Source: a virus. Taken from it: a stretch of 64,000 nucleotides of DNA. The notes under the pieces are model-generated. The model searched no databases. It worked only from the letters and a program-made list of their open reading frames with translations, and had not been told where the DNA came from. The number at the start of each line of letters is the position of its first letter. Within the stretch, counting starts at the first letter, position 1. Below, in pieces: positions 1 to 64,000 of this stretch. The stretch covers positions 54,471-118,470 of the IMG/VR virus record IMGVR_UViG_3300032313_000500; one strand, written 5' to 3'. Both the position numbers and the translations under genes were made by a program.

Positions 1-1
1 T

Positions 2-430
2 AAAGAAGCAGAGTCAATAGCAGTAAGAAGTATTGCTTTTGCTCAAGGAAAATCAAAACGTGATGCCATAAGGTATTTAAGGAATAGGAAAGACAAAGAT
101 TATTTGGCTTTAATGGATTTAGCCATTGGAAAAATGATAGACGACGCAGTGGACTCACTGTTTCAAGACAGGGGTGGAGTTTACGATGATGTCGCTAAAA
201 AATATAGTGTTTATTCTCGTCATGGGATGCATGAGTTAATTGCTGAAATAGGAAAACTCATAACCTCAACCCCAGAAGAGAGGGGTTTGTCTGCAAGCGA
301 CACAAACTACGCCATTGATAGTGAAACCGTAGATTTCCTCATGGACATGTTTCCTTCAATATCAAGAGGATTATGGGTAAGTATAATAAAGACGTCTTAT
401 CCAGGGATTCAAATAAAGGTATTGAGGTAA
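2..430 (+). CDS. Hypothetical protein, 5'-truncated
   Basis: Frame of the 104..430 ORF is open back to nt 2 (KEAESIAVRS...), so the gene starts outside the window. Confidence 0.6.
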   Translation, partial: KEAESIAVRSIAFAQGKSKRDAIRYLRNRKDKDYLALMDLAIGKMIDDAVDSLFQDRGGVYDDVAKKYSVYSRHGMHELIAEIGKLITSTPEERGLSASDTNYAIDSETVDFLMDMFPSISRGLWVSIIKTSYPGIQIKVLR

Positions 431-433
431 CAG

Positions 434-640
434 ATGACAACCTACGGACGTAACGCCAGATTTACGGGAATTAAATCAAAAATAGACGAGTTAGACATGT
501 TGATAAACTCGTTTGAGTTTTCCAAGGAGACCGACCTGTTGGCTCAACTTAAAAAGTTGCGTGAACAATTACTAGAAACACTTGACAATTTGGAAAAAAC
601 TTTAGGAGATAGCCAAAAATCTCCTGAAGGCGAGAAGTAG
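434..640 (+). CDS. Hypothetical coiled-coil protein
   Basis: 68-aa ORF 3 nt after the previous stop; heptad-like Leu pattern. Confidence 0.6.
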   Translation: MTTYGRNARFTGIKSKIDELDMLINSFEFSKETDLLAQLKKLREQLLETLDNLEKTLGDSQKSPEGEK

Positions 641-786
641 TTACCAAATAATTATTGACTCAAAACCCAATACCTTCACTACGGCCACTAAAATAGCGTT
701 ATTATTTTTCAATAGGGCTTGGTGCTTACCTGGGCCGTCCAATTAGTAAACAAAAACCAATTATCCCAAACCAGGAGAAAAATAAA

Positions 787-2145
787 ATGTCAGACCAAGC
801 AAGACTTACAGAATTGCAATCCGCCCTTCGCGCCAAGATGGCCGATAACAAGGCAATTGCAGACTCATTCCGCATTGAAGAAGGAACCGTTGTTGTCAAC
901 GCTCAGCAAAAGAGCGCATTTGATAAGAACATGACCGACATCAAGGAAATCAAGGGACTCATTGAGGGCCTTGAGGCAATGAACACCGTTGACCAATGGG
1001 GCTCACAGGCTCCAGCAGAATCAGTTGCTGCTGCTGCAGCCGCTGGCTACTCTCTCAAGAGCGTCTACGGCTCACAGAGCATCGGTGACCTCTTCCTCGC
1101 TTCACCAGAGTTCAAGACCCTTTTGGGTGGCAAGAATGGCGCAAACATGCCTTCCCCATTCCAACTCGGAGCATCACTCACCACTCATGGCGCATTCAGC
1201 GTTAAGGACGTTTACTCGGCACTTCCATCAGGCACATTGGGCCGTGGTGCAGATGCTCAGTTCGGTTCAATCCAGCGTGACCCAATGGTCATGTCACCAC
1301 AGCGTGTAAAGCGCGTTCGTGACTTGTTCCCAAGCCGCACCACAACTGCTGCAGTTATTGAATACTTCCGTATGCTCGGTTTCACCGCAACAGGCGGCGG
1401 AGTCAACAATGCAGGAACAGTTGCTGAGCGTAACGCCGGAAACACAAACTTTGCTGCCAAGCCACAGTCCTCAATGGTATTTGAAGGCCACCAGGCCCCA
1501 GTACGTACCATTGCTCACTGGGAAGCAGCACACCGTAACGTCCTCGCAGACGAGCCACAGTTGCGTTCAATCATTGACAACGAATTGATGTACGGTCTCC
1601 GTCTTCAAGAAGATGCTCAAATCCTCAACGGTGATGGCTCTGGCGAAAACCTTACTGGTGTTCTTCAGACTTCCGGTATCCAGAACTACTCATGGTCCAG
1701 CGGTTTGTACTCAGCAACTGCAGGAATGTCAGACACAAAGGCAGACGCAATCCGTCGCGCCGCTACTCTGTCGTTCTTGGCTTACTACGAGCCATCTGGT
1801 GTCGTTCTTCACCCGAACGATTGGGAAGACATTGAGTTGACCAAGGATGGCAATGGCCAGTACCTCGTTGCAGTTTCGGTTGCAATGGGTGGCGAGCCAA
1901 AGGTATGGCGTTTGCCGGTCGTTGAGACTCCTGCAATCCCAGAAGGCACCGCACTTGTCGGCGCATTCGGTACGGGCGCACAGTTGTATGACCGTGAGCA
2001 GGCTTCAATCCGCATCTCAGAGCAGCACTCGGACTTCTTCGTTCGCAACGCAATCGTTGTACTCGCAGAACAGCGCCTCGCCCTTGCGGTTAAGCGCCCA
2101 GAGTCATTCGTCAAAGTTACATTTGACAACGCTCCAGCAGCCTAA
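787..2145 (+). CDS. Major capsid protein, HK97 fold, with N-terminal coiled-coil (delta-like) domain
   Basis: Motifs RVRDLFP, TIAHW..A...VLAD...LRSIIDNEL.YGL.LQEDAQILNGDG.G.NL.G, GIVLHPNDW, LWGLPVVET-like and FVRNAIVVLAEQRLALAV.RPESFVK are typical of HK97-family MCPs; upstream AGGAG; followed by a terminator. Confidence 0.95.
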   Translation: MSDQARLTELQSALRAKMADNKAIADSFRIEEGTVVVNAQQKSAFDKNMTDIKEIKGLIEGLEAMNTVDQWGSQAPAESVAAAAAAGYSLKSVYGSQSIGDLFLASPEFKTLLGGKNGANMPSPFQLGASLTTHGAFSVKDVYSALPSGTLGRGADAQFGSIQRDPMVMSPQRVKRVRDLFPSRTTTAAVIEYFRMLGFTATGGGVNNAGTVAERNAGNTNFAAKPQSSMVFEGHQAPVRTIAHWEAAHRNVLADEPQLRSIIDNELMYGLRLQEDAQILNGDGSGENLTGVLQTSGIQNYSWSSGLYSATAGMSDTKADAIRRAATLSFLAYYEPSGVVLHPNDWEDIELTKDGNGQYLVAVSVAMGGEPKVWRLPVVETPAIPEGTALVGAFGTGAQLYDREQASIRISEQHSDFFVRNAIVVLAEQRLALAVKRPESFVKVTFDNAPAA

Positions 2146-2157
2146 TAACTACTAAGT

Positions 2158-2197
2158 AAAAACCCCGCTCATGCCTTCGGGTGTGGGCGGGGTTTTT
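2158..2197 (+). terminator. Intrinsic terminator after the capsid gene
   Basis: AAAAACCCCGCTCATGCC-TTCG-GGTGTGGGCGGGGTTTTT hairpin with UUCG loop. Confidence 0.9.
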
Positions 2198-2240
2198 GCT
2201 ATTTATGGCATAATTAGAACATGCCACCTTAGGGCTAATC

Positions 2241-2286
2241 CAGGAAATCCCTCGTCCTTGTTTTGAAGGCGGGGGATTTCTTGTTT
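2241..2286 (+). terminator. Second hairpin/terminator
   Basis: CAGGAAATCCCTCGTCCTT / AAGGCGGGGGATTTCTTG inverted repeat followed by T-rich sequence. Confidence 0.6.
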
Positions 2287-2339
2287 AACGGGAGTATCTG
2301 AGCCTTTTGCGTTTATGGACTACAATTTGTTCATGACAT

Positions 2340-2522
2340 ATGAAGTTGATTGTTGTGCCTAGAAGAGACGAAGACGAGCCATTGGATAAATACATCCAAT
2401 ACGTTAGTAAACTAAGAGGCACACCCGACGATTTTGAGGATTGGGCGCTAGACAACAATGTTAAGTTGCCTGCTAAAAAGAAGACAAATAAACCAGAGGA
2501 CAATTATGACGATACCCAGTGA
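2340..2522 (+). CDS. Hypothetical protein
   Basis: 60-aa ORF, first of an overlapping gene chain. Confidence 0.55.
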   Translation: MKLIVVPRRDEDEPLDKYIQYVSKLRGTPDDFEDWALDNNVKLPAKKKTNKPEDNYDDTQ

Positions 2523-2703
2523 AGACGCTTTTAAAGACAAGGGAACATGGGATAGATGGAAGAAGAGAAATTCTCCCGGTAGGTCACCCGAAGAAACAAT
2601 TAGGTCAATGGAAGCACCAGTTAATCCTTTCACAAACGACCCAAACAATCCCTTCACTATCCTAAAAAGAGAGCGGGAAATTAGAGAAGCGGGCGAACAG
2701 TGA
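2506..2703 (+). CDS. Hypothetical protein
   Basis: AGAGGA before ATG 2506; stop overlaps next start. Confidence 0.55.
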   Translation: MTIPSEDAFKDKGTWDRWKKRNSPGRSPEETIRSMEAPVNPFTNDPNNPFTILKREREIREAGEQ

Positions 2704-2966
2704 TAATCAAGCCCGGCACCGACCCTGAACAGGCTGCAAAAATAAGGGCTTCAATTAATAAACTCCATCAAGAGATTGAAGACTTCCTTACACTTTCTGA
2801 CACTATTGAGTCAGAAAACCCCACGGGGGACGCATGGAAGGCAGTGTGGGGACACGAAAATCCTGCTTTTGATGAGAACACAAAAGAAAGCCACGAACTA
2901 AAAGCAAGCATAGCAAAAATGCACGGCATGGACATTGGTGCCCAAAAACAAATTGAGGCAGAGTGA
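2700..2966 (+). CDS. Hypothetical protein
   Basis: GTGA overlaps at both ends (translational coupling). Confidence 0.65.
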   Translation: MIIKPGTDPEQAAKIRASINKLHQEIEDFLTLSDTIESENPTGDAWKAVWGHENPAFDENTKESHELKASIAKMHGMDIGAQKQIEAE

Positions 2967-3754
2967 TGGATTCCATCTTTTCTTTTGATGAAAGCAAATG
3001 GTCTGTTTTTGATGTCGCGTACTCAATTGAACTGAAAGAACAGTACCCAGAAATTTGGGCTATGTCTGGCGGCTCAAAGTCCGACTACGTGCACAGCGTC
3101 CTGTTGGAAGTGTTTGAAAATGGTGGGGTGGCTACGACCCCGGAACAAGCAGAAGTTCTTGAACTAAGAGAATCCTGGATTAACAGACATGTTTACGATA
3201 GTCAGCCAGCAGGTTATATTGCTCAAGTTAAATGGCTAGCCGTATCTTCCAACGGTGAAGCATGGCAGAAGAGAAAAATCAACGAAGAAGTTTCAAAATT
3301 TCATGCAAGAAACGAATGGCTTCTTGAAAAAGGTGGTCCATGCTGGCAGGGTTACAAACAGGTCGGAATGAAAAAGGGAAAAAGCGGAAAAATGGTTCCC
3401 AACTGTGTTCCGGTTGAGACCAAAAGTGCGCAATTAAAAAACCCCAAAGGTGGGCTTACTGCCGCTGGTAGAAAATTCTTCAAGAGAACCGAAGGCTCAA
3501 ATCTAAAACCGGGCGTAAAAGGTGCTGCTGACACCCCGGAAAAGATGCGTAGAAAAGGTTCATTCCTGACTAGATTCTTCACCAACCCATCAGGACCGAT
3601 GAAAGACGACAAGGGACGCCCTACGCGTCTTGCTCTTTCTGCTGCAGCATGGGGAGAACCAGTGCCTCAGGACGCCTCAGACGCCGCTGCGCTGGCCGCT
3701 AAGGGCCGCAGAATGCTTGATAGGTACGAGAGAGCAAAGAAGGCCAAAAAATGA
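2963..3754 (+). CDS. Composite phage protein, putative head component
   Basis: Carries motifs recurrent in tailed-phage head regions: GPCWQGYKQVGMKK..SGKMVPNCVP and NPKGGLTAAGRKFFKRTEGSNLKPGV...RKGSFLTRF (DUF6321-like, from memory). Confidence 0.6.
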   Translation: MMDSIFSFDESKWSVFDVAYSIELKEQYPEIWAMSGGSKSDYVHSVLLEVFENGGVATTPEQAEVLELRESWINRHVYDSQPAGYIAQVKWLAVSSNGEAWQKRKINEEVSKFHARNEWLLEKGGPCWQGYKQVGMKKGKSGKMVPNCVPVETKSAQLKNPKGGLTAAGRKFFKRTEGSNLKPGVKGAADTPEKMRRKGSFLTRFFTNPSGPMKDDKGRPTRLALSAAAWGEPVPQDASDAAALAAKGRRMLDRYERAKKAKK

Positions 3755-4203
3755 CTACATGGGGCGAATACAAGGGCGAGATAAAAGGTTTTAGGTTTGA
3801 AACAAAAGCAGACAAGAAATGCCCTCCAGCAACACAGGACATTTCGGTAAACATAAAGAACCGTCAAAAGGCAATCAAGTCTGCGGCATATGGTCCTTTA
3901 AACCCTAAAGAGACAAACGATAAATTTTGGCAAGAAAAAGCAGACAGATGGGACGTCTCTATCCCCTCAGCAAAAAAGCAGAAGTGTGGAAACTGTATTC
4001 TCTTCGTACGCTCGCCAAGAATCCTTGACTGCATTGAGACAGGACTCGGGAACGAGTCTGGCGCAGCGTGGGACGTAATTGAAGCAGGAAAGATTGGATA
4101 CTGCGAAGCGTTTGACTTCAAGTGCCATGCCGAACGAACATGCGATGCATGGGTCGTAGGTGGACCAACCGTAACGGACAACGACAGTCGGAAACCAGAC
4201 TAA
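3751..4203 (+). CDS. Cys-rich conserved phage protein
   Basis: CPPATQDISVNIKNRQKAI..AAYGPLNP...CGNC...GYCEAFDFKCHAERTCDAWVVGGP; coupled to the upstream gene. Confidence 0.65.
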   Translation: MTTWGEYKGEIKGFRFETKADKKCPPATQDISVNIKNRQKAIKSAAYGPLNPKETNDKFWQEKADRWDVSIPSAKKQKCGNCILFVRSPRILDCIETGLGNESGAAWDVIEAGKIGYCEAFDFKCHAERTCDAWVVGGPTVTDNDSRKPD

Positions 4204-4607
4204 TGACGAACGAAAGATTCTGGTACGGAGCAACCCTGTTAAAAGTTATTGATGGTGACACAATTGAACTCATGATTGACCTTGGTTTCAATATCCATCA
4301 CAAGATTCGTGTTCGTCTTTATGGGGTAAATACGCCAGAATCACGCACAAAAGACCTTGCTGAAAAAGAAATGGGCCTAAAGGCTAAGAGTTTCACCCAA
4401 GACTGGCTTACTAATCACAAGTGGGTATTCGTTAATACCATCCCCGATAAGAACGACAAATACGGGCGTATTTTGGCTCGTATTTTTTCTTCGGACGATA
4501 TTGATGACCCAACTACTGCTTGTCTTAATAAAGACATAATCCAGTCTGGCTACGCCCGTGAATACTTCGGCGTTGGCGATAAGACTTGGACTGAGTTTAA
4601 GAAATAA
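4203..4607 (+). CDS. Thermonuclease (SNase-like)
   Basis: KVIDGDTI, RVRLYGVNTPE and DKYGRILA catalytic motifs; ATG at 4203 overlaps the previous stop. Confidence 0.9.
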   Translation: MTNERFWYGATLLKVIDGDTIELMIDLGFNIHHKIRVRLYGVNTPESRTKDLAEKEMGLKAKSFTQDWLTNHKWVFVNTIPDKNDKYGRILARIFSSDDIDDPTTACLNKDIIQSGYAREYFGVGDKTWTEFKK

Positions 4608-4642
4608 AAAACCCCGCCCCAATTAAGGAGCGGGAGTTTTTT
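4606..4642. terminator. Bidirectional terminator between convergent genes
   Basis: AAAAAACCCCGCCCC-AATTAA-GGAGCGGGAGTTTTTT. Confidence 0.75.
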
Positions 4643-4666
4643 AATAAGTTTTTAGACTGTTAGTTT

Positions 4667-5293
4667 TTAGACTGTGGTTCCATCCCAGTCAAGAGGAGCA
4701 CCTGCATCGGAACTTGCCTGAACTGTAATTACTACACCAAGGTTTGCACCAGCAACGGTTGAACCAACCTGAGTCACTGCTACGGTCACCAATTGACCTG
4801 CAGCAAATGCGGCGGGTGAAGCAGACGTCGCTGTTGCGCTTGCGCCTGCAGCAACTGCTGCTGACGATACGTTTGGCTTTGTTCTGACATATCCGAATGT
4901 TGTGGTTGAGGCAACTGCACTGATTACATATGTTCCATCAAATGGCGCACCTACGTTATCTACGGTCACTGTGTCGCCCACTGCGTAACCATGAACTGCT
5001 GAAGTTGTAAGGGTTGCAACGTTTGATGTGAGTGCCTTGTTTGTGATGGTGAATGCACCAGTGCTGAGGGTGAAGTCTCCGCTTGTTCCTGAGGCGGCGA
5101 TTGAGAGTCTTCCCAAAACTCCGTCATTGGCAACAAGGGTGGCGGTAAGAGCCGCACCCGTAGGGGCGGTACCTACGGCAGCAGTTGCTCCCGTAACGTA
5201 TCCCTTGAATGGCATACGAAACACGGCAGTGCTGGAAGTGGCGAGTGTACCTGTGATGTTGGCACTAAGAATTGCTGGTGTGCTAATTGACAT
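4667..5293 (-). CDS. Ala/Thr/Gly-rich virion-like beta protein (decoration or fibre-like)
   Basis: AAGGAG RBS; beta-rich composition; ATLTTSAVHGYAVGDTVTV..V...FDGTYVI motif of phage fibre-type modules. Confidence 0.5.
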   Translation of the reverse strand: MSISTPAILSANITGTLATSSTAVFRMPFKGYVTGATAAVGTAPTGAALTATLVANDGVLGRLSIAASGTSGDFTLSTGAFTITNKALTSNVATLTTSAVHGYAVGDTVTVDNVGAPFDGTYVISAVASTTTFGYVRTKPNVSSAAVAAGASATATSASPAAFAAGQLVTVAVTQVGSTVAGANLGVVITVQASSDAGAPLDWDGTTV

Positions 5294-5371
5294 TTATGTC
5301 TCCTTGGAGTTGTTGGCGCTAATGCCCTTGTTCTAAATAATACATCAGACTGTGGCTTGGCGTAGCAATAA

Positions 5372-7414
5372 TTACTGGTTGTCTTTAATAAATTTTATTT
5401 CGCATGAATCCGTTGTGCAGTAAGACTCCCCGATTGCATCGGCAGCCATTCCTGCATATACGCCCGTGAAGTCAATAGGAAATAATGATTTACCTGCCTC
5501 TTCATAGACGCTCTGCTCTATCTGTGTGTACGGCATTTGCGGATAGGTGAAGTTTCCTTGGGGCAAGAACGACACAGTCTTTAATTGACCGTCATACATG
5601 TGGAGTACGGTGCCGATGTGTTCTTTTTCTTTCTCTGCGTCAAAGGAAATCGTAACTGACACCGAGTTGTCCGACCAGTAGCGTTGTGCAACTGCTGCTA
5701 GTGACATCTTTTCAAAGATTGTTACGTCCTTTTCGGAGCGACGTGCGTCTGACTTGATTGGGAAGAACACAACAGAGGTCGTCTCAGGCGATTCAGAGGC
5801 AGGCTCAACTCTGTAGTTGGCCATCTTGAACAGCGGAAGCATTGGGTCGTCGTTAGAGAACCGGATTGCTCTGTCAAAATACTCACCACCTGGAGTCCAA
5901 TGAACCCCAGGAGACTCGCCGGCGAGAATTGAAACAGTTCCCGAAGGCTTTACTGTTGTCATCTTGATTGATTCACGAATTCCAAGCCACTCAGAGTAAG
6001 AAACGTCATAATTCTTTACTGTGTTGTACCCAGTGTCCATCCATTCACGAAGAACTGGCATTCCTACACGGTCAGCGAAGTTAGCAACACCGGACATTGA
6101 AGTACCGATGCGACGATTGCGTTGCATGATTGCGTTTGTCTCTTCCCAGTGGGTAGGAAGAAGCGTTACGGTCTTTGCGTAGAGATATGCAAACTTCAAG
6201 GTTCGCTTGTAGTCATCTAATGAATCGTGACGATTGAGGTATGTCTCCACGAGAGTACAGCACTCATATGACTCAAGAGATTGTTCTGCACATGGGTTAT
6301 ATCCAGCAACACGCCAGTCTTTGTTGTTTGCAGGGTCTGCAAGACGGCCGTATTTACGAGACATATCAAGCCAGATGACTCCTGGCTCTCCATTGAGAGC
6401 GATTCCGTCAACAATCTTGGAAAGGTCTTTACCTACAGAAGTTTCTACAGAGTTGTTGGACATCCAACCCCAACCGAGAGATTCTGGGTCGTACGAGTTG
6501 CGCGCAGGAAACACTGACGAGTTCTTTAGGTTAAGGAACTCATCGTCATCCAAACTGCCAATTAGTAATTCTGCAGAACGACGTACGTTTCCAGAAACAA
6601 CACAAACACCAATCATGTTTCCGATGTCTGCGATATCAACTTTTGTAACTAATTGACCATTGCGGTTTTTAAACATTTTTCTAATGTAGTTGTGCAGTCG
6701 CTCTAACGAAGCGTGACCAGCAGCCGTACCACCAAAAGTTTTAATAGGTGTTCCTGCAGGGCGAATTAGTGAATAATCAAAGACGATTGGTGCCTGGTCC
6801 TGCTTTAAGTAAGAGTTAATCAACATACTCACAGATGTAACCCAACCTTCTCGGCTGTCTTCAATTACTTCAGTAACTACTGGTTTTGTTGGCTCATAGA
6901 TAGTGAAATCTTTTTCTGCACCCTTGTTGTCAAATCCAACACCGACACCAAGCATTGATGCTTCCATAAGAAACGCAAAAGGCTTTGCAGGGTTGTTCTT
7001 TGTCATTTCAGATGTTGATACAAATGCACAGTTCTGTAATGCAGCAGAGTTTTTCTGAACATTGACTAACGGAGTCCCCATAACCCACAAGCCACGACCA
7101 GGTGGAGTCCACTTCAGGTTAAACAAACGGTCAAACGCTTCTTTTGCAGATGCTTGTGCTTTGGAGTCATTCCAGGGTAGACGATTTGTTTTGCAGTGGT
7201 CTTTCTGCAGGGAGTACATACCGTTGATTACGCGTTCACAAACATCTGACCATGTTTCTTTTGTTCCGTCTTCTTTTAAGCGCGAATAAGTACGCAAAAA
7301 AGTTATTTCTCCTACAGAGTTACCACCGGCATCAACATAACCAAATGGTGCTTTTCTAGTTCTGTACGAACTAATAAAATCTTCTGATAAACGGAATGTG
7401 AAAAATGAAGACAC
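5372..7414 (-). CDS. nrdJ: Class II (adenosylcobalamin-dependent) ribonucleotide reductase, monomeric RTPR type
   Basis: WTPPGRGLW, LQNCAF, GNVRRSAE, NPCAEQSL (thiyl Cys), TTVKPSGTVS, DNSVSVT and C-terminal YCTTDSC. Confidence 0.96.
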   Translation of the reverse strand: MSSFFTFRLSEDFISSYRTRKAPFGYVDAGGNSVGEITFLRTYSRLKEDGTKETWSDVCERVINGMYSLQKDHCKTNRLPWNDSKAQASAKEAFDRLFNLKWTPPGRGLWVMGTPLVNVQKNSAALQNCAFVSTSEMTKNNPAKPFAFLMEASMLGVGVGFDNKGAEKDFTIYEPTKPVVTEVIEDSREGWVTSVSMLINSYLKQDQAPIVFDYSLIRPAGTPIKTFGGTAAGHASLERLHNYIRKMFKNRNGQLVTKVDIADIGNMIGVCVVSGNVRRSAELLIGSLDDDEFLNLKNSSVFPARNSYDPESLGWGWMSNNSVETSVGKDLSKIVDGIALNGEPGVIWLDMSRKYGRLADPANNKDWRVAGYNPCAEQSLESYECCTLVETYLNRHDSLDDYKRTLKFAYLYAKTVTLLPTHWEETNAIMQRNRRIGTSMSGVANFADRVGMPVLREWMDTGYNTVKNYDVSYSEWLGIRESIKMTTVKPSGTVSILAGESPGVHWTPGGEYFDRAIRFSNDDPMLPLFKMANYRVEPASESPETTSVVFFPIKSDARRSEKDVTIFEKMSLAAVAQRYWSDNSVSVTISFDAEKEKEHIGTVLHMYDGQLKTVSFLPQGNFTYPQMPYTQIEQSVYEEAGKSLFPIDFTGVYAGMAADAIGESYCTTDSCEIKFIKDNQ

Positions 7415-7484
7415 TCGCTTGTTCCTCTTTCTAATTGTATGTTTAGGAAATCAATCATACAACCAACACTCCGTTTACCCCTGT

Positions 7485-7802
7485 CTAAGCAATGCCCAAA
7501 TTTTTAGCCGCTTCAAGTGTCACGTATGAACCTTTGTGATGAATAATTACACGTGCTTTTGTGAATGGAGTTATTTGACGGTCTTCGTAGATGTCTTCTT
7601 CTACTAAAAACGTCTGCAGTTCTTTTAATGTTTCAATAACTCCGGTAAGTCCAACAATTTTTTGCGGTGGGCCACTTTCTCCGTCGCAATCACCTGTAGG
7701 GTGTCCGCAAACTGGACAAGGTTGACGAGTTGCTCTTAGAATGGATATTCCATTTCCAAGTTCCTCATTTGCTGAATCTCTAAACATGCCCAATTTTATC
7801 AC
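7485..7802 (-). CDS. Hypothetical protein with CxxC/Zn motif
   Basis: PCPVCGHPTGDC; true start may be the internal MFRDS. Confidence 0.65.
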   Translation of the reverse strand: MIKLGMFRDSANEELGNGISILRATRQPCPVCGHPTGDCDGESGPPQKIVGLTGVIETLKELQTFLVEEDIYEDRQITPFTKARVIIHHKGSYVTLEAAKNLGIA

Positions 7803-7874
7803 GCCCCTGTCGTCTACTGGTTAGGACGCGACTCTTATAAGGTCGTTAAGGTGGTTCAATTCCACCCAGGGGTA
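7803..7874 (+). tRNA. tRNA-Ile(UAU)
   Basis: Cloverleaf: acceptor GCCCCTG/CAGGGGT, D arm GTCT/GGAC, anticodon arm CGACT-CTTATAA-GGTCG, T arm GGTGG-TTCAATT-CCACC; CCA not encoded. Confidence 0.9.
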
Positions 7875-8510
7875 CTAGTAGAAAATCTGAAGATGAAAGC
7901 CTAAGTTATTGATTGCTTCTGCTGCTTCATCTTCGTCTTTTTCATTGACAATGTATTGCTCCATTACAGTCTTGTATAAAAGTGCTGGATAACTCTTGTC
8001 ACGCAGTGTTCTTACTGCCCCATCCGGGTAAACGGTAATTGGCTTGAAAATCATTCTGTTTTTTGCCAAGTATTCGTAAGCAATGGAAACGAGGGTTAGT
8101 TCCGCTCCGCCCATCTCGTCGTTTTCTGCATGGGTTACGGTTATACACTCGCTTACACCGGTAGTTTCATCAAGAAACGCTTTCTGAAGGTCAAGTCCTC
8201 TTGTTTTTTCCACGTCCGGAGAACAGTAACCCTCTGCCACCATTGAAATACTGTCAATATCCCAAAAACCTTTAAGAATCCCAAGCATCGCTGCGCATCT
8301 TTGGAGCCTGTCTATTGGCTTTTCTTTCATGTGCTTCTGGCTCAACTGGACAATGGCTAAAACTTTGCCTTCTTTCCATCCAATAAAATTGAACGCCAAA
8401 TCTTCCCCGACTCCTGCTTCACTAACAAAACCCTGTTTTGCTAATTGAGCAGACGTCAAGGCTAATGCTATTTTTGAAAATTCGTCTGGGTATAAATCAT
8501 CCACGCCCAC
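7875..8510 (-). CDS. Hypothetical protein
   Basis: 211-aa ORF with globular composition. Confidence 0.7.
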   Translation of the reverse strand: MGVDDLYPDEFSKIALALTSAQLAKQGFVSEAGVGEDLAFNFIGWKEGKVLAIVQLSQKHMKEKPIDRLQRCAAMLGILKGFWDIDSISMVAEGYCSPDVEKTRGLDLQKAFLDETTGVSECITVTHAENDEMGGAELTLVSIAYEYLAKNRMIFKPITVYPDGAVRTLRDKSYPALLYKTVMEQYIVNEKDEDEAAEAINNLGFHLQIFY

Positions 8511-8540
8511 ACGTTAGCCCACTCAGTGGTATAGTCGGGG

Positions 8541-8873
8541 ATGTCCCATGAGGCCAAAAATCTTAACAAAGAAAGACAAGACATGAGTAAGCAACCAGCA
8601 AAGAAAACAGCAGCCAAGAAGACGGCAGCAAAAAAAACTGCTCCTAAAAAGAAGGCTGCTCCTAAAAAGAAGGCTGCAGCAAAAAAGGCAGACCCAGTCA
8701 AGCGCGCGTATAACAAAGTTGAAAAAGTTGCAAAGGAAAATGGTATTGATTTTGATACCTACGAAGAGAAGGCAATTGAAGTCATTGAAGATGCTTCAGA
8801 AAAAGTAGTTGCTGAATTCGTTAAAAATCGCAAGGGAATCATAAGTAAACTTTTTGCTTGGATTAAGAAGTAA
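8541..8873 (+). CDS. Histone H1-like/Lys-Ala-rich DNA-binding protein
   Basis: PAKKTAAKKTAAKKTAPKKKAAPKKKAAAKK repeats, as in actinobacterial HupB tails. Confidence 0.7.
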   Translation: MSHEAKNLNKERQDMSKQPAKKTAAKKTAAKKTAPKKKAAPKKKAAAKKADPVKRAYNKVEKVAKENGIDFDTYEEKAIEVIEDASEKVVAEFVKNRKGIISKLFAWIKK

Positions 8874-8977
8874 AAAAAACTACTCAAAATAACCCCTAGG
8901 GCGAAAATTTGTTCGCCTCGGGGGTTGTTTTATTTATACGCCTAGGTACGCTTTCTTTTAATAAAGGAAGGTCTCAG

Positions 8978-9196
8978 ATGGCAAGAACACATGGCAACAA
9001 AGAGTTTGCCGCCGTAGTAAAAGAGATTGAACGCATCGGCTTCAGGGTTGAACAGACCAAGCGTGGCGTCTACAAGATTTACCCCCCACTAAGTATTGGT
9101 GGGCGTATGTACACAACCCACGGAACACCAAAGGCGATGAAAGCCATCAAAAGCGAGTTTCGCAAAATCTACGGCATTGACTTGGCCTCAATATGA
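8978..9196 (+). CDS. HicA-like small basic protein
   Basis: AAGGAAGG RBS; VVKEIERIGFRVEQTKRG.YKIY...YTTHGTP pattern of the HicA dsRBD-like fold. Confidence 0.55.
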   Translation: MARTHGNKEFAAVVKEIERIGFRVEQTKRGVYKIYPPLSIGGRMYTTHGTPKAMKAIKSEFRKIYGIDLASI

Positions 9197-9570
9197 TTTA
9201 CCCAGAAAAAGAAATGTATAGCATTCTGGAGCCGCAACCCCCTGAAGTTAGGCTCACAGCGGAGCCACTTCTTGCTCTTTTCAAGATTGAGGGCTCAGAT
9301 AACGGTATTTCCAACCTGGCAATGCGTTTAGGAACTGAACGCAACTCCCTGTACAGGTGGATAGAAAACGGGATTGACCTTAGGAACGCCGAACGCATGG
9401 CTGAAAAAATCAACACGCACCCTTCTTTGATTTGGGGTCCTGAATATCACATCGCAACCTACATGGAGCAAAATCGTCAAACAATAATGGCGCGTAGAAA
9501 ACGTGAAAAACTCGTTATCCGTCGTTCTATTGCCAGAAAGAAAAAGAGAGATGAAGCAGTCACACAATAG
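9193..9570 (+). CDS. HTH DNA-binding protein
   Basis: ISNLAMRLGTERNSLYRWIENG helix-turn-helix; AEKINTHPSLIWG. Confidence 0.65.
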   Translation: MIYPEKEMYSILEPQPPEVRLTAEPLLALFKIEGSDNGISNLAMRLGTERNSLYRWIENGIDLRNAERMAEKINTHPSLIWGPEYHIATYMEQNRQTIMARRKREKLVIRRSIARKKKRDEAVTQ

Positions 9571-9820
9571 AAAAAAAATTTTCTACAGCCCTGAACAAAC
9601 AGCCTTAACCCTAAACTTTATTGTTGATTTTACTAAAGAACGTGGTTATCCGCCGTCCGTTAGGGAAGTAGGCGAGAAAATTGGCGTTAGTTCGTCGTCA
9701 ACCATCCACAAATTCATACGCCAATGCGTTGATGAAGGATACATAGACATTGACGCACGTATTCCTCGTTCAATAAGAGTATCTAAGATAGGCAAAAAGT
9801 ACTTATCTTCGGCTCAATAA
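9551..9820 (+). CDS. LexA-type DNA-binding domain only (no peptidase domain)
   Basis: GYPPSVREVGEKIGVSSSSTIHKFI...EGYI......RSIRV matches the LexA N-terminal wHTH; protein ends directly after it. Confidence 0.85.
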   Translation: MKQSHNRKKIFYSPEQTALTLNFIVDFTKERGYPPSVREVGEKIGVSSSSTIHKFIRQCVDEGYIDIDARIPRSIRVSKIGKKYLSSAQ

Positions 9821-9821
9821 G

Positions 9822-9894
9822 TGCCCTTGGTTGGATTTGAACCAACGACCTGCGGATTAGAAGTCCGTTGCGCTATCCACTGCGCCACAAGGGC
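9822..9894 (-). tRNA. tRNA-Arg(UCU)
   Basis: Reverse complement GCCCTTGTGGCGCAGTGGATAGCGCAACGGACTTCTAATCCGCAGGTCGTTGGTTCAAATCCAACCAAGGGCA; anticodon loop CT-TCT-AA. Confidence 0.93.
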
Positions 9895-9944
9895 TTGTGA
9901 TTAAAATCTAGTCCTTCTAGATAAGGAATGCAAGAAAGGTAAAA

Positions 9945-10442
9945 ATGGCATACAACTACATTGAGGCCTTCACCGAAGGTCATTCTTATAATAAAGTCGT
10001 TGCGAAGTATTTAATTGACAAAGGAATACCCTGCACTGTCCCCGAACTGCAAATAGCAAAAAATCGTGAAGAGCGCCGTCGCATGACTCTTACAGAAAAA
10101 GACATCACGCTTGATTTAGTTCCACATATTTTGGAAGTAAAAAACGTCAGCGTGGAGTTCGGCTGGGACCCTAAAGACTTCCCATTCCCTACAACGATTG
10201 TTGATACGGTTAATAGTTACGAAGACAAACAGCAGAAACCACTTGCATATATTTTGCGCAGTAAGAAAACTGGCGCAATGCTCGCTGTGGGACCGTCGTC
10301 AAAAGACAGATGGAAACATAAAAACCTGTACGACAAGAAACAAGAACTAACTGACAACTTCTACATAGTTGACAAACGCGACTTGCGAAGCATGGATGAA
10401 CTTGTAGAGCACATCCTCAAACTCCAAAAACGTGCTTCATAA
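9945..10442 (+). CDS. Hypothetical protein, possible PD-(D/E)XK nuclease fold
   Basis: AGAAAGG RBS; D..L.....ILEVK motif. Confidence 0.45.
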   Translation: MAYNYIEAFTEGHSYNKVVAKYLIDKGIPCTVPELQIAKNREERRRMTLTEKDITLDLVPHILEVKNVSVEFGWDPKDFPFPTTIVDTVNSYEDKQQKPLAYILRSKKTGAMLAVGPSSKDRWKHKNLYDKKQELTDNFYIVDKRDLRSMDELVEHILKLQKRAS

Positions 10443-10561
10443 CTAGATAAAACATGGCAGTTCCATATATCCACATCTTTATCAGCGTTTCTATGTCGTT
10501 TATTAAACCCATTAGATAAATCTATCTGCAAACATCAACGGCGTATTTATATTTATAGACG

Positions 10562-11164
10562 TCACTGTTCCAGCCAGTTCTTTTTAATCCACTTAGCGAT
10601 GAATTCAGCACGCAACTGAGAACCCGTAGAGCCGTAATGGACTTTATCTGGATTCAACAAATGCTGCCTAGTTTGGATAAATCTATCCCAGCCAATGACG
10701 TGCATATTGATATTCCTACCAGCCTTCTTTTCAAGCATAGAGTTCCACAGTCTGGCTGACTTGTTGTTGTGGTTGCCCCAGCCCTTCCATATGGAAACCC
10801 AAGCAACCTTCCTACCTTTTAGTTCGTTCATGACTGCAGACACCCTGTTGCCAGTGTTTTCGTACTTGTATGAAGGCGAATCGTTCGTACCGAGCGCAAT
10901 TACCCAACAAGCGTCTTTATCAACGCGCTTTTTGTAGTACCTAACCGCTTCCAAACCCGTATGAGGGTCGTTTGGCATCTTCGTAAATACGGACCTGCTG
11001 CCAGCGGCTGAAATTATGGCGTCAGGGAAACCGATTTTTTTATATTCAGCGACCTGAAACTGTTTTGAGTGCACCGTTAAAGAATCTCCGATGTGGACCA
11101 CGTTTGAACATGTCCCAGGAACATTCATGAGTAGGGAGAACAAAAGACTATACATATCTATCAA
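10562..11164 (-). CDS. SGNH/GDSL-family hydrolase
   Basis: HIGDSLT (block I), IALGTND (block III), PDKVHY (block V). Confidence 0.85.
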   Translation of the reverse strand: MIDMYSLLFSLLMNVPGTCSNVVHIGDSLTVHSKQFQVAEYKKIGFPDAIISAAGSRSVFTKMPNDPHTGLEAVRYYKKRVDKDACWVIALGTNDSPSYKYENTGNRVSAVMNELKGRKVAWVSIWKGWGNHNNKSARLWNSMLEKKAGRNINMHVIGWDRFIQTRQHLLNPDKVHYGSTGSQLRAEFIAKWIKKNWLEQ

Positions 11165-11642
11165 GTACCTTTTCTAATAGGATTGGCTTGTAACCAGTCT
11201 GCTCAACGCTTACGCACTGATACCAGGGGTCTGGAAGGGATTCGGCGTGCAAATGTCCGTGAATATTGCCTCTATAGCGATATTTCTGGTGGTCAGAGAC
11301 TGGAATGTGAGTTAAAACAAACTTGTTGTACGAAAAAGTGCCCATGATGTCATAAAAGTAGGGGGTATAAACGCTTAAAGGAAGTCTATCGTGATTGCCC
11401 TTTATTAATAATTTCCTACCATGTAAGAACCGCATCGTTTTGACACCTTGCTTGTCTATGGCAACATCACCAAGGTGGATAACCTCATCCTTGGGGCCTA
11501 CCGTCTCGTTCCACAACTGAATCATCTCTTCGTCCATCTCTGAGGCACTATCCCACGGACGTAACTTGTCGCCGTGCTTGGCTGAGAACTCGCAAATGCG
11601 TTGATGTCCCCAATGAGTGTCGGCTGTAACGAATATTGACAT
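11148..11642 (-). CDS. Calcineurin-like metallophosphoesterase
   Basis: ADTHWGH, HLGDV, KGNHD, LTHIP, IHGHLH. Confidence 0.92.
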   Translation of the reverse strand: MSIFVTADTHWGHQRICEFSAKHGDKLRPWDSASEMDEEMIQLWNETVGPKDEVIHLGDVAIDKQGVKTMRFLHGRKLLIKGNHDRLPLSVYTPYFYDIMGTFSYNKFVLTHIPVSDHQKYRYRGNIHGHLHAESLPDPWYQCVSVEQTGYKPILLEKVLDRYV

Positions 11643-11811
11643 ATCTCCATCGTACCGGGAAGAAGTAGGAACTCAAACGTTTTGTATGGATTTATCCAAT
11701 AGTGGATTAGGCTTCAAAATTTATCGTGTGCCCCCCCACGCGCGCCCGACCCGTTCAGAAAAAAGCCCCGAGAATCGCCTTACGGGGTCCGAAAACGACC
11801 ACTTATAGTAG

Positions 11812-11865
11812 TTATCCACACCCTGTGAATACCACCCTCTGTGGTTGTCCACACCCTGTGGATAA
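11812..11865. promoter_or_regulatory. DnaA-box cluster (origin-like)
   Basis: TTATCCACA 11812-20, TTGTCCACA 11845-53, TGTGGATAA 11857-65, plus degenerate TGTGAATAC 11824-32. Confidence 0.7.
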
Positions 11866-11874
11866 AGGTCAAAG

Positions 11875-11933
11875 CGAACACATGTACGACGAACACCTGT
11901 ACGCACGAACACATGTACGACGAACACATGTAC
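11875..11933. repeat. Four tandem 15-16 bp repeats CGAACACATGTACGA (SOS-box-like or iterons)
   Basis: Copies at 11875, 11890 (CGAACACCTGTACGC), 11906 and 11921. Confidence 0.85.
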
Positions 11934-12119
11934 CCATCACATAAACACTTGACAAAACATTACGAAAGTGCTAGTCAATACACATCACATGACGTTATAC
12001 CTGATTGTAGATAATGCCTCATGACCCACACAAAAGTGCTCCTCACAAGCACACTTTTACACATCACATAAGTCGCATCAAACTATTAGTTACACACACT
12101 TCACACACCACACAGTGAG

Positions 12120-15100
12120 GTGTTCTACAATGAGTCAATGCCTTTCTCTTATGACATAGAACCAAATGACTCACCACGTCTAAGGCGTCACATGTCAAGA
12201 GTAAATAGTGATGACAGACTAGAAGTCAAAGCACTAGGTCCGAACCTAGGGCAACTCGCACGAAGCGCACAGGTCTTTGACCCTAACGCATACGACGGTG
12301 ACGGTGATGGTGTAGTACAAGACGGCACACCCTTTGAGAGACCAGCAGTGTTGTCTAACATTGCCTCAGTAGCACGAGGACTCGCAAGCACCACGGGTGG
12401 CTACGGGTCATACACACCAAGAGGTTCGTGGACAGTAGGTCTCACCAATGAACAGGTAGCAGAGAGGGCAGTGCCTAGCACGCCTGCTGCTTTCGTTGAG
12501 ATGATGGTCGCTCAACAAGGCTCCACGGGTAACCTATCTGACAGTGTGCAGAAGGCACTAGACATAGCAATCTTTGACGAGGAGAGGGTCGCTGAACTAC
12601 GTGACACATTGCGTAACGCACTAGACGAAAGACCTGAACTACGAGCAGCCTTTGATAGGTTCGGTTGCCCACCCATAGGTGTACACCCCAACAAAGACGA
12701 GGATGGAGAAGGTATTGGATATGGAGGTATCGCTTATGGTAAGCAAGCAATCTTCATAACAGAAAAGACACTAGACAAAGGCGCTATGTCAGAATGGTTT
12801 GGTAGAAGGAAGTTCTCTGCGAAAGTATTCTCCTTCACTACATTCGCACCAAGAGTAAAAGGTGTTGACCGTGCCTTCACAGGGGAATCAGCAGAAGACA
12901 TCATCACCCATGAGTGGGGTCACTACCTCAATCACCTAGTAGCAGACATAGCACCAGACCCAGAACTGCGTGAGTTAGCAGGAGCCCTAGGGCAAGGCTC
13001 TTGGTACATGTCAACTTACTTCACTCGCATTCCTCCAAAAGTGAAGAGGATGTTTGAGTACTTTGATGGAGCCATGAAGAGTGGTGAGAAGGTAGACCAA
13101 CCAGTTGGTGTTCCATTCGTCAAGAGCGTGTATGGCACCTCAATGCCATGTGAGTTCTTCGCAGAATCAGTAGCAGCATACTTCTCCCCTCGTCGTAAGA
13201 GTAGAGAACTACTCAACGATGAAGGAATAGAAATAGTTGAACAAATGCTTGGCATTAGAGGAGCATCTCGCAGTGGATTCGCATCACGAACAGGTTCTCT
13301 AAAAAGCAGTACGGGTAGTACCCTGCGTGGTAAGACACCACAAGAGATAGCAGACATTGTAGTACCCAAGACAAAAGCAGAAGCAATCGCATTGTCTGAC
13401 GCACACAACGCTTTACTTACAGACCCAGATGGTGTTCGTTACACGGCATCAGAACCAGACAAACTAAAAATAATTATCCCCAAGGGTATTGACGCTATGG
13501 ACTTCTCACCCGAAGCAGTGTCTCGTATGAAAGAGATGGTCGTAGAAGCACTCTCAAATAACCCTGAGTTCCATGAAGCAGTACAAAGATTTGGTATGCC
13601 ACCTGTTCTGATAACAAAGCCAGGCGAAAGACTGGATGGGGCGTACGCCATTGCTGGTGTAGAGGGTTTCCCTGCTATCACTATTGACTCAACAATGAGA
13701 GAACAAGCATTGGCCAAAGGGTGGTGGCCTAATGGTATTTACGAAGATGAACCATTCATCAAAGGGACAGAGGGCTTCTCTACAAGTCCCACGAGTGAAG
13801 GATTCTTTATTCATGAATGGGCTCACTACCTCAATCGCCTAGCATTAGACATACACCCAGACGAAGAGATGAGAGAATTAGCACGCTTTTGGTGGAACGA
13901 CACTTGGATACTAAATGCAGCCATTCCTAGGCTTACGAGATTTCTAAGGGGATTAGGTAAACCAAAAACACGAATAGATGCTAGATACAGGGGCGCTGAT
14001 AAATTCTATTGGGCAACACGTGACAACAAATCCGTTGACTTTACGGGTTACCCACACGTAAAGACACAGTATGGACAGTCACAACCAGCAGAAGCGTTTG
14101 CCGAAGCAGTAGCAGCAGTACTCTCCAAAGATGTTGACGACAAAGAGTTGGTCAGTCCTGAAATGCGTAGAGATGTTCTTGACATGCTTGGTTTCTCACC
14201 TTCGGTCAAAGAGATAGACAGAGCAGGCAGTTCAGAGGGTAGAGGTAGTGGGTTTGCCTCAAAGACTGTCACCAGAGGACCTGATGGCACGAGAATTATT
14301 AACACATCTGACCCTTTCACACCGTTGAGTGGTTCTGATTGGCTAAAAGACGCTACGGATGACGAGGTAGCAGATGCTGTAACGCCTACGAGTATTGATG
14401 ACGCAATAGCGCTTACGATAATGAATACGTCATACGGGGACGACCCAGCAAATTACCCAGCAGAAGAAGCAAAAGTACGTCAAATAATGACGGACCACAT
14501 CTTCAAGTTTTACGGTAGGGACAGCAATGGGCAAATAGCAACAGACGCAAACGGGAAGCCCATTAGTTTCTCTGTTCCTTACGATTTTTCTCCACAAGGC
14601 AGACAAACAGTCAAAGACATGGTCAAAAGAATGATGGCAGAGTCGCCAGAATTCTCATGGATGATTAGACGCTTCGGGTGTCCACCAATGATGGTTATAG
14701 ACGAAGCAAAACTCACCCAACTAAACAATCAGGTTGAACAAATGCGTCTTGCTGGTCAAGACATCTCTCTTCCGTTCCATCTCGCAAACGGAGCAGTCGG
14801 TGGTTTTTCGGTAGGTACTTACGGGATAACACTCAGGCCTGACCCCACAACAGACAACTTACCAATGGGATTTTACAGAGGGTTGGCAGCAAAAAGAAAG
14901 ACTGGAAGGATAATCACAAATCCTGACGGAAGCAGGGAAGAAGAAAAAGAACACTGGATGAACAACTTCGGACTATCCCTAGCCGATAAGGCTATTCACG
15001 AATGGGCTCACTGGTTCTACGCAACCGTAAAAGGAAACAAAGGACTACTAGGTAAGTCACGCAGGGGAGATAGAAAATCTCGTCTTTCCTACTTGTTCCC

Positions 15101-18100
15101 TGGTATTCCTATGGCAGATGCTGAGAAAATGACAAAAGAGTTCCTTGACGCTTTTGACGCAGACGGTTTCATACCTTTCAACGGCATGAGTGCGCAATAT
15201 CTTGAAAGAATAATGACGACAGCACGAAGAAGCATCAATAGAAACCTAGGCAACAAACCACTAACGGAACAGTTACTTGCCGACGCAAGATTCGTGGACC
15301 TAATCAACGACTATGTGAATAATGTAATCAACGCCCCTAATGATTGGTCTCCCTCGCAGGCACAGGAATTCGCCGACCAGATAGCGATTGAGTTTCCTTA
15401 TCTAGTAGATGACATGCCACCACTTATTGCTGGAACATACGCAACAGCAACTCGTCAAGAACTATGGGCAGAAGCAATACTTTTGTTCTCCTCACCAGAC
15501 AGAAAGTTAAAGGCTAAGTACCTAACGCCAGAGATAGAAGCATTTATTGCTTACGCGTTAGGGTTGAAGCCAGACAGAGACCCAAGTACTCCTTATCAAA
15601 AACCGTGGGCACATCGTAGTGGTTTGTCATCCTCTTCACGGGTGAGGAGATTACACGCAGCGCAAGACAGCATAGATGAAAGAGTCTCCGACAAGGACGA
15701 CGGGTTCGCTAGTAGAAATGCCGGCGATGCTAAATCAACAACAGTAAAGATGTCTCGTGAAACATCTAGTACGTCACGATTTACGGTTGGTGACTACGAG
15801 TTTGACATAACAGATGAAGATTTGTCTACTTATGATTGGGATACTGCTTACGACCAGTGGACAACTTGGTCGGGCAACTGGCGCATGCGTCATTTGTCGT
15901 CAGCAATGATGGGTATAGAACAGCAACCCACAAAGGGTGGCGAAGAGTCGCTATCAACAGTCCACGAAGTAATGCGCTCGGGTGAACTGCTAGACGCACC
16001 TAACCATGTAAAAGACTCCGTTCGTGAATCACTGATAAACACACATAAGACGATGGAAAAAATCTCTATGGGTGACACAGTTAGCGATAGACCGTTGTAC
16101 CGAGGACTTGGTTCAGTTCCTGATGATTCAGAGATACTGATGGCAGAACAGGGTGAGACAATAACGTTCCCACTTAGCGCGTTCACCCCAGACAGAGGAT
16201 TAGCCACAACATTCGCCGACATGAATGCCGAGAGCGACAAAAAAGTAATCCTCCAACTTCAAAATGGTGCCCATGTAGCGTCTAGTGACTACACAACACA
16301 GATAAGAGACCTAGAAAGCGACTGGGTAGAAGTACCAATTGAGTCCGTTACCCAAGGAGAGTTCACTGTCGTATCCAAGCGTGAGCAAGACGGGTACACG
16401 GTTGTAGAACTATCGCACTCTAAGACGTTTGACCCACTATCAGGAAAGATGGTTGACACGAACGTTCGTGAGGGGTTCGCTTCTTCCAGCATGAGACCAG
16501 AGCGACGGGTATCCGATAGCGCTATCCGTACGCTTACAGACAACATGGACTTCCTACGAGATAACCCACCAATGGGTAAGGGTGGCAAAGACCTAGACGA
16601 CCGTTGGGCAGAGCAGACGATAGGAAAACTTCGCAGTGGCGAGATAACTCAGGAGGATGCGTTTGACCTAATGAATGCTGTCATTGAGATACTCAGCGAC
16701 GGGTTCAGTAAAGACCCAAGCCAAAAAGAGAATCCAGAAGGAAAACTTCTCGCCTATCAAAAACTCGTAAAGCGCTTACGCAAACTTGCTGTTGGTGGCA
16801 TGAGCAAAGACGACATGGACGACCTCCGTAGAGAGCAGGGAATCATCCCTACTGTCACCAACAAGCCAAAGCCGACTCCTTATGCTGGTGGTCGTTTCGG
16901 CTTCTCTTCCACAACAAGAAGAGAAGAACTATCTACTCGTGCGCAAGAACGTATTGACGCCATTGACGCACAGGTAGAAGAACTTGAATCATTCAACCGA
17001 CGTCTAATGAGAGCAATCAGTGAACTTCAAGCCACGGGCAACTGGGAAGGCGAGAAGCACGACGTTTTCCTCAAAGAGGGCAACAGTCCCAAGACCTACA
17101 CTAAGGAGCAATTGGAAAGCAACGGATGGACACAGAGAGTAAGGGAAGAATCAGCAAGGGCTCATCTTGATAGAGAAATGTATGTAAATAGTCTAAAAAG
17201 AGAGAGAAACGACCTTGAAGATAGTCAAAAGCGTCTTGCTGGTGAATATCCAGAAACAACAATGCTTGTTGACGAGTTACTACTTGACGAAGACAATGTA
17301 GAGAGCATCTTGGCGAGGTCGTTAGAAGTTGATTCAATGAGCCAACAACAAAGAGCAGAAAGATTCACCGACCCCAATGACCCTAACGCAGTGTATGTGG
17401 TTCATTTTGGAGCGACCAAACTAGAAGGTGGTCAGTTGGACCCTTCTCGTTCACGAGGACAGGTTGGACAAGGTATCGCTGGGAATACTCGCCAGATAAA
17501 TGACGAGACAGCCAGATATATGGTCGGATTGCGTGATGATGCGAAGCGGGACCTATCCATCCTTGAAGAGATGAAGCGCCAGATTGAGACTGATGGCGTG
17601 ATTGACTTTGACGCAATCGCACGAACCGACACTAGAGACTCCTTCCGGGCAGGGAGGGCAAGACTACTGCTCGGTCTAAATCGCCGTGACCCAGAACGCT
17701 CAACACATATACCAGAAGGCTGGCAGGTTTCCAATATTGACGGCGCTATCGGAGATAAAAACAACGTCATATCTAGACTTGACAAGGTTGCCGACCAGTT
17801 GATTGCAGACGACTATCAATACACGAGTACATACAGGGCGTCAGCATTGCAAGACCTACTCGGCTCGTATGGAGGAAGATACGCAGAGGGCGACTCTACG
17901 GAATGGGGCGACAACGCAAGGCGCTCAACAACTACTGGTATCCATATCTTTAAAGTAAGAATAGGTGATGACGCAGTTGAGCAGAACAGCGTTGGAGAAA
18001 CTCACCTAGTTGGCAAACACACTCCAATCGCTTCACTCGTTGTAGACAGTAGCGCTAACGACGACAATCCTGCTCGTGAAATCTGGAAGGGTTGGCTTGA

Positions 18101-21100
18101 TTCGGTAATTGAACAAGACATTGGTAAAAACAATGCACGTCGCTCAGGATTTGCTTCCAGGGCTTCCGTAAGAGAGTCATCACGGGTTATCGGAGAAGAC
18201 GGAGATGCTAGCAAGCCTTCAATACTCGGAAGAGCAAAAGATAAACTAAAACTAAACGATAGACAAGTCGGTCATATTAATTCAATGACCAACAAGATGC
18301 ACTCAATCTTTACTAGTGGAAAAATTTACGATGAACCAATCCATCCAGCAATTGATGACAGAAGAAAAGAACTGCTTGATTCAATAAGGGTTGTAAGAGC
18401 AGAGGGTGGAATGACGATGATTGTCGCCGAACCAAACCCAGTATTTAATGCTTATTTGCCAGTAAAGAGAGACTGGGCGTCTATTGAACTACCGTCCCGC
18501 GAAGCAGTTGCCGAGGCAATAGAGAAATTGAAATCAAACAAAGGAGGCAGGCGCTCGGACACTTATGGCTCGGGTGCATTTACGGACCATCTTGAATCAT
18601 TGCTTCAAGAGATAGGGAAGTTGGGTGAAGGTCCAGGAGACCTTCCGTACGAGGGAGGAGAAGGAAACTACATATCCTATGTTCAGCAATACTACGACTC
18701 AATAAGAAACCCTGTTGGTGCTTCACGTCTGCTCCAAGGTAGCGATGGAATGCATGATGCGTTCGGACACTTTGGTACAGGCAGAGGCTACGACAGACAT
18801 GGGGAGTGGGCTAACTATCTAGCAATGAAAGACATGATAGACGCATCGCCACTTACTGACGAAGAGAAAGAAGATGCTCATAGATTCTGGTTTAGAGAGT
18901 ATGGGTGGCTTCAGTTCGCAAAACGTGGAGACCTAGAAGAAGTAGACGATAATTTACGTTTCATGGCAGACGACTATGACGGACCGTTCAGTGACATTTT
19001 GGAAATCATTGACTCTGGTCACAACGGTCTTGACGACGTACCAGAAGAAGAAACACCTTCAGGCAAGACCATCTCAGATACTTCAGCGTCAGAACTGAGA
19101 CAAGCAGCAAGAAACGACGCTGAGGCACAACTAGAAATGAGTCGTAGTGGGTTCTCTAGTACAACGAGAGACACGGGTAGAAACAGAGAAGTTTCTGCTG
19201 AATACACACAGGGCATATTCGGCAAACTAAAAGCCCTTAAAGAGCGACTTGGTTACGGAAAAGACTTTGAAGAAAAAGTAAGCAAAGAAAAACTTGACAC
19301 CAGAATAGAAGAAACAGCCGCTTATGCCAAGCGCATCATTGACTGGGATGCTGGAAAAGACGTCGTACTGCCTCAAAGTGCTATTGATTACATAAAAGAC
19401 GTAGTTGCAAGAAACGCTTTCTTTACTTCAGACAAACGTGCTGATGGTGGTGCGAGTTTGATACCCATACAGGCGGCACTTAGTAAGTCCTCTCCTGACG
19501 TATGGCCAATAGGAACCCCGTTGCCCCCAAGTTTGGCATTAGAGATATCAAGACAAATACATATCGCTAGAGGCGATACTGAAATGGTCGCAAAAATTGA
19601 TGAGTTTAAAAATTACTTAAAAACAGTCACTCCAGAACAATTGAGCGAAGACATAAGAGCAGCGTCTTTAGTATATGGCGAGTCAATTGACAAGCGTGTT
19701 TTGGTTAGAACGAGAAGCGTAAACCCTTTTATTAAAGGAAGTCGCACCATACTTACTCAGCACGACAGGGAAGAACGAGAAGCGGCTGGCGTTGAGTCTA
19801 TGAACATGATGGGTGACGGCATTACTACAAGCGCAAGAAGGAAAGTTGAAGCAAACCTTTTAGGTCTACCATTTGAAGAAGGGGTAGAAGACTCTCCAGA
19901 AGTAAGGGAACTAAGACCAACGTCTGGCTATGTAACCACTTCAAAAACAGCATTGGCACGAAAAGAAAAGTTTAAAGAAATTTACGGCGACGATGTTGAA
20001 CTAATGTATGACGGTCCTGCTGGAACAGCGCTAGAGCATTCTCAAAACAACACCGGGAAGTATGGTCCCTCGCAGTTTGTGCTGCGCCCAGCAGTTGCCG
20101 AGCGCACAAGGGTTTTTGATGCAGACACAGTAGATATGTCATTGAAAGACAACCCCCCTCTACAACTTAGTGCCCTTGAAGAAGACGGCATTTTTCTTGG
20201 TGGCACCACCAACCCCATCGGAATGCTTTACGACTACAAGACTGGTGACACTTATCCAACGCCTTCTGGAGCATTTGAGGGAAGTTCCGACACTCATTCA
20301 AGTCAAGGAACTGCAGCAAGTTACAAAGAAGCATTGGTTCTTGGAAGGTTCAAGCCCGAAGAAGTTGAAGCGATAATTGCCGCACCAGCAGACTTTAGAA
20401 AAGAAGACGGAGAATTATCCGAAAGACTTAATCCAAATAACGAAGCAAACTTCAGCCTATTGATTGATATGGCGCGTTCACGTGACGAACTAATGCAAGA
20501 ACACGGCATAGAGGTTGTTCCCAATATTAGAAGAGGTGTATTCAAAACCGATGACGTTGAGATGTTTAACCCAGCAATGACTGACGTGTGGTTTGATACG
20601 AACTTTGCAGATAAGGGCTTATCAAAAGAAGAAATAGTTCCAGACAAATCAACTACACCATACGAAGCGTACCTAAGAGTATTAATAGCAACAGGAGAAC
20701 TTCCTGAAATGTTTGAATACCGTGGTCCTAGTGGTAAGAGCGAAGAAGAGAAAGATGCTTGGAAGAGGGATGCGCTCAAGAAAGAACTCGCTAGAGTAGT
20801 AAGCCTCAAGAAAGACAAAGAAGTCAGCGGCACTCGTAGTCCCGGCTTCTCTTCTCGTTCGTCAAGAGCATCTGCAAAGAAAATAACCAAGAATTTCAAG
20901 GTAAACGGCAAGCCTCGCAAGGCTCCAGTTGACAGAGATGAACTCATACGACGTGCTGTCCCTCAGAACGCAGCCGACATGATGAGAATCATTGAAGAGT
21001 CTCCATACATGGAGGGCAAGAAGAGCAAACAAGAAATCTATGAACTCATCAACATGATGGACATAGATTGGGTAGCCCAACAGAAGATGCGTCTCAAACT

Positions 21101-21758
21101 TGAGAGAGTATTGATGGATTCACCTGCATTTGAAGAACTTCTCAATGAATACGACATACCCCTGATGATTATTACAAAATCAGGAGTTGCTAAATATGCC
21201 GGAGGCACAGGCACTTTGTATCCCAACTCGGACAGGTGGAGAAACATTGAGGGCGAGTACATGACGGAATACGGTTTTATCGCATTTCCCGCACGTGTAG
21301 TTGACCAAGAAACAGTGAACAATGCCGTAAGTGATGGACCGCTACCGACAGATGACATTATCCGTCACGAGTTGTCTCACACTATCCACGCTATGGCGAT
21401 GGCTCAGAGTAAAAAAGCCCGCAAGAAGTACGAGGCCGACATTGCTGAATTTATTGAGAGAATGGAAGACGCTATTGACTACGCGGAACGGTCAGGCGCT
21501 ACGGAATTTGACATGAGGTCAGTCACTATGGACCCAGTAGACGATGCTCTCGCAGGAGAAATAAGTAGATACGCGCAGTCCAAGAGGGCCGAATACATCG
21601 CTGAACTGCTCACCCACATGCTTCCGGGCAAAAGAACCAAATATGTCTCACTTAAAGACGAGCACTTTAAGATGCTCTCAGAGTTTCTTGATATTCCAAT
21701 ACCTAGACTACGTGAACTGTACAATAAATCAATGGACAATAGGGCAGGGTGGCTGTAA
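12120..21758 (+). CDS. 3212-aa multi-domain effector (polyvalent) protein: 4 zincin metallopeptidases, ART-like domains, GF[AS]S linkers
   Basis: HEXXH at aa 264, 565, 960 and 3083, each followed by Y...E..AE; LYRG/LSAFT/IES ART triad; ten G[FL][AS]S linkers; possible leaderless start at ATG 12138 (TACAAT 6 nt upstream). Confidence 0.85.
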   Translation: MFYNESMPFSYDIEPNDSPRLRRHMSRVNSDDRLEVKALGPNLGQLARSAQVFDPNAYDGDGDGVVQDGTPFERPAVLSNIASVARGLASTTGGYGSYTPRGSWTVGLTNEQVAERAVPSTPAAFVEMMVAQQGSTGNLSDSVQKALDIAIFDEERVAELRDTLRNALDERPELRAAFDRFGCPPIGVHPNKDEDGEGIGYGGIAYGKQAIFITEKTLDKGAMSEWFGRRKFSAKVFSFTTFAPRVKGVDRAFTGESAEDIITHEWGHYLNHLVADIAPDPELRELAGALGQGSWYMSTYFTRIPPKVKRMFEYFDGAMKSGEKVDQPVGVPFVKSVYGTSMPCEFFAESVAAYFSPRRKSRELLNDEGIEIVEQMLGIRGASRSGFASRTGSLKSSTGSTLRGKTPQEIADIVVPKTKAEAIALSDAHNALLTDPDGVRYTASEPDKLKIIIPKGIDAMDFSPEAVSRMKEMVVEALSNNPEFHEAVQRFGMPPVLITKPGERLDGAYAIAGVEGFPAITIDSTMREQALAKGWWPNGIYEDEPFIKGTEGFSTSPTSEGFFIHEWAHYLNRLALDIHPDEEMRELARFWWNDTWILNAAIPRLTRFLRGLGKPKTRIDARYRGADKFYWATRDNKSVDFTGYPHVKTQYGQSQPAEAFAEAVAAVLSKDVDDKELVSPEMRRDVLDMLGFSPSVKEIDRAGSSEGRGSGFASKTVTRGPDGTRIINTSDPFTPLSGSDWLKDATDDEVADAVTPTSIDDAIALTIMNTSYGDDPANYPAEEAKVRQIMTDHIFKFYGRDSNGQIATDANGKPISFSVPYDFSPQGRQTVKDMVKRMMAESPEFSWMIRRFGCPPMMVIDEAKLTQLNNQVEQMRLAGQDISLPFHLANGAVGGFSVGTYGITLRPDPTTDNLPMGFYRGLAAKRKTGRIITNPDGSREEEKEHWMNNFGLSLADKAIHEWAHWFYATVKGNKGLLGKSRRGDRKSRLSYLFPGIPMADAEKMTKEFLDAFDADGFIPFNGMSAQYLERIMTTARRSINRNLGNKPLTEQLLADARFVDLINDYVNNVINAPNDWSPSQAQEFADQIAIEFPYLVDDMPPLIAGTYATATRQELWAEAILLFSSPDRKLKAKYLTPEIEAFIAYALGLKPDRDPSTPYQKPWAHRSGLSSSSRVRRLHAAQDSIDERVSDKDDGFASRNAGDAKSTTVKMSRETSSTSRFTVGDYEFDITDEDLSTYDWDTAYDQWTTWSGNWRMRHLSSAMMGIEQQPTKGGEESLSTVHEVMRSGELLDAPNHVKDSVRESLINTHKTMEKISMGDTVSDRPLYRGLGSVPDDSEILMAEQGETITFPLSAFTPDRGLATTFADMNAESDKKVILQLQNGAHVASSDYTTQIRDLESDWVEVPIESVTQGEFTVVSKREQDGYTVVELSHSKTFDPLSGKMVDTNVREGFASSSMRPERRVSDSAIRTLTDNMDFLRDNPPMGKGGKDLDDRWAEQTIGKLRSGEITQEDAFDLMNAVIEILSDGFSKDPSQKENPEGKLLAYQKLVKRLRKLAVGGMSKDDMDDLRREQGIIPTVTNKPKPTPYAGGRFGFSSTTRREELSTRAQERIDAIDAQVEELESFNRRLMRAISELQATGNWEGEKHDVFLKEGNSPKTYTKEQLESNGWTQRVREESARAHLDREMYVNSLKRERNDLEDSQKRLAGEYPETTMLVDELLLDEDNVESILARSLEVDSMSQQQRAERFTDPNDPNAVYVVHFGATKLEGGQLDPSRSRGQVGQGIAGNTRQINDETARYMVGLRDDAKRDLSILEEMKRQIETDGVIDFDAIARTDTRDSFRAGRARLLLGLNRRDPERSTHIPEGWQVSNIDGAIGDKNNVISRLDKVADQLIADDYQYTSTYRASALQDLLGSYGGRYAEGDSTEWGDNARRSTTTGIHIFKVRIGDDAVEQNSVGETHLVGKHTPIASLVVDSSANDDNPAREIWKGWLDSVIEQDIGKNNARRSGFASRASVRESSRVIGEDGDASKPSILGRAKDKLKLNDRQVGHINSMTNKMHSIFTSGKIYDEPIHPAIDDRRKELLDSIRVVRAEGGMTMIVAEPNPVFNAYLPVKRDWASIELPSREAVAEAIEKLKSNKGGRRSDTYGSGAFTDHLESLLQEIGKLGEGPGDLPYEGGEGNYISYVQQYYDSIRNPVGASRLLQGSDGMHDAFGHFGTGRGYDRHGEWANYLAMKDMIDASPLTDEEKEDAHRFWFREYGWLQFAKRGDLEEVDDNLRFMADDYDGPFSDILEIIDSGHNGLDDVPEEETPSGKTISDTSASELRQAARNDAEAQLEMSRSGFSSTTRDTGRNREVSAEYTQGIFGKLKALKERLGYGKDFEEKVSKEKLDTRIEETAAYAKRIIDWDAGKDVVLPQSAIDYIKDVVARNAFFTSDKRADGGASLIPIQAALSKSSPDVWPIGTPLPPSLALEISRQIHIARGDTEMVAKIDEFKNYLKTVTPEQLSEDIRAASLVYGESIDKRVLVRTRSVNPFIKGSRTILTQHDREEREAAGVESMNMMGDGITTSARRKVEANLLGLPFEEGVEDSPEVRELRPTSGYVTTSKTALARKEKFKEIYGDDVELMYDGPAGTALEHSQNNTGKYGPSQFVLRPAVAERTRVFDADTVDMSLKDNPPLQLSALEEDGIFLGGTTNPIGMLYDYKTGDTYPTPSGAFEGSSDTHSSQGTAASYKEALVLGRFKPEEVEAIIAAPADFRKEDGELSERLNPNNEANFSLLIDMARSRDELMQEHGIEVVPNIRRGVFKTDDVEMFNPAMTDVWFDTNFADKGLSKEEIVPDKSTTPYEAYLRVLIATGELPEMFEYRGPSGKSEEEKDAWKRDALKKELARVVSLKKDKEVSGTRSPGFSSRSSRASAKKITKNFKVNGKPRKAPVDRDELIRRAVPQNAADMMRIIEESPYMEGKKSKQEIYELINMMDIDWVAQQKMRLKLERVLMDSPAFEELLNEYDIPLMIITKSGVAKYAGGTGTLYPNSDRWRNIEGEYMTEYGFIAFPARVVDQETVNNAVSDGPLPTDDIIRHELSHTIHAMAMAQSKKARKKYEADIAEFIERMEDAIDYAERSGATEFDMRSVTMDPVDDALAGEISRYAQSKRAEYIAELLTHMLPGKRTKYVSLKDEHFKMLSEFLDIPIPRLRELYNKSMDNRAGWL

Positions 21759-22381
21759 AGATGATACCTAAATCAGAAGACGACATGAATGCCGTAGACA
21801 TTTATGACTTACAAACAATGCTTGCTTCCGTTGATGACTCTGAAACCCAACAGAGAATCATTTCACTGATAGACAAACTTTCGTCATCAGCCCCTTCTCG
21901 TGAAACAGTAAGAGGCAAGTCGGTTCAGTGGGTAGACCTAGCAACAAAGTCGTTCGTACTGGATGCCCCGTCATTTGACATCAAGTCCCTGAACTACACA
22001 ATGCCCGAAGTGCGTGAAAGAATCAAGAACCGTATTATGGCTGGCGACAAGGGTGGCAAAGCAGGTCAATGGTCTGCTCGCAAGGCGCAACTACTCGCTA
22101 TGGAGTATCGTAAAGCAGGTGGTGGCTACAAGGGTGGTCTACGCAAGACCCAGCGTTCGCTCAAGAAGTGGACACGAGAGAAATGGACAACATCAGATGG
22201 CAAACCAGCGATTCGTAAAAACGGCACTCGTCGCTACCTTCCTTCTTCTGCTTGGTCTCGTCTTACGCCAGCACAGAGGACAGCGACGAATCGTAAGAAA
22301 ATCATCGGAAGTCGGCAAGGCAATCAGTTTGTTGCAAATACACGAAGTGCAGAGAATGCTTCGCGCAGAGCAAGAGACTGA
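21749..22381 (+). CDS. Basic conserved phage protein (DUF5872-like), putative head component
   Basis: RERIKNRIMAGDKGGKAGQWSARKAQLLAMEYRKAGGGY and QRSLKKWTREKWTT motifs; family name from memory. Confidence 0.65.
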   Translation: MAVKMIPKSEDDMNAVDIYDLQTMLASVDDSETQQRIISLIDKLSSSAPSRETVRGKSVQWVDLATKSFVLDAPSFDIKSLNYTMPEVRERIKNRIMAGDKGGKAGQWSARKAQLLAMEYRKAGGGYKGGLRKTQRSLKKWTREKWTTSDGKPAIRKNGTRRYLPSSAWSRLTPAQRTATNRKKIIGSRQGNQFVANTRSAENASRRARD

Positions 22382-22573
22382 AGTTATCCCCGGCCGGGAC
22401 GAGTCCCGATAGTCTTTACCACTTACCGAGTGGACAAGCCTCACCTACAAAACGCACCTTCATAAGCAGTGGGCAACCACAAACCTTGCAGGTCTTCTTC
22501 CACTTCTTCATGTGTGGACATTCTTTACAGATTGCGTATCTACGAGCAGCGATTGACGCTGATACTTCTTCCA

Positions 22574-22894
22574 TTAGCGCATTCTGCGCTGACATTTAAG
22601 GCAGAACTCCGACCACGGGTAGTACCTGCGCATGTTTATAGGGTGAGAACAGTCAATTATCTCCGTGACCTTGGCATTCACCGTGTCTCTAATCATCTGA
22701 GACATGGTAAGACCAATCTTCTCGGAGGCTTCCTTCCAGCGTTCCCTATCCTTATTCGTCAAGCGAACGAGAATGTTCTTGTCGGCAGGACCATCTTCTG
22801 GTGAAACCTCAGTAGACATAGACATGTCGCCATGTGCTTCACGGTCAATAGCCGAAACTAGATTACTAATCTCTTGGTCTTTTTCACTCATCAA
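22574..22894 (-). CDS. Ribbon-helix-helix protein with C-terminal Cys/His motif
   Basis: KNILVRLTNKDRERWKEASEKIGLTMSQMIR; C-H...CLKC. Confidence 0.65.
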   Translation of the reverse strand: MMSEKDQEISNLVSAIDREAHGDMSMSTEVSPEDGPADKNILVRLTNKDRERWKEASEKIGLTMSQMIRDTVNAKVTEIIDCSHPINMRRYYPWSEFCLKCQRRMR

Positions 22895-23486
22895 CTATCT
22901 CTGCGTCCTGTATTGGTGCTTGCCCGAGGATACCAGCAACCATGTCTGGTGGAAGTACACCCGAAATACCCATGATTTCCAATAACTTACGAGCCTCTGT
23001 CTCTGGGTCAAAGGCGTCAATAGCAGCAGGGCGACCCCCTTCGCCAGCAAGAGTTGCTTTCACCGACTCCGAGCCCCGTACATCCATCTGAACATTGATG
23101 TTAGTGGCTTCCATGCCAAGAAGTTTAGTTCTTCTGTCCATGATTGAGAGAACTTGTTGTATCGCTTTGAGGTCTGGTTCTACTGCCACCTCGGTGCCGT
23201 CGTCCATTCTTACCTTTCGGTGCTGAGTAAGTGGCCAGATTGCTGCTTGTAGGTTGTCTAGGCGTTCCAGTTCCATGCGTAACACCTCTGGGTACGCCAT
23301 GAGTGCTTCTCTGTTCAGTTTCTCTAACTGACGCTGTACAGCCCTGTGTACGGAAGCAGACGTAAGGTCAAACCTTCTGGCAATTTCAGATACTGCTACG
23401 CCAGCCTGTCTCATCTTGAAAATACGTAAGTCTCGCTCTGCGATGAACTCTTTCGTCATCACTTTATTACTGCGCTCTTGACTCAT
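22884..23486 (-). CDS. HTH protein, terminase small subunit-like
   Basis: RDLRIFKMRQAGVAVSEIARRF HTH; ELERLDNLQAAIW and DLKAIQQVLSIMDRRTKLLG pattern seen in actinophage TerS-like proteins. Confidence 0.6.
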   Translation of the reverse strand: MSQERSNKVMTKEFIAERDLRIFKMRQAGVAVSEIARRFDLTSASVHRAVQRQLEKLNREALMAYPEVLRMELERLDNLQAAIWPLTQHRKVRMDDGTEVAVEPDLKAIQQVLSIMDRRTKLLGMEATNINVQMDVRGSESVKATLAGEGGRPAAIDAFDPETEARKLLEIMGISGVLPPDMVAGILGQAPIQDAEIVDE

Positions 23487-25216
23487 TTTGTTACCTTAGC
23501 GTACTCCACTACTTCAAACGGGAAAAGCCTACCCCTCTTTATCTTGGTAGGCCATGGCCTGTCGTCACGAGCACCTCGGAAATGCTTGACATCATAAGTG
23601 TACGCCATGCCAGACGAAATGTCAGGAGTGAGCGCAATACCAAACTCCGGCCAACGGGACCACACAGCAGAACCAAACGGGCGCAACTGACGATTTGTCA
23701 TGCTTTCTCCCAAAGGTGCGTGATGCTCCAACCAAAGAGCACACTGATACGAATCTCTGATGTAGTCAAGATACTTGGCAACCTCAACGGCTACTGCTTC
23801 TGCCGTGCGACCACCTGGGTCTACGAATGCCTTGTACAGAGGACCCATGATGAGCAACTCTGGCTTCGTATCCTCAATGGCACGCTCCAACACTTCTCTA
23901 TCTTCTGGCTTCATCAAATCAAAACCCGATGGCTTGACGAGAAGTTCTGCTGTTGGCGACTTCGTGTAGCCCCGAGCAAACGCAGCATTGTAGATTTCAC
24001 GAGAAGTACGCCTGATGATGCGCTCTGGGTTTTCCAAGTCCACAGTCAATGTACGTACTTGTCGCATGCGTTGATAAGTGAACGGGTGTACGCCACAACC
24101 TGAAAGTATTGCTACCTGTCTAGCAAGCATTGTCTTACCAACGCCTTCGGCAGCAACAACAATAACTCGTTCTGTGCGCTCAATCAAATCGTCAATGACC
24201 CAATCGTAAGTGTCATCACTGCTCTCGGAAACAAACTCACTCCACGATACTAGTCTGCCAAAATCTCTCGGCTTGTCTCTACCTGCTGACATCGCAATGC
24301 CTTGCGCTTTGATAAGCAATTGATGTGGCGACAAGTCGTTGCGAAGCATTAGTTGCTCAAGTTTGTTCCTCGCCTCAATAAATACGTCAGGGTTAGAGAC
24401 AACTTCAACCATCGGAGCGACTTCAATAGTCGGGGCAGTCGGTGCCGGCGTGTCTTCGTCAAGCAATAGGAGTTCATCTATGTCTCCACCGAGCGACAGA
24501 AAGTCAGTTATGTCTTTGTATTTCGGTGTGTGCCAAACTCGTGCTTCGCAACCAGCCTTTGACAACTCGCTACATACCGTCTTTGCGTGAGCCATCCCTG
24601 GTTCGTCATTGTCGGCAATAATCTCAACTTCTGCGCCAGCGAGAACTGCTGTGTGTATCGGCAACCACTTACCAGCACCTCCTGGCATTGTCGTTGCGAT
24701 AATCCCCATGTCCATGAGAGTGTCGGCATCTTTTTCACCCTCAACAACCCAAATAGGGAAACCCTCTTTTACGGCATTGATGAGTGCTGGAAGATTGTAA
24801 AGAACTTTTGGTGTGTCGCCGAGGGAGTATTCCCATCCACCTCTACCGTCGGGCTTGCGTTGTCGGAATGTTTTCTTCCCATCACCGTCAATGTAACGGA
24901 GTTTCTGGAATAGAAGTTCTCCGTCTTTATCAGTGTAGTTGTAAGTTTTAGTAAGTTCAAGTTTTTCTTTGTTACGTTTTTGTGGTGGGAACAAAGATGC
25001 TTGCGTCAAACCAATTGATTCGCAAATTTCCTTACTGCTGCACGGCGAGCCCCGATGACACGAAACCAGAATGTTTCCAGTGTTGCTATCTTCGGAGATT
25101 GACAGAGATGGATTATCGTCATCATTACGACACGGGCAACGTGCTTCCCATCCGTTAGAAGTTTCGCTTACGCCTTTTAGACGAGAAAGAAACTCGTCTG
25201 TATGCGAAGAGGACAT
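23483..25216 (-). CDS. Primase-helicase (Zn finger + TOPRIM + RepA/AAA_25 helicase)
   Basis: CPC..DD.PSLS...LVSCH.G.PC; VVEGEKDAD; IADND.PG; AAEGVGKT Walker A; LIMGPLY; HH...; GS..WSRWPE. Confidence 0.9.
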   Translation of the reverse strand: MSSSHTDEFLSRLKGVSETSNGWEARCPCRNDDDNPSLSISEDSNTGNILVSCHRGSPCSSKEICESIGLTQASLFPPQKRNKEKLELTKTYNYTDKDGELLFQKLRYIDGDGKKTFRQRKPDGRGGWEYSLGDTPKVLYNLPALINAVKEGFPIWVVEGEKDADTLMDMGIIATTMPGGAGKWLPIHTAVLAGAEVEIIADNDEPGMAHAKTVCSELSKAGCEARVWHTPKYKDITDFLSLGGDIDELLLLDEDTPAPTAPTIEVAPMVEVVSNPDVFIEARNKLEQLMLRNDLSPHQLLIKAQGIAMSAGRDKPRDFGRLVSWSEFVSESSDDTYDWVIDDLIERTERVIVVAAEGVGKTMLARQVAILSGCGVHPFTYQRMRQVRTLTVDLENPERIIRRTSREIYNAAFARGYTKSPTAELLVKPSGFDLMKPEDREVLERAIEDTKPELLIMGPLYKAFVDPGGRTAEAVAVEVAKYLDYIRDSYQCALWLEHHAPLGESMTNRQLRPFGSAVWSRWPEFGIALTPDISSGMAYTYDVKHFRGARDDRPWPTKIKRGRLFPFEVVEYAKVTK

Positions 25217-25575
25217 TATCGTGCTGCTTTTTCTAGGAATTGACCACCGTTTGCATCACGAAGTCCTACGCCTCTGAAAACTATGCGACCTTCACGACCG
25301 AGAGTAACATTCTTGGACCAACGCATTTCTGCTCGTTGTTGTTCTTCGTATCCACCCCAGATACCCCATGGCTCCCATTTGATTGAATACTCTAAACACT
25401 GCACGGCAATAGGACATGTAGAACAAATCTGTTTTGCCTTTGACGTGTTGACTTTTATTTCGTTTAGTTCTTCACGCTTCCCAGTTTTTTGTAGAGGGAA
25501 CCACCACTCTGTTGGATAACCCTTGCAGTTACCATTCTCTGGTGAAAAACTACCCTGTTCCAAATCAACTCCCAT
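25216..25575 (-). CDS. whiB: WhiB-family transcription factor
   Basis: Cys-X..-CSTCPIAVQC and WGIWGG turn. Confidence 0.92.
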   Translation of the reverse strand: MGVDLEQGSFSPENGNCKGYPTEWWFPLQKTGKREELNEIKVNTSKAKQICSTCPIAVQCLEYSIKWEPWGIWGGYEEQQRAEMRWSKNVTLGREGRIVFRGVGLRDANGGQFLEKAAR

Positions 25576-25990
25576 GCTGTTGCCCCGTTATTCTACGCAC
25601 ATCTCTTTCAGTAAGAAAAATCGTTGCGTAGCGCATCCGAAGGTTACCTGCGTCATCTGTCATTACAACGTCAACAGCATCAATTGGTATTCCAAAATGT
25701 GATGATAAAGATGCTTTCATCATTTGCGTTTCTGTTTCTATTGATGCGAGTTCATCATCATCAATAAAAGTAGCGCGAGGTTGTGCGATTGCTAACGAAG
25801 CCATCGTTGTCTCCACCTTCTCTGCACGCAAACACCACACGCACGCAAGTTTTGGTGCAGTCGCTGCTCTCGGTCGTTGTTCTATGTGACCACACGAAAG
25901 AACATGGTGATAAGTAACGGAGCCCCAGCCTCCAACTCGCCTTATCTCTACGACGTCTCTACGGGGCGCACGGCGATGTTCTGTCGTCAT
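25565..25990 (-). CDS. Hypothetical Zn-binding protein
   Basis: HVLSCGH and CVWC motifs. Confidence 0.6.
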   Translation of the reverse strand: MTTEHRRAPRRDVVEIRRVGGWGSVTYHHVLSCGHIEQRPRAATAPKLACVWCLRAEKVETTMASLAIAQPRATFIDDDELASIETETQMMKASLSSHFGIPIDAVDVVMTDDAGNLRMRYATIFLTERDVRRITGQQHGS

Positions 25991-26005
25991 GAGTCATACA
26001 ATAAC

Positions 26006-26033
26006 AAAACCCCACCCGAATAAACGGATGGGG
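26006..26033 (-). terminator. Terminator downstream of ssb
   Basis: CCCCATCCG-TTTATT-CGGGTGGGG-TTTT on the minus strand. Confidence 0.7.
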
Positions 26034-26075
26034 CGTTGTATCTACCGTTTCGCACTCACTGGTGCGACTTACGAT

Positions 26076-26507
26076 TTAGAAAGGTTCGTCTGATGGAACT
26101 GTTTCTTTGGTTCGCTTAGGTGTCGGCTTCGCTGACGAATCATTTGATGAAGCACGACGACGCTCAATTGATTCAAGTGAACCGGTACGGATTCCGATTT
26201 CCATTGCCTTGATTTCAATTGTTGAACGCTTCTGTCCAGAATCTTTGTCGTCCCATGAACGTTGGTCCAGAGTCCCGACGATGACCACGCCCACACCCTT
26301 TTCCAGCACATTCGCTGAGTTCTCTGCGAGGTATCCCCATGCGACGATGTTGAAGAACGATGTCTTCTCCACCTTCTCACCAGAAGCATCCACATAGTTG
26401 TCGTTCACAGCGACAGAAAACTTCAACTGAGCCTTCTGATTAGAAGTGAACTTCAGTTCTGGGTCTGATGTGAGGTTTCCCACAATTGTTGTTGGTGTAA
26501 TTGCCAT
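26076..26507 (-). CDS. ssb: Single-stranded DNA-binding protein
   Basis: TIVGNLTSDPELKFT, FFNIVAWG.LAEN, KG..V.IVG.L.QRSW, acidic C-terminal DEPF; GGAG RBS before ATG 26507. Confidence 0.95.
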   Translation of the reverse strand: MAITPTTIVGNLTSDPELKFTSNQKAQLKFSVAVNDNYVDASGEKVEKTSFFNIVAWGYLAENSANVLEKGVGVVIVGTLDQRSWDDKDSGQKRSTIEIKAMEIGIRTGSLESIERRRASSNDSSAKPTPKRTKETVPSDEPF

Positions 26508-26562
26508 GTTGTTTTCTCCAATGTTCGGGGGGTTGTCCAACTGGTTGTAAGACTACCTTCTT

Positions 26563-26856
26563 ATGTGTAGAATCGCAACTATGAGTAAAAAAAACGAGTT
26601 TGAAGTTCGCCTTGAGGTAATCAAGCACATGTCAATCATGCTTCTAGAGATGTCGGAAGTTGATTTTGAGAACCTGAGCCCCGAAGACGAGACAATGATG
26701 TTGGAAGACTTTGAGGAAGTTGCTGGTCATCTACTTGACTCGGTCGGTTTTGAGCCCTCAAGTAGCGAAGATGGCGTCAGTTTTACGGCAAAAATGAGCA
26801 TTATGGACCCCGAAAAATACATTACAGATTTTTTAGACAAAAGTGGTGATTCCTAA
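26563..26856 (+). CDS. Acidic hypothetical protein
   Basis: 97-aa ORF; probable start at MSKK (26581). Confidence 0.6.
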   Translation: MCRIATMSKKNEFEVRLEVIKHMSIMLLEMSEVDFENLSPEDETMMLEDFEEVAGHLLDSVGFEPSSSEDGVSFTAKMSIMDPEKYITDFLDKSGDS

Positions 26857-26924
26857 CCCTTACCCCACAAGGGTTTCCCGAGGCTGAAATCTTAATTCCT
26901 TGCTACGCAAGGGTTTCGCAATGG

Positions 26925-26952
26925 TTGACGTAGCCATAAAAATTGGTAAAAT
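26925..26952 (+). promoter_or_regulatory. Sigma70-type promoter of the Rpf-like gene
   Basis: TTGACG-16 nt-TAAAAT. Confidence 0.55.
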
Positions 26953-27028
26953 AGTTATGTTCAGTTAAAACACTGACGACGACATAGGCAAGCGCCTGTT
27001 ATTTGCTTGTTGACCTATCCGCCGAACA

Positions 27029-27829
27029 TTGGAGAACACCTTGACCAGAAAACACTTCTTATTGGCTTTTGCCATCTTCTTTGTTGTATTAATACCAGCA
27101 GCGGTATTTGCTCAAAGTCCACCGCAAGACATTTCCACCGGGACTGTCACAGTGGTGGTGAAGGAGGTGATGTCAAAAAACAGTGTGTTAATAAGGTCAA
27201 CTCTCACAAAAAACGACAAAGCCACAGCAACGCTAGAGTTCTGGAACCAACTCGCAGTGTGTGAAACAAACAGCAACTGGCAAGATACGGGTCAATACGC
27301 AGGTGGCTTAGGTATCTACACAAAAGGCGAGTTCCCTGATTCAGACATGGGTACTTGGGAACGATGGGGTGGTGAAGAGTTCGCTCCTTCCCCTGACAAA
27401 GCAACCAAAGAACAACAAATCATTGTCGCTAACCGTATTTCGGTAGAAGGTTGGAAAACAACAGTCACTCGTGACGCAGACAAAGCCAGACGCATGGGTG
27501 TCCCGCAGGTGTATGTATGGGATAAAGAACCAGTCGGATTTGGTGGTTGGGGTTGCTACAAATCAAAGTCAACAGGCAAGTACAGAATGGCTAAACCTCG
27601 CCTCTATTATCACGACAAACCACACTTAGTTCCTCTTGCTCAGTTCTATTTCAATGAGCGAGGCATTATTGTCAAAGACTTGCAAACTTTCCTTCGCATC
27701 ACAGTAGACGGACACTACGGAGTCAAGACTAGAGAAGCCCATTCTAAATGGCTCAAAAGCAAGCGTCTCCCCACCGAGGGAGTGCCAGCAATACCTACAC
27801 AGCGAGTGGTAATTACTTCAACAAAGTGA
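27029..27829 (+). CDS. Secreted Rpf-like lytic transglycosylase with C-terminal peptidoglycan-binding-like region
   Basis: Signal peptide; W.QLAVCET.SNW..TG.Y.GGL...TW..WGG.EFAPSP.KATKEQQI.VANRI (resuscitation-promoting factor core); VKDLQTFL.ITVDG.YG.KT. Confidence 0.85.
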   Translation: MENTLTRKHFLLAFAIFFVVLIPAAVFAQSPPQDISTGTVTVVVKEVMSKNSVLIRSTLTKNDKATATLEFWNQLAVCETNSNWQDTGQYAGGLGIYTKGEFPDSDMGTWERWGGEEFAPSPDKATKEQQIIVANRISVEGWKTTVTRDADKARRMGVPQVYVWDKEPVGFGGWGCYKSKSTGKYRMAKPRLYYHDKPHLVPLAQFYFNERGIIVKDLQTFLRITVDGHYGVKTREAHSKWLKSKRLPTEGVPAIPTQRVVITSTK

Positions 27830-27841
27830 TACATTCACAGC

Positions 27842-28183
27842 ATGTACTCATCACCACTTGAAGACCCAACGTTCAGAGTCCCGAACCTAACAGTTGGGGA
27901 AGTTGAACTCCTGCTTAGCGATAACGCAGAAACAATCAAACTCCTGCTTGGTGTGGTACGTGAATGGTTCGTTCCAATGATGTATCACTACTCTGAGGAG
28001 TATTGGTGCGCTGGCTGGCTTCAAGACCTTGAAGTGCAACTCCCTCAAATGATTCCTTCAGTGGCCATCGCCGCGGGACTTCTGGGAGAAATACCTTTCT
28101 GGGATGATTCGGTGGAGTTGAAAGACTTTGATGTAGACCCAATTCGTTGGAAAAAGTACGATGTCACGCAAATCGCTGATTGA
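27842..28183 (+). CDS. Hypothetical protein
   Basis: 113-aa ORF; YSEEYWCAGWLQDLE. Confidence 0.65.
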   Translation: MYSSPLEDPTFRVPNLTVGEVELLLSDNAETIKLLLGVVREWFVPMMYHYSEEYWCAGWLQDLEVQLPQMIPSVAIAAGLLGEIPFWDDSVELKDFDVDPIRWKKYDVTQIAD

Positions 28184-28346
28184 CCAATACGGTTCCGAAG
28201 TAATACTCCGTTGTAAATGTGGAGACATTCCCTCGCATATGATGGATATGAAAGTCCCGAGATGCCCAGTATGCCGTGAGGTTACGGAAGTTCTTTTTGG
28301 TGCTAACTGGGAATCAATAAAAGATAAATACAAATAAAAGTTGTAT

Positions 28347-28688
28347 TTACGACCTCTTACCCATATTATGGAAGAAGAGATTATGAGTAGCACGGTTCTG
28401 GACAATCCAACCCTTTGGTCGCTTATCAAGCATCAAGTGCTCTGAAGGTCCGAGCCTGACGACCTTGCCACACGGATACTTGGTCGCTTCACTCGGTGCG
28501 TACATCAAACACACAGAGCATCTCTCAACTGTTTGAAACTCAGGCTTTGGACTCACGCCTCCCAATAGTGGGTCTTCCACTACCTCAAACTTGTGCGTCA
28601 AAAGGTTTTCCTGTGCTTCTTCTTCCGAGCCAGCAAACGGGACTGCGTCACCAGGCGCAAGTTGATACTTTCCTCCGAAAAGACTCAC
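28347..28688 (-). CDS. Hypothetical Zn-binding protein
   Basis: H..., CSVC, PCG; coupled to the upstream gene. Confidence 0.6.
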   Translation of the reverse strand: MSLFGGKYQLAPGDAVPFAGSEEEAQENLLTHKFEVVEDPLLGGVSPKPEFQTVERCSVCLMYAPSEATKYPCGKVVRLGPSEHLMLDKRPKGWIVQNRATHNLFFHNMGKRS

Positions 28689-29080
28689 GCTTCTACCTCG
28701 GGTTCCATGATTTCGTCAACAATCAGTTTGGCGTACTTGCGACGCAAACGCCATAACTTTTCGTTTAGTTCTTTAAAGGACTGTGTGTGTCGTGCCTTTG
28801 ATGAAATGTGTGGGTCAAAAGTCCCGTACTTCTTGAAAGCGATGTTGTCAAGGTCGGGAGACTCAAGAATGATGTCTGAAATCCAATCGGCTTTCTTGTC
28901 CATTGAGAGCATTAGTTCGCACATCCCGTCGTAACCGAATTCGTTGTAAACCTTGTGTGCAACAATGTCGCAGTAGTGCTTACGATAAATTTGCTCTGAT
29001 GTACCTGCGCTCATGAATTGACTAAGAAACTCAGCCATCATCTCGGTTGGTTCACCTTCGGATTCAAATGATTCGTCCAT
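28685..29080 (-). CDS. Hypothetical protein
   Basis: 131-aa ORF with upstream TTGACA-17-TAGTAT promoter. Confidence 0.7.
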   Translation of the reverse strand: MDESFESEGEPTEMMAEFLSQFMSAGTSEQIYRKHYCDIVAHKVYNEFGYDGMCELMLSMDKKADWISDIILESPDLDNIAFKKYGTFDPHISSKARHTQSFKELNEKLWRLRRKYAKLIVDEIMEPEVEA

Positions 29081-29122
29081 AAGCCCCCATTGTAGTCATA
29101 CTAATTATGACACTCGGGTGTG

Positions 29123-30148
29123 TCAAGCAAGTGCAAGAATAATTGACTGGGTTTCTGCTTTTTTGCGTGTAACCCATGAGTTGTTATCCATTGAGGCAAT
29201 TGCTCGCTCTTCTGGTCTGGCGTCCCGATAATGGTCCAAGTACTCGCCGACAGCGTTGTATGCCGACCAACCATTGAAACCGTAACCACCAGCGTTCTTG
29301 TCGTTGATGTACAAACCACGAACAAGTAAATGGATGTCGTCAACATTTTTCTTTTGACGGTCTGTTTCGTTTTTCTTGTGAGGAAACACGCCGTTTACGA
29401 TTTTGTCAAGGGCTGAAGAACCGGCCGGGACTGGCACTCCCAAAAGTTGCTTAGCAGTTGCTTCAAACCCACTTGCCCACATGGTGGAGAGTTTCAACAC
29501 TTCGGTCGCATCTTCAATCGCTGCTTCTGCGTTACGGGTGTGTCGTGCTGTGAAGACTGCGCTGGCCGCACCGAGTCCCGCGACGACTGTGTTCTTGCAG
29601 ACGGCTCGGATTGATGTGTTTGCGTAAGTAATTGCTGTTTTGCCATCGTGTCCGTTGCGAACAAGCAAGTAACGCTGAATCTTGTCATTGATTCCATTTG
29701 GGTCAATAATAAGTGCGCCTAAGTCAAGACATGCGAAAAACTCACGACCATCGTTGAGGACACCACATGTATCCACGATTGCGTCGCCGGCCGAGGCCCC
29801 GACAATAGCCAGAGCACGGTCAAGGCAGTCCTTGTTTTGCTGAACAACGAAACGAGTTCCGACTGTGGACAAACCATCAATAGTTCCATTTGGGTTCACC
29901 CGAACTGTCGCACGGCTGTCTGAGATGAATACGGGGCTCCCGTCGGGATTGCGAAGGGGGTTCAGGTCGTCATCAACAGCAATCACCTTTGTAAGGGCGA
30001 CATCAAAGTCTGCCTGTGCTGCCGTGAGCATCGCCTCAGCCGTCTGGAGACCAGCCATAGGCTGACCCAGTCTGTGCCAAGGGATTTCCCTGTCGGCGTA
30101 AGCCATCTTGGCTCTACCCATTACGTCTCGTTCTAGTTCATGTGCCAT
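29123..30148 (-). CDS. DUF932-family phage/plasmid protein
   Basis: MAHEL...IPWHRLG, RFVVQQN, GVLNDGREFF, YLLVRNGHDG, IRAVCKNT, RHT, WSAYNAV.EYLDH. Confidence 0.88.
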   Translation of the reverse strand: MAHELERDVMGRAKMAYADREIPWHRLGQPMAGLQTAEAMLTAAQADFDVALTKVIAVDDDLNPLRNPDGSPVFISDSRATVRVNPNGTIDGLSTVGTRFVVQQNKDCLDRALAIVGASAGDAIVDTCGVLNDGREFFACLDLGALIIDPNGINDKIQRYLLVRNGHDGKTAITYANTSIRAVCKNTVVAGLGAASAVFTARHTRNAEAAIEDATEVLKLSTMWASGFEATAKQLLGVPVPAGSSALDKIVNGVFPHKKNETDRQKKNVDDIHLLVRGLYINDKNAGGYGFNGWSAYNAVGEYLDHYRDARPEERAIASMDNNSWVTRKKAETQSIILALA

Positions 30149-30264
30149 CTCTAAGCCTTCCGTTAGATTTATGAGAAAGCATACTACGGAATAATGAAAT
30201 ACACAACTTCGTTGAGAAGTTTGTGAGCCCAGCGTTTTGGCTTGCTGATGTGAGTTGGTACAGC

Positions 30265-30300
30265 AAAAAGCCCACCTGCCGAGGGGTAGCAGGTGGGCTT
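30265..30300. terminator. Intrinsic terminator
   Basis: AAAAAGCCCACCTGC..GCAGGTGGGCTT; T-tract on the minus strand. Confidence 0.8.
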
Positions 30301-30426
30301 CAGAGCCTTATCAGAATGGGGATTTTGTTTTCTTTTTCATTACACTTTTTAGTTCCACTCGTGTAATTCGGAGAGTGATGAACCCTGCAACAATTGTTAC
30401 TGCCAGCAGGGGGTGAATGTTTACTG

Positions 30427-30570
30427 CTAAGTCCATTTCTTGACCTTCTTTCGCACCTTGATTTTGTATCCGTTGAAACGAAGTAGTTGCATGATGTGTT
30501 CGGGTATTCCGTCAGTAATCACTATCCCCTTTTGGTTCAGGGCTAGACGAATAATGTCTTTTTTCTTCAT
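30427..30570 (-). CDS. Small basic protein (47 aa)
   Basis: MKKKDIIRLALNQKG...; ATG at the repeated leaderless promoter; below the ORF-track cutoff. Confidence 0.6.
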   Translation of the reverse strand: MKKKDIIRLALNQKGIVITDGIPEHIMQLLRFNGYKIKVRKKVKKWT

Positions 30571-30632
30571 ACCTTCATACTAACGGTAGAAAGAACTAAA
30601 AACAACCTGTCGCCTACTTTTTTTGGTGGAGA

Positions 30633-30821
30633 CTAAATGCCCCACACCTTGCGCCACATCTCTGCGACTACTTCCGCCTGCGCCTCGCTGAGGCAAGGAA
30701 TGGTGTAGTTGAAAGAGTCAGAGGAGTCTCCTGTTGGACTAGAAACCCAAACCTCTACTCGTGAGCCCTGTGCGTAACAAGCGGTTACGCTTCCCTTCAT
30801 ATGTACTGTTGTGTTGTTCAT
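30633..30821 (-). CDS. Hypothetical protein
   Basis: ATG directly at the repeated promoter. Confidence 0.7.
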   Translation of the reverse strand: MNNTTVHMKGSVTACYAQGSRVEVWVSSPTGDSSDSFNYTIPCLSEAQAEVVAEMWRKVWGI

Positions 30822-30860
30822 ACCTTCAATGTATCGGTAGTAAGAGGTAAAAACAACCTC

Positions 30861-32774
30861 TCAAACACCTTTTCTGAATAATCCCATCAGCAGTTCACCC
30901 AACGAGTCGGCTTCAGCGGCGGGACCCCCGTCCACGGCTTGATTGACCACGCCACGCTTGCGCTCAATGAGTGAATAAATCTCCTCGTCAATGGTTCCAT
31001 CACACAACAAATAAGTTGCGGTGACGGAAGACTTCTGTCCCAACCTATGACAGCGACTGTAAGTTTGGTCAATGTCAGCGGGTGTCCACGGAAGTTCTAC
31101 GAATAAAACGTCTTGTGCGACTTGCAGGTTATGCCCCGTCTTCGCTGCTTGGATTGAGAGAACGATGACTGGTGCTTCTTCACATGGCAATGTCATAAAC
31201 TTGTGCTTCTGCGCTTCTATCTCGTTGATGTCCATTCCCCCTTGGATGCGCAAGTTACCGAACGCAAGTGCGAGTTCATCCACTACATCCCTGTGGTGGG
31301 CAGCGATGACGACTTTGCGTCCTTCGGCTACGCGGGACTCAACCCATTCTTTGATAACGGGCATTTTTGCTTTTGCTGACAAGCGACGCAGAACAGAAAG
31401 GCGAACTAAGTGCTGGTTTGACTCTGCTTTGATTTTGGCAACAACAGCAGCAGAGTTTGGATTCAGTCCAAGTTCCAGTGCTATCTCTTTTGCTCGTTGG
31501 ACAAGGTACTCAATGATGTCAGTTTCGGCTTTTCTGTATTCTTTCATTCCGGCCGCAGTCCCGTCAACAAGCACGGGGTCGTGAACAACAGGGGGTAGGT
31601 CGGATAAAACTTGTTCCTTTGTGCGCCGAATGTAACAAGTTGAGCGAAGTAAGTCATTTAGTTCATCAAGATTGCTATGTCCATCAAGATGCCATTGGCC
31701 CCACTTGTCTTTGAAGGCCCCGCAATAGCGTCTGTAGAAACCCCACTCTCCTCCGAACTTATCTAACTTTCCAAGAATGTTTAGTTGGCTTGCGTACTCG
31801 GCTGGTCGGTTGGTAACTGGAGTTCCCGTCAAACACAGAACAATTCCTTCTTTCGGGGCTGACCGTGCGATTTTCACGGCACTCTTAGTTCGCTGTGCTG
31901 TTGGCGTCTTGCAATAGTGACTTTCGTCAAAAACATACGACCTGTGGTTTGAGAGTTGTTTTTCCCACTTATTAAGGTTAGAATAACTAATAACGACTAC
32001 ATCATAATCAGAAGGAAACTCTTTACGGTCTTTTACGACTGCGACCTTCTTGTGTGGGAGCCACCTGTTGTATTCTGCTTTCCAGTTCAACACGAGTGTG
32101 GCGGGACAGACAACAACGGCTGGATAAGAGTCGTACACATACTCCAATGTCGCAATGGCTTGCAATGTTTTTCCCAAGCCCATCTCGTCTGCAATGAAAG
32201 TACGCCGTGCATTACTTGCGTAAGCAACCCCTGCTCGTTGATACGGCAGTAACGTTCCCGTCAGTCCCGTCACTTCAATCTCAGCATCAGTGAGTCGTGA
32301 TGCTTCTCTAAGTTCCGAGAGCGATGTGTCTACTGCTTTGAGCATTTCACGAACTTCGTCAGGAACCTGTTGTTTGAAAGTGTCACCCCACTTCACGACA
32401 TCGGCGATGCTGGTAACCGGGGCTCGCCATGCCATCGTCTTCTTGTCCCAAGTAACTCCTGCTACCTGTTTGACTGACTGAATCATCACTCTGTCGTAAC
32501 CAAAGGACATTGTCAGCCATTTGCCGTCGTAGTTGATGCCCCGTGCTTCGTTCTTATGAGAGGGCAATGTAAACAAGAGGACTTCGGGGTCAATGTCAAA
32601 GTCGTTGTCCTGTGCGAACTGCCTTGCTTCTTCCAGACTCGCCATCGGGGCTCGCCAGACACGGGAAACCTTGTCCCACTTCGCCCCTTTTATCTGTTTG
32701 ACTTTTGCTACCTCGCCTATGTCGTAAGGAAAGTCAAGAACTAGGTGGTCATCGTCAAGGCTGAGTTTTTTCAC
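30861..32774 (-). CDS. SNF2/SMARCAL1-like (HARP-type) helicase
   Basis: LLPYQ, ADEMGLGKT, DESH, LTGTP.TNRP, YIRRTK, QAAKTGHNLQ, QTYSRCHRLGQ; two N-terminal KWD...WRAP repeats. Confidence 0.92.
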   Translation of the reverse strand: MKKLSLDDDHLVLDFPYDIGEVAKVKQIKGAKWDKVSRVWRAPMASLEEARQFAQDNDFDIDPEVLLFTLPSHKNEARGINYDGKWLTMSFGYDRVMIQSVKQVAGVTWDKKTMAWRAPVTSIADVVKWGDTFKQQVPDEVREMLKAVDTSLSELREASRLTDAEIEVTGLTGTLLPYQRAGVAYASNARRTFIADEMGLGKTLQAIATLEYVYDSYPAVVVCPATLVLNWKAEYNRWLPHKKVAVVKDRKEFPSDYDVVVISYSNLNKWEKQLSNHRSYVFDESHYCKTPTAQRTKSAVKIARSAPKEGIVLCLTGTPVTNRPAEYASQLNILGKLDKFGGEWGFYRRYCGAFKDKWGQWHLDGHSNLDELNDLLRSTCYIRRTKEQVLSDLPPVVHDPVLVDGTAAGMKEYRKAETDIIEYLVQRAKEIALELGLNPNSAAVVAKIKAESNQHLVRLSVLRRLSAKAKMPVIKEWVESRVAEGRKVVIAAHHRDVVDELALAFGNLRIQGGMDINEIEAQKHKFMTLPCEEAPVIVLSIQAAKTGHNLQVAQDVLFVELPWTPADIDQTYSRCHRLGQKSSVTATYLLCDGTIDEEIYSLIERKRGVVNQAVDGGPAAEADSLGELLMGLFRKGV

Positions 32775-32824
32775 ACCCGCATCATAGCCCAGCGTTTGCG
32801 TTTGCGTGTTTGTGGGCAGACAGC

Positions 32825-32859
32825 AAAGAGCCCGCCAGCGGAGGGCACTGGCGGGCTCT
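32825..32859 (-). terminator. Hairpin terminator after the CxxC micro-ORF
   Basis: AGAGCCCGCCAG / CTGGCGGGCTCT inverted repeat. Confidence 0.7.
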
Positions 32860-32873
32860 GTGTGGACTGTGCG

Positions 32874-32942
32874 TCAGTCGCAGTGGTCGTGGTCTGGGTA
32901 GTCGTACCCGATTGGTTCGCCACAAGCGGAACATCTGTTCAT
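32874..32942 (-). CDS. 22-aa CxxC micro-protein MNRCSACGEPIGYDYPDHDHCD
   Basis: Own promoter (32961), GAGGAGGAGG RBS and terminator; paralog at 36801. Confidence 0.55.
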   Translation of the reverse strand: MNRCSACGEPIGYDYPDHDHCD

Positions 32943-33066
32943 TTTTTCCTCCTCCTCATTCATACCTTCACTCTATCGGTAATAAAAGGTAAAGACAACC
33001 CGAAACAAAAGAAAGTTATTTACAGCCTTTTCTCCCGCGCCATGAGCCCAGCGTTTGCGCTTGACC

Positions 33067-33327
33067 TCACTTGCCTAACTGAATGGTGTCGCCCGTGTGG
33101 ATAGTAGTCGTGTCTAGAAGTTCGGCTATGTCCCAACTTGCTTGGAGCGTGTGACCCGAACAGTATCTCTCGGTAATTTCTGAAAGAGTGTCGCCTCGCT
33201 CTACCGTCACGCTCACAGCGGGGCAGGAGTAGTCGTACTTGCTGTCAATGATGTTGCTGATTAGCAGGGCTACTGGCACCAATACGATAATGCCAACGGC
33301 TATGCGCCTTCTGATGTATTTACTCAT
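33067..33327 (-). CDS. Membrane-anchored LysM-domain protein
   Basis: N-terminal TM helix; VTVERGDTLSEITERY...IHTGDTIQL. Confidence 0.85.
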   Translation of the reverse strand: MSKYIRRRIAVGIIVLVPVALLISNIIDSKYDYSCPAVSVTVERGDTLSEITERYCSGHTLQASWDIAELLDTTTIHTGDTIQLGK

Positions 33328-33524
33328 AACTTCACTCTATCGGTAATAGAGGGTAAACACAACCTCAAACAAAATAAAGTTATACACAGAGTTATACACA
33401 GCCCACGCTGCGCTAAAACAAAAAACATCATTCCTAATCTACTAACGGTGGCGGAAAGCAAATGGGAATAACTGTCTAGACGCAAGAAGACAACGACGGG
33501 GCTGCGGCGGGAACGTGCAAAAAA

Positions 33525-33713
33525 CAAAAAAAAGAACCCCAACCCGAAGGCTGAGGCTCTAATTCCTTGTGACTCACCATTAGAACTCCCAAGGAAGAGT
33601 TTATGTTTGGTCGTGAGACAATCCAGCAGGTAGGGCTTCTCTGCATAATTGTGGTATTCCCAATCGCCGAGTTGCCTCAGTCTTTGGTTTCCACCTCGGT
33701 GTCCTTTACCGAT
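33525..33713 (-). ncRNA. Candidate ~190-nt structured sRNA
   Basis: Repeated promoter whose start position reads ATC rather than ATG; GNRA hairpins; ends in a UUCG terminator at 33533-33560. Confidence 0.45.
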
Positions 33714-33785
33714 ACTTACACTCTATCGGTTGTAGGGTGTAGTTGCAACCCCAGACCAGAAAAAGTCTGGCGAGTCCCGAGAACG

Positions 33786-34037
33786 TTAGTCCTTGTTGTT
33801 TTCCTCGTACCACAGCGTCTTCACCACTTCAGCCACTTTGATGTGGATGTAATCGTGATGAAAAGGGTCAAACATGGTTCCCCGAATGCGTTCGGCAACG
33901 GCGGGGCGCTCCTTGTCCAGTTTGTTGAAGAACACCTGACCTAGTCGCTTTTTGTTTGCTGGGTGTTCCCAAGAGGCATACACCCTATCCACAAACTCTT
34001 CGTAAGTTCCGTCTTCGTAGTGGTCGTCGCACGTCAT
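33786..34037 (-). CDS. Hypothetical protein
   Basis: MTCDDHYEDG..RLGQVFFN.L; coupled to upstream small ORFs 34034..34141 and 34138..34305. Confidence 0.65.
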   Translation of the reverse strand: MTCDDHYEDGTYEEFVDRVYASWEHPANKKRLGQVFFNKLDKERPAVAERIRGTMFDPFHHDYIHIKVAEVVKTLWYEENNKD

Positions 34038-34137
34038 TCGTCGGCCCCGTCTTCGTTCTCTGTTTCGCACAGGTAAGCGTTAGCCCAAGACTCCATGAAG
34101 TCGTTGTACGCCTCCATGTCCTCCCATGTCCAGTCTT

Positions 34138-34305
34138 TCATTTCAGTTTCGCCTTGCACCAATCGCACTTACGTCCACCATCTATTGCAGGGTCGTCTCC
34201 GTAAATTAGTTCAATGTCGTAACACTGCGACTGACCGTGTGTCATGCAGTAAAGGTATCTACCGTTACGCCATGCTTTTGGTTTGCGTGTCTCTTGTACT
34301 TCCAT
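34138..34305 (-). CDS. 55-aa Cys-containing protein
   Basis: ATG at promoter variant 34303; YC..H...CDWC. Confidence 0.55.
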   Translation of the reverse strand: MEVQETRKPKAWRNGRYLYCMTHGQSQCYDIELIYGDDPAIDGGRKCDWCKAKLK

Positions 34306-34355
34306 AGTTACACTTTACAGGTAGTAACCACTAATACCAACATGGTGAGAAAGAT

Positions 34356-34646
34356 TTACAGTCCTCTGTTGCTGGCTCGCCACTGCGAGGGTGAGTGGTT
34401 CTCCTCAACGCCCCGCTTCTCGTCTTCGTCGTAGTAGAGGCGCAAGATGTGGATGCACGGGTCGCTTTCCTCAAACTCGGCATCTTCTTCTTCTGTGGTG
34501 GGCAATCCGTCATGCGTATAGCAAATCGGGGCTCCAACCCAGCCGTTTTCGTAACCAGTTTGTAGCCAAGACTCAAATGTCGGCTCTTCGTTTATTCTCT
34601 CCATCATTTCAGATGGGTCAAAGTTTTCTGCATCTTTTCCTACCAT
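34356..34646 (-). CDS. Acidic hypothetical protein
   Basis: WLQTGYENGWVGAPICYTHDGLP...DPCIHILRLY. Confidence 0.7.
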   Translation of the reverse strand: MVGKDAENFDPSEMMERINEEPTFESWLQTGYENGWVGAPICYTHDGLPTTEEEDAEFEESDPCIHILRLYYDEDEKRGVEENHSPSQWRASNRGL

Positions 34647-34804
34647 GCTTGCAGGTTACAGGTTAGAAGCAGGTACGACAACCCGTGCGTCGTTTTCTTT
34701 GGAGAAAGCGAGGGCGCTGTTTGTTCGGCTCTTCCTTCGGTTCTTCCGGCTCTTTCGGAGCCCCGTCGTCTTCTGGTGGTTTTGTCATGTACCCATAATA
34801 CGAC

Positions 34805-34837
34805 AAATGCCCCTCAACCATTTTCAGGTTGGGGGCA
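34805..34837 (-). terminator. Hairpin terminator
   Basis: TGCCCCTCAACC / GGTTGGGGGCA inverted repeat. Confidence 0.6.
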
Positions 34838-35036
34838 CATGACGCCTCATTGAATGGGGGTGTGTGAGGTCTGTGTAAAACTTAGTCTTCTCGGGGCTTC
34901 TCGTCGGGAACTTTTGGAGTAAAAAACGGAGAGTTCATCTTTGCTTTTTCCCAAGCCTTCATAAACTCTTGGCGCTCGGCTTCTATTTCCTCTTCGGTTT
35001 GGGCTGCTCGTCTCATGGAGTGAGCATAGCAAATCT

Positions 35037-35327
35037 TCACCCTGTCTTCCACCAAATTCGGTCGCCTTCGTACTCGTCTTCGTACTCGTAGTCCATCCCA
35101 AACTCTCTATCAAGGCACTCATGACACCTGTTCTTGACGCTTACTTCTCGTCGTGCGTACTCAGCCATCTCTTTTGCGGTCTTAGTTGCCCCGCATTCGT
35201 TGCAACGGGCTGGTCTGTCGGCTACAAACTTGCGATAGTACGCCTGCCTGCGCCTCATGTTCCTGAGGTTCTTGCGTTCGGTCGCTTGTCGTTGCGCTCT
35301 ACGCTGCGCGGGGCTGACTCTCTCCAC
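35037..35327 (-). CDS. Basic Zn-finger hypothetical protein
   Basis: GGAGAGG RBS; CNEC and CHEC. Confidence 0.6.
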   Translation of the reverse strand: MERVSPAQRRAQRQATERKNLRNMRRRQAYYRKFVADRPARCNECGATKTAKEMAEYARREVSVKNRCHECLDREFGMDYEYEDEYEGDRIWWKTG

Positions 35328-35422
35328 TATTCCTCTCCTGCTAGGTCTAGACAGTACTTGCACTCACCGTTGCTACTGCAATGGCAATGGTCGGGCATCT
35401 CTGGGGTTGTGTATTTACTCAT
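35327..35422 (-). CDS. 31-aa Cys-rich micro-protein
   Basis: MSKYTTPEMPDHCHCSSNGECKYCLDLAGEE; ATG at the repeated promoter. Confidence 0.55.
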   Translation of the reverse strand: MSKYTTPEMPDHCHCSSNGECKYCLDLAGEE

Positions 35423-35605
35423 ACCTTCACTCTATCGGTAGTAAAGGGTAGTTCCAACCTGCAACAAAAGAAAGTTATCCACAGGTTTATCCACATCTAC
35501 GAAAAAATCAAAAAAAATCTCAGACCCCCTGGGGTGTGTCATAGTTTCTAATCTTATAACGGTGGCGGAAAGCAAATCACGGGGCATCGCCAGATGCCGT
35601 GATGG

Positions 35606-35902
35606 CTAACCAACCCTCATGTTGTCAGGCTTATGCGTGTCGTTCGGGTTGCGAACCACAAATGTGTTTTCGGGCGCACGACCTTTGTACTCGTAGTCAA
35701 GTGCGTCGGCGTGGAACAGGGCGAGCCCCGTCTTGGCTAGATAATCGTCAAGGAAATCTTGCATTGCGCTCAAACGGGCAAACGAAATAGAGACCGTAAA
35801 GGGTTTCGTCGGCGAACCGACTTCCATCTCCCTCAGCAGTTCATCTGTCGTGATGCCAAGAGCCTCGGCAAGTTTCTTGATGTCTTTGGCTGTTTTCCTC
35901 AT
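35606..35902 (-). CDS. Small protein with XRE-like helix pair
   Basis: IKKLAEALGITTDELL; ATG at the repeated promoter. Confidence 0.6.
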   Translation of the reverse strand: MRKTAKDIKKLAEALGITTDELLREMEVGSPTKPFTVSISFARLSAMQDFLDDYLAKTGLALFHADALDYEYKGRAPENTFVVRNPNDTHKPDNMRVG

Positions 35903-35939
35903 ACTTTCACTCTAGCGATAGTAAGAGGTAAAGACAACC

Positions 35940-36152
35940 TCACTCCTCGTATTCTTCGTCTAGGGTCAGGCAACCGAGAGCGTTGCTTGCTCGTGCGATT
36001 TCCTCGTCGCTCCACGGCAAGTCCTCGGGCCAGTCCTGTGGCTTTCCGTACCACCATGATGTCATGTGGCCACTCGGGCCAGTCAAGGCTTTGAGAGCCT
36101 CTCTTAGTTCTTCGGCTAGTCTTGCTACTTCTGTTATTTGGGTTTTCCTCAT
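35940..36152 (-). CDS. Hypothetical protein
   Basis: ATG at the repeated promoter. Confidence 0.65.
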   Translation of the reverse strand: MRKTQITEVARLAEELREALKALTGPSGHMTSWWYGKPQDWPEDLPWSDEEIARASNALGCLTLDEEYEE

Positions 36153-36259
36153 ACCTTCAATCTATGGATAGTAAAGGGTAGAAACAACCTGAACCCAAAC
36201 TTTTTTCAGAATGTTTCCCGTGAAACAATTAGGCATGCCTAACAAGCATTACGCAACTG

Positions 36260-36295
36260 AGGGGTGTGTCAAGGTTTAGGGGTGTGTCAAGGTTT
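36260..36295. repeat. Perfect 18-bp tandem repeat AGGGGTGTGTCAAGGTTT x2
   Basis: 36260-36277 and 36278-36295. Confidence 0.85.
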
Positions 36296-36687
36296 CAGTC
36301 GTACTGCTTGTCGCACATCATTGAGCGAACTTGGTCTGCGCTCAGCAGGAAGCCCCGTGCTGGGTTGTCGCCATCAGAAGCGAGACCAATCTTGGTCATC
36401 GGCTGGTTCGCCCGAAGGTATCTCTTTAGCCGTGCAACGCTGACAATGAAGAAGGAATCCGGGGCCAACCGATAAACCCACCAGTCGGCTGTTGTTACAT
36501 TTATACCTGACAACTGCCAGTCTTTACCTGCTGGCTTTTGCTCTGTTTCCACTACCATCTTGCCGTTACGGTACCTGTCCGACTTGACCTCAACGGCCCC
36601 GCTGCCGAACAACTCTCTTGCGTTGTCCTCACCTGCTTCTCCGTATGTAAGGTCGGCTTGAAAGTCAAAGCGTGGTTCGTATCCCAT
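36295..36687 (-). CDS. PD-(D/E)XK-like nuclease
   Basis: VEVKSDRY..GKMVVETE...SGINVTTADWWVY. Confidence 0.6.
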   Translation of the reverse strand: MGYEPRFDFQADLTYGEAGEDNARELFGSGAVEVKSDRYRNGKMVVETEQKPAGKDWQLSGINVTTADWWVYRLAPDSFFIVSVARLKRYLRANQPMTKIGLASDGDNPARGFLLSADQVRSMMCDKQYD

Positions 36688-36800
36688 TCCTTTACGCTAT
36701 CACGGGGCTACGCACGGGCAACTAGCGAGATGAGTGGAGACAGCCAAAAGCCCCCTAGCCTGTCCTGTCGGAGGGCTTCGGGGGCTGTGGTGTGGCTGTG

Positions 36801-36878
36801 CTATTCGCAGTCGCACGAGTCAGGCTTGTCATACCCGAACTCGTAACCACACTCAGGACAAGTGCTGGTTTCGTTCAT
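36801..36878 (-). CDS. 25-aa CxxC micro-protein MNETSTCPECGYEFGYDKPDSCDCE
   Basis: Own promoter (36896), GGAGGAGG RBS, downstream hairpin; paralog at 32874. Confidence 0.55.
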   Translation of the reverse strand: MNETSTCPECGYEFGYDKPDSCDCE

Positions 36879-36970
36879 TTTACCTCCTCCCCATTCATAA
36901 CTTCATCATATCGGTAATAAAAGGTAAAAACAACCTCACGCCGAAAATAAGTTTGTGGTATTCTGCGCTC

Positions 36971-37237
36971 ATGCCAAGCACGTGGGGCAGCAGCCCCGAA
37001 GACAGTAATTCATTTGTTGGGAACGACATTCCTCAGTACACGAAGTTCTTTGACTTACACGAGATGGACTTTGAGATGCGACGGGTCTCGGGACTCTGGG
37101 ACGTTCTGGCGTGGACTCGTGACAACGAAGATGTTTGGGCTGTGTCCAAGAAGTGCGAGTCGCTCGGAGATGCGTTCAACTCCTGTTACACAGAAGTGAA
37201 AAAACAGATGCGTCTTCTCAGCCCCGAGGAAAACTAA
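36971..37237 (+). CDS. Hypothetical protein, single + strand gene in a minus-strand block
   Basis: ATG 36971; followed by a terminator. Confidence 0.6.
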   Translation: MPSTWGSSPEDSNSFVGNDIPQYTKFFDLHEMDFEMRRVSGLWDVLAWTRDNEDVWAVSKKCESLGDAFNSCYTEVKKQMRLLSPEEN

Positions 37238-37269
37238 AAAACCACCCACCCGAAGGCAAGTGGCTTTTT
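37236..37269. terminator. Bidirectional terminator
   Basis: AAAAAACCAC..CCGAAGG..GTGGCTTTTT. Confidence 0.6.
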
Positions 37270-37280
37270 GTGGAGACTGT

Positions 37281-37502
37281 TTAGATGTAAGAGTTTGAGT
37301 CCATGTAAGACTCAACCGACAACTCGTAGTCCGAAGTGAGTTCCCACTCTTCCTCGGTACCCTCGTTACCGTTCCCTAGCCAGTCCTCGTAGTTCTCGTT
37401 GTACCTGTCCGAGTCCTTGAAGTCTTCTTCTGCCCTGTCCCAAGCGTCTTGTGCTTCACAAGCGTCTTGGTAAGGCTGTTCTAGCCATTGGTCGTAACCC
37501 AT
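37281..37502 (-). CDS. Very acidic hypothetical protein
   Basis: AAAGGA RBS after the repeated promoter. Confidence 0.7.
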   Translation of the reverse strand: MGYDQWLEQPYQDACEAQDAWDRAEEDFKDSDRYNENYEDWLGNGNEGTEEEWELTSDYELSVESYMDSNSYI

Positions 37503-37614
37503 AACGTTTCCTTTCTTGGTTGTAATAACATACTAAGGGTAGTAAAAGGTAAAAACAACCTGCTAAAGAAATAAGTTATCCACAGGCTGTCCGTGCGGAA
37601 GGCGTTTTGCTGGG

Positions 37615-37782
37615 CTACCGAACACGTGCGTTGATGTCAATGAAACGGAAGCAGGCTTCGCTTCGTTCGCTCTCGTCTTCACACAGCAATACCGCTGTTG
37701 CCTGAGCCCCGGTCAAGTCGTAAAGGCGCACATACCTAGCGTGTTCGCAGACATACGGGTTTCCAGTCAGTTCGTCTTTCAT
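37615..37782 (-). CDS. 55-aa hypothetical protein
   Basis: ATG at the repeated promoter; VCEH...LCE...C. Confidence 0.55.
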   Translation of the reverse strand: MKDELTGNPYVCEHARYVRLYDLTGAQATAVLLCEDESERSEACFRFIDINARVR

Positions 37783-37906
37783 AATTCCAGTCTATCGGTA
37801 GTAAGGGGTAAAAACAACATCGGATTATTCCGATGGTTTCATTGTTCTCTCTGCTTGCAACGCAACCAATAGTGTTACCTAATCTAGTTACGGTGGCGGA
37901 AAGGAT

Positions 37907-38218
37907 TTATTCGGCGATTGCCCAGACTCGTGAAGGACGCCCCGGCTTACCGAGTGTGTGGCAGTCGTCAATAACTTCCACTCTGCCTTCTTCTTCCAAG
38001 AACAGCAAACGCTTGGTTGCGTTAGCCTTATCCATGTCAAGCAGTTCGGCTACGGCAACTGTGCGAGCCTCACCCATTAGGGCAACGGCGAGATACACGG
38101 CTTCGGTTCGGGTTAGTTTGTCAAACAAAGCGTCACGGAGAGATGAGAAGTCGCTGATAGAAGCAACGACCTTTCCATCTACCATGAGGTTTGTTCCAGT
38201 CATAGTAATGTTGTTCAT
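37907..38218 (-). CDS. Winged-helix (TrmB/MarR-like) DNA-binding protein
   Basis: LTRTEAVYLAVALMGEARTVAVAELLDMDKANATKRLLFLEEEGRVEV..GRP. Confidence 0.75.
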   Translation of the reverse strand: MNNITMTGTNLMVDGKVVASISDFSSLRDALFDKLTRTEAVYLAVALMGEARTVAVAELLDMDKANATKRLLFLEEEGRVEVIDDCHTLGKPGRPSRVWAIAE

Positions 38219-38267
38219 AAGTCCATAATACCGATAAGAAGTCAAAACAACAACCTATCGTTTAGAT

Positions 38268-38462
38268 TTATTGGAACAGGGTTGGTTGGTCGTCGGCGAT
38301 GTTACGGGGCATGCAGACCTCATGTGCGTACGTGTGGTGGTTAGTAGCCACATACTTCACATTCTGTGTTACACCTTTAGCCCAACCTGTAATCAGGTGG
38401 TACACGCCCGATGAGCGTGGGTCTACTTCGTGGTCGCAAAAGTCGCATTTGTACTGAGCCAT
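38268..38462 (-). CDS. Small Zn-finger protein
   Basis: CDFC...HEVC. Confidence 0.6.
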   Translation of the reverse strand: MAQYKCDFCDHEVDPRSSGVYHLITGWAKGVTQNVKYVATNHHTYAHEVCMPRNIADDQPTLFQ

Positions 38463-38569
38463 GTAGTCCCGAGTCTAGAAGTTCTTTATCAGATAAGCAA
38501 CGACAATGAAGCCGATGAATGTCGTTCCGTAGAAAAATAAGTCGCTCATAATCTCTCTTGCCTTCTTTG

Positions 38570-38695
38570 TTAGAAAGGGTCTACCGTTTCTTCGTCTGCG
38601 CACTCATCGCACACATCGCCACACGCTAAACATTCTTCGCATTCTTTGAAGTACTTATCGTACTCTTCTTGGTCTCTAAAAGGTAGTAATCCCAT
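38570..38695 (-). CDS. 41-aa Cys-rich micro-protein
   Basis: ..ECEECLACGDVCDECAD..; ATG at the repeated promoter. Confidence 0.55.
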   Translation of the reverse strand: MGLLPFRDQEEYDKYFKECEECLACGDVCDECADEETVDPF

Positions 38696-38731
38696 ACCTT
38701 CATACTATGGGTAGTAAGAGGTAAAAACAAC

Positions 38732-39151
38732 CTAAGTATGTATTTCTTTTTGAACAGCGTCTGCTTCACACCTGAGACAGTCACGCTTGCGCCATGCGCC
38801 GTTCGGGGCTCCGAAGTACGTGTCTGAGTTGCCACAGTAGTTTTCACACTTGTCGCCCCAAGTCCATGCGTACTCACAGCATGAAGGAACTTCTATGCCA
38901 CTGCCGTTCATGTTCGGGTGTCCACCACCGTTGGGAAACAGGTATTTAGCCAGCCCCGGAAGTGCTTCCAGCATCTTCAGACAGCAGTCGTGACATAAGT
39001 GTGCTTCTTCTTCGTCACAAGGGAAGTTGTCAGAAAAGCCACCGTAGTGACCTAAAGAGCAATTACCTAGCGACCAGCCGTAATCAATGAAGTTGCCTTG
39101 TTGCTGAGAAGTCGGGGCCGCCACGCCACAGTTGGTGCAGGCTAGCGTCAT
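38732..39151 (-). CDS. Cys-rich hypothetical protein
   Basis: CTNC, CHDCC, CLRC; coupled to the upstream gene. Confidence 0.65.
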   Translation of the reverse strand: MTLACTNCGVAAPTSQQQGNFIDYGWSLGNCSLGHYGGFSDNFPCDEEEAHLCHDCCLKMLEALPGLAKYLFPNGGGHPNMNGSGIEVPSCCEYAWTWGDKCENYCGNSDTYFGAPNGAWRKRDCLRCEADAVQKEIHT

Positions 39152-39384
39152 CTTCCCCCCACCATTACGTTGAGTACGTTTTCGCTCGCCCATTTCACGG
39201 CGAGACGGTTCACGGTCATCAAGAACTCGGTTTCGGTTACGCCCTGCTCGGTAAGGAACTCCGTGAGGCGACCCTCGTTGAAGTCGTCAAGCATGTTCGC
39301 TAACGCCTGCGCGCCAGTTGCGCCGATTGAGTAGTACTCGCAGTCAAGTACGCCCTGAAAAGTGTCTGTGTATTTTTCTTTCAT
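39148..39384 (-). CDS. Hypothetical protein
   Basis: ATG 39384 at the repeated promoter. Confidence 0.65.
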   Translation of the reverse strand: MKEKYTDTFQGVLDCEYYSIGATGAQALANMLDDFNEGRLTEFLTEQGVTETEFLMTVNRLAVKWASENVLNVMVGGR

Positions 39385-39658
39385 AATTCCATGATAGGGG
39401 TAGTAAGAGGTAATCACAACTTTTATTGGGGATTATTTCAGAAGTTCTCGGATTAGGGACATCGCATCTGGGTGCCCCGGGTTCATTGCTCGTAATCACA
39501 TTCCATGTTGTCGCAACTTCCGTAGTTCTTGCAGAACGACTCGTAGTTCAGGCACTCTGGGTCGCCCTGAACGGCGTCATGCTGGGCTCTCGGAGGGCAT
39601 CTGCGTGTCACGACTCGCTTGCCAATCCTGTAAGCAATGTAGTTCGTAATCAGTCCCA

Positions 39659-39889
39659 TTAGTTCACCTTGTTGTGTTTTACAACTGCCTTCTCAATGTC
39701 GGCGAGTGCTTTCTCCGTGACTTTGAGCCCCGAGTTCACGAGTCCCATGAAGCCAAGTGGCGTCTGTTCGGCAAGGTCGTAGAACGCATCTACCGACTCG
39801 GCAAGTGCGCTCCAAGCGTTGAGGAACTTCTCCACCCATTCGGGGTCTCCGTTCGGAAGCACCACCGAGATTTCAGTTGCCGTAATCAT
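39659..39889 (-). CDS. Hypothetical protein
   Basis: Coupled to the KTSC gene. Confidence 0.65.
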   Translation of the reverse strand: MITATEISVVLPNGDPEWVEKFLNAWSALAESVDAFYDLAEQTPLGFMGLVNSGLKVTEKALADIEKAVVKHNKVN

Positions 39890-40185
39890 GAGGCTACCGA
39901 GAAGTTAGGCTTGATTTCACGAGCGATAAACGCACCGAGGCTATCTGCCGACATTAGTGCGAACATGGTAGGGAACGGAACGCCCTCGTAGGTGTAGAAG
40001 GTCTCAGCGTTCTTGTACCTGACAACCAGCGACTTCGTACCGACCTCATACTTCCAAAACCCAATGGCACTGCTGTTCTTGGGGCTTGACGCTATGTAGT
40101 TCTCACTAACCCATGCCCACTCGTTGTTGGCGTAGGTGAGGCAATCTCCGATAGTTGAGTTTTCGTAAATAAGTGTTTGTTTCAT
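39886..40185 (-). CDS. KTSC-domain protein
   Basis: SSAIGFWKY...SLVVRYK...YTYEGVP...ALMSADSLGAFI..EIK. Confidence 0.85.
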   Translation of the reverse strand: MKQTLIYENSTIGDCLTYANNEWAWVSENYIASSPKNSSAIGFWKYEVGTKSLVVRYKNAETFYTYEGVPFPTMFALMSADSLGAFIAREIKPNFSVAS

Positions 40186-40224
40186 AAGTTCACTTTATGG
40201 GTAGTAGGGGGTAAACACAACCTC

Positions 40225-40398
40225 TTACGAGGGAATGTTTGCCATTTCGTTCTGAACCAAGTTCAAGCCTTCCACAAGGGCTTTCCAGATGTCCTTCTTC
40301 ACTTGCGTGGGGACTGTGTCTGGCAACTTGTCATAGGCACGGATAGCCGTGCGAATGTCTTGGTGGGTCTGCATTATGTATGTTTCGTAATCACTCAT
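40225..40398 (-). CDS. 57-aa hypothetical protein
   Basis: ATG at the repeated promoter. Confidence 0.55.
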   Translation of the reverse strand: MSDYETYIMQTHQDIRTAIRAYDKLPDTVPTQVKKDIWKALVEGLNLVQNEMANIPS

Positions 40399-40596
40399 AC
40401 CCACACTCTATGGGTAATAAGGGGTAGAAACAACCTCACGCACAAATAAACTTATCCACAACCCTGTGGATAAAGTGCGACAGTTTCGTCGTGGGCGCAG
40501 CCCCGACCTGAGGGGGGCGACTTGCTAGGCGATGCCGACTACGACATTCTTACTCGGGTATCATTGCGAGCCTAGTTACGAGGGTTTTATGTGTTT

Positions 40597-40845
40597 CTAA
40601 TCGTTAGACGGTGGCGGAAGAGTCTCAACTAATGCGAAGTCATCTTCTCTGTACACAAGTCCAAGCCGGGACCCGTTGTCCCAATCAACGTGAACAGTTC
40701 CAAACGAATCTACGGAAGTGACAACTCCTTCATCACCACGAACAAGTTTCGTGTATGGGTCAGTGCAGTTGATTAGCCGTACTCGCTTGCCAACGTATGT
40801 TTTGTAATACGCCAACAGTTCGGGTCTTATTTCTTTTATGTCCAT
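40597..40845 (-). CDS. DUF4314-like SH3-fold protein
   Basis: GKRVRLINCTDPYTKL..GDEGVV..VDSFGTVHVDWDNGSRLGL. Confidence 0.85.
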   Translation of the reverse strand: MDIKEIRPELLAYYKTYVGKRVRLINCTDPYTKLVRGDEGVVTSVDSFGTVHVDWDNGSRLGLVYREDDFALVETLPPPSND

Positions 40846-40896
40846 AACTTCACTTTACGGATAGTAAGGCACAACAACAACCTACGGTCAAGACTT

Positions 40897-41481
40897 TTAC
40901 TGGTAGATGAAGTCCACTGTTTCTCTCAGCAGTCTCACCCCAGCGTGCCAGTCCGGGGCTGTGTTGATGTCTCGCTTCACCACAGCGTCTCTAAACAGGT
41001 AGTGACCCTGAGCAACAGGAACCTCAAACCAGTCTCCCTGCCAAATACCAACATGGTGAATGAGTTCTCCCACGGGTACGCACAGCCCGTGTCCAAAGAC
41101 AATGCCCTTGTCAGGTCTGTCAAACTGTCCTGCCGTGAGGTCTATGAACCATTCGTTCGTTTCCACGACAACGTGACCGTTCCATTTGTTCGGAACTTCC
41201 GTCACCGAGAGAGCCCCGACTGACCAACCAGTTGGTCCTTCGCCGTTCAGCATCTCCTTGTACGACTGTTCGTCCAGTCCAATGGCGTCCACCTGCGTCA
41301 CCCACGACTCAATGCCGACTTGTTTGAGATATTCCCAACCAAACCGTGAGCCAGCGACACAAGCCCCAGCGTTAGTAAGCCTCGGGGCTGCGCCCCTGAG
41401 CCACACGGAACTGAGTGTTTCCACCATTAGGCGTTCCTCAACCCGAGTTCGGGTCTGTGGTTTGCGCTTACGCTTCGTCAT
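40897..41481 (-). CDS. Hypothetical protein (possible transglutaminase-like fold)
   Basis: GACV...; GHVVV...WFIDLTAGQF. Confidence 0.6.
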   Translation of the reverse strand: MTKRKRKPQTRTRVEERLMVETLSSVWLRGAAPRLTNAGACVAGSRFGWEYLKQVGIESWVTQVDAIGLDEQSYKEMLNGEGPTGWSVGALSVTEVPNKWNGHVVVETNEWFIDLTAGQFDRPDKGIVFGHGLCVPVGELIHHVGIWQGDWFEVPVAQGHYLFRDAVVKRDINTAPDWHAGVRLLRETVDFIYQ

Positions 41482-41656
41482 CTGCCGTCTCTACTTCCTG
41501 CCTGTCCTCTCGCAGTATGTATCCAGCGAGAATTGCCACCACAATGCCTATGGGGTTCTCGTCTATGATTTTTTGTGCTTCGGCGTATGCCTCTGTTGAT
41601 GTCATGTAGTTACTCATACATTCATCTTATGGGTAGTAAAGGGTAATCACAACCCG

Positions 41657-41905
41657 TAACAAAAAAATGGGGTCGGACGGGAATGAATGAGGGGAAGAGG
41701 TCCCGCCCGACGCTCCCGTGAGAGTTCACGGCACTCTGAGTCCAAACGCAAGGCAGGCTGGTTGCGGGGCCCCCGTGTGGGGTACACCAACCCTGCGCCT
41801 CAGAGCCATGCTCCGTGAACGCCCACGGCAACGCCGTGAGGCTTGGGGGTTTTCTGTTGCCACGCTCCCCCTGAGCGCCGAGTCCGACTCGGTTGTGCTG
41901 TTGCG
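41657..41905 (-). ncRNA. Candidate ~250-nt highly structured RNA
   Basis: Nested stems GTTCACGG/CCGTGAAC, CTCTGAG/CTCAGAG, GCAGG/CCTGC, GGTTG/CAACC, flanking hairpins and a terminal stem with T7 tract. Confidence 0.5.
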
Positions 41906-41908
41906 CTA

Positions 41909-42073
41909 CTAGGCGAGCAACTCGGCGACCATGCCTCGCACCATACGGTGGAGACGCTTTACGCCTTTGTTGCCAGCACCGTAACGGGCAGTAGCCTCAG
42001 ACAACTCTGCCAAAAGAGCCTGCGCCATTGCCACACGATGTGACTTGTTCATTTTCACCTCCTCCCCACTCAT
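41909..42073 (-). CDS. Small hypothetical protein
   Basis: ATG 42073 at the repeated promoter; the longer ORF call to 42292 runs through noncoding motifs. Confidence 0.6.
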   Translation of the reverse strand: MSGEEVKMNKSHRVAMAQALLAELSEATARYGAGNKGVKRLHRMVRGMVAELLA

Positions 42074-42428
42074 GTCTCCATTATGGGGGTAGTAGGGGGT
42101 AATAACAACCTTTTCGGCAAATAACTTATCCACAGACTTATCCACAAACATTCCTGCCTGCGATGTGCCTGCGCTCGCGCGCACAGCCCCGAGACCCGTG
42201 CCTGAGTAAATGCCCTTGTTCGTGAACGATGTAGTGCCGTTCGGGGGGATTATTGTGTTTCTAATCGTCTTACGGTGGCGGAAAGGCTTCATCGGTCATC
42301 TCCACAGACATAGCAATGGTTGTTCTCCCATGCGTGAGTGCAATCCATCGGGGCGTCTGAGAACATTCCCGACCAGTCCGACTTGGCGATAAGCCAACCC
42401 AAAGCGAAACAGTAAATGTACCAACCCA

Positions 42429-42797
42429 TTAGATACTCGCTCTCATCTCTCGTTCGTCTGCGTTGTGCTTCCACAAGAACCACTGACGCTTCACGCCCTC
42501 AATGATGTTTTCTTCAATGTGGTGTTCGTGACCGTCATACTCGTTCTCTGTGCTGAATGAGCCAAAGAGAATGGCGTTGCCACAAATAACACGACCAAAG
42601 ATAATGCTCGCAATCGGGTTGAACGGAAGTCCGTCAATCAGACCCGTGTCGTTCACGTAGCCATGAAAGCGTTCACCACGAACGCAGTCAAACCAACCAC
42701 CAACAGTGGCGTTGATGAAGTCACCTTCGGGTGATGCGACCAATGTTGTTGTCGGCATACCCTCGGTAGGGATAATGAGTGCTCTAGTAAGTTTCAT
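42429..42797 (-). CDS. DUF3846-like protein
   Basis: INATVGGWFDCV...GYVNDTGLIDGLPFNPIAS....ICGNAIL. Confidence 0.75.
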   Translation of the reverse strand: MKLTRALIIPTEGMPTTTLVASPEGDFINATVGGWFDCVRGERFHGYVNDTGLIDGLPFNPIASIIFGRVICGNAILFGSFSTENEYDGHEHHIEENIIEGVKRQWFLWKHNADEREMRASI

Positions 42798-42839
42798 AAG
42801 TTCATTCTATGGGTAGTAAGAGACAGAGACAACCTGTCG

Positions 42840-43073
42840 TCAAGATTTCAGTTCCACTTTTTCTATGACTGCATCTGCAATCCACTCGGAGACGTCGTGC
42901 CCCGCGTCTTCCCATTCGTCAAACTCCTTACAGATTTCTGCCCACTTTTCTGTGGTGAGAACTTCATGTTCATCGTCACGGTAGTCAAACTGCTCTTTAT
43001 CCCAATACAGAACACAGAGTTCTTCTTCGGGGCTGTGGCGACTGAGCATCTCTAAGAGTGTCTTGACTTTCAT
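42840..43073 (-). CDS. Acidic hypothetical protein
   Basis: Coupled to the upstream gene. Confidence 0.7.
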   Translation of the reverse strand: MKVKTLLEMLSRHSPEEELCVLYWDKEQFDYRDDEHEVLTTEKWAEICKEFDEWEDAGHDVSEWIADAVIEKVELKS

Positions 43074-43498
43074 CAGTACAAGCCCATCTCTTCACGCTCT
43101 TCGTCTGACACGGCTGTCAAGGTGCTTGCGCTACCCATCGGCGAGTCGTGGTGACTGAGGTTGTACTCAATACGGTCTGCAAAGACTTCGTAGGTCATGT
43201 TCCAGTCGCTACGGACTGTCATGCCTGCAATGAGGTCTGCAACCGTCTTGGCGTAAATGTAGCCTGAGACTTCGCCGTTCCATAGGCGCAAGTTCTTGAC
43301 TTTCCACCAGTTTGTTTCGTTGGAGTCACGAAGTTCTTCCGTGACCATTGCAAAGTCCTCAACGGCGTATTCCCAACAGTCGCCGTAGCAAGTTGAGCCG
43401 TATTCCGTATCTACTGACTTTGTTTCTCCATCTTCCTCATAGGTGAGGCAGGTGCAGTTGTTTGTGATTTCGCCTTTTGCGATAACTGTGTTACTCAT
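43073..43498 (-). CDS. Hypothetical protein
   Basis: ATG at the repeated promoter; CTC..CYGDCW; SHHDSPMG. Confidence 0.7.
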   Translation of the reverse strand: MSNTVIAKGEITNNCTCLTYEEDGETKSVDTEYGSTCYGDCWEYAVEDFAMVTEELRDSNETNWWKVKNLRLWNGEVSGYIYAKTVADLIAGMTVRSDWNMTYEVFADRIEYNLSHHDSPMGSASTLTAVSDEEREEMGLY

Positions 43499-43534
43499 GA
43501 CTTCATCTTATGGATAGTAAGGGGCAACAACAAC

Positions 43535-43852
43535 CTAAATGTTTATGATACTTACAACTTCTTCTAGTTGTATCTGTATCGGCAGAGTGAGAGACGGGGT
43601 TGCGACATGAGCCCCGACTTCTACGGGTATCCATGAAACCATAAGCCACCCATCAGAGTGACCACGATAAAACTCTAAAACCTCATCAGGGTTGGAGTAA
43701 TAAAAGATTTTCTCATCTGAGACTCCGAAACTGTCCGTGCCGGGGCCTTCTAGGTATTCACCGAAAGAGATGTAACGAGGTGTCGTGCCATCGTCGTCTT
43801 TGACGATAGCCCAACCACCTTGCCACTTTGTCACGACAGTCTCAATAGGCAC
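43535..43852 (-). CDS. Hypothetical protein
   Basis: Overlaps the upstream gene end. Confidence 0.6.
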   Translation of the reverse strand: MPIETVVTKWQGGWAIVKDDDGTTPRYISFGEYLEGPGTDSFGVSDEKIFYYSNPDEVLEFYRGHSDGWLMVSWIPVEVGAHVATPSLTLPIQIQLEEVVSIINI

Positions 43853-44238
43853 TCTTTGAGTGCGTCGGAGAGTTGTCCTGTGCCACTACTGTCCGTAATG
43901 ATTTCATCAGGGTCATCAGCGAACGAAAGGGCAGAACCCATACCTTCGGCTGTCATGACGGTCACAAGCGCAACACGCCTGCGTTCAGGGTGCTTACTTG
44001 GTGCGCCTTCTACTTCTCCGTCGGAGTTGAGTGGCGCAGCCCAGCCAGTCGTGTGTACGGCTATTCCGACAACGCCAGCACTAGGGTATTCCCCGTCAAG
44101 CAAGTCGTACACATCAGGCGCACGACCTAACTCAAAGTTAGACCCATCTTCCGTGACTCCGTACAAGACAGCGTTAGCCATCTCATGACCTGTGTTTTTG
44201 ATAATGTTCTCGGCAACCGAGATTGGTGTTATGTTCAT
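43831..44238 (-). CDS. Hypothetical protein
   Basis: ATG at the repeated promoter; TTGWAAP...PSKHPERRRV. Confidence 0.7.
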   Translation of the reverse strand: MNITPISVAENIIKNTGHEMANAVLYGVTEDGSNFELGRAPDVYDLLDGEYPSAGVVGIAVHTTGWAAPLNSDGEVEGAPSKHPERRRVALVTVMTAEGMGSALSFADDPDEIITDSSGTGQLSDALKECLLRLS

Positions 44239-44275
44239 ACCTTTATCCTATCGGTAGTAAGGGGTAATGCCAACT

Positions 44276-44581
44276 TCACGCAACGGAGAAGTTGGGCTTG
44301 ATTTCTTTTGCGATGAAAGCACCGAGACTGTCGGCGTTCATTAGGGCAAAGACTGTCACGAACGGTACGCCCTCATACCAATAAAAGGTATCTGACGACT
44401 TGTACTGAACGCACAGTTCGTTGGTCTTGACATTGTAGTTCCAATACTCAATGGCTGAACTGTTTTTAGGGAGACTGCTAATACGGTCTTCTCGTACTAC
44501 TGCCGTTTCATCGTTGGCGTAGTCAATGTATGTATCGCCCTTGATGAATGTGGACTGTCTGATAGTTGATGTGTTACTCAT
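44276..44581 (-). CDS. KTSC-domain protein (paralog of 39886..40185)
   Basis: NSSAIEYWNY...ELCVQYK...YWYEGVP...ALMNADSLGAFIAKEIKPNFSVA. Confidence 0.85.
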   Translation of the reverse strand: MSNTSTIRQSTFIKGDTYIDYANDETAVVREDRISSLPKNSSAIEYWNYNVKTNELCVQYKSSDTFYWYEGVPFVTVFALMNADSLGAFIAKEIKPNFSVA

Positions 44582-44631
44582 ACCTTCACTCTATGGATAG
44601 TAAGGGGTAAAGACAACCCCATTGGAAAGAT

Positions 44632-44880
44632 TTATTTAGAAACTTGCGACTCTGCTAGCAGTTCTTCCACGGCGCAGAAGTAGTCCCGGGTTTCTTCCCA
44701 CGTTGCTTCCGACCAGTCAAGGTCACCCCACTCTGCGTCAATGAGTTTCTTTGCTCGGTCAATGTCGCACTCCATAACAACCACTACGGATAGCAGTTGG
44801 GAAGGCGAGTAACCCGAATGTCGGGGCGTCGTCGCCAGTAGTTCGTTGAATTTGGCTCGGCAAGTCTCGTCGTAGTTCAT
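44632..44880 (-). CDS. Hypothetical protein
   Basis: Probable start MNYDET (44880), overlapping the upstream stop. Confidence 0.6.
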   Translation of the reverse strand: MNYDETCRAKFNELLATTPRHSGYSPSQLLSVVVVMECDIDRAKKLIDAEWGDLDWSEATWEETRDYFCAVEELLAESQVSK

Positions 44881-45179
44881 AATGCTCTCTGTTCGTATCT
44901 GTGTTCTGCGTTGGCGAGCGTCTTGTAGTAGTCGCCTTGGTCGTATGACCAACCTTCGGGTCGGGCAATGAGGTTCCAAACCACATAAGGGTCAAACTCC
45001 TCAGGGCCCCGTTCTGCTAGAACGACCCAAGTCGCATAAGTGTCGCCTTTGATGCGCTCTCGCATTTTCTTGAAACGCACAATGGTCGCTCCGTTGATGA
45101 CCAAACCCTCAGTCGGGATACGGTACTCAGGCTCTGTCGCCTCGTTGCTTGCGATTACTGCTTCTAGTTGTGTTGTCAT
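44877..45179 (-). CDS. Hypothetical protein
   Basis: ATG at the repeated promoter. Confidence 0.7.
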   Translation of the reverse strand: MTTQLEAVIASNEATEPEYRIPTEGLVINGATIVRFKKMRERIKGDTYATWVVLAERGPEEFDPYVVWNLIARPEGWSYDQGDYYKTLANAEHRYEQRAL

Positions 45180-45219
45180 AACTTCACCTTATCGGTAGTA
45201 GGGGGTAAAGACAACCCAT

Positions 45220-45450
45220 TGCGAAACACATAACTGAGGTTGCGAACCTCGCCACTCCTATCCCGTCGGCAGGCTTGCTTACTCAGGGAAGAGGACGGAC
45301 TATCGGAGCGAGGACGGATACACCAGAGGGAGTAGGGAGTCTAGAACAAACGACTATCGTGGGTAGAGCCTTATCAGCGACAGAGCCTTATCTGTCAAAG
45401 TAAGCGCACCGAAGTGGGTGCTATGTATTTCGCAAGAGGTTGTCTCTCAC
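45220..45450 (-). ncRNA. Candidate ~230-nt sRNA with C/U-rich repeats
   Basis: Dedicated promoter copy (45448-45488); I found no minus-strand ORF longer than ~15 codons; hairpins and internal repeats. Confidence 0.45.
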
Positions 45451-45700
45451 ACCTTCAATCTATGGGTAGTAGGGGATAACAACAACCTGCCCACTACATT
45501 TTTTTACAAAACTTTCCAGTTTTTCCAAACAACTGACAAAGCCCAAATACTCACGCCAGCGCAGATGAGCGCGAGCCCCGGGTGCACGAAAAGCACGGGG
45601 TAAGCGAACACGAGCATGATGAGCAGATGTTTTAGAATTCGGGACTGCGCCATGATTTTCACTTTCTGTGTTTCTAATCGGCTAACGGTGGTGGAAAGCC

Positions 45701-46126
45701 CTAGCCGAACAACTTGCGTAGTTCTTGCTGGATACTTCCACTCTCGGCTTCGCCGTTCTCATCACACATGACTTCATCTGTGTCCAAGAAGCGCATGAGT
45801 GAAGTTTGTAGTCCCTCACAAGTCAAGCCAAAGATGACACGAGCAACATGAGTTTCGTCTGTCTCGGCGTTTATCGCACCACCGTAGGCAACTACGAACA
45901 CATGACCAAAGCCGTTAGCAAAGATAGATACTTCCTGATTACCAAACATTTCTTTTGGTTCATCAAAGGTGCTTACGACCAATGGAGTTCCACTATCGCA
46001 CATGACGACAATGCCAGTAGTCCCAAAATCAACAGGCGTTGAGTAGTCCTCTGGGTTCTCTGGAATAGGCAAAAGAGCGTCTAGTTCTCTAACCATGCTT
46101 ATTAGTTCTATCTGTGAAATGTTCAT
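45701..46126 (-). CDS. Acidic hypothetical protein
   Basis: ATG at the repeated promoter. Confidence 0.7.
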   Translation of the reverse strand: MNISQIELISMVRELDALLPIPENPEDYSTPVDFGTTGIVVMCDSGTPLVVSTFDEPKEMFGNQEVSIFANGFGHVFVVAYGGAINAETDETHVARVIFGLTCEGLQTSLMRFLDTDEVMCDENGEAESGSIQQELRKLFG

Positions 46127-46244
46127 ACCTTTACTCTATGGATAGTAAGCCCTAATACCAACCTCTAAATAAATCTATCTAAGTGTTGGAAGTGTCCCTT
46201 ACTACCCATAGAGTGGAGTCACACCACAACAAAGGAGAAACGAA

Positions 46245-46664
46245 GTGGCACAAAAACCAATTAGCGTAAAGGTCAGCACCAAGAAGGTGATTGACGCATT
46301 AGAAAAGGCTCTCGCAGAACGCAAGAAGTCTATTGCCGACAACGAAAAGGCAAAAAAGGAATACGACAAAGCCGTAACGGAGTTCCGTGACAGTCTTGCC
46401 GAGATGTTTCGTTCAGGTAAAGGAAAAGTAACTTCCGTCAGCAAGGCTCACAACTTCCGTTACAACGAGGAAAACAACAAGTACGAAATCACCGTTGAGT
46501 TCCCTGCTTCCGTGAAGTCACCGAAAGAGCCTGAAAACCTGAACGATTGGTCAATGAAGTCCGACATTGAGGAGTTGGAAAACGCTATCGCAGTTCTGAA
46601 AATGACTGACGAGGAAACCATCAACACCAGCACCTACAAGGGTGTGGCTCGCTTCATCAAATAA
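46245..46664 (+). CDS. Hypothetical protein
   Basis: AAAGGAG RBS, promoter copy, terminator at 46678-46721. Confidence 0.8.
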   Translation: MAQKPISVKVSTKKVIDALEKALAERKKSIADNEKAKKEYDKAVTEFRDSLAEMFRSGKGKVTSVSKAHNFRYNEENNKYEITVEFPASVKSPKEPENLNDWSMKSDIEELENAIAVLKMTDEETINTSTYKGVARFIK

Positions 46665-46677
46665 TCCCCCCACATAG

Positions 46678-46721
46678 GGGAGTGAGATACGCACCGACAG
46701 GTAGCGACCTCACTCCCTTTT
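46678..46721 (+). terminator. Intrinsic terminator
   Basis: GGGAGTGAG...CTCACTCCC-TTTT. Confidence 0.75.
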
Positions 46722-46822
46722 GTGGTGTGCGTCGGGGCTCCCCGAATAAGTTTTTATGTCGGGTTGTCATTGACGCCTACTACCCATAGTATGAAAGTAC
46801 ACCAAACAAAAGGAGAACTGAA

Positions 46823-47305
46823 ATGGGATTAGACCAATACCTATCAGCAAAAAAGTATCTGTCACCAGCCGAATGGCGTGGAGAGCAGAGCAAAGAGCAA
46901 TTTGACGGAGTGCTAAAAACTGTCGGAGCAGAGACCTATGTACGCAAAGAGTTTCCTAGTGCCGAAGTTTCTATCAGCGTTGGATACTGGCGCAAGGCTA
47001 ACGCTATCCACCAATGGTTTGTAGACAACTGCCAAGACGGCGTAGACGATTGTCGTCAAGTGTCCGTAGACCGTGAAAAGTTAGAGGAACTGAAAAAGGT
47101 CTGTGAAGTAGTCATCATGGACAAAGGTCTGTTGGAAACAGACGAGTCAGCGAAGAAAATGCTTCCTACTCAGAGTGGTTTCTTTTTTGGAAACACAGAT
47201 TATGACGAGTACTACTACTCGGACTTGCGTGACACGATTGAGATAATCACGGCGTGTCTAGAAATGCCAGCCGAATGGGATTTCTCTTACCAAAGTTCTT
47301 GGTAA
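46823..47305 (+). CDS. Conserved phage protein of unknown function
   Basis: MGLDQYL, YWRKANAIHQWFV, LPTQSGFFFGNTDYDEYY, YQSSW motif family; AAAGGAG RBS. Confidence 0.8.
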   Translation: MGLDQYLSAKKYLSPAEWRGEQSKEQFDGVLKTVGAETYVRKEFPSAEVSISVGYWRKANAIHQWFVDNCQDGVDDCRQVSVDREKLEELKKVCEVVIMDKGLLETDESAKKMLPTQSGFFFGNTDYDEYYYSDLRDTIEIITACLEMPAEWDFSYQSSW

Positions 47306-47413
47306 CCAAGACTGAGGGCGAAGCCCCGTGAGCCCCCCGTGACATCTGGCAACAGGTTGTCATGGGGGTTTTCTATCAGTACCCTACAAACCCTAAACAC
47401 AAAAGGAAACAAA

Positions 47414-47671
47414 ATGAACATTGTGGACACACCATCAACAAACGATACGGCAGTAGCCCGTACATCAGACGGAAAGTTAGACCTAAACGCCTACCTGAAC
47501 TGTCACGGAACCATTGAGCAAGAGGGACTCACAGTCAATGTGATGGTTCTCGGGGCTCGCCGACGATACGGTCACTTGGACTTAGAAGTAACTCCAGTGC
47601 TCGGGACTGGGCGTCGCTGGGTTGAGCGCAAAAACATTGTCCTCAATAATGACCCTGCAGGTTGTGACTAA
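47414..47671 (+). CDS. Hypothetical protein (SH3-like)
   Basis: AAAGGA RBS; VLGARRRYGHLDLEVTPVLGTGRRWV. Confidence 0.65.
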   Translation: MNIVDTPSTNDTAVARTSDGKLDLNAYLNCHGTIEQEGLTVNVMVLGARRRYGHLDLEVTPVLGTGRRWVERKNIVLNNDPAGCD

Positions 47672-47696
47672 CCCTTACTACCCCTAGGATGGAGCC

Positions 47697-47879
47697 ATGA
47701 AGAGATACATTGTTCAAGTAACCGAAAGCATCAACCACTCATACGAGTTTGAAGCAGAGAACGAAGAAGAGGCATTGCTTGCTTACGAGCGTCTCACTGA
47801 CATGCAACTCAAGTCACGAGACTTAGACGGAGACAGCAGTTGGGACCGTCCATGGGATGTCTACGAGGTAACAGAATGA
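47697..47879 (+). CDS. Hypothetical protein
   Basis: Leaderless ATG 6 nt after TAGGAT. Confidence 0.7.
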   Translation: MKRYIVQVTESINHSYEFEAENEEEALLAYERLTDMQLKSRDLDGDSSWDRPWDVYEVTE

Positions 47880-48154
47880 CAACTTCTCACCACATACGAA
47901 TCCTTACGGAGGTCTCGTACCCCGAAGGTCCGACCTATGCAAAATGGGATTACTTCTCTATCCCTGATGAGAAGTTGCCTGTGGAGTTCCGAGAGTTACC
48001 CGACCCAGAAAAGTTATACAACTTTCTCAACGACAACGGCTTCTGGCATAAGGGCTGGCAGGAAATCACCCCAGAGATTGACGCTTGGATTGACTTCCAC
48101 CCCGACCTATGTGGGTTGCAAGACGAAATCGCAATAGAGGTGGCGTTCATCTAA
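47876..48154 (+). CDS. Hypothetical protein
   Basis: Coupled ATGA overlap. Confidence 0.6.
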   Translation: MTTSHHIRILTEVSYPEGPTYAKWDYFSIPDEKLPVEFRELPDPEKLYNFLNDNGFWHKGWQEITPEIDAWIDFHPDLCGLQDEIAIEVAFI

Positions 48155-48588
48155 TGGCACTTATTGTTGACATTCAAACAGGAACCGTCTTGGACTCACG
48201 AAACTGTTACGTCGTTATTGGAGAAAACCTAAACGAGACTGATGAACATCTTCTTGAAAACGGTTCAGACCATGAAATCGCTAACGTCGCAATACTCAAC
48301 GGTCTCCCCCTGGAGCCCCGAGCCATGGAGCGAGTGCTTTACGGGTTACATTCAGTGGGGTACGAACCCTCTGCACTGAGGGCACAGGCATCTGTGATGC
48401 TGGACGACTATGCAGACTACGAGTTGAAGATATCGCGGGACCACCTGCAATGGGTTGCAACTCAGGCGTCTGATGCAGAACTGGGAATACTAGGCAGCAT
48501 GTGCGCAGAAGACGACGAGTCGTGGGTCAACTACGAAAAAGTGTTTATACACGCACTGACTGACCTAAAAACCACAGCACCCTTTTAG
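48154..48588 (+). CDS. Hypothetical protein
   Basis: TAATG coupling. Confidence 0.65.
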   Translation: MALIVDIQTGTVLDSRNCYVVIGENLNETDEHLLENGSDHEIANVAILNGLPLEPRAMERVLYGLHSVGYEPSALRAQASVMLDDYADYELKISRDHLQWVATQASDAELGILGSMCAEDDESWVNYEKVFIHALTDLKTTAPF

Positions 48589-48672
48589 TAGCACTGACGG
48601 TGGTGGAAGAGTCACGCTGCGCGTTTATTCAGAAATCCAACTTTTTGGTAACTGACTTACCCCTAGCCTTTT

Positions 48673-48909
48673 TTACTTTTCTTCTTTTTTCTTACTTTTT
48701 GCAGCGGCCTCTGGGGCCAGAGTAACTTCGGCGACTTCAACTACCTCGGCGACTTCAACTGCTTTAGCGACTGGCATCACGAACGAATCGGAACCGATGC
48801 CCTTTGGTTCAGCATCTTGCTTCTTTGGTGCTGACTCAACGACAGCCCCGGACGTCTTCTCAAACGCTACTACTTTTGCCAATGCTTCTTCTGGAGTAAG
48901 TTTTCTCAT
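48673..48909 (-). CDS. Low-complexity Ala/Glu/Lys protein
   Basis: AAGGA RBS before MRKLTP; VEVAEV repeats. Confidence 0.55.
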   Translation of the reverse strand: MRKLTPEEALAKVVAFEKTSGAVVESAPKKQDAEPKGIGSDSFVMPVAKAVEVAEVVEVAEVTLAPEAAAKSKKKEEK

Positions 48910-49062
48910 GATGTTTTCCTTCTGAATAAATCTCGTGAAATAATAACACAACACCGGGGCACCCAGTCGGGACGCAAGTTTCTTATAAATCTTTCTAAGA
49001 ATGTTGGAAGTACCCCTTACTATCCATAACATGGAATTATCACCAACCACAAAGGAGCAACC

Positions 49063-49242
49063 GTGGATACCTATAAAGACCTAGACACGCTTGAAATAAC
49101 GGAAGACAACATTGACGACATGCCTGAATTGGAATGTGAATGTGGATACTTCGGAGAAGGCACATGGACATTCCTCAAGCCATACGACTTTGAGAGTGGA
49201 CAGTGGGTCTGCGCAAACTGCAAAGAGGAGATAATCAGATGA
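49063..49242 (+). CDS. 59-aa Zn-finger protein
   Basis: AAAGGAG RBS; CEC...CANC. Confidence 0.6.
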   Translation: MDTYKDLDTLEITEDNIDDMPELECECGYFGEGTWTFLKPYDFESGQWVCANCKEEIIR

Positions 49243-49724
49243 TTACGACAGAACACATCAACGAGGTACATCGCTCCCTATGGGAAGATGCCATAGAAAG
49301 ATACGGCGACAAGTTCAAGGTTCCTTCTGACGAGATAAACAGAATGTCAACCTACACTCGTGCGCTCTATATTCTTCAAGGCTGGAACGGCTCAGGCAAC
49401 CTTGCTCGCCACCTATCCACCTACTCCATACCAGCAGAAGTGATTACAGACATTGTTTCTGAATACTGCGACGAGGTAGTTGATACCGAAGAACTTCTGA
49501 CGCCACGGCCCCGACGAGCCGATAAGTACGACGCCCTGCTGGCTTGGTCAAAAGACCACCTCTTTGAACAGTTCAACACTGAGCAACTAGTTGAGGTATC
49601 GGGCTTCTCTTACCCCACCACATTGAAGTTCCTGCAGGAGTCTCCGACTTTCCGTAAGGTCAAGAAGGGTCTATGGGAAGTGCGTGATGCAGAGGCTGAT
49701 AAGAAAGCCGAAAAGAATCTGTAA
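49239..49724 (+). CDS. Hypothetical protein with C-terminal wHTH-like region
   Basis: GAGGAG RBS; EQLVEVSGFSYPTTLKFL...KKGLWEV. Confidence 0.7.
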   Translation: MITTEHINEVHRSLWEDAIERYGDKFKVPSDEINRMSTYTRALYILQGWNGSGNLARHLSTYSIPAEVITDIVSEYCDEVVDTEELLTPRPRRADKYDALLAWSKDHLFEQFNTEQLVEVSGFSYPTTLKFLQESPTFRKVKKGLWEVRDAEADKKAEKNL

Positions 49725-49792
49725 ATAGATGTTGTGATTAGGGCTTACTACCCATAACATGAAGTCATAACCAATTGCAAAGGAGCAATAAA

Positions 49793-50512
49793 ATGGAAAA
49801 AGAAATAACACTACCCGAGTGCTGGCAAACACTCAAAGACTGCATGGATTCAGGGATTGACCGAGTCATCCTCTTTGGACCTGCAGGAACTGGAAAGACC
49901 TTTGCTGGTCTCACCTTTGGAAACGTAGGCGCTGGCGCACACCGTTTGGTATGCACAGAAGATATGACTTCAATGGATGTGACTGGAGCGTTCATGCCTG
50001 ACGGAAACGGCAGATTCTCATGGGTCGCTGGTGCTGGTCTCAAGGCTTGGGAAGGTAACGGACTCAACGGTGGTCGCCTCATCGTGGATGAGATTGACAA
50101 GGCGTCGGGAGATGTGTTCGCACTTCTGCTTGCGATGCTTGACTCACCTGAATCTGCGACTTGGGAACATCCCGAGACTGGTCGTATTCATCGTCCGAAA
50201 GACGGATTCTCTGCTGTCATGACCACGAACATTGAGAACATGGAAGAGTTGCCAATGGCTCTCGCTGACCGATTCCCTGTTCGCATCCGAATCAACGCTC
50301 CTCACCCGAGTGCGCTTGAGAAGTTGTCGTACGACTTGCGTGAATACGCAGTCCGTATGTGTGATGCAGGCAAGCGCCGAATCTCACTGCGTACTTTCTA
50401 CGCATTTGACAAACTGCGTAAGCAACTAGGTGATGAGAAGTCTGCAAAGATTATCTTTGGTGAACGAGCAACTTCTGTACTTGACGCCATTGCGATTGAC
50501 AAGGTTCACTAA
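49793..50512 (+). CDS. MoxR/CobS-like AAA+ ATPase
   Basis: GPAGTGKT, LIVDEID, TTN, ALADRF. Confidence 0.9.
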   Translation: MEKEITLPECWQTLKDCMDSGIDRVILFGPAGTGKTFAGLTFGNVGAGAHRLVCTEDMTSMDVTGAFMPDGNGRFSWVAGAGLKAWEGNGLNGGRLIVDEIDKASGDVFALLLAMLDSPESATWEHPETGRIHRPKDGFSAVMTTNIENMEELPMALADRFPVRIRINAPHPSALEKLSYDLREYAVRMCDAGKRRISLRTFYAFDKLRKQLGDEKSAKIIFGERATSVLDAIAIDKVH

Positions 50513-51969
50513 TGAAGCACATTGCCGAACCTGAATGGCTTGGTCGTAAGGATGCCGAACACGGTGCTTGGCAAGTTGAAGACTGCGAACCACGCCGTGG
50601 CATCCCTGCTACTTCTATCGTGGAACGCAAGATGCTTGCGCCTGCACACGACACTGAACAAGCGAGAGTAATCCGTGCGCACGAGATGATGCATGCAAAA
50701 GTTTCTCCTGCTGGAGAATGGGAGCAATGGCAAAACAGAAAAATTGCCAGCATCCAAGGAATGATTGCGTGTGAAGAATTGCGTGTGAACCTGCTCTGCG
50801 ATAGGGCTGGATTTGATGTGAAGTCTCACCTCTCTGACGGTGGAGAAACTGCAGACGGAGAAAGACTTGCCTGCACCAACGACTGGAAGAGTGCTGTGTA
50901 CATGGCTGTAGCCACTGCTGGTACTGCGAGTAACAAGTTGTACCTGAACGGTATCCGTCGTCATAATCGCATTTGGGGTTCTGCACTTGCAGATATCTCA
51001 AAGCGAGCAGTCAAAGAAATGAGCAAGGCTGGTCGGGGATTATCAAGTACCGAAGTACACACTCGCACTGGTCTCGCACCATTTGGATTCATCTACACCG
51101 AGAAACTTGCTGAATGGGTTGACCGTCTCGCAGGCTTGCCTGCTCCTGATGAAGAAGAAGAAAGTGAATCTCAAGATTCCTCTATGGAAGTTGAGAACGA
51201 AGACAACAAGAACGGCAAGCGTGAACACTCAAACATCGGAAAAGAAAAAGTCAAAGAAACTGAGTTTCGTGAAAAACTGAAAACAATTACTCCCGACAAA
51301 ATGGACGGTAACGTCCCTTATTGGGGTGAACTTATGATTGACAAGTTGCCACTGCCGATTGTCGCCAAGGGAAACTTAGGCAAGAAGAAGACAGCCTCTA
51401 ATGTTGGTCGGTCACCACGCCGTATCCACCGATACATGACAGACCCACAAAAACGAATCTTTGATAATAAGAGGCGTGGAATGGGTGGAGTCGTATGCGT
51501 TGATGCATCGGGTTCAATGTCTCTGACACAAGATGATGTTCGCAGGATTCTTGAAGCAAGTCCGGGGGCTACCGTTATCGCTTACTCTGATATCCGTGAT
51601 GGTCATCCGAACGCTTGGATTCTCGCTGACAAGGGTCGTATGGTTGATGAAATGCCCGAGATGGGTCAAGGCAACGGTGTTGACTTCCCTGCTCTTGAGT
51701 GGGCAGTGAAGCGTCGCCAGCACTCAACTGCTCCTGTCATTTGGATGACAGACGGTGGAGTCTGTGGACCGAACCAAGGATTCTCTGAAACTCTTGCGAA
51801 CCAATGCACTGCGTTCTGTTTGGAAAAGAAAGTTCACCTGACCGAAGACGCCGAAGCAACTATCGCTCTTCTTCATGCGCTCTCAAAAGGAATCGCAATA
51901 CCGAAGTCACGGTTCCCTTACATGTTGAAGCATGCTTGGGAATCACGAGGTGGGAAACTTCCCGACTGA
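50512..51969 (+). CDS. VWA-domain partner (CobT/DUF2201-like) with N-terminal HEXXH
   Basis: RAHEMMH; VCVDASGSMS (MIDAS), GQGNG, MTDGG; coupled to the AAA gene. Confidence 0.8.
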   Translation: MKHIAEPEWLGRKDAEHGAWQVEDCEPRRGIPATSIVERKMLAPAHDTEQARVIRAHEMMHAKVSPAGEWEQWQNRKIASIQGMIACEELRVNLLCDRAGFDVKSHLSDGGETADGERLACTNDWKSAVYMAVATAGTASNKLYLNGIRRHNRIWGSALADISKRAVKEMSKAGRGLSSTEVHTRTGLAPFGFIYTEKLAEWVDRLAGLPAPDEEEESESQDSSMEVENEDNKNGKREHSNIGKEKVKETEFREKLKTITPDKMDGNVPYWGELMIDKLPLPIVAKGNLGKKKTASNVGRSPRRIHRYMTDPQKRIFDNKRRGMGGVVCVDASGSMSLTQDDVRRILEASPGATVIAYSDIRDGHPNAWILADKGRMVDEMPEMGQGNGVDFPALEWAVKRRQHSTAPVIWMTDGGVCGPNQGFSETLANQCTAFCLEKKVHLTEDAEATIALLHALSKGIAIPKSRFPYMLKHAWESRGGKLPD

Positions 51970-51977
51970 CCGTCACG

Positions 51978-52012
51978 CCCCACAACCACTTGCTCCTTTG
52001 TTGGTTGTGGGG
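51978..52012 (+). terminator. Terminator overlapping the next promoter -35
   Basis: CCCCACAACCA / TGGTTGTGGGG. Confidence 0.7.
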
Positions 52013-52063
52013 TTGTGGCTTACCTCTACTACACATAAGATGAAGTTCTACTAAGGAGTTATT

Positions 52064-52678
52064 ATGCCTAACTGGGTATCAACCACACTGACCGTAAGAG
52101 GTTCAGAAGAAGAAATAAAAAGATTCAAGGACGGAATCAAAGATTCAAAGATTCTTGAGTCGTATGTTCCGTGTCCTACGGAACTGCATGAGACGGTTGC
52201 TGGCTATGTCGGAGACGACAAGGCAGAAGAGCATCGCAAACAACAAGAGTCAAACATCGCCAAGTACGGTCACAAGGATTGGTACGACTGGGCGTACGAC
52301 AACTGGGGCACCAAGTGGGGCGATTGCGATACAGACATTAGCGAACCAATGGCGTTCAGTGACGGCTCATGGGAAGTGCAGGCTCGCTACATGACGGCAT
52401 GGGGACCAGCAGATGCTGGGTTCCTCAAGGTCTCAGCAATGTTCCCTACACTGCTCTTCACTTTTGACTACGACGAAGAGGCTGGCTTCTTTGCAGGCAC
52501 TCAAGCAATGCATGACGGAGCAAGCGTATTTGAGTCCATGTACGAGCCTTGCTCTTACGAGGGCGAAGTGGATTACGATGATTACGAGTCCATTGACAAG
52601 TACGAAGCATGGAAAGAAGCGCAAAGCGACGCTATCTTTGCCGAGTACGCCGAGTTCAGAAAGGGATTACCAGTATGA
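52064..52678 (+). CDS. DUF1281/YubB-like ferredoxin-fold phage protein
   Basis: MPNWVSTTL; DWYDWAYDNWGTKWG; TAWGP; DEEAGFFAG. Confidence 0.8.
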   Translation: MPNWVSTTLTVRGSEEEIKRFKDGIKDSKILESYVPCPTELHETVAGYVGDDKAEEHRKQQESNIAKYGHKDWYDWAYDNWGTKWGDCDTDISEPMAFSDGSWEVQARYMTAWGPADAGFLKVSAMFPTLLFTFDYDEEAGFFAGTQAMHDGASVFESMYEPCSYEGEVDYDDYESIDKYEAWKEAQSDAIFAEYAEFRKGLPV

Positions 52679-52872
52679 CTTACCGAGTAACTGTGCAGGT
52701 CACCACCGATGTGGAGACAAACGACGAAAAAGAGGCTTTTTCTATGGCTATTCAGAAAGTACGTGAGGCTGTCGGCGACAACCAAGACGGCGCCGACGAG
52801 ATGTGGGTAACTGGTGTTGCTCAAGATGCCAACGGATACATGGTCTACCTACAGGGAGAAGACAGTGACTGA
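52675..52872 (+). CDS. Hypothetical protein
   Basis: Coupled to the upstream stop. Confidence 0.55.
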   Translation: MTYRVTVQVTTDVETNDEKEAFSMAIQKVREAVGDNQDGADEMWVTGVAQDANGYMVYLQGEDSD

Positions 52873-53119
52873 CTTATGTGTGCACTGTGGACGCTCAACT
52901 GCGTTCAACTCAGGAGAAGGTCTGTTCGTGAATCGCATCCCAACCGATGATGGGTGGGCATGTGCCGAGTGTGCAGGCTTTGAGTGTGACGAGTGCGAGC
53001 AACCTATCTACCTTGACACTGAAGTCCGTGTTGATTACGAGAAAGACGGAGTCAACCACTACGGCAACTACCACGAAGACTGCTACTCGTTCCTCAAGCA
53101 TGGAGAAAGAGAATGGTAG
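52865..53119 (+). CDS. Cys-rich Zn-finger protein
   Basis: CVHC, CAEC, CDEC, HEDC. Confidence 0.6.
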   Translation: MTDLCVHCGRSTAFNSGEGLFVNRIPTDDGWACAECAGFECDECEQPIYLDTEVRVDYEKDGVNHYGNYHEDCYSFLKHGEREW

Positions 53120-53337
53120 AGATGTGGGGCATGCGACGGGGCTACTGCTATTACTGTAGCGAGTTCGTTGACGACGAGCCCATTTGGCAAGTAGAAGAAA
53201 ATCGCCGAATCGCATGCTGTGCGCAATGCGCTCTTGACCGAGGCATTATCAATCTTTAGCACTTACGGTGGTGGAAAGCCTCTGCTAAATCTGTACAATA
53301 CGACGTGCCCGCTGCGGCCGCAAGAAAAGAGAAAAAA

Positions 53338-53544
53338 ATGAACATTCCGAAAATCTGTCCACGTTGCAACGACAACTTTATTCCTAATAACCTTCAGCCT
53401 GCTGCTTACCCTGGGGCCATTTCTAGAGCAGATGATAAAACAGAAATTTGTTCTGACTGTGGTACTGAAGAGGCTTTGACCCAGTACGGCACGGGAGCGT
53501 GCGAACCAGTCAGTGACTGGCCCGTGCGCAATCGCGTTATTTGA
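53338..53544 (+). CDS. Small Zn-finger protein
   Basis: CPRC...YPGAISRADDKTEICSDCG. Confidence 0.7.
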   Translation: MNIPKICPRCNDNFIPNNLQPAAYPGAISRADDKTEICSDCGTEEALTQYGTGACEPVSDWPVRNRVI

Positions 53545-53788
53545 AAAAAGTTGAATTCCAAACGCGGAGCACTACATAAAAAAATGAAAGTATTCCGCAA
53601 TTCACCCAAGAAATGCTTGAACTGATAACGTTTGAATCAGCAAGTATGTTTGTTACAACCCACAGGAAGACAGTCGTCGCTAGGACACTAAAAATCATGA
53701 AACGAATTCCTTGCTTCACAATATCAAGTGCGTACTGCCGCTCTTCTTCGGGGCTCACAAAATCTGGGTCTGGCCACGAGTTAGACAT
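53537..53788 (-). CDS. Small membrane protein
   Basis: Two hydrophobic helices. Confidence 0.65.
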   Translation of the reverse strand: MSNSWPDPDFVSPEEERQYALDIVKQGIRFMIFSVLATTVFLWVVTNILADSNVISSSISWVNCGILSFFYVVLRVWNSTFFK

Positions 53789-54152
53789 TTGTCTTCTTTA
53801 CAATTTGATGCACGCGCTGGCGGCTGAGGTCGTAAGAATCTGCGATTTGGCGAAGCGTCATCCCTTGGCCGCGCATCTGAAGAATTTCCGAATTTCTATT
53901 ATAATTCGTCGCCGGCCCTGGCTTCAGAGGGCCCCACGTCCAACCGGCAAGATTTTCAAGAATTTGAACTTTCTCCGCCGCCATCTGGTTCTTCTTGTAG
54001 CGCTGCCGGATGTATCCCACCCAAGCCCCGAGGTTCACTTCCGCCCCATCAACAATCTCAATATAAACTGCCGGGACCCGCGAGTGACCGGTACGTTCAG
54101 AGAACTGACGGAGGGCTCTTACATAAAGTTGAAATCTGGTGTTGTTATCCAT
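53781..54152 (-). CDS. Helicase-associated (HA) domain + sigma70 region-4-like HTH
   Basis: ALRQF..RTGHSRVP...LGAWV..IR...LENL.GWTW; GMTLRQIADSYDLSRQRVHQI. Confidence 0.8.
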   Translation of the reverse strand: MDNNTRFQLYVRALRQFSERTGHSRVPAVYIEIVDGAEVNLGAWVGYIRQRYKKNQMAAEKVQILENLAGWTWGPLKPGPATNYNRNSEILQMRGQGMTLRQIADSYDLSRQRVHQIVKKTNV

Positions 54153-54236
54153 GTACAGAAATATAGAACATTTGCTAGCCGCGTGCGCGAATGGTTAGGA
54201 TAAATTAATGAAGACAACTCTTTACAAACCATTACG

Positions 54237-54650
54237 GTGGCGGAAAGGTCCGGTTACGTGAGCAAGAAAAACGAAAAATGGAAAAATTTCATAAGAGATG
54301 TCCGGTCGGCGACGGCTAAACATCCAGAACTTGAAAAGTACATCCAGGAGTCAGAGAAAGAAAATCACGAAAACTTTCTATTTGTCGCTGCCGGCGAAGG
54401 GATGATTGTCCGAGGAATGCATTATCCAGATGGCGCGTTTGAAAATGAAGAATACCCGATAGTATTTCAAACGTTTGATGATGGAGTTGTTATCGCTGCA
54501 TGGCCGCGCTCAATTGTAAAAATTTTAATGGAAACACTTGTAGACAACTTTGATAAATCAAAACACGAAACGGGCTGGGAACTTATTCTCAACGGGCTCC
54601 TAGAACAAGCGCTCGTCAAAATTAAAAATGGAGAAATTAATGGAATCTGA
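54237..54650 (+). CDS. Hypothetical protein
   Basis: Track start lies inside the polar motif; true start probably slightly downstream. Confidence 0.55.
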   Translation: MAERSGYVSKKNEKWKNFIRDVRSATAKHPELEKYIQESEKENHENFLFVAAGEGMIVRGMHYPDGAFENEEYPIVFQTFDDGVVIAAWPRSIVKILMETLVDNFDKSKHETGWELILNGLLEQALVKIKNGEINGI

Positions 54651-55137
54651 TACCTGGAACGCTGCGGCCGCACGAGTCGTAAAAATCATTTTTCAGATAC
54701 TTAACGCGGAGTACGTAGGCATCTCATTAGGTCTTCATGATGTCCGCCGCATGTATGACGAGGTCTGGTCTACCATGAGCACCAATCCAGAACTGGTTGC
54801 TGAAGCAGCGTTTTATAATATCGGGGCCGCGGCACTAAATGCAGCCGGCGCAGCGGGTGTTGAAATAAACGAAGAAAATTTAGTTGATACTCTGGTACGT
54901 AAACAAAGTGATTACGGTCCAGACAATATCGCACGCTTCGGACGTGATGGCATCTTGGTCAGGCTGCACGACAAAATCGCACGACTGGAAAACCTCGCGG
55001 CGAAGGACGAGCCACCGATGAACGAATCAGTTTCTGATAATTACCTAGACGTCATCGGGTACTGCAGCGTTGGGGTCATGTGGGAGACCCAAGAGTTCTT
55101 GCTTCCATTGACGGTGGTGGAAAGCAATCAAGAATAA
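54640..55137 (+). CDS. DUF1599/nucleotide-modification-associated domain 1-like protein
   Basis: RKQSDYGPDNI...GILVRLHDKIARLENL...ESVSDNYLDVIGY. Confidence 0.75.
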   Translation: MESDTWNAAAARVVKIIFQILNAEYVGISLGLHDVRRMYDEVWSTMSTNPELVAEAAFYNIGAAALNAAGAAGVEINEENLVDTLVRKQSDYGPDNIARFGRDGILVRLHDKIARLENLAAKDEPPMNESVSDNYLDVIGYCSVGVMWETQEFLLPLTVVESNQE

Positions 55138-55546
55138 GTCCTCCCCCAATCCCCCGAGACCGAGCGACACAGTTATGAACACGACTGCGCCGACTACAAA
55201 GCCCCGGGGGAACCAAAGGAGCGAAAGGAGGAAACTCTCCTCTGGTGATTTAACTTTATCATATTCGCCGGCCCCGCGCATTTTGAAAAATGTTTCATAC
55301 CTGCGTTGCGGTTTTCCTTTCTTACTGCTATGGTGTACTTCACAACAGATGGCGCGCCCTCCTCATCGTAAAAAAGCATTCCTGAAAAACGGAAACCTTT
55401 TTGTGATGCAGAAAAATAAAAATTAATTTCGTAAAGGTTCCCCCGAACCCCCTCCAAAATAGGGTTGGTCTGTAGATATGTCAAATTCATTTCAAACATT
55501 GTTTAACGACTTGACTATCGGTGGTGGAAAGGATTATGTTAATACC

Positions 55547-55921
55547 ATGTCAGAGTCTTCTAAACGAGGTAGACCAGTGTCAGCGCAGAAACTCTCTCGT
55601 TCTAAAAAGGCCACGTCAGCCAGTGACGTAGAGATACAGCAAGTATGGGATTACTGGGTATCCAAGATGCGCGCTACTTCAAAGCGCAAGCCAGTCCTTG
55701 ACTCCACCCGACGTCAGTTCATAGGCGCGGCAATATTTGATTATGAACTCCAGGGATGTCTAGACGCTATAGACGGATGCGCGATGTCTGAGTTTCATAT
55801 GGGGAGGAATAAGATGAACAAGCGGTATGATTCCATTGAGTTGATTTTCAGAGACGCAGAACATATTGAGAAGTTCCACGACATTCTGGATAAATCCACA
55901 GAAGAGAAGGAAGACTGGTGA
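55547..55921 (+). CDS. Phage replication initiator C-terminal-like protein
   Basis: QVWDYW...LDSTRRQFI...AIDGC..SEFHMG.N...YDSIELIFRD..HIEKF; adjacent to a loader-like gene. Confidence 0.55.
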   Translation: MSESSKRGRPVSAQKLSRSKKATSASDVEIQQVWDYWVSKMRATSKRKPVLDSTRRQFIGAAIFDYELQGCLDAIDGCAMSEFHMGRNKMNKRYDSIELIFRDAEHIEKFHDILDKSTEEKEDW

Positions 55922-56397
55922 CTAAGCAAGAACTAGAAGAACTGGTTACCCAGGTATTTGCACTGTACAACCAAACTCTTTTAGATATAGACCGTAAGAC
56001 AATCTTGCGCGCTTGGTACGAGATGCTGGAAGACCTCCCATTCGCCGGCTGTAAAGTCTCGCTCCTTGACTACGCTGCAGTCAGTCCGTTCATGCCTAAG
56101 CCTGGAGACTTACGAAGGGCGTACATTAATTCCCAAATCAAAGTAGGGGATGCGCCTACACCCCTAGTTGCTTGGGCCACTTTGATTGGGCAAATAAAAT
56201 TGGCCAATTCTGGTTTGCCAATTAATCAGGGGCTTCACCCGTGCATATCCAAAGTGGTTGACATGCTCGGGGAGACCGCCCATCAGTTGCATAGCACTAC
56301 TGACCAGATTCAATTCCTCAAGACCTACGAACAAGTCGTAGCCGATTATCAACAACAAAAATTCAAAATTTCCGAAAAGGGGACGCATTCGTTGTGA
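55918..56397 (+). CDS. Helicase loader/inhibitor-like protein (G39P/lambda P-like)
   Basis: AWYEMLEDLPF..CK.SL......FMPKPGDLR. Confidence 0.6.
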   Translation: MTKQELEELVTQVFALYNQTLLDIDRKTILRAWYEMLEDLPFAGCKVSLLDYAAVSPFMPKPGDLRRAYINSQIKVGDAPTPLVAWATLIGQIKLANSGLPINQGLHPCISKVVDMLGETAHQLHSTTDQIQFLKTYEQVVADYQQQKFKISEKGTHSL

Positions 56398-56624
56398 ATT
56401 CAGACAATTTCCTTAGTCAAACAACTTCAAGCCCTGGATACGAAGCCATAACCGTATCCATCACATCAGACTTCCCCTCCAAGGGCTGTTCCACCTGTAG
56501 GTACTTTTCCGACATTCAGCATACGAACTACGGTACCTGTCACAGATTCCCTAAGTCCGAGACAGTCGCTACTGAATACTGGTGTGGTGAATGGACCTCT
56601 CTCCACGGGATGTTCACGAAGTGA
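56394..56624 (+). CDS. Small Cys-rich protein
   Basis: CSTCRYF...GTCHRFP...WCGEW. Confidence 0.65.
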   Translation: MNSDNFLSQTTSSPGYEAITVSITSDFPSKGCSTCRYFSDIQHTNYGTCHRFPKSETVATEYWCGEWTSLHGMFTK

Positions 56625-56788
56625 AGCGCAACCCAGGCCGTCCCCCAAAAGACCCTGAAACTCCTTTCGTTACCCTGACTCTACGAATTCCAGCCGAACT
56701 GAAACTTCTGCTAATGTCTAAGGCACGGGCGTTTGATATGACGCTTACCGAGTACCTAACGATGTTGGTGGAACGAGATGGGTCGTAA
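56621..56788 (+). CDS. Ribbon-helix-helix protein
   Basis: GRPPK; VTLTLRIPAELKLLLMSKARAFDMTLTEYL. Confidence 0.75.
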   Translation: MKRNPGRPPKDPETPFVTLTLRIPAELKLLLMSKARAFDMTLTEYLTMLVERDGS

Positions 56789-57119
56789 ACCTAAGAAGTC
56801 AAGACACCCCAGAAGCGAACATGTTGTGACTGTAAAGGTTACTGGGGCTCAAAAGAACCTTCTAATAAAAGCAGCCGAAGAAAACGGTATGTCCCTATCA
56901 GGATTCATGAACTACGCCATCTGGGATTTCTGCCAGTCGGAAAAGAGCATCCCCCCTGCGCCTGCTCCCAATCCAAAGCCAACCCCTGCGGACTACTTAC
57001 GTTCCTATCTAGACGGCGAGAAAATCCTTATGCCTTGCGGTAAGGAATCGTGCGACATGCAGATAGTCACTTTTGATAAAGCCGAGTACTGCAACACCTG
57101 TTCTTACCGAGTTGGTTAG
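56778..57119 (+). CDS. Ribbon-helix-helix protein with C-terminal Zn motif
   Basis: VVTVKVTGAQKNLLIKAAEENGMSLSGFM; PCG..C..YCNTC. Confidence 0.7.
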   Translation: MGRKPKKSRHPRSEHVVTVKVTGAQKNLLIKAAEENGMSLSGFMNYAIWDFCQSEKSIPPAPAPNPKPTPADYLRSYLDGEKILMPCGKESCDMQIVTFDKAEYCNTCSYRVG

Positions 57120-57448
57120 TTTCCCCACATCTGGCTAAGGGTCGGTCTAATAGGTTTGACCCCTCTTCTTCTTTGCTCAGCGGCTAGTTGTCTACTAGTA
57201 AGTCCTGCCCATACTCCATGCATATCTGCTGCCGGAAACTCTAATGCGTACTCTAAGCACTGGTTTTGAACAGGACACGATTTACAGATGGCTCTTGCTT
57301 CTGCAATATAGGTAATATCCTTATGTTCTTTGGGGAACATCAAATGAGTTTTACCTTTGCAACCTGCATACTCAAACAGGTCTAAATCTTGTATATCTAC
57401 AGATTTATCTGATTGGGGAATTATATTATGGCTATCTTTATTGACCAT
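57116..57448 (-). CDS. whiB: WhiB-family transcription factor (second copy)
   Basis: GCKG..HLMFP...ICKSCPVQNQCLEYAL...HGVWAGLTSRQL. Confidence 0.9.
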   Translation of the reverse strand: MVNKDSHNIIPQSDKSVDIQDLDLFEYAGCKGKTHLMFPKEHKDITYIAEARAICKSCPVQNQCLEYALEFPAADMHGVWAGLTSRQLAAEQRRRGVKPIRPTLSQMWGN

Positions 57449-57535
57449 AAAATCTTCTTCTCCCCCTATAGGAATTGTTCTCTCTCTCCTTAGGGATATC
57501 CCTGAATTCAGAAACATGGTAGGTATTAATGGGCG

Positions 57536-58150
57536 TCACTTGTTCTTCTCCGATTCTTGTACGTAAGTGTTAAATGGGCTACCCGTATAAGGGTCAAACT
57601 TGGCAGAAACCTGCAGTGCTTTAAGTAATGCGGCTTTTGCTTGGGCCGGCGATAACTTCTTTCCGGCGACCAATACCTGTAGAGCCCCTAGTGCGTAAGG
57701 TGCTCCAGTACCAGTCGCATATAGACCAGACGCTTCTGGTGTCCATGAGTAATCGCTCTCAACGATATAAATCGTAGAATTGATGACAACCATTATTGAC
57801 GAATCCTGTTCAGCAATAGTGTTGTTGTTATTATTCCCAGCCGAATACCCGTGGGTTTCAAAACAAGACCTTAGTCCTGGGATGAACTTGGTCGTCATAA
57901 AGGAGTCTAGTCTCTTCCCCTTTAGCCCTATAGTAGGAGCAGGAGGCTGGAAGGCATGGTGAAGAAGATTTATGGCCCTCATGTCGCCCGCAGCGCCTAG
58001 GAGGTATTTGCCGTTTATGGCAATCTTGGCTGAACCAGACCCAAGTGTAGATATCTGGTACGCATTTCCAGAGTCGTCAAGGGAGGATATTCTTGTATCA
58101 GCAGCGACGACGACATATCCGTCGCCCTGTATCCCTGCAATTGTCGTCAT
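57536..58150 (-). CDS. HslV/proteasome-beta-like Ntn peptidase
   Basis: N-terminal (M)TTIAG, AADTR, KI, LLGAAGD, YATGTGAPYALGAL. Confidence 0.8.
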   Translation of the reverse strand: MTTIAGIQGDGYVVVAADTRISSLDDSGNAYQISTLGSGSAKIAINGKYLLGAAGDMRAINLLHHAFQPPAPTIGLKGKRLDSFMTTKFIPGLRSCFETHGYSAGNNNNNTIAEQDSSIMVVINSTIYIVESDYSWTPEASGLYATGTGAPYALGALQVLVAGKKLSPAQAKAALLKALQVSAKFDPYTGSPFNTYVQESEKNK

Positions 58151-58207
58151 TTTGTACACTCTCCACAGATAGTTGTGTACTAAATGTGTCTTATTTACGA
58201 CTAACTG

Positions 58208-58438
58208 TCAAGCACGCTTCATCCACTTGAACATATTTCGCCAGTGGACCCATTGCCACAGCACCCACATAGCGATAAATCCAGGTTTATTGAAGATGAT
58301 TGCGTACAGAAACCAGGGAAAAGAATGCAGGGCAATAATTAGATGCCCGTACCATTTCTTGTTACCTACCAGATAACTGCCAGATACTCCTATAAGTTCC
58401 ATAGCGAACAGGAGCCAAGTCCAAGTTAATTCGCTCAT
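58208..58438 (-). CDS. Small membrane protein
   Basis: Hydrophobic W-rich helices. Confidence 0.65.
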   Translation of the reverse strand: MSELTWTWLLFAMELIGVSGSYLVGNKKWYGHLIIALHSFPWFLYAIIFNKPGFIAMWVLWQWVHWRNMFKWMKRA

Positions 58439-58446
58439 AGATTTAT

Positions 58447-59628
58447 CTAATCTGCTTTGTACTCTTTGCCTCGGTACATGCCCCAGCCATCGTAGATAGC
58501 CATGCATTCATAAGAGAACTTGTGGTCGCCGTCGTCTTCGTACATTACGACACCGATGCCCTGTTGCCAGTTTTCGTGTCTAACTAACGGACGTCCGTCT
58601 AGGTCTACTCCGCCTCGGGTAGAAGGAATAGCACCATCAATACGAGCAAGACACCCAGGAGATGCAGCCATAATGGTGCGAGGACCATCGTAGTCTTCAC
58701 GCGTTTTGTAAGCCGTTTCAATCCTGTGAATGTGTCCATAGATAATTGATACCTTTTCGTTATTGAGATATACGTGGGCAGTTGAGCCAGAAGACTTAAC
58801 TCGGTCACCGTGAATAATCTTCAGTTTCTTGTTAATCCAGAAGTCGGCGGCTGGATATCCAGGCTTGTACTCCACACCGTATTCTTCCATACGGCAAAGA
58901 TACGGAACTGAAAGAACTGGCCAAGAAGTCGGAGTCATTCCCTTGCGCAGACCATAAGCAGCGCCAGCATTTGTAAGCAAGTACTTAGGCATGCGCTCTT
59001 CGTGGTTTCCAGCAAGCCAAATAATCTTAGAATGTGGGCATGCTGCTCGCATTTGAGCACACAACATGGTGGCTCTATCAATCGCCGCCTGAGTTGTTTG
59101 AGCGTACGATGGGTATGTGAGGTACTTTCCCATCTCCGGAAGGTCAAGATTGTCTCCAACCATCACGATTAGTTCAGGTTGTAACTCCTTAATTAGCCCA
59201 AGGAAGATAGAAATAGCCTTTTCGTCGTGGGTTGGCTCCAGTACTCCCTCTTGGTTTCGGAAGTAACCAATCTGTATATCAGGGGGTACAACACAAGTTT
59301 TGAAGGTCGCAGGAGGCTTCGGTTTTGTGGTTGACTTTTGTAGTTGTACAGGCTTGCCTTGTTGGATAACTGGCCATTCTGGGCCGGTTTCCCATTTAGG
59401 ACTAAATTGAATAGCCGCAAGGTCGTGAATTTGTGCTTCACCTTGGTCGTCTTTAAGCATTGACTGGTATAGGGAGACCCTTTTGATGTCCCCAATCTCG
59501 TTAATGTCAATATTCTTGCGCTCCAGCATGTCTGCCAGAGTGCCAAGAAGTTTCTTCTTCATTTCTGAAGATTCAACCCTGTCAGCGACATTGTCAAGTT
59601 TTGAGGCGATTGTTTTCTTTTCAGTCAT
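58447..59628 (-). CDS. Metallophosphoesterase (Mre11/SbcD-like fold)
   Basis: PDIQIG, VGDNLD, AGNHEER, IIHGD, YGHIHR; probable start MTEKK at 59628. Confidence 0.85.
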   Translation of the reverse strand: MTEKKTIASKLDNVADRVESSEMKKKLLGTLADMLERKNIDINEIGDIKRVSLYQSMLKDDQGEAQIHDLAAIQFSPKWETGPEWPVIQQGKPVQLQKSTTKPKPPATFKTCVVPPDIQIGYFRNQEGVLEPTHDEKAISIFLGLIKELQPELIVMVGDNLDLPEMGKYLTYPSYAQTTQAAIDRATMLCAQMRAACPHSKIIWLAGNHEERMPKYLLTNAGAAYGLRKGMTPTSWPVLSVPYLCRMEEYGVEYKPGYPAADFWINKKLKIIHGDRVKSSGSTAHVYLNNEKVSIIYGHIHRIETAYKTREDYDGPRTIMAASPGCLARIDGAIPSTRGGVDLDGRPLVRHENWQQGIGVVMYEDDGDHKFSYECMAIYDGWGMYRGKEYKAD

Positions 59629-59893
59629 TTCTGGCTTCCTTAATGCATGGGCATTCTTTGTTTGATTTGAAACAGAGCCTACGCTTGTCTCGTAGGTGGG
59701 TGATTTTGAAAGAGTCAATTCCTTCTTCATTCAGTACCTGAAGTATCTGAAAAGCAGAAGCATTGCTCATCATTGCGTTAGTAAACGCATCTAGGGTTTC
59801 TTTGTCCATGCGAGCCATTTCTCTACCGAGCAAACAGTCGTTTTGTGATTGCCCTTGTAATAGCGCAATGTCATTGAGTTTATTCTTCAACAT
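59621..59893 (-). CDS. Hypothetical protein
   Basis: C..HR..C.C pattern; overlaps the downstream start. Confidence 0.6.
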   Translation of the reverse strand: MLKNKLNDIALLQGQSQNDCLLGREMARMDKETLDAFTNAMMSNASAFQILQVLNEEGIDSFKITHLRDKRRLCFKSNKECPCIKEARND

Positions 59894-59944
59894 AGGGTTA
59901 CCTCCTAAGGAACAGGGTAGAACAAACAGAGAACGCGCGCAAGC

Positions 59945-60412
59945 ATGCTAACCTCCATTATGACACCGAAGGGTTGCCAAATGGAGAACAATCAGAACGA
60001 AAAATTTATAGCGGATTTGCGCTCAATTCTTTCTAATGACGAAGAATTGATAAGGAAGGTAATCTCCTCTCTTGATTCGCACAGGATAGTTAGTTATTCA
60101 CTGCCTAACGAACTGAGCCTTTTCTCTACATCAGGGAGGGTTCTTTTCTCTATCATCATGGAACCAACAATGACACAGAGGGCTTTGGCTGTGTATTTAG
60201 GGATAAGTGAAACAATGGTAGAAAAGACGGTTAAAACCCTTACGGAGCAAGGGTTAATTACAAAGACAAAACTCAATCGCAAAAATGTCTATAGTTTTAA
60301 TACTAATGTGATGGGAAAAAACCCTGATATACAGAGGCTTCCACTTCTTTTTAAGAGCATTTTAGATACATGCCGTGCGTCACAAGAGGTTGATGAAGAG
60401 GTACCCTTCTAG
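59945..60412 (+). CDS. Winged-helix DNA-binding protein
   Basis: PTMTQRALAVYLGISETMVEKTVKTLTEQGLITKTK. Confidence 0.75.
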   Translation: MLTSIMTPKGCQMENNQNEKFIADLRSILSNDEELIRKVISSLDSHRIVSYSLPNELSLFSTSGRVLFSIIMEPTMTQRALAVYLGISETMVEKTVKTLTEQGLITKTKLNRKNVYSFNTNVMGKNPDIQRLPLLFKSILDTCRASQEVDEEVPF

Positions 60413-60429
60413 GTATATTCATATGCATC

Positions 60430-60759
60430 ATGCCCCATAGTTACAAAACAGGTGATTCTGTACGCCAACAGACTGGGAAACCAGTGTTTCCCGCTCCAAC
60501 ATTCAAGGACGCTTCAAGTACTCACACGACGCTCGGTTTTGCAAAATCAGTAAAACGTCCGTTTTCTGTCCAAGATGTTAGGAACTTTACGGCTAGATAT
60601 ACAAACGACCGTGACGTAGTTAGGTCGCTGGAGGTTTTGGAAAAGAACGGGTCAGTCGTTAAATGTAACGAAACAACTTGGCAAATAACCCCAAAGGGCG
60701 TTCAGCAGATTTACGACTTCGTCATGCGACGAAAGCCAAACAACAATCTCAAGCCTTAG
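60430..60759 (+). CDS. Hypothetical protein (possible wHTH)
   Basis: RSLEVLEKNGSV...WQITPKG. Confidence 0.55.
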   Translation: MPHSYKTGDSVRQQTGKPVFPAPTFKDASSTHTTLGFAKSVKRPFSVQDVRNFTARYTNDRDVVRSLEVLEKNGSVVKCNETTWQITPKGVQQIYDFVMRRKPNNNLKP

Positions 60760-61066
60760 TTAGAACCCAGGCCTGGAATGTTTCGTCAGTTACTGGCATA
60801 AACCACAACTGACAAGAATCTATGTCTTTAGTGTTTCCTGCGATTGTCCAACAGATTTGTATGGATTCAGCCGCAGGACACGAACCAGCATTGCAGTCAA
60901 AGCCGTAGCGGTCAATAAACATTGATACGACGCATTCGCCGTCTTCAATGAGGCATGCACCGGTTTCTTGATTAGGGCAATCAACGTTGACAATTTCTAC
61001 CTCCGAGCGATTTAAACGCAAGTGAATGTTGTGGCCATCATTGTGCCAAACCATTTCAGTAGTCAT
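60749..61066 (-). CDS. Cys-containing hypothetical protein
   Basis: 105-aa ORF. Confidence 0.65.
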   Translation of the reverse strand: MTTEMVWHNDGHNIHLRLNRSEVEIVNVDCPNQETGACLIEDGECVVSMFIDRYGFDCNAGSCPAAESIQICWTIAGNTKDIDSCQLWFMPVTDETFQAWVLTKA

Positions 61067-61138
61067 TTTTTCCTTTAGTTAAATCCGAAAAATATGGCTC
61101 GGCTTCAAACGTTTTGCGCCACAACCAAATACTACTAC

Positions 61139-61372
61139 TTAGTCTTTATTCTTTTTGTCAACCTTATTGAAAACATCGTTAATCTCGTCAAGGGTTAATT
61201 TTCCGTCGTCCAAGAAGGCTCTTGAGAGTCCTTCAATGACTGTTGCTACTCCAGCAATGCCAGCCATGAAACATGCTTTCCACAAAGGAACACCAGCGAT
61301 AGCACCGGCACCGATGACGCCAAGTCCGTTAGCAGCAAAAACTGCAAGAATTCTTAACAATATAGTTTTCAT
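61139..61372 (-). CDS. Holin-like membrane protein
   Basis: Two TM helices, charged C-terminus, downstream of the endolysin. Confidence 0.6.
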   Translation of the reverse strand: MKTILLRILAVFAANGLGVIGAGAIAGVPLWKACFMAGIAGVATVIEGLSRAFLDDGKLTLDEINDVFNKVDKKNKD

Positions 61373-61392
61373 TCACACACCCCCGTGTATTT

Positions 61393-61602
61393 TTAAGAAG
61401 ACTTAGCGCATGTTTCTGAACAGAAAAGCGCATCTCCTTTTTGTCGCACCATGCCTCTAACGGTATGCTTACCGCACTTAGGGCACTTGTTTGGCGCATT
61501 CTTTGAACCGATGTACATCATTGATGAACCATAGACAGCAGGGTCTTTTACTGCCTGCTTAACCTGGCCGGCGATTGGCTTTGCTGGTTTCTTTGGTGCC
61601 AT
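61393..61602 (-). CDS. Small Zn-finger protein
   Basis: CPKCG...FCSETC. Confidence 0.65.
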   Translation of the reverse strand: MAPKKPAKPIAGQVKQAVKDPAVYGSSMMYIGSKNAPNKCPKCGKHTVRGMVRQKGDALFCSETCAKSS

Positions 61603-61829
61603 TAGACATCTCCCTTTACGTGGTCACGAATATGTTGGTCCAACTTTGTTTCATTACGAATAACGGTCTCTTCAACACGGTCAATAGACCTGCCAAGACT
61701 TTTGCCAATGATGTCCAATTTTTCGGAAACAACTCCGTGGTCTGCTTTGTTTTCGCGGCGTCCTTTTTCAACAAGGGCAACTAGTACGGCACCGACTACC
61801 GTGATGACAGCAACTGTAATTGCTTCCAT
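61602..61829 (-). CDS. Membrane protein with coiled tail (lysis cassette, DUF2746-like)
   Basis: N-terminal TM; NKADH...KLDQHIRDH. Confidence 0.6.
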   Translation of the reverse strand: MEAITVAVITVVGAVLVALVEKGRRENKADHGVVSEKLDIIGKSLGRSIDRVEETVIRNETKLDQHIRDHVKGDV

Positions 61830-61835
61830 TCAGAA

Positions 61836-62354
61836 TCATGCACCAGGCTTAGGAAGGGCACGCCATGCTGCTTCAAACTTTGCAGCGTCCTTTGCCATCT
61901 CTGGAGAAAGTTCTATGTGTAACCACTTTCCGCCTTGTGAGCCAGCATTATCGTTTGAATCATAAATCTTGACCGATTTAGGGTCTGAGCCTTCGCCACG
62001 GGAGCATCTGTATCCACGACCCCAACCAAGAACCTTGTCTTTCACGTTTGAGTCAAACGCATAGTCGTGAAGTTCCTCAATACCAAGCGCTGCGGTGTTG
62101 GCCATAAACCAATCCCATGCCTCTACGGCTTTCTTGCGGTCTGTATAACCCATATCAATTGCGCGTCCTGTTGCATGAACGGATAGCCACTTTGGGTCGC
62201 CAGGAATAGCCTTAGGATTTTTCATGGACCTATTGGCCCAAATCCCCAGATTCGTAAATCCCCATCTCTTCTTACAGAGTTCTAGGAGTTTTTGTGTTCC
62301 TGGGAGAGCCTTACCTGAATTTCCATCAGTATTTCCAGTGTATTTTCTTGGCAT
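61836..62354 (-). CDS. Endolysin, M15-type Zn peptidase
   Basis: SVHATGRAID and WLHIE Zn-ligand motifs. Confidence 0.8.
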   Translation of the reverse strand: MPRKYTGNTDGNSGKALPGTQKLLELCKKRWGFTNLGIWANRSMKNPKAIPGDPKWLSVHATGRAIDMGYTDRKKAVEAWDWFMANTAALGIEELHDYAFDSNVKDKVLGWGRGYRCSRGEGSDPKSVKIYDSNDNAGSQGGKWLHIELSPEMAKDAAKFEAAWRALPKPGA

Positions 62355-62410
62355 TTAGAACTCCATTTGTCTCGTGAACTAATTTTTTGCGAACTCACCA
62401 ATTTTACACT

Positions 62411-62578
62411 TTAATCTTCTTTTTTTAATGCAAGACCTATGCCATAAACGAGTAAAGATATTCCCGATATCCATAGTCCCCATTTTTTAGTGTCTCCACT
62501 TAAAGTAATTAGTACAAGCCCTGTACCGCCTATTGTCCAAGCAAGGTCACTTACGCCGTCTTTAAAGTTCTTAAACAT
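62411..62578 (-). CDS. 55-aa two-TM protein
   Basis: MFKNFKDGVSDLAWTIGGTGLVLITL...; TAATG-coupled to the upstream gene. Confidence 0.65.
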   Translation of the reverse strand: MFKNFKDGVSDLAWTIGGTGLVLITLSGDTKKWGLWISGISLLVYGIGLALKKED

Positions 62579-64000
62579 TATTTTCTCCTGATTGTTGGTG
62601 GTGCGGAAAACAAAACAGCAGTCCCTATACCAATTATGACACGACGGCCACTAACCGGAATTGAAGAACCAAGAGGCACATATGTGTCAATCGGTCCTGA
62701 GAAGACGTTAATTTCAGATTCCATTGATTCTCTAACTTCGGTTGGGGCATCCTGAACTGCCTCAACAAGTTGTTCTGCTTCTTCTGGGGTGACGTTAGTT
62801 ATCTCAACTGCGTCAAAGATTTCTGTGGCTTGGTCGCCGTCAATACTCTCCAAGACTTTTGCGCTAGTAGCAAGGTCTGTTGCTTGGTCTTCGGTAACTC
62901 CGTTTTCAATAACTGAGTCAACTGCAGCCGCGACCTGTTCTTCTGTAACTGTTTCTGATTCCAAAACACCAACCAGTTCTTCAAACTGCTCGTCGGAAAT
63001 TGGCTCGTCTAAAACCGCATCAATGATTGCGTCAAACTTCTCATCAGTGATTGGTTCGTCAAACACCGCGCTAAGGGCTTCAGTGAATTGCTCTACGGTA
63101 AGTGGCTCATCAAATACTGCCTGCACAGCGGCGTCAAACTGTTCGTCGCTAAGAGTCTTGGTGTCTTCAAAGACCGCAGCAACTGCGTCTTCAAACTGAG
63201 CATCAGACAATGGACCGTCAAACACTGCCACAACTGCGTCTTCAAACTGTGCTTCCGAGAGTTGAGTTGGGTCTTCAAAAACAGCATCTACTGCAGCGGC
63301 AAAGTTCTCGTTTGATAAAGGACCATCAAAAACCGATTCAATTACGGTGGCAAACTGAGTGTCTGATAGTTCTTGGTCAAGAAGCGAGTTAACAACAGCG
63401 GTTAGTTGTGTTGGTGTTTCTGCGTCTGCAACTAGGTCATCAACAGCATTTGCAATTCCTGCATCAGACATAGGGCCGTCAAAGATATCTGCAACTGCAG
63501 CGTCGGCTGCTTCTTGAGTGTCTACAGGAACAACTATCGGCGGTTCGTCCGTTTGTGTTGTTGTCTCTTGTTCTGGGGCATATTGTGGTAGCGAGGTGGC
63601 GGGTCCATCACCTTCGGTGTTACCTTCGCTCGTGGGTGTCTCAACTGGGGTTACCTCCACTGGGTCAAATATTGTTTGAATAAGAGTTGTTGTGGTTGGG
63701 GAAATTACTGTTTCTGTTTCTGGAATTGAAACAGTGGTGTTATCTGTTGGAATCGTCTCAATAGGAGGGGGGACAACTTCTGGTTCAGTAGTTGTTGTAT
63801 TATTAACAGGTGAAACTATTGTTGTGCTTGTGGTCGTTGTGGGCACTATTGATGTACTTGTTGTACTAGTAGTTGTCGTGGTCGTAACAGGAGTTGCACT
63901 AACGGTATAAGTTTCAACCATTGACGAATAGACACCAAGTGTGTCGTTGTCTGCACGAACCCTAAATTGGTACTCGGTTCCGTTTGTCAGGTTGTAAACA
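62578..64000 (-). CDS. Membrane-anchored FN3 + Thr-rich stalk + acidic repeat protein, 5'-truncated
   Basis: Frame open to the window end: VYNLTNGTEYQFRVRADN (FN3 strands); TTTT stalk; ~12 acidic 17-19-aa repeats; C-terminal hydrophobic anchor followed by IRRK. Confidence 0.8.
   Translation of the reverse strand, partial: VYNLTNGTEYQFRVRADNDTLGVYSSMVETYTVSATPVTTTTTTSTTSTSIVPTTTTSTTIVSPVNNTTTTEPEVVPPPIETIPTDNTTVSIPETETVISPTTTTLIQTIFDPVEVTPVETPTSEGNTEGDGPATSLPQYAPEQETTTQTDEPPIVVPVDTQEAADAAVADIFDGPMSDAGIANAVDDLVADAETPTQLTAVVNSLLDQELSDTQFATVIESVFDGPLSNENFAAAVDAVFEDPTQLSEAQFEDAVVAVFDGPLSDAQFEDAVAAVFEDTKTLSDEQFDAAVQAVFDEPLTVEQFTEALSAVFDEPITDEKFDAIIDAVLDEPISDEQFEELVGVLESETVTEEQVAAAVDSVIENGVTEDQATDLATSAKVLESIDGDQATEIFDAVEITNVTPEEAEQLVEAVQDAPTEVRESMESEINVFSGPIDTYVPLGSSIPVSGRRVIIGIGTAVLFSAPPTIRRK

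Follow-up and report, generated by a model that had tools for sequence, protein, structure and literature searches.

The 64,000-nucleotide stretch of DNA analysed here (the window; positions 54,471 to 118,470 of IMG/VR record IMGVR_UViG_3300032313_000500) comes from an uncultured freshwater myovirus, and the 3212-amino-acid (aa) protein encoded in it is a polyvalent effector polyprotein of about ten modules. In the layout that we propose, one address-like tag would be followed by three zincins of the anthrax lethal factor (LF) type as a conserved core, and then by a variable cassette train made up of an ADP-ribosyltransferase (ART), three or four modules without a family and a fourth zincin. 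The short mark R-x-G-[FLM]-[AS]-S-[RST]-[ST], located in a disordered linker at every module border, would act as a dedicated endoproteolytic mark. Judged from sequence, cleavage at this mark is quite likely, and the chain is probably a delivery vehicle for several anti-host enzymes, which would later be cut apart. The complete reading, with the mark as a processing site that is cut by the cargo's own zincins after packaging, is put forward more tentatively, as slightly less than an even prospect.

The gene (P0001) occupies an uninterrupted open reading frame of 3212 aa at positions 12120 to 21758 of the plus strand, to which all window coordinates below refer. Since its homologues begin with MPFSYD, the ATG at 12138 is probably the true start, rather than the GTG at 12120. 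The original prediction listed ten G-[F/L]-[A/S]-S linkers in this protein, and we recovered all of them at the same aa and nucleotide positions: there are exactly 10 copies of G[FL][AS]S (aa 87, 386, 711, 1168, 1195, 1452, 1594, 2010, 2344 and 2909), compared with 0.33 on average and never more than 4 in 2000 shuffles of the protein. The stricter GF[AS]S was found 8 times against 0.10 expected, and the extended consensus was R-x-G-[FLM]-[AS]-S-[RSTK]-[ST]. The 12-nt codings of the ten marks are all different, in agreement with the earlier claim of conservation in the protein; indeed, codons that differ between copies indicate that selection acts at the protein level. A DNA-level recombination site at the linker was ruled out, since nearly all 12-nt codings differ. 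No described phage polyprotein with a G-[FL]-[AS]-S site was found in literature searches.

The flexible, R/S-rich context that had been predicted for the linkers was likewise observed. Within 12 residues on either side of the marks, G, S, T and R made up 48% of the residues, compared with 28% in the whole protein, and hydrophobic residues made up 16%, compared with 29%. Two AlphaFold2 models covered seven internal marks, six of which had pLDDT values below 50 and lay between confidently folded domains. Module J was poorly modelled, and the low confidence near the site at aa 2344 is weak evidence of disorder.

In 64 homologues, the mark was found to delimit modules of constant length while the order and content of the modules vary. 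It is kept in homologues at 30 to 93% identity, in up to 12 copies, and segments cut at the mark fall into constant-length families whose alignments cover the whole segment, from residue 1 onwards, even where identity is 25 to 30%. Moreover, 60% of 222 internal BLAST end-points lay within 15 aa of a mark, compared with 9.6% at random. The constant core of the family is C-A-A-A. In P0004, modules F and J have exchanged places, and other homologues contain further cassettes, such as NUDIX and DUF3626; RNase T, ADPrib_exo_Tox and Zeta toxin domains were also found among the homologues. The suggestion that the linker permits cassette shuffling held in part, as modules are reshuffled at the mark in relatives, but the differing codons speak against a role at the DNA level. 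An alternative that we regard as improbable is that the mark stays uncut and serves in flexible hinges as a recognition or modification site, for example for docking of a packaging or ejection factor or as a kinase or ART target, in one 350-kDa chain. N4 vRNAP and polyvalent proteins of the ArdC type reach the host without being cut, the mark is found in every protein that should exit the virion, the tape measure among them, and cleavage is something that we infer. Nevertheless, the coincidence with borders, the shuffling, the presence of mini-peptides of 23 to 31 aa between two marks and the occurrence of up to about 58 marks per genome (in a relative) suit a cutting code better than docking, and the mark remains constant while kinase and ART cassettes vary.

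The four zincins that had been predicted, three N-terminal and one at the end, were supported. Module A1 (12378 to 13274) opens with GLAS at aa 87 and is an LF-like zincin with HEWGH at aa 264 and EFFAE at aa 345. The LF-like zincin of module A2 (13275 to 14249), opening with GFAS at aa 386, has HEWAH at aa 565 and EAFAE at aa 658, and module A3 (14250 to 15620), opening with GFAS at aa 711, is a zincin with insertions and with HEWAH at aa 960. The fourth zincin, module I (20844 to 21755), opens with GFSS at aa 2909 and carries HELSH at aa 3083. Across 17 such modules, HExxH, a Tyr and two Glu residues are invariant, and the HExxH helix and the downstream Glu-bearing (EFFAE-type) helix of the zincin fold are present in the LF-like modules. 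The zincin module profile matched the LF catalytic domain (E 1.8e-4), and this domain was also the best structural match of module I (1yqy_A, Z 7.8), followed by M34 Pro-Pro endopeptidases. The match to Pfam ATLF was below threshold (11.4 bits with a cut-off of 27.4, E 0.27); the zincin modules are LF-like by motif, profile and fold and lie outside Pfam ATLF membership.

Downstream of the third zincin, a conserved 27-aa mini-peptide (15621 to 15701) is flanked by GLSS at aa 1168 and GFAS at aa 1195, the latter opening module D (15702 to 16472). An ART had been predicted after this spacer, and the structure model of module D supports an ADP-ribosyltransferase fold of the R-S-E type (the class of C3, ExoS, Vis and Tre1) for this putative enzyme: Foldseek matched 4y1w (E 5.9e-4), and VIA-align over aa ~1230 to 1448 gave Z scores of 10.0 for 6dre_B (147 aa aligned, rmsd 3.6), 9.4 for ExoS and 8.8 for C3. 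As candidates for the catalytic R, S-x-S and [QE]-x-E, this module has the largely invariant motifs LYRG, PLSAFTPD and PIESVTQGEF, and it had no Pfam match. Module E (16473 to 16898; GFAS at aa 1452) is small, and its structure model is helical, as anticipated. Module B (16899 to 18146; GFSS at aa 1594) combines a long helical hairpin with an alpha/beta part and had no family match; the label "ART-like" given earlier to aa 1594 to 2009 was not supported, as hhalign of B with D detected no relation. Module F (18147 to 19148; GFAS at aa 2010) was called by an HDxxGH motif, which is indeed conserved as H-D..G-H.G.GRG.DRHGE, but it matched no family. For module J (19149 to 20843; GFSS at aa 2344), described as DUF3626-like, we found a weak link through hhalign to module G (probability 72%, P 3.5e-5; Atlas lead 0.90), which is the true DUF3626 cassette in relatives and is missing from P0001, but no match to Pfam DUF3626 (PF12294).

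Searches of Pfam and PHROGs with the whole 3212-aa protein and with every segment yielded nothing over threshold, and a PDB sequence search with the protein yielded no match. When the PDB was searched with profiles of modules D, B and F, nothing useful was returned. Fold searches with modules F and J and the C-terminal part of B gave no clear match, their lists being filled by ART, helical hairpin and zincin folds, and these blanks are not evidence of new folds. Neither the protein nor its tag matched GenBank phages by megablast or tblastn.

The protein starts with a short leader (aa 1 to 36; 12120 to 12227), which ends at an invariant K-A-L-G and is followed by the address-like tag K-A-L-G...FDPNAYDGDGDGVVQDGTPFERPA (aa 37 to 76; 12228 to 12347) with a DxDxDG loop. 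This tag is common to the 3212-aa protein and three other giant proteins of the genome. We collected 49 distinct tagged open reading frames, each with one tag; 188 marks lay downstream of the tag and 1 upstream, while 11% of the residues precede the tag. A search for shorter tag-bearing proteins gave 8 matches, without an informative name among them. Packaging of the polyprotein is suggested by the presence of the same tag sequence in head-module proteins and in a fusion protein headed by an S78 prohead protease. A single tag would carry the entire chain into the particle, so that cutting must follow loading, and the loaded chain would then be cut into about ten pieces. In the leaders that precede the tag, [EDS]-x-K-[SAG] is enriched 6-fold, and these sites resemble in sequence the K103|S104 cut in gp5 of HK97. 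The S78 protease may handle these separate [EDS]-x-K|[SAG] leader sites instead of the marks.

Use of the mark extends across the genome, which holds 26 copies in six proteins totalling 11,179 aa and shows about chance level elsewhere. The five giant proteins that carry it besides the 3212-aa one include the S78-headed protein of 2290 aa, with 8 sites, and the tape measure, with 3. One mark is present in a 1083-aa tagged protein, a Zeta-toxin-like P-loop kinase whose C-terminal end occupies positions 2 to 430 and whose start lies upstream of the window. No mark was found in the major capsid protein (787 to 2145) or in the portal. Since the mark occurs in all giant head-module proteins and in the tape measure, we propose that it is read in trans by one phage protease, the preference of which would drift between lineages.

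Among relatives, the hydrophobic residue of the mark switches genome-wide, with F-rich, L-only and M-only genomes. Leu is present at 29 of 29 sites in G001, with all six Leu codons used, and is the only residue in G005, while G004 has Met at 14 of 15 sites. In five genomes, the marks of the tape measure co-vary with those of the rest of the genome. Other lineages use G-M-R-S, S-T-R-S or S-S-R-S, and the Ser at position 4 is the sole residue common to GFAS, GMRS, STRS and SSRS. Phages that differ in F, L and M usage have capsid proteins that are 87 to 92% identical, and this lineage specificity points to a phage-borne reader and away from a host protease. It is very doubtful that the cutter is a host enzyme or some unrecognised protease from another part of the phage genome. 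The head module does contain conserved open reading frames of 474, 673 and 1938 aa without annotation, and F-A|S resembles the site of the Prp protease of Firmicutes, but neither Prp (PF04327) nor a C80 domain (PF11713) was found in the genome.

If the mark is cut, the cargo's own zincins are the moderately favoured readers, the S78 protease is a distinctly less probable one, and another phage protease or a host protease is improbable. The S78 domain (PF04586, 44 bits with a cut-off of 21, E 3e-11) heads the 2290-aa protein (genome positions 31018 to 37890), and its His and Ser motifs, GHNW and WSIGY, are present and invariant. As the reader, S78 would act in the maturing prohead and cut tag-loaded polyproteins at G-phi-[A/S/R]|S or G-phi|x-S, as T4 gp21 and phiKZ gp175 cut internal proteins, a scenario that we consider rather unlikely. 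The most densely marked proteins are those fused to S78; among relatives, one such fusion of 3661 aa has 24 marks and one of 4905 aa has 19. In tagged proteins, the marks almost always follow the tag. Prohead proteases are established as processors of a wide range of head cargo, and G-phi-x-S could be one constant S78 specificity. Herpesvirus assemblin cuts A|S with Ser at P1', and by analogy with this site and with K|S in HK97, the shared Ser at position 4 would fit as P1'. In contrast, the S78 catalytic domain remains almost constant while the mark changes, which disfavours it as the reader: it is 95% identical between this genome and G001 and 79 to 80% identical to the G-M-R-S or S-S-R-S lineages, with 96 of 165 alignment columns invariant. 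By eye, no column consistently tracked A-type versus R-type marks. The K-based class of leader sites, to which an invariant ISVK-S directly after the S78 domain can be added, also argues against S78, as does the lack of marks in the major capsid protein and portal. Moreover, a capsid-confined protease is disfavoured because the tape measure, assembled outside the head, has co-varying marks and would be out of its reach.

We thus favour the zincins, which would act after packaging and most likely after ejection in the next host. Presence and absence cannot separate the two candidates, since every near-complete genome has both: G001, G005, G009, G010 and G012 all encode S78 and zincins. G004 has no zincin match, but this genome is 54% complete, and the expected place of the gene coincides with the end of the contig. 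Two observations count against the zincins. Some relatives have zincin modules although the mark is missing from their giant proteins, and such modules are common in polyvalent proteins which, like N4 vRNAP, are packaged without being cut. A cultured relative, Gordonia phage DalanDe, has an S78 fusion of 1633 aa without such punctuation. A broader proposal, which we hold to be possible but unlikely, is that the marks form a delivery-activated "tear-here" code for everything that the virion ejects, cut in the next host by the co-ejected zincins. The tape measure and all head cargo would then travel as a few very long chains, and zincin specificity would co-evolve with the linker, F/L/M at one position and A/S/R at the next. 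If true, the system would be the phage equivalent of MARTX toxins, and a tailed phage would genuinely express proteins by a polyprotein strategy.

The protein and its homologues share with the polyvalent proteins many unrelated effector domains in one phage polypeptide, a hub of LF-like zincin metallopeptidases, shuffled architectures, and ART, NUDIX and DUF3626 cassettes (PMC5512222). For that class, Iyer, Burroughs, Anand, de Souza and Aravind (2017) predicted processing by zincins and proposed delivery with the DNA; in contrast to the explicit mark found here at every border, their paper describes no linker or cleavage motif, and the word "linker" is absent from it (PMC5512222). New here are the border mark, which co-varies genome-wide and is also present in the tape measure and the S78 fusion, and its pairing with a single address-like tag.

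MARTX toxins of Vibrio follow a similar logic, as giant modular chains with strain-swapped cassettes, a conserved internal protease and small-hydrophobic-small sites, which are cut only after delivery. The Leu residues at which they are processed fit a small-Leu-small consensus and are located between effectors, where the chain is unstructured (PMC2900308). The MARTX cutter is an internal cysteine protease domain (C80), whereas the candidate here is a zincin; the vehicle here is a phage particle and the target a bacterium, and the likeness is an analogy of logic and not homology. In T4 and phiKZ-like phages, prohead proteases process head cargo. The T4 internal proteins and Alt, with a capsid targeting sequence and gp21 cuts at L/I-x-E, and the cargo of phiKZ and SPN3US, cut at S/A/G-x-E, likewise have an N-terminal address and include ARTs, and a morphogenetic protease trims many virion proteins at a short consensus, the counterpart of which is the mark. 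However, G-[FLM]-[AS]-S fits neither consensus, the head protease here is S78 and not S77, and such cargo is cut once or a few times for propeptide removal, whereas one chain here would give about ten products. HK97 gp4 (S78) and assemblin are N-terminal proteases fused to scaffold-like sequence; S78 is likewise N-terminal here, but the cargo attached to it can be as long as 4700 aa. The African swine fever virus polyproteins pp220 and pp62 are cut at Gly-Gly-X. These proteins, named in PMC10308890, and RNA-virus polyproteins use the same strategy with a short dedicated site, yet they serve structure or replication in eukaryotic viruses, whereas the products here would be exchangeable enzymes that a tailed phage directs against its host.

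If cutting does take place at the marks, a polyprotein strategy would let tailed phages load and deliver whole sets of anti-host enzymes under a single address label, and a cassette placed between two marks could supply a new weapon. The processing predicted in 2017 for polyvalent proteins would become a directly testable rule, and module borders would be defined for hundreds of unannotated giant phage proteins; IMG/VR holds 434 related S78 fusions. The protease and its site would also constitute a natural pair of tunable specificity. Among the sequencing runs that hold this phage group, none was listed as RNA. Lakes and rivers are widely populated by this group, and runs from 14 studies contained its DNA.

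The open reading frame at window 12120-21758 (+) holds 3212 open codons, and translation probably starts at the ATG at 12138, since the homologues open with MPFSYD. All ten copies of the G-[FL]-[AS]-S mark predicted for this giant protein (P0001) were recovered at exactly the predicted residues and nucleotides, compared to a mean of 0.33 and a maximum of 4 copies in shuffled versions of the protein. As also proposed, the codons differ between copies (10/10 codings are distinct) and the sites lie in a flexible polar context, with 48% G/S/T/R in their flanks versus 28% in the whole protein and a depletion of hydrophobic residues. Among relatives, the wider consensus is R-x-G-[FLM]-[AS]-S-[RSTK]-[ST]. 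A 210-aa ORF (window 21749-22381, +) shares 10 nt with the end of the giant gene, stop codon included, and matches phrog_17747 and phrog_14910, both PHROGs of unknown function.

A homologue search yielded 65 metagenome proteins of 2100-4250 aa, the window's own protein included, that differ in Pfam content (DUF3626, NUDIX, RNase T, ART, Zeta toxin). The motif is present in 5-12 copies in nearly all relatives at close or middle distance. In silico cutting of the relatives at the motif produced segments that fall into families of constant length and align end to end, even down to 25-30% identity. Moreover, 60% of 222 internal BLAST end-points were located at most 15 aa from a site, compared to 9.6% for random positions. 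Segment families and end-points thus confirmed that the motif marks domain boundaries while domain order varies among homologues. The giant protein reads C86-A299-A325-A457-sp27-D257-E142-B416-F334-J565-I304, where letters denote segments and C is the N-terminal segment. The F/J order is reversed in the homologue P0004, and others contain extra cassettes, including NUDIX (H) and DUF3626 (G), while C-A-A-A is constant. Mini-peptides of 23-31 aa between two marks are conserved in their own right (window 15621-15701; aa 1762-1792 of P0010 and aa 1924-1953 of P0033, two further homologues). Their types include SSSRVRRLHAAQDS... and ...AEIVKNDIVRQ...; P0001 lacks the mark between module F and the latter type, which therefore stays fused to the module's end.

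Of two AlphaFold2 models built from custom alignments, one covered aa 1140-2039 at a mean pLDDT of 73.9 and the other aa 2013-3212 at 57.0. Sites 1168, 1452, 1594, 2010, 2344, and 2909 had pLDDT values below 50 between confident domains, the case of 2344 being weakened by the poor modelling of module J, and site 1195 lay in a block of about 60. The marks are thus predicted to be located in disordered linkers.

HExxH, a Tyr, and two Glu residues are invariant in the three N-terminal modules and in the last one. The zincin-module profile matched the lethal factor (LF) catalytic domain (E 1.8e-4), and the structure of module I matched lethal factor best (Z 7.8 over 163 aligned aa, rmsd 4.0), with M34 Pro-Pro endopeptidases next. 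The four zincins of the original prediction were thereby supported, consistent with Iyer et al. on polyvalent proteins (PMC5512222). Since the Pfam ATLF score was far under threshold, they are LF-like zincins rather than members of that family. Module D, called an ADP-ribosyltransferase (ART) from the start, has the R-S-E ART fold (Foldseek E 5.9e-4; Z 10.0 to a Tre1-type toxin), and module E is helical in the model, as predicted. Module B, a helical hairpin with an alpha/beta part in the model, had been called ART-like; it showed no relation to module D. The HDxxGH module (F) does conserve its motif, HD..GH.G.GRG.DRHGE, but no family match was found. Module J has a weak link to DUF3626; the genuine DUF3626 cassette of relatives is absent from P0001.

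Marks also occur elsewhere in the whole virus genome (G000). A 2290-aa protein (G000 31018-37890, +, outside the window) carries 8, and its first 170 aa form a prohead protease of family S78 (PF04586), His and Ser motifs included. Relatives reach 3661 and 4905 aa. Gene 27 of the cultured actinophage Gordonia phage DalanDe (L207) encodes a 1633-aa "capsid maturation protease" with an S78 domain near its C terminus and no mark; isolates, too, thus carry large S78 fusions. Further marks were found in a 1938-aa protein (two), a 1098-aa protein (two), a 1083-aa Zeta-toxin-like protein (one), and the tape measure (three; 1558 aa, assigned by synteny; G000 10811-15487, -, outside the window). In the capsid protein, the portal, and the remaining G000 proteome, the mark was no commoner than chance. 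The tape measures of G000 and the related genomes G001, G005, G009, and G012 have 2-4 copies each: one close to the N terminus, the others (one to three) in the middle of the chain, in a Gly-rich repeat where GGGFASRTGAG appears twice.

The mark differs between lineages. Counted in giant ORFs only, its hydrophobic position is 16 Phe, 8 Leu, and 2 Met in G000, Leu in 29/29 marks in G001 (all six Leu codons used), Met in 14/15 in G004, and Leu only in G005. Among lineages with G-[MFL]-R-S, a 3661-aa S78 fusion has 24 marks and genome G009 about 58. A complete 150.9-kb genome encodes a 4905-aa S78 fusion with 19 marks. Within the protease-fusion family we observed G-M-R-S-R (L152, L156, L161), S-T-R-S (L160), and S-S-R-S (L151), and no punctuation mark in L163, L177, and L184. 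The tape measure mark varies in step with the remainder of its genome. A tagged 3365-aa zincin protein of G005 (80806-90900, +) uses G-L-R-S at 5 sites, unlike the other G005 giant proteins, which use G-L-A-S. The concerted change between genomes calls for a trans-acting reader with lineage-specific preference, for which a protease is the simplest candidate.

Four mark-bearing G000 proteins share a tag, K-[AG]-[LI]-G...FDPxAxDGDGDGxVQ[DE]GTPxxRP, with a DxDxDG loop (window 12228-12347; G000 32437, 48829, and 52432, upstream of the window). The tag spans about 40 aa (K-A-L-G ... FDPNAxDGDGDGxVQDGTPFERPA), with a calcium-loop-like core and a weak Excalibur match; its conservation exceeds that of the enzyme modules, and it occurs in many IMG/VR contigs, even in phages without the mark. 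The S78-fusion module at aa 1562-1788 in G000 was found in a different tagged protein in G001; cassettes therefore move between proteins. In related contigs, 49 distinct ORFs with the tag had it once each; 188 marks lay after it and 1 before, although the residues before it make up 11%. That a chain has a single address however many modules it holds speaks for the putative cutting taking place after loading.

The mark might be read by S78 or by the cargo's own zincins. C80 and Prp domains were not found in the genome, and presence/absence profiling among relatives did not separate the two candidates. Prohead proteases process head cargo in other systems, and the chains with the highest density of marks are S78 fusions; Ser at position 4, the only residue common to all mark variants, recalls the HK97 site K103-S104. 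However, the S78 domain is 95% identical between Phe-rich G000 and Leu-only G001 and 79-80% identical to R-type lineages (96/165 columns invariant), and in five genomes co-varying marks occur in the tape measure, a protein whose assembly takes place outside the head. Moreover, in the tagged proteins of G000 and G001, leaders upstream of the tag contain [EDS]-x-K-[SAG] at about 6 times the density of the cargo, with Lys content equal in both; this second class of site is similar to the HK97 K-S cut. An invariant ISVK-S directly follows the S78 domain. Given these points, we modestly favor the zincins. They are the part of the family that stays constant, their catalytic residues are retained, their sequences diverge quickly (about 40% identity, G000 versus G001), and Iyer et al. 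predicted that they process polyvalent proteins (PMC5512222). Zincin cutting after ejection would account for the marks in the tape measure and for there being one tag per chain, and would parallel MARTX toxins, whose effectors are freed at small-Leu-small sites in unstructured linkers (PMC2900308).

Neither polyvalent proteins nor the idea that they are likely processed is new (PMC5512222), and multi-substrate processing by head proteases is known. Our literature search found no description of an explicit mark that is conserved, co-evolves, and stands at each border between modules, of a mark shared by protease fusion, other cargo, and tape measure, or of a single address-like tag.

The virus is a myovirus (sheath, tube, chaperone) with a portal; its record (118,470 bp, 79% complete) has the window as its right-hand 64 kb. 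Its capsid protein (window 787-2145) is about 47% identical to Brevibacterium and Gordonia phage counterparts. Between G000 and G001, the capsid protein is 92% identical whereas cargo modules are about 40% identical, by which measure the cargo evolves far faster than the particle. Metagenomes of freshwater, lakes, and rivers, from 14 studies in all, contain DNA of this virus.

Follow-up and report, generated by a model that had tools for sequence, protein, structure and literature searches.

Consensus DnaA boxes lie at a fixed distance upstream of six copies of an early promoter in an uncultured phage of ~150 kb, and this layout is retained in a large family of related phages, so that host DnaA probably helps control the first genes of the phage. 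In the reading that we prefer, and to which we give about an even chance, host DnaA would bind the boxes and act as a face-of-helix upstream activator at selected early promoters, titration of DnaA being a side effect. An earlier sequence-only reading of this DNA, according to which the phage either senses the DnaA state of its host to tune early genes or sponges up DnaA to stop host initiation, is partly supported.

The window analyzed is a 64-kb stretch of the phage record. The promoters belong to a conserved 32-bp motif, opened by GGTTG and present in 32 near-identical copies in the 118-kb record, which are considered early promoters. The boxed promoters A to F (Table 1) are six of these copies and, as the genes of the region, lie on the minus strand; their transcription start would be set, judging from the fixed ATG alone, at or near that codon. 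Core motif scores of the six are like those of the remaining copies, and the idea that boxes accompany weaker cores was rejected. Since only six of 32 promoters are boxed and the core scores are equal, DnaA is not needed for this promoter type as such. Nine ORFs following five of the six promoters were searched against Pfam and PHROGs (the scan left out the 29-aa peptide after promoter A), and no informative function emerged, a weak LysM/transglycosylase match alone being found. No RNA family was found in the region in Rfam, and no megablast match to it in cultured phages and plasmids. The primase-helicase of the phage is only ~30% identical to actinophage proteins.

Table 1. Boxes, promoters and associated features, in window coordinates.
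Feature	Position	Strand	Description
Cluster at 11.8 kb	11812..11936	.	four boxes as two inverted pairs 33 bp apart, then four iteron-like 15-16-bp repeats
SNF2 helicase gene	32774-30861	-	after the 29-aa peptide of promoter A
Promoter A	32969..33000	-	32-bp motif; ATG at 32963, 29-aa Cys-rich peptide
Site A	33016..33024	+	degenerate box, two mismatches, 15 nt upstream of promoter A
Promoter B	33333..33364	-	leaderless ATG 33327; 86-aa protein with membrane helix and LysM-like region
Site B	33380..33400	+	two tandem boxes (33380, 33392), TTATACACA variant, 12-nt period
Promoter C	35428..35459	-	ATG at 35422
Site C	35475..35495	+	two perfect tandem boxes (35475, 35487), 12-nt period, directly after terminator-like hairpin and T-run
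Promoter D	37529..37560	-	not leaderless; Shine-Dalgarno-led 73-aa ORF 37502-37281
Site D	37576..37584	+	single perfect box
Promoter E	40404..40435	-	leaderless ATG 40398, 57-aa ORF
Site E	40452..40473	.	perfect proximal box and inverted perfect box (40465), 4 nt apart, palindrome
Promoter F	42079..42110	-	ATG 42073, then Shine-Dalgarno site and second ATG
Site F	42126..42146	+	two perfect tandem boxes (42126, 42138), 12-nt period

Exact TTATMCACA sequences are found 11 times in the window, against 0.85 +/- 0.81 expected (13-fold), and none of 100 shuffles reached 11; the excess of 11 boxes over about one, pointed out from the sequence alone, is thus real. Nine of the 11 perfect boxes and one two-mismatch site lie upstream of the six promoter copies. 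The proximal box ends 15 nt upstream of GGTTG, 16 nt at site E. Three sites (B, C and F) feature a second box at a 12-nt period, and one (E) an inverted partner at 13 nt. All coordinates given by the sequence-only reading proved correct, those of the second boxes at three sites and of the inverted box included; its degenerate box at 33016 is the two-mismatch site A. Two points in it need correction: the six promoters are a subset of 32 copies, and two more perfect boxes, at 11812 and 11857, lie elsewhere, in the cluster at 11.8 kb. The 9-mers of the window match TTATCCACA or TT(A/T)TNCACA over 9 bp. Box polarity relative to transcription is uniform, and pairwise identity among the six paralogous sites is 0.90 in the box vs. 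0.24 in the flank. Over the whole record, seven of 10 perfect TTATCCACA sites are linked to a promoter, and sites with a single mismatch stay near the chance level (44 vs. 30 +/- 5).

The sites were followed in a family set of 78 related IMG/VR loci, whose SNF2 helicases are 58-100% identical. The site A position holds a one-mismatch box in the relative G004 and a perfect box in clade 2; site B boxes are kept in G004, G005 and L025. Site C boxes are intact in four diverged orthologs, despite an adjoining 13-nt insertion and altered spacers, as are those of site F in clade 2, where spacers are also altered. In the same clade the proximal box of site E is intact, and the distal arm is decayed by one base. 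The site D box is found in G005 and is missing from the ortholog of G004, a close relative, an absence which counts against an activator.

Family loci contain 131 perfect boxes per 1.0 Mb against ~8 expected, with a polarity of 101:30. The distance from box to leaderless start ATG is fixed and clade-specific, being 41-42, 51-53 or 63-65 nt, and 64 of 84 distinct boxes fall in these three classes vs. 13.7% in controls (p = 3e-38). As the classes are 11-12 bp apart, boxes lie on one helix face; the 41 and 51 classes coexist in one phage, L179. A class of inverted boxes at 38-39 nt complicates the picture of whole helical turns. In one clade inverted boxes abut the -35 element, a freedom unusual for a strict class I/II activator. 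There are single boxes, 26 direct pairs with a period of exactly 12 nt and ~10 inverted pairs, a variety to be expected of a site to which a monomer binds. In the 63% clades, box density is ~25 per 10 kb, and 11 of 15 and 14 of 16 promoters have a box that lies 7-9 nt before a -35 region without TTG, the arrangement typical of promoters that depend on an activator. Some clades have boxes at nearly all of their early promoters. Same tandem pairs are present in unrelated phage contigs of 30-66% GC.

The promoter consensus drifts among clades, and the 9-mer remains the exact DnaA consensus. Its mismatch counts at the fixed offset are bimodal (0-2, or three and more), and 43 of the 49 boxes are perfect. 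Variation is concentrated at position 3 (mainly A, T or G) and position 5 (mainly C, A or T), the rest of the box being nearly invariant; these two are the variable positions of TT(A/T)TNCACA, the classical DnaA-box degeneracy quoted in 10.1101/866236. Among orthologs, variable columns make up 11% of the box vs. 24% of the flank and 9 of 13 gap positions (Fisher p = 0.006), which points to purifying selection on the box. The layout, too, is under selection. The sequence-only reading would have been refuted by a spacing not conserved in relatives; box identity, polarity and spacing are all kept there, while flanks and promoter consensus change. Such conservation speaks for a functional site of the DnaA type that is coupled to the start of transcription.

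The 9-mer might be recognized by a phage-encoded protein rather than by DnaA, and serve as an early-gene operator or stoperator, as in mycobacteriophage L5. The 9-mer is asymmetric, has a set orientation and recurs near promoters, and the phage carries genes for several small DNA-binding proteins as possible alternative binders: two WhiB-like proteins, an HTH protein (22884-23486), an RHH protein (56778-57119) and a sigma-region-4-like protein (53781-54152). We hold this decidedly unlikely. The site is the universal DnaA consensus and varies only at positions degenerate in DnaA boxes, it is invariant across clades with diverged promoters, with no co-variation, and it recurs in the unrelated contigs. 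Moreover, six phage records of 78-132 kb yielded no homologue of DnaA domain IV (the DNA-binding domain, Bac_DnaA_C), and early promoters must fire before phage proteins exist. A box unchanged where the promoter consensus differs fits better a conserved host protein than a co-evolving phage protein. The presence of several small phage DNA-binding proteins, as alternative candidates, counts against DnaA as the binder.

Binding of DnaA need not result in activation. DnaA is a repressor at several cellular promoters, and its complexes with boxes can halt an elongating polymerase; host DnaA could therefore repress the early promoters, or form a polar roadblock against read-through at operon heads. 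Uniform box polarity and boxed promoters no weaker than box-less ones fit this, as do sites B and C, which directly follow terminator-like hairpins with T-runs. Yet a roadblock needs neither a fixed distance from the -35 element nor 11-12-bp phasing, the sites lie upstream of the polymerase footprint and not over the -35/-10 elements, and we regard repression or roadblock as unlikely. RNA folds of the six upstream flanks showed a terminator-like hairpin and T-run only at B and C; since no convincing terminator precedes A, D, E or F, which also argues against a roadblock, the rule that a box always follows a terminator was rejected.

Capture of DnaA could be the main role of the boxes, either as a sink starving host oriC or as a tether to membrane-bound DnaA. 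With at least 11 top-affinity boxes per genome, and the density reached in the 63% clades, a sink is conceivable, and pairs separated by 3 bp are also found in T5-like phages, for which a tether was proposed (10.1101/866236). Neither sink nor tether requires a promoter spacing fixed to the single base or helical phasing, and the boxes are dispersed, unlike the clustered ones of datA; capture as the main role is very unlikely. A datA-like sponge in particular is not supported, because boxes are 0.4-3 kb apart over 9 kb, each locked to a promoter, and no dense cluster within ~1 kb was found.

Orientation of R1 in E. coli oriC tells which side of a box holds the unwinding element. In the phage sites the equivalent side is the GC-rich flank, which is not conserved (identity 0.24). 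This bears on the view that box-plus-promoter modules are transcription-activated replication origins or primosome-loading sites, a highly improbable one in our estimate. Tandem boxes 3 bp apart do match the basal unwinding system of oriC (PMC8287927), and hairpins with a box in the stem are possible at site E and in the 11.8-kb cluster. Six sites in the window, and up to 14 modules per 10 kb in relatives, are too many for origins. An oriC-like unwinding module was rejected on copy number and flank composition, and inspection of the DNA next to the boxes revealed neither a DnaA-trio array nor an AT-rich unwinding element. A better origin candidate is the 11.8-kb cluster with its iterons, located in a 480-bp gap before a 3212-aa ORF and kept in G005; it may be a replication origin or another DnaA-dependent site.

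Taken as an upstream activator, host DnaA would occupy predicted sites at about -61 to -53, and a second at -73 to -65, relative to a leaderless ATG set as +1. Distance to the core promoter is fixed, and alternative positions differ by whole helical turns, the inverted 38-39-nt class apart. From this layout we infer the binding protein, the direction of its effect and its contact with polymerase: DnaA bound on one helix face would help host RNA polymerase to start, at promoters that have free upstream DNA and begin a transcription unit. In E. coli the top-affinity box binds ATP-DnaA and ADP-DnaA alike. As nearly all phage sites are top-affinity consensus, occupancy is expected to track the amount of free DnaA and not its ATP/ADP state, and such sites suit a readout of the free DnaA pool, or simple recruitment, more than they suit nucleotide-state sensing. 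As phage DNA multiplies, boxes would also soak up DnaA. A broader version is more tentative, and we hold it possible rather than probable: across a lineage of large freshwater actinophages DnaA may be a phase-locked early co-activator, the free DnaA pool gating lytic entry and replicating phage DNA draining DnaA so as to stop host initiation.

Hosts are probably freshwater actinobacteria. The phage has two WhiB genes, which point to Actinobacteria as host, and genome contigs searched for a host with the WhiB profile yielded only phage-like contigs misbinned in marine MAGs. In high-GC Actinobacteria G is preferred at box position 3. Contrary to this preference, 48 of 49 proximal boxes have A at that position, which weighs against the activator reading. 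A literature search for an actinobacterial box variant returned only primer matches.

Hardly any bacterium lacks DnaA, and the top-affinity site of the protein is almost universal, which would make it an ideal host factor for a virus to exploit. Its use, if true, would give the phage a portable promoter booster and a readout of the readiness of the cell to replicate. Published phage examples are isolated, namely lambda pR/pO and, with a different proposed role, T5 iss. A conserved, phase-locked array at the early promoters of dozens of uncultured phages would show the coupling of early transcription to DnaA to be a general strategy. Natural variants in spacing and orientation (41, 52 and 64 nt, inverted boxes) make the mechanism directly testable.

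In the literature searched no promoter-linked array of DnaA boxes is described in phages, and the claim of the sequence-only reading that no DnaA regulon of this kind is described in phages holds there, with lambda pR/pO and the T5 iss boxes as exceptions. Mycobacteriophage L5, an actinophage, has numerous asymmetric stoperators that share one orientation with respect to transcription; they are recognized by the repressor that L5 itself encodes, their sequence is specific to the phage, and they are scattered over the genome. The sites described here, in contrast, are host DnaA consensus and occur only upstream of early promoters.

In T5-like phages the injection-stop (iss) region comprises eight DnaA or DnaA-like boxes, which come without exception as pairs with a 3-bp gap, are conserved in 25 phages and are proposed to form a membrane tether that stops injection (10.1101/866236). 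Sites B, C and F have the same pair geometry. T5 iss boxes reside within long untranslated inverted repeats of the terminal repeat and not at promoters, whereas pairs here stand in short intergenic gaps before promoters, and do not make up an array of the T5 type. The basal unwinding system of oriC is made of tandem boxes in the same orientation with gaps of up to 3 bp (PMC8287927), a spacing shared by sites B, C and F; the phage sites differ in lacking a trio array or AT-rich element on the appropriate side, and in their many promoter-tied copies per genome. In lambda, according to PMC3985674 and references in it, DnaA stimulates the transcription that activates ori-lambda, binds RNA polymerase, and footprints two boxes near pO, a precedent in favor of the activator reading. 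Lambda pR/pO resembles our proposal, being a case of a phage using host DnaA at promoters, but its sites, which number one or two and are imperfect, lie downstream of the promoter and are tied to origin activation, and do not form an upstream array with fixed spacing on early promoters.

Among cellular promoters, those of dnaA, nrdAB and mioC in E. coli, of the dnaA/sda regulon in B. subtilis and of gcrA and ftsZ in Caulobacter are regulated by DnaA. DnaA doubles as a transcription factor at cellular promoters (PMC3193534). Phage sites and cellular DnaA promoters have in common consensus 9-mers near the promoter; the phage sites differ in being viral, in their one phase-locked position, in the many copies of one promoter, and in being family-wide.

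Eleven exact TTATMCACA boxes reside in the window, where chance predicts 0.85; 100 shuffles of the sequence never gave as many. The same pattern search returned all the box coordinates of the sequence-only reading as correct. The window forms the final 64 kb of an IMG/VR virus record of 118,470 bp, 79% complete according to CheckV; searches of cultured phages and plasmids gave no close match to the window. Reading of both strands places the genes between ~30.6 and 46.2 kb on the minus strand, and every box group is upstream of a minus-strand, promoter-like 32-bp motif, which starts with GGTTGT, continues with a 17-bp spacer featuring a conserved TAC-rich core, and ends with a TAnnnT hexamer followed by G. 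A weight matrix detected 32 copies of the motif in the record. Of these, 24 are followed at exactly 5 nt by an ATG or GTG, the majority beginning real, small ORFs, which makes it probable that the early mRNAs are leaderless. The segment preceding the -10 hexamer is frequently CCGATA, and resembles a sigma-28/WhiG-type -10 element, a likeness clearer in relatives of the 63% clade (clades are denoted by SNF2 helicase identity to the studied phage).

Boxes are found at 6 of the 32 motif copies only. The distance from the end of the proximal box, the one nearer the promoter, to GGTTG is 15 nt, and 16 nt at site E; a second box follows at a 12-nt period at three sites, an inverted partner at one. 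Taking the fixed ATG as +1, boxes span approximately -61 to -53 and -73 to -65. Perfect TTATCCACA sites number ten in the whole record (seven promoter-linked, two in a separate cluster at 11.8 kb, one within coding sequence), and one-mismatch sites occur there at a frequency near chance. Box promoters have free DNA upstream, most other copies being located directly 3' of the preceding gene's stop codon. Where box-less promoters do have room upstream, several of them show an A-tract in place of the box, a weak hint that the upstream region serves alternative boosting modules.

Features located in the window (positions in nt)
Feature	Position	Strand	Remarks
Box sites A-F	33016, 33380, 35475, 37576, 40452, 42126		each upstream of a promoter
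Promoter copies (32)	28339-52011	minus 30607-46163, plus 46184-52011	fire outward from ~46.17 kb
13-mer TTTCCGCCACCGT	33445, 35559, 37890, 40608, 42272, 45685, 48597, 53265, 54234, 55111, 55518	all minus	strictly polar
DnaA-box cluster	11812-11936		two inverted box pairs (four boxes in all), separated by 33 bp
16-bp near-palindrome TGTTTCACGGGAAACA	36212-36227		~22 nt upstream of promoter at 36189
3212-aa ORF	12120-21758	plus
WhiB-like proteins (two)	25216-25575, 57116-57517	minus
123-aa protein	53781-54152	minus	sigma region-4-like helix-turn-helix

Boxes are islands of conservation, not merely part of a duplicated block. Comparison of the six sites in pairs gave a mean identity of 0.90 in the proximal box, 0.42 in the 3-nt gap, 0.55 in the T-rich 15-nt spacer, 0.78 in the promoter, and the random level of 0.24 in the 40 nt farther upstream. 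Five close relatives, found in an IMG/VR scan with the promoter pattern, were obtained as whole records. In all five the spacing is kept: perfect boxes of the early region precede a promoter by 14-16 nt if proximal and by 26-29 nt if distal, with one common polarity. In alignments of orthologous sites, variable columns are 10/90 in boxes, 17/192 in promoters, 9/13 in inter-box gaps and 112/466 in the upstream flank (boxes vs. remaining upstream columns, Fisher p = 0.006). At site C both boxes are intact despite an adjacent 13-nt insertion and changes in both spacers. Boxes are gained and lost in evolution, as at site A, degenerate in the studied phage, relatives have a perfect box or one with a single mismatch, and the box of site D is absent from one relative.

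The association of boxes with promoters is more general than could be seen in the window. A family set of 78 loci (58-100% identity, 1.0 Mb in total) was assembled by using as probe the SNF2 helicase encoded directly downstream of site A. It contains 131 perfect boxes, against ~8 expected in random sequence, 101 of which in the sense of early transcription. The promoter consensus varies by clade, the box 9-mer is identical everywhere. Box promoters are 4/15 in the 96% clade (51-53 nt from box end to start ATG), 3/18 in the 85% clade (52-53 nt), 5/20 in the 83% clade (52 nt), 2/17 in the 78% clade (51 and 53 nt), 11/15 and 14/16 in two 63% clades (41-42 nt); in the 61% clade inverted boxes abut GGTTG (38-39 nt, 11-nt period). 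In the 63% clades, boxes were seen 9 nt upstream of sigma-28-like promoters. One phage (locus L179) combines the 41-nt with the 51-nt class. For 64 of the 84 distinct sense boxes in total, an ATG follows at 41-42, 51-53 or 63-65 nt, vs. 13.7% for random positions (p = 3e-38), the distance classes being 11-12 bp, or about one helical turn, apart. Mismatch counts of the 9-mers at the fixed offset are bimodal, either 0-2 or ≥3; the box-like 9-mers number 49, of which 43 are perfect, and variation falls chiefly at box position 5. A direct partner is found upstream of 28 of the 84 perfect boxes, in 26 cases at exactly 12 nt. In imperfect partners the deviations are mostly at positions 3 and 5, matching the classical degeneracy TT(A/T)TNCACA (quoted in 10.1101/866236).

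The sequence-only reading had proposed that the phage senses host DnaA to tune early genes, or sponges it. This proposal is supported in part, in that the conserved consensus and the fixed spacing in the family point to functional DnaA-type sites coupled to early promoters. Activation by host DnaA is about as likely as not. DnaA on the box would work as an upstream activator, a role favoured by box positions that are fixed, in helical phase and upstream of the polymerase footprint, and by boxes adjoining a -35 region without TTG in clades where most promoters have boxes. Against activation, the cores of box promoters equal the others in quality, boxes are inverted and abutting in one clade, and they can be lost; a DnaA acting at the boxes as repressor or roadblock is unlikely. 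Boxes would report free DnaA rather than ATP-DnaA, since they belong to the top-affinity class, which binds both nucleotide forms in E. coli.

Binding of the boxes by a phage-encoded protein is quite unlikely. The phage encodes, besides the regulators in the table, a weak HTH protein and an RHH protein; sigma region 2 was not found anywhere in the record, nor was the DnaA DNA-binding domain PF08299 detected at E ≤ 1 in six-frame searches of the studied record and five relatives (78-132 kb). Host DnaA is favoured because the site is the universal DnaA consensus, is invariant across clades despite promoter drift, and occurs in single, direct and inverted arrangements, which fit a monomeric binder. 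The host is probably an actinobacterium, as indicated by the two WhiB genes, the leaderless starts, and the distant actinophage matches of the primase-helicase. The nearest Atlas clusters of the WhiB genes are from Actinomycetota and viruses. At box position 3, G is the preferred base in high-GC actinobacteria; phage boxes have A, which might suit a lower-GC host. Close homologues of the phage WhiB (68-70% identity) reside on short contigs (L044-L046), in all likelihood phage contigs that were misbinned into MAGs labelled Poseidoniaceae archaeon, Planctomycetaceae and Phycisphaerae.

That the promoter-linked box modules are themselves origins is highly improbable; a candidate replication origin is the cluster at 11812-11936, where box pairs are followed by four 15-16 bp repeats, each containing ACATGT. 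The cluster lies in a 480-bp gap upstream of the 3212-aa ORF, which has no Pfam match at E ≤ 0.001, and is conserved in the related record G005. The 13-mer TTTCCGCCACCGT (13 matches vs. 1.3 expected) is usually followed by GATTAGAAAC and has no Rfam match; at five of the six box sites it lies 45-300 nt upstream. It is conserved in a single orientation in almost every related clade down to an SNF2 identity of 61%, and frequently stands 85-140 nt ahead of a DnaA box. The near-palindrome TGTTTCACGGGAAACA, probably the operator of another regulator, is also upstream of promoters in the divergent relative G001 (~28900 and ~24330), once between a tandem box pair and the promoter.

In full-text literature searches, no account of phage early promoters with arrays of DnaA boxes was found; DnaA as a transcription factor and the use of DnaA boxes by phages are already known. 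Pairs of DnaA boxes are widespread in phage DNA, as tandem perfect boxes with a 3-bp gap were found in at least 118 unrelated IMG/VR contigs (L054-L133 among them) of 30-66% GC, often in arrays of 3-6 boxes. A different promoter-linked layout was observed in one low-GC group (e.g. L067, L070, L076, L083), the pair lying ~14 nt downstream of a TATAAT hexamer. The two nearest phage cases are lambda pR/pO and the T5-like injection-stop region. In lambda, transcription is stimulated by DnaA, which contacts RNA polymerase and footprints two boxes near pO (PMC3985674). The T5-like region contains eight DnaA-type boxes, invariably paired with a 3-bp gap, and its proposed role is to anchor the DNA to membrane-bound DnaA (10.1101/866236); as the primary role of the boxes described here, a membrane tether or a DnaA sink is very unlikely. 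Tandem boxes ≤3 bp apart are the commonest layout in bacterial oriC (PMC8287927), and the same layout is seen in phage box pairs.

Follow-up and report, generated by a model that had tools for sequence, protein, structure and literature searches.

We report that a 14-base word, ACGGTGGYGGAAAG, which lies in 11 + strand copies between the early genes of an uncultured freshwater actinobacterial phage, is a real, selected and strand-locked signal, and that its polarity is fixed to the genome and not to transcription. Our favoured reading, drawn from sequence comparison and held with moderate confidence, is that the word is an asymmetric operator/stoperator-like docking site of a phage regulator, for which a small protein encoded among the sites, P0001, is the most likely candidate.

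A polar word in the early-gene block

The window, that is, the whole stretch of 64,000 bases analysed here, covers positions 54471-118470 of the 118,470-base record IMGVR_UViG_3300032313_000500. All 11 + strand cores listed in the first-pass annotation were recovered in their places (Table 1), and eight of them are exact; the core at 55518 has one mismatch (TCGG...) and those at 40608 and 48597 have two and end in GGAAGA. Allowing up to two mismatches, the window contains 14 matches to the word against 0.75 expected, a number reached by none of 100 shuffles. A strand-resolved scan of the whole record returned nine forward and no reverse matches at up to one mismatch, and the shortened word GGTGGYGGAA gave 11 forward and no reverse; no copy was found outside 33445-55531 in window coordinates, leaving 96 kb of the record without one. 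The earlier statements that reverse copies and copies before 33 kb are lacking thus hold across the record, which has no copies in both orientations. Six copies (33445-45685) are indeed preceded by CTAATC, as had been noted, but the spacer is always exactly 5 bases, not 5-6. Successive sites are 2114, 2331, 2718, 1664, 3413, 2912, 4668, 969, 877 and 407 bases apart, in agreement with the spacing described before, and the proposal that this is not a classical operator is consistent with a strand-locked, non-palindromic word whose direction is independent of transcription.

Table 1. Copies of the word and the genes of the embedded minus-strand module, in window coordinates.
Feature	Position	Strand	Form and neighbours	Left side
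Site 1	33431..33458	+	full bipartite TCCTAATC-N5-ACGGTGGCGGAAAG; minus arm	two DnaA-box-like words, then promoter
Site 2	35545..35572	+	full bipartite; 33 bases past stop of minus-strand ORF 35606-35902	T-run hairpin, two TGTGGATAA boxes, promoter
Site 3	37876..37903	+	full bipartite; 3 bases past stop of minus-strand ORF 37907-38245	
Site 4	40594..40621	+	bipartite, core end GGAAGA; overlaps final codons of minus-strand ORF 40597-40845	inverted DnaA-box pair and promoter
Site 5	42258..42285	+	full bipartite	two TGTGGATAA boxes and promoter
Site 6	45671..45698	+	bipartite, T variant; 2 bases past stop of minus-strand ORF 45701-46126	52-aa hydrophobic ORF begins 22 bases left of CTAATC arm
Site 7	48597..48610	+	core only, end GGAAGA; convergent junction, 9 bases after stop of + ORF 48109-48588 and 62 past stop of probable minus-strand ORF 48673-49050	
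Site 8	53265..53278	+	core only; downstream end of embedded minus-strand module with candidate reader gene	
Site 9	54234..54247	+	core only; divergent gap, about 80 bases upstream of candidate reader start	
Site 10	55111..55124	+	core only; within final 27 bases of + ORF 54628-55137	
Site 11	55518..55531	+	core, one mismatch; spacer of possible promoter (TTGACT, 18 bases, TATGTT, 6 bases, ATG at 55547)	
P0001 (candidate reader)	53781..54152	-	123 aa, two DNA-binding-type domains	
Second module gene	53537..53788	-	83 aa, no family match	

Gene context of the sites

About 25 copies of a leaderless promoter word that is oriented with transcription, together with coding potential, bear out the flip of transcription placed near 46.17 kb; the plus arm to its right is not pure, however, and includes the two minus-strand genes of Table 1, which are evident from substitution periodicity against relatives. 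Two further genes, 48673-49050 and 55194-55499, are probably also on the minus strand, although the evidence is weaker and periodicity is indecisive. The sites themselves avoid coding sequence, 67 of 69 in the relatives falling outside called genes. Each minus-arm site has a stop codon on one side and an intrinsic terminator on the other and points against the genes, and four of the six directly adjoin a DnaA-box pair and a promoter in the minus direction, in line with the association noted at first. Plus-arm sites point with the genes, as do those of distant relatives, and it is this difference from the minus arm that ties site polarity to the genome. The conserved block measures 14-17 bp and its flanks carry no information, but minus-arm sites have an additional lineage-specific arm, GTGTT-TCTAATC-N5, which would fall outside a 17-bp footprint, counts against a single docking protein and may belong to a second factor.

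The position of the minus-arm word, between stop codon and intrinsic terminator hairpin (mean folding energy -8.1 kcal/mol at +34 to +70 of the word, against about -5.5 in the flanks), raises the question of whether it acts in RNA, as a 3'-UTR element before the terminator with a role such as antitermination or stability. Because the copies share one DNA strand while the two arms are read in opposite directions, they would also yield complementary RNAs, and transcripts of the two arms could pair. Yet we found no conserved structure, covariation or Rfam match, nearly all sites of distant relatives are on a single transcript sense, which leaves pairing without a partner, and the copies of the plus arm show no consistent placement at ribosome-binding sites. 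We consider a function in RNA highly improbable.

Conservation and confinement to the early block

Uncultured freshwater phages of a large family conserve the word, in hundreds of sites that lie about 400:1 on one strand. Counting unique contexts only, the ratio is 127:5 in helicase-anchored loci and 229:2 in loci anchored on the reader gene. Spelling of the flank follows lineage (GGAAAG, GGAAGA or GGATGA, and GTATA in the most distant lineage), and a lineage of 45% identity (L171-173) carries a 9:0 array of a respelled word, TATACGCCACCGT, with the same core RCCACCGT. Sites span about 22 kb here and an 11-17-kb early-gene block in complete relatives of 154-172 kb, where the cluster is away from the record ends; over all records of 118-172 kb the span is 11-23 kb.

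This confinement bears on the role first suggested for the word, a polar signal for DNA entry, translocation, replication or programmed nicking. Strict one-strand placement whatever the gene direction, over hundreds of sites (11:0 in the window, about 400:1 family-wide), would be expected of such a strand-specific DNA signal, read by a nickase, a replisome component or a motor, and the region encodes replication-initiator-like and helicase-loader-like proteins. The nick sites of T5/BF23 and phiKMV-like phages are likewise all on one strand, and the phiKMV consensus is bipartite with a 5-base spacer, resembling the bipartite N5 form of the word. However, signals for entry or packaging and those of the Chi/KOPS type would be expected all along the genome or facing one of its ends, and restriction to an 11-17-kb early block speaks against them; DNA entry, translocation and genome-wide nicking found no support. 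The record also lacks the skew, whole-replicon or end-ward, that a Chi/KOPS-type signal would have, copies lying only within about 22 kb. Some sites overlap promoters, no nuclease co-occurs in the data examined, which are assembled contigs only, and, unlike the nick-site systems, the companion gene encodes a helix-turn-helix (HTH) regulator without a catalytic domain. A T5/phiKMV-type nick or a polar replication or translocation signal therefore seems to us distinctly unlikely.

Placement at the borders of early genes that differ between relatives could also mean that the word marks a seam of modular exchange, as a conserved linker or recombination site of early-gene cassettes with regulation secondary or absent. 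Homology to some relatives does end exactly at sites (at 54248 in L012-L014 and at 48580 in L011), the gene 54628-55137, which has site 55111 at its end, is absent from L012-L014, and repeated exchange would preserve direct orientation. The PeSL cassettes of T4-type phages (Arbiol et al. 2010) offer a parallel, with a repeated word by a terminator hairpin and an early promoter, at the edges of small early genes that differ from one relative to another. Unlike those cassettes, the word here is not a promoter and occupies a minority of junctions (11 of about 60), and breakpoints do not appear specially enriched at it: block ends fall at sites 1.9 times as often as expected from length, against 2.3 times at ordinary promoters, which any conserved island might show. 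Since no recombinase co-occurs and the site lacks the dyad arms of a tyrosine-recombinase core, we regard an exchange seam as very unlikely.

A two-domain DNA-binding protein accompanies the word

P0001 combines an N-terminal HA domain (PF03457, 4e-13) with a C-terminal sigma-70 region-4-like HTH (PF04545, 1e-7), joined by a conserved linker (GWxWGPLKPGP). DNA binding by the HA domain has been reported (Mills et al. 2013, as cited in PMC12191111). Among 29 homologues the recognition helix, LSRQRVHQIV, never changes, and the N-terminal domain is variable. An AF2 model (mean pLDDT 88) has a separate N-terminal domain and a three-helix HTH; Foldseek returned weak generic HTH matches only, none at E <= 0.001, no match was found among PDB sequences, and no catalytic domain was detected.

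The gene and the word occur together. Of 38 unique loci, 24 have a site 53-94 bases before the reader gene starts and 13 have one 6-27 bases past its stop. Each of the 62 IMG/VR loci whose homologue has about 48-49% identity or more carries the polar array, with at least two sense-strand sites (404:1 overall), and so does each of six MAG contigs with a homologue (41:1). Word and gene are found together in 13 long records and are both absent from two related records (helicase 67% identity). Most carriers are related phages, and the co-occurrence is partly phylogenetic. There are also 15 loci whose homologues, of 42-45% identity, have the same recognition helix and no array, so the helix alone is insufficient to dictate the word. 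The combination of an HA domain and a sigma-4-like HTH is new, and P0001 is probably the reader of the word.

Operator, barrier or promoter

Strict co-occurrence with a two-domain DNA-binding gene makes the word most likely the docking site of that protein, and confinement to the early block together with the presence of a subset of sites at promoters is how a regulator's docking site would behave. We infer that one P0001 monomer could cover the block of about 17 bp, the invariant HTH reading the invariant core (A)CGGTGGY and the variable HA domain the flank that lineages respell. Where a site lies over the -35 and spacer, chiefly in distant relatives, P0001 docked there would repress transcription in the ordinary way; the remaining intergenic sites may be orientation-dependent barriers or insulators to RNA polymerase, as mycobacteriophage stoperators are. 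Co-oriented sites in oppositely read arms would then arrest polymerases travelling in one genomic direction only, and in the minus arm a site and its adjacent sense-direction terminator might close a junction from both sides.

The L5 site likewise starts GGTGGC, as the word does. The operators and stoperators of Cluster A mycobacteriophages (L5 gp71, TipsytheTRex; PMC9283540) are similar in several respects: short gaps between the genes of an actinobacterial phage hold many copies of an asymmetric word of 13-17 bp, a subset of them over the -35, and the repressor, like the candidate reader, is small with two DNA-binding modules on an asymmetric site. They provide a precedent in which a monomeric two-domain repressor reads an asymmetric 13-mer and arrests elongation in an orientation-dependent way (PMC9283540). 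There are differences, too. Cluster A sites occur genome-wide and follow transcription, whereas those described here are restricted to the early block and fixed to the genome: the rule that orientation equals transcription direction holds in the distant clade but fails for the minus-arm sites 33445-45685, which also have the extra lineage-specific arm that stoperators lack. A gp71-type repressor consists of an HTH and a Stoperator domain, whereas P0001 has the HA domain first and then the sigma-4-like HTH, and it shares no sequence or fold similarity with the L5 and TipsytheTRex repressors except a generic HTH.

Because sites in the clade of the window do not follow transcription, a barrier model must assume that they serve to halt antisense polymerases, yet no antisense promoter was found. 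In a more general version the array is a one-way, Tus/Ter-like polar insulator at which the docked protein would halt any polymerase or replisome crossing the early block in one genomic direction, regardless of gene direction, and so police transcription or its traffic with replication; the host SOS repressor LexA would time expression of the system in the distant clade. This version seems to us unlikely. The likeness to Tus-Ter and RTP-Ter is a functional analogy, an asymmetric protein-DNA complex that halts a machine from one side, with no relation in sequence or protein; moreover, Ter sites form two opposed groups round the terminus, whereas the sites here all point one way in a transcription-dense block.

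The subset of sites at promoters could instead mean that the word is itself the -35 and spacer of separate rightward promoters of a temporal class, read by the host RNA polymerase, with the sigma-4-like protein perhaps an activator and the minus-arm copies firing antisense or regulatory RNAs. The sigma region-4-like domain of the candidate reader fits this idea, as does the block of distant relatives, which reads tTGACGGTGGYGGAAR, and plus-arm sites 53265, 54234, 55111 and 55518 precede + gene starts by 4-65 bases. In the distant clade, (T/A)TGACG is at the -35 position in 56% of sites, TAnnnT follows 17-18 bases on in 26 of 181, and some sites are leaderless with ATG 6 bases on; these features would equally suit a subset of operators. 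Against promoters, about 85% of distant-clade sites have no -10, one at the right spacing was seen in at most 1 of 98 (0-1) window-clade sites, and no downstream position is conserved. A generic scan for sigma-A/sigma-70-type promoters gave nothing at the sites, the six best-conserved of which face the 3' ends of converging genes. Neither a phage RNA polymerase nor a sigma region 2 was found, although the control for the T7-type family gave no match either. That the word is a promoter element is in our judgement rather improbable, and docking of P0001 remains the reading we favour.

Significance

The freshwater actinobacterial phages form an abundant group, nearly all of it uncultured, and to our knowledge nothing is known of early-gene timing in them. 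The word provides a conserved and easily recognised control word for these phages, with the oddity that every site faces the same way along the genome, including where the genes are read in the opposite direction. If P0001 binds the word and blocks one way, the stoperator principle would reach beyond temperate mycobacteriophages and take in a directional insulator fixed to the genome, and the protein and its site would be a compact orthogonal pair for actinobacterial genetics.

Results

The first-pass annotation had described 11 plus-strand copies of a 14-base word, ACGGTGGYGGAAAG, and all 11 were verified at their positions; eight match exactly, one differs at a single base and two have GGAAGA at the end. 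With up to two mismatches allowed, the window holds 14 matches against 0.75 expected, a count that no shuffle equalled. The annotation had seen no reverse copy and none before 33 kb; a strand-resolved scan of the 118,470-base IMG/VR record (rated 79% complete, the window being its right 64 kb) found no copy at up to one mismatch on either strand of the remainder. Upstream of six copies (33445-45685), the number first reported, stands (T)TTCTAATC, at a distance of exactly five bases. The variable core base is C in five of the six minus-arm sites (sites 1-6, among the minus-strand genes on the left) and T in four of the five plus-arm sites (sites 7-11). In the relative G001, whose sites we assign to arms by analogy with the window, it is C in 7/7 sites at 3.2-19.5 kb and T in 4/4 at 128.3-130.6 kb; among distant-clade sites it is T in 77%.

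Roughly 160 IMG/VR loci were gathered by helicase-anchored and reader-anchored scans, and conservation in related phages, which had been proposed as a check, extends to about 60% helicase identity with constant direction. The 10-mer CGGTGGYGGA showed strand ratios of 127:5 (helicase-anchored) and 229:2 (reader-anchored) over unique contexts, where chance gives about 1.7 per strand; the same word also occurs in other genomes, as TTCCRCCACCGT and GACGGTGGTGGAWGA. G001 (132 kb, rated 88% complete) carries 11 copies in one block of about 24 kb that wraps the record ends, and four complete records (154-172 kb) and one that is 89% complete (134 kb) have 9-11 copies each within 11-17 kb, nearly all on one strand. 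Since the copies are limited to such blocks, the earlier suggestion of a signal for DNA entry or translocation is not supported, be it as whole-genome entry, packaging, Chi-like protection or KOPS-like guidance. No near DNA match was found among GenBank phages, the best cultured helicase relatives are Arthrobacter phages (32-36% identity), and the family has no cultured member. A literature search for the word returned primers only.

The sites stand between genes: in relatives, 67 of 69 fall outside called genes. Along the reading direction of the genes, minus-arm sites show the following order: a stop codon, often just 3-8 bases ahead of the word, then CTTTCCGCCACCGT, five free bases, an arm of 6-7 bases, (A/T)AACAC, and a short G+C hairpin with a closing T-run. 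The arm is fixed within one phage (GATTAG here) and varies between phages (GTTTCAG, CTTGAG, CTTAGCGC, GATAGAGA and others). Mean hairpin energy at +34 to +70 is -8.1 kcal/mol, against about -5.5 in the flanks; ahead of the word hairpins are only slightly enriched. This order places the word before a sense-strand intrinsic terminator, pointing against the genes. That the word acts as an RNA element is very improbable, Rfam giving no match in 30-60 kb. Nor is it at all likely to be a recombination seam: homology blocks end at the word 1.9 times as often as its length predicts, which is not above ordinary promoters (2.3 times). Behind four of the six minus-arm sites come a DnaA-box word pair and then the next promoter. 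We consider it improbable that the word is a nick or replication signal. DnaA-box pairs occur in either orientation in relatives, with TTATCCACA present twice in L022 and L064. The sole minus-arm gene directly behind a site is a 52-aa, strongly hydrophobic ORF at 45504-45662(-), without a promoter word of its own, which starts 22 bases past the CTAATC arm of site 6. Of the plus-arm sites, 7, 8 and 10 lie at convergent junctions, and 9 and 11 occupy divergent gaps adjoining embedded minus-strand genes.

Several other identities were considered for the word and set aside. For Shine-Dalgarno or anti-Shine-Dalgarno mimicry the likeness is mirrored rather than complementary, for a G-quadruplex the fourth GG varies, and for iterons the copies are kilobases apart; sigma-54, ECF and FliA promoter forms and a tRNA 3'-end mimic were likewise discarded.

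Coordinates in the window of the candidate reader gene, WhiB-family genes and DnaA-box pairs
Feature	Position	Strand	Details
P0001, 123 aa	53781-54152	-	N-terminal HA domain (PF03457, 4e-13); C-terminal sigma-70 region-4-like helix-turn-helix (PF04545, 1e-7)
WhiB-family gene	57116-57517	-	PF02467, 7e-15
WhiB-family gene	25216-25575	-	PF02467, 6e-14
DnaA-box pair	33380-33410		TGTGGATAA, direct or inverted; 15-16 bases upstream of promoter behind a minus-arm site
DnaA-box pair	35470-35500		as preceding
DnaA-box pair	40445-40475		as preceding
DnaA-box pair	42120-42150		as preceding

A promoter word of 41 bases, GGTTGTnTTTACCyCTTACTACCcATAgagTGAAGGTATGA, occurs in about 25 copies at 30568-49775. 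It lies on the minus strand at 30.6-46.16 kb (for example 38732 and 44618) and switches to the plus strand at 46.76 kb (for example 46762 and 49730). Coding potential agrees, with genes of the minus strand at 33-46 kb and genes of the plus strand from 46.2 kb onwards; the transcription flip placed at 46.17 kb is thereby upheld. The 41-base word reads as a putative leaderless sigma-A-type promoter (TTGTnT, 17 bases, TAnnnT, the six bases GAAGGT, ATG), from which leaderless mRNAs would be expected, and its conserved spacer TTACCyCTTACTACCcA suggests a second, separate regulator. Minus-strand genes are embedded within the plus arm: in comparison with the relatives L011-L014, substitutions hit third codon positions of the P0001 gene and of 53537-53788(-), not of the overlapping plus-strand ORF, and 48673-49050(-) and 55194-55499(-) are probable further cases on weaker evidence. 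In four riverine metatranscriptome runs, 36001-56000 was covered only by short, unstranded contigs of low depth, without starts or ends. Sigma-70 region 2 (PF04542) had no match in three records; a search of three records for T7-type RNA polymerase (PF00940) also gave none, but is void because its control was silent everywhere. A Pfam search of five giant proteins found no polymerase. Among 60 small early ORFs (33000-58200) one matched an HslV/proteasome-subunit-like peptidase (PF00227, 1e-7; phrog_1040, 1e-24), and a HiPIP iron-sulfur protein, two KTSC-domain proteins and replication-initiator-like and helicase-loader-like families were also matched. WhiB-family genes mark actinobacteria and the phages that infect them. 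The two WhiB genes, the leaderless promoters and the Arthrobacter phages as nearest cultured helicase relatives together point to an actinobacterial host; the phage DNA occurs in lake-water metagenomes.

The candidate reader of the word is P0001. Its AlphaFold model (mean pLDDT 88) has two separate modules joined by a conserved linker, GWxWGPLKPGP, and the recognition helix LSRQRVHQIV is unchanged in 29/29 aligned homologues. As cited in PMC12191111 (reference 64), the HA domain was reported to be DNA-binding (Mills et al., 2013). A sequence search of the PDB and Foldseek gave generic helix-turn-helix matches at best. Site 9 precedes the start of the P0001 gene by about 80 bases; in 24 of 38 unique loci a site stands 53-94 bases upstream of the P0001-type gene, and in 13 of 38 one stands 6-27 bases past the stop.

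Word and gene occur together. Where an IMG/VR locus has a homologue of at least 49% identity, it also has two or more sense-strand sites (62 of 62 loci), the pattern [TA][TC]CC[AG]CCACCG occurring 404 times sense and once antisense in them. MAG contigs with a full-length homologue number six, and each carries an array (41:1 in total). Both are present in 13 long records, and neither in two related records (helicase 67% identity); a single fragment, 30% complete, has the word without the gene. The flank spelling shifts with the protein clade (GGAAAG, GGAAGA, GGATGA), and a lineage at 45% identity has a 9:0 array, TATACGCCACCGT, that retains only the core RCCACCGT. Evidence against the link comes from 15 loci whose homologues have 42-45% identity and in which the array is absent. 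Several phages with homologues in that range (L162-L179) have a strong promoter (TTGACA, 17 bases, TAAGAT) 30-60 bases upstream of the reader-like gene; its spacer begins TGGTGGTGG, which echoes the word, though as one copy and on the strand of the gene itself. When bacterial genomes were scanned, the P0001 gene turned up solely on short MAG contigs whose taxon labels disagree; these are probably mis-binned phage DNA, and the scan yielded no host or prophage evidence.

The distant-clade block is a single 17-base unit, tTGACGGTGGYGGAARr, beyond which no position is conserved. Adjacent genes are read from ACGG towards AAAG and the reader gene is read the opposite way; the stoperator-like orientation rule holds in this clade. 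(T/A)TGACG sits at the -35 position in 56% of distant-clade sites, and TAnnnT follows 17-18 bases on in 26/181, some then with ATG after six bases, against 0-1/98 in the window's clade. These counts make a minority of sites operator-type, overlapping promoters, and the majority plain intergenic; that the word is itself a promoter class is improbable. Many of L130-L159 have a perfect palindrome, CGAACATATGTTCG (CGAAC-N4-GTTCG), about 10-35 bases upstream of the P0001-homologue start (for example L143:9965-9985). The palindrome has the form of the actinobacterial LexA (SOS) box, which suggests that the reader gene is expressed with SOS timing in these distant relatives. The window's own P0001 gene has only the right half left (ATGTTC).

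Discussion

We favour, at about even chances, the reading that the word is an asymmetric protein-docking site for P0001, a putative phage regulator. P0001 would occupy operators at a small number of promoters and form a directional barrier or insulator at the remaining sites; the barrier function is a tentative proposal. The true peculiarity of this phage is that its six best-conserved sites oppose the local genes and bear the extra lineage-specific arm, which a 17-bp footprint would not reach, so both a one-way barrier fixed to the genome and a second factor are conceivable.

The repressor of Cluster A mycobacteriophages is a monomeric, two-domain protein that reads an asymmetric 13-mer and stops elongation in one orientation only (PMC9283540). 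Those phages, like the present family, have two site classes, operator-type and plain intergenic, and we class the word with stoperator-type regulator sites. In summary, new here are the corrected plus-arm gene map and the placement of the word before terminators, the subset of operator-type sites and the respelled array in the 45%-identity lineage, and a candidate reader, P0001, in strict co-occurrence with the word.
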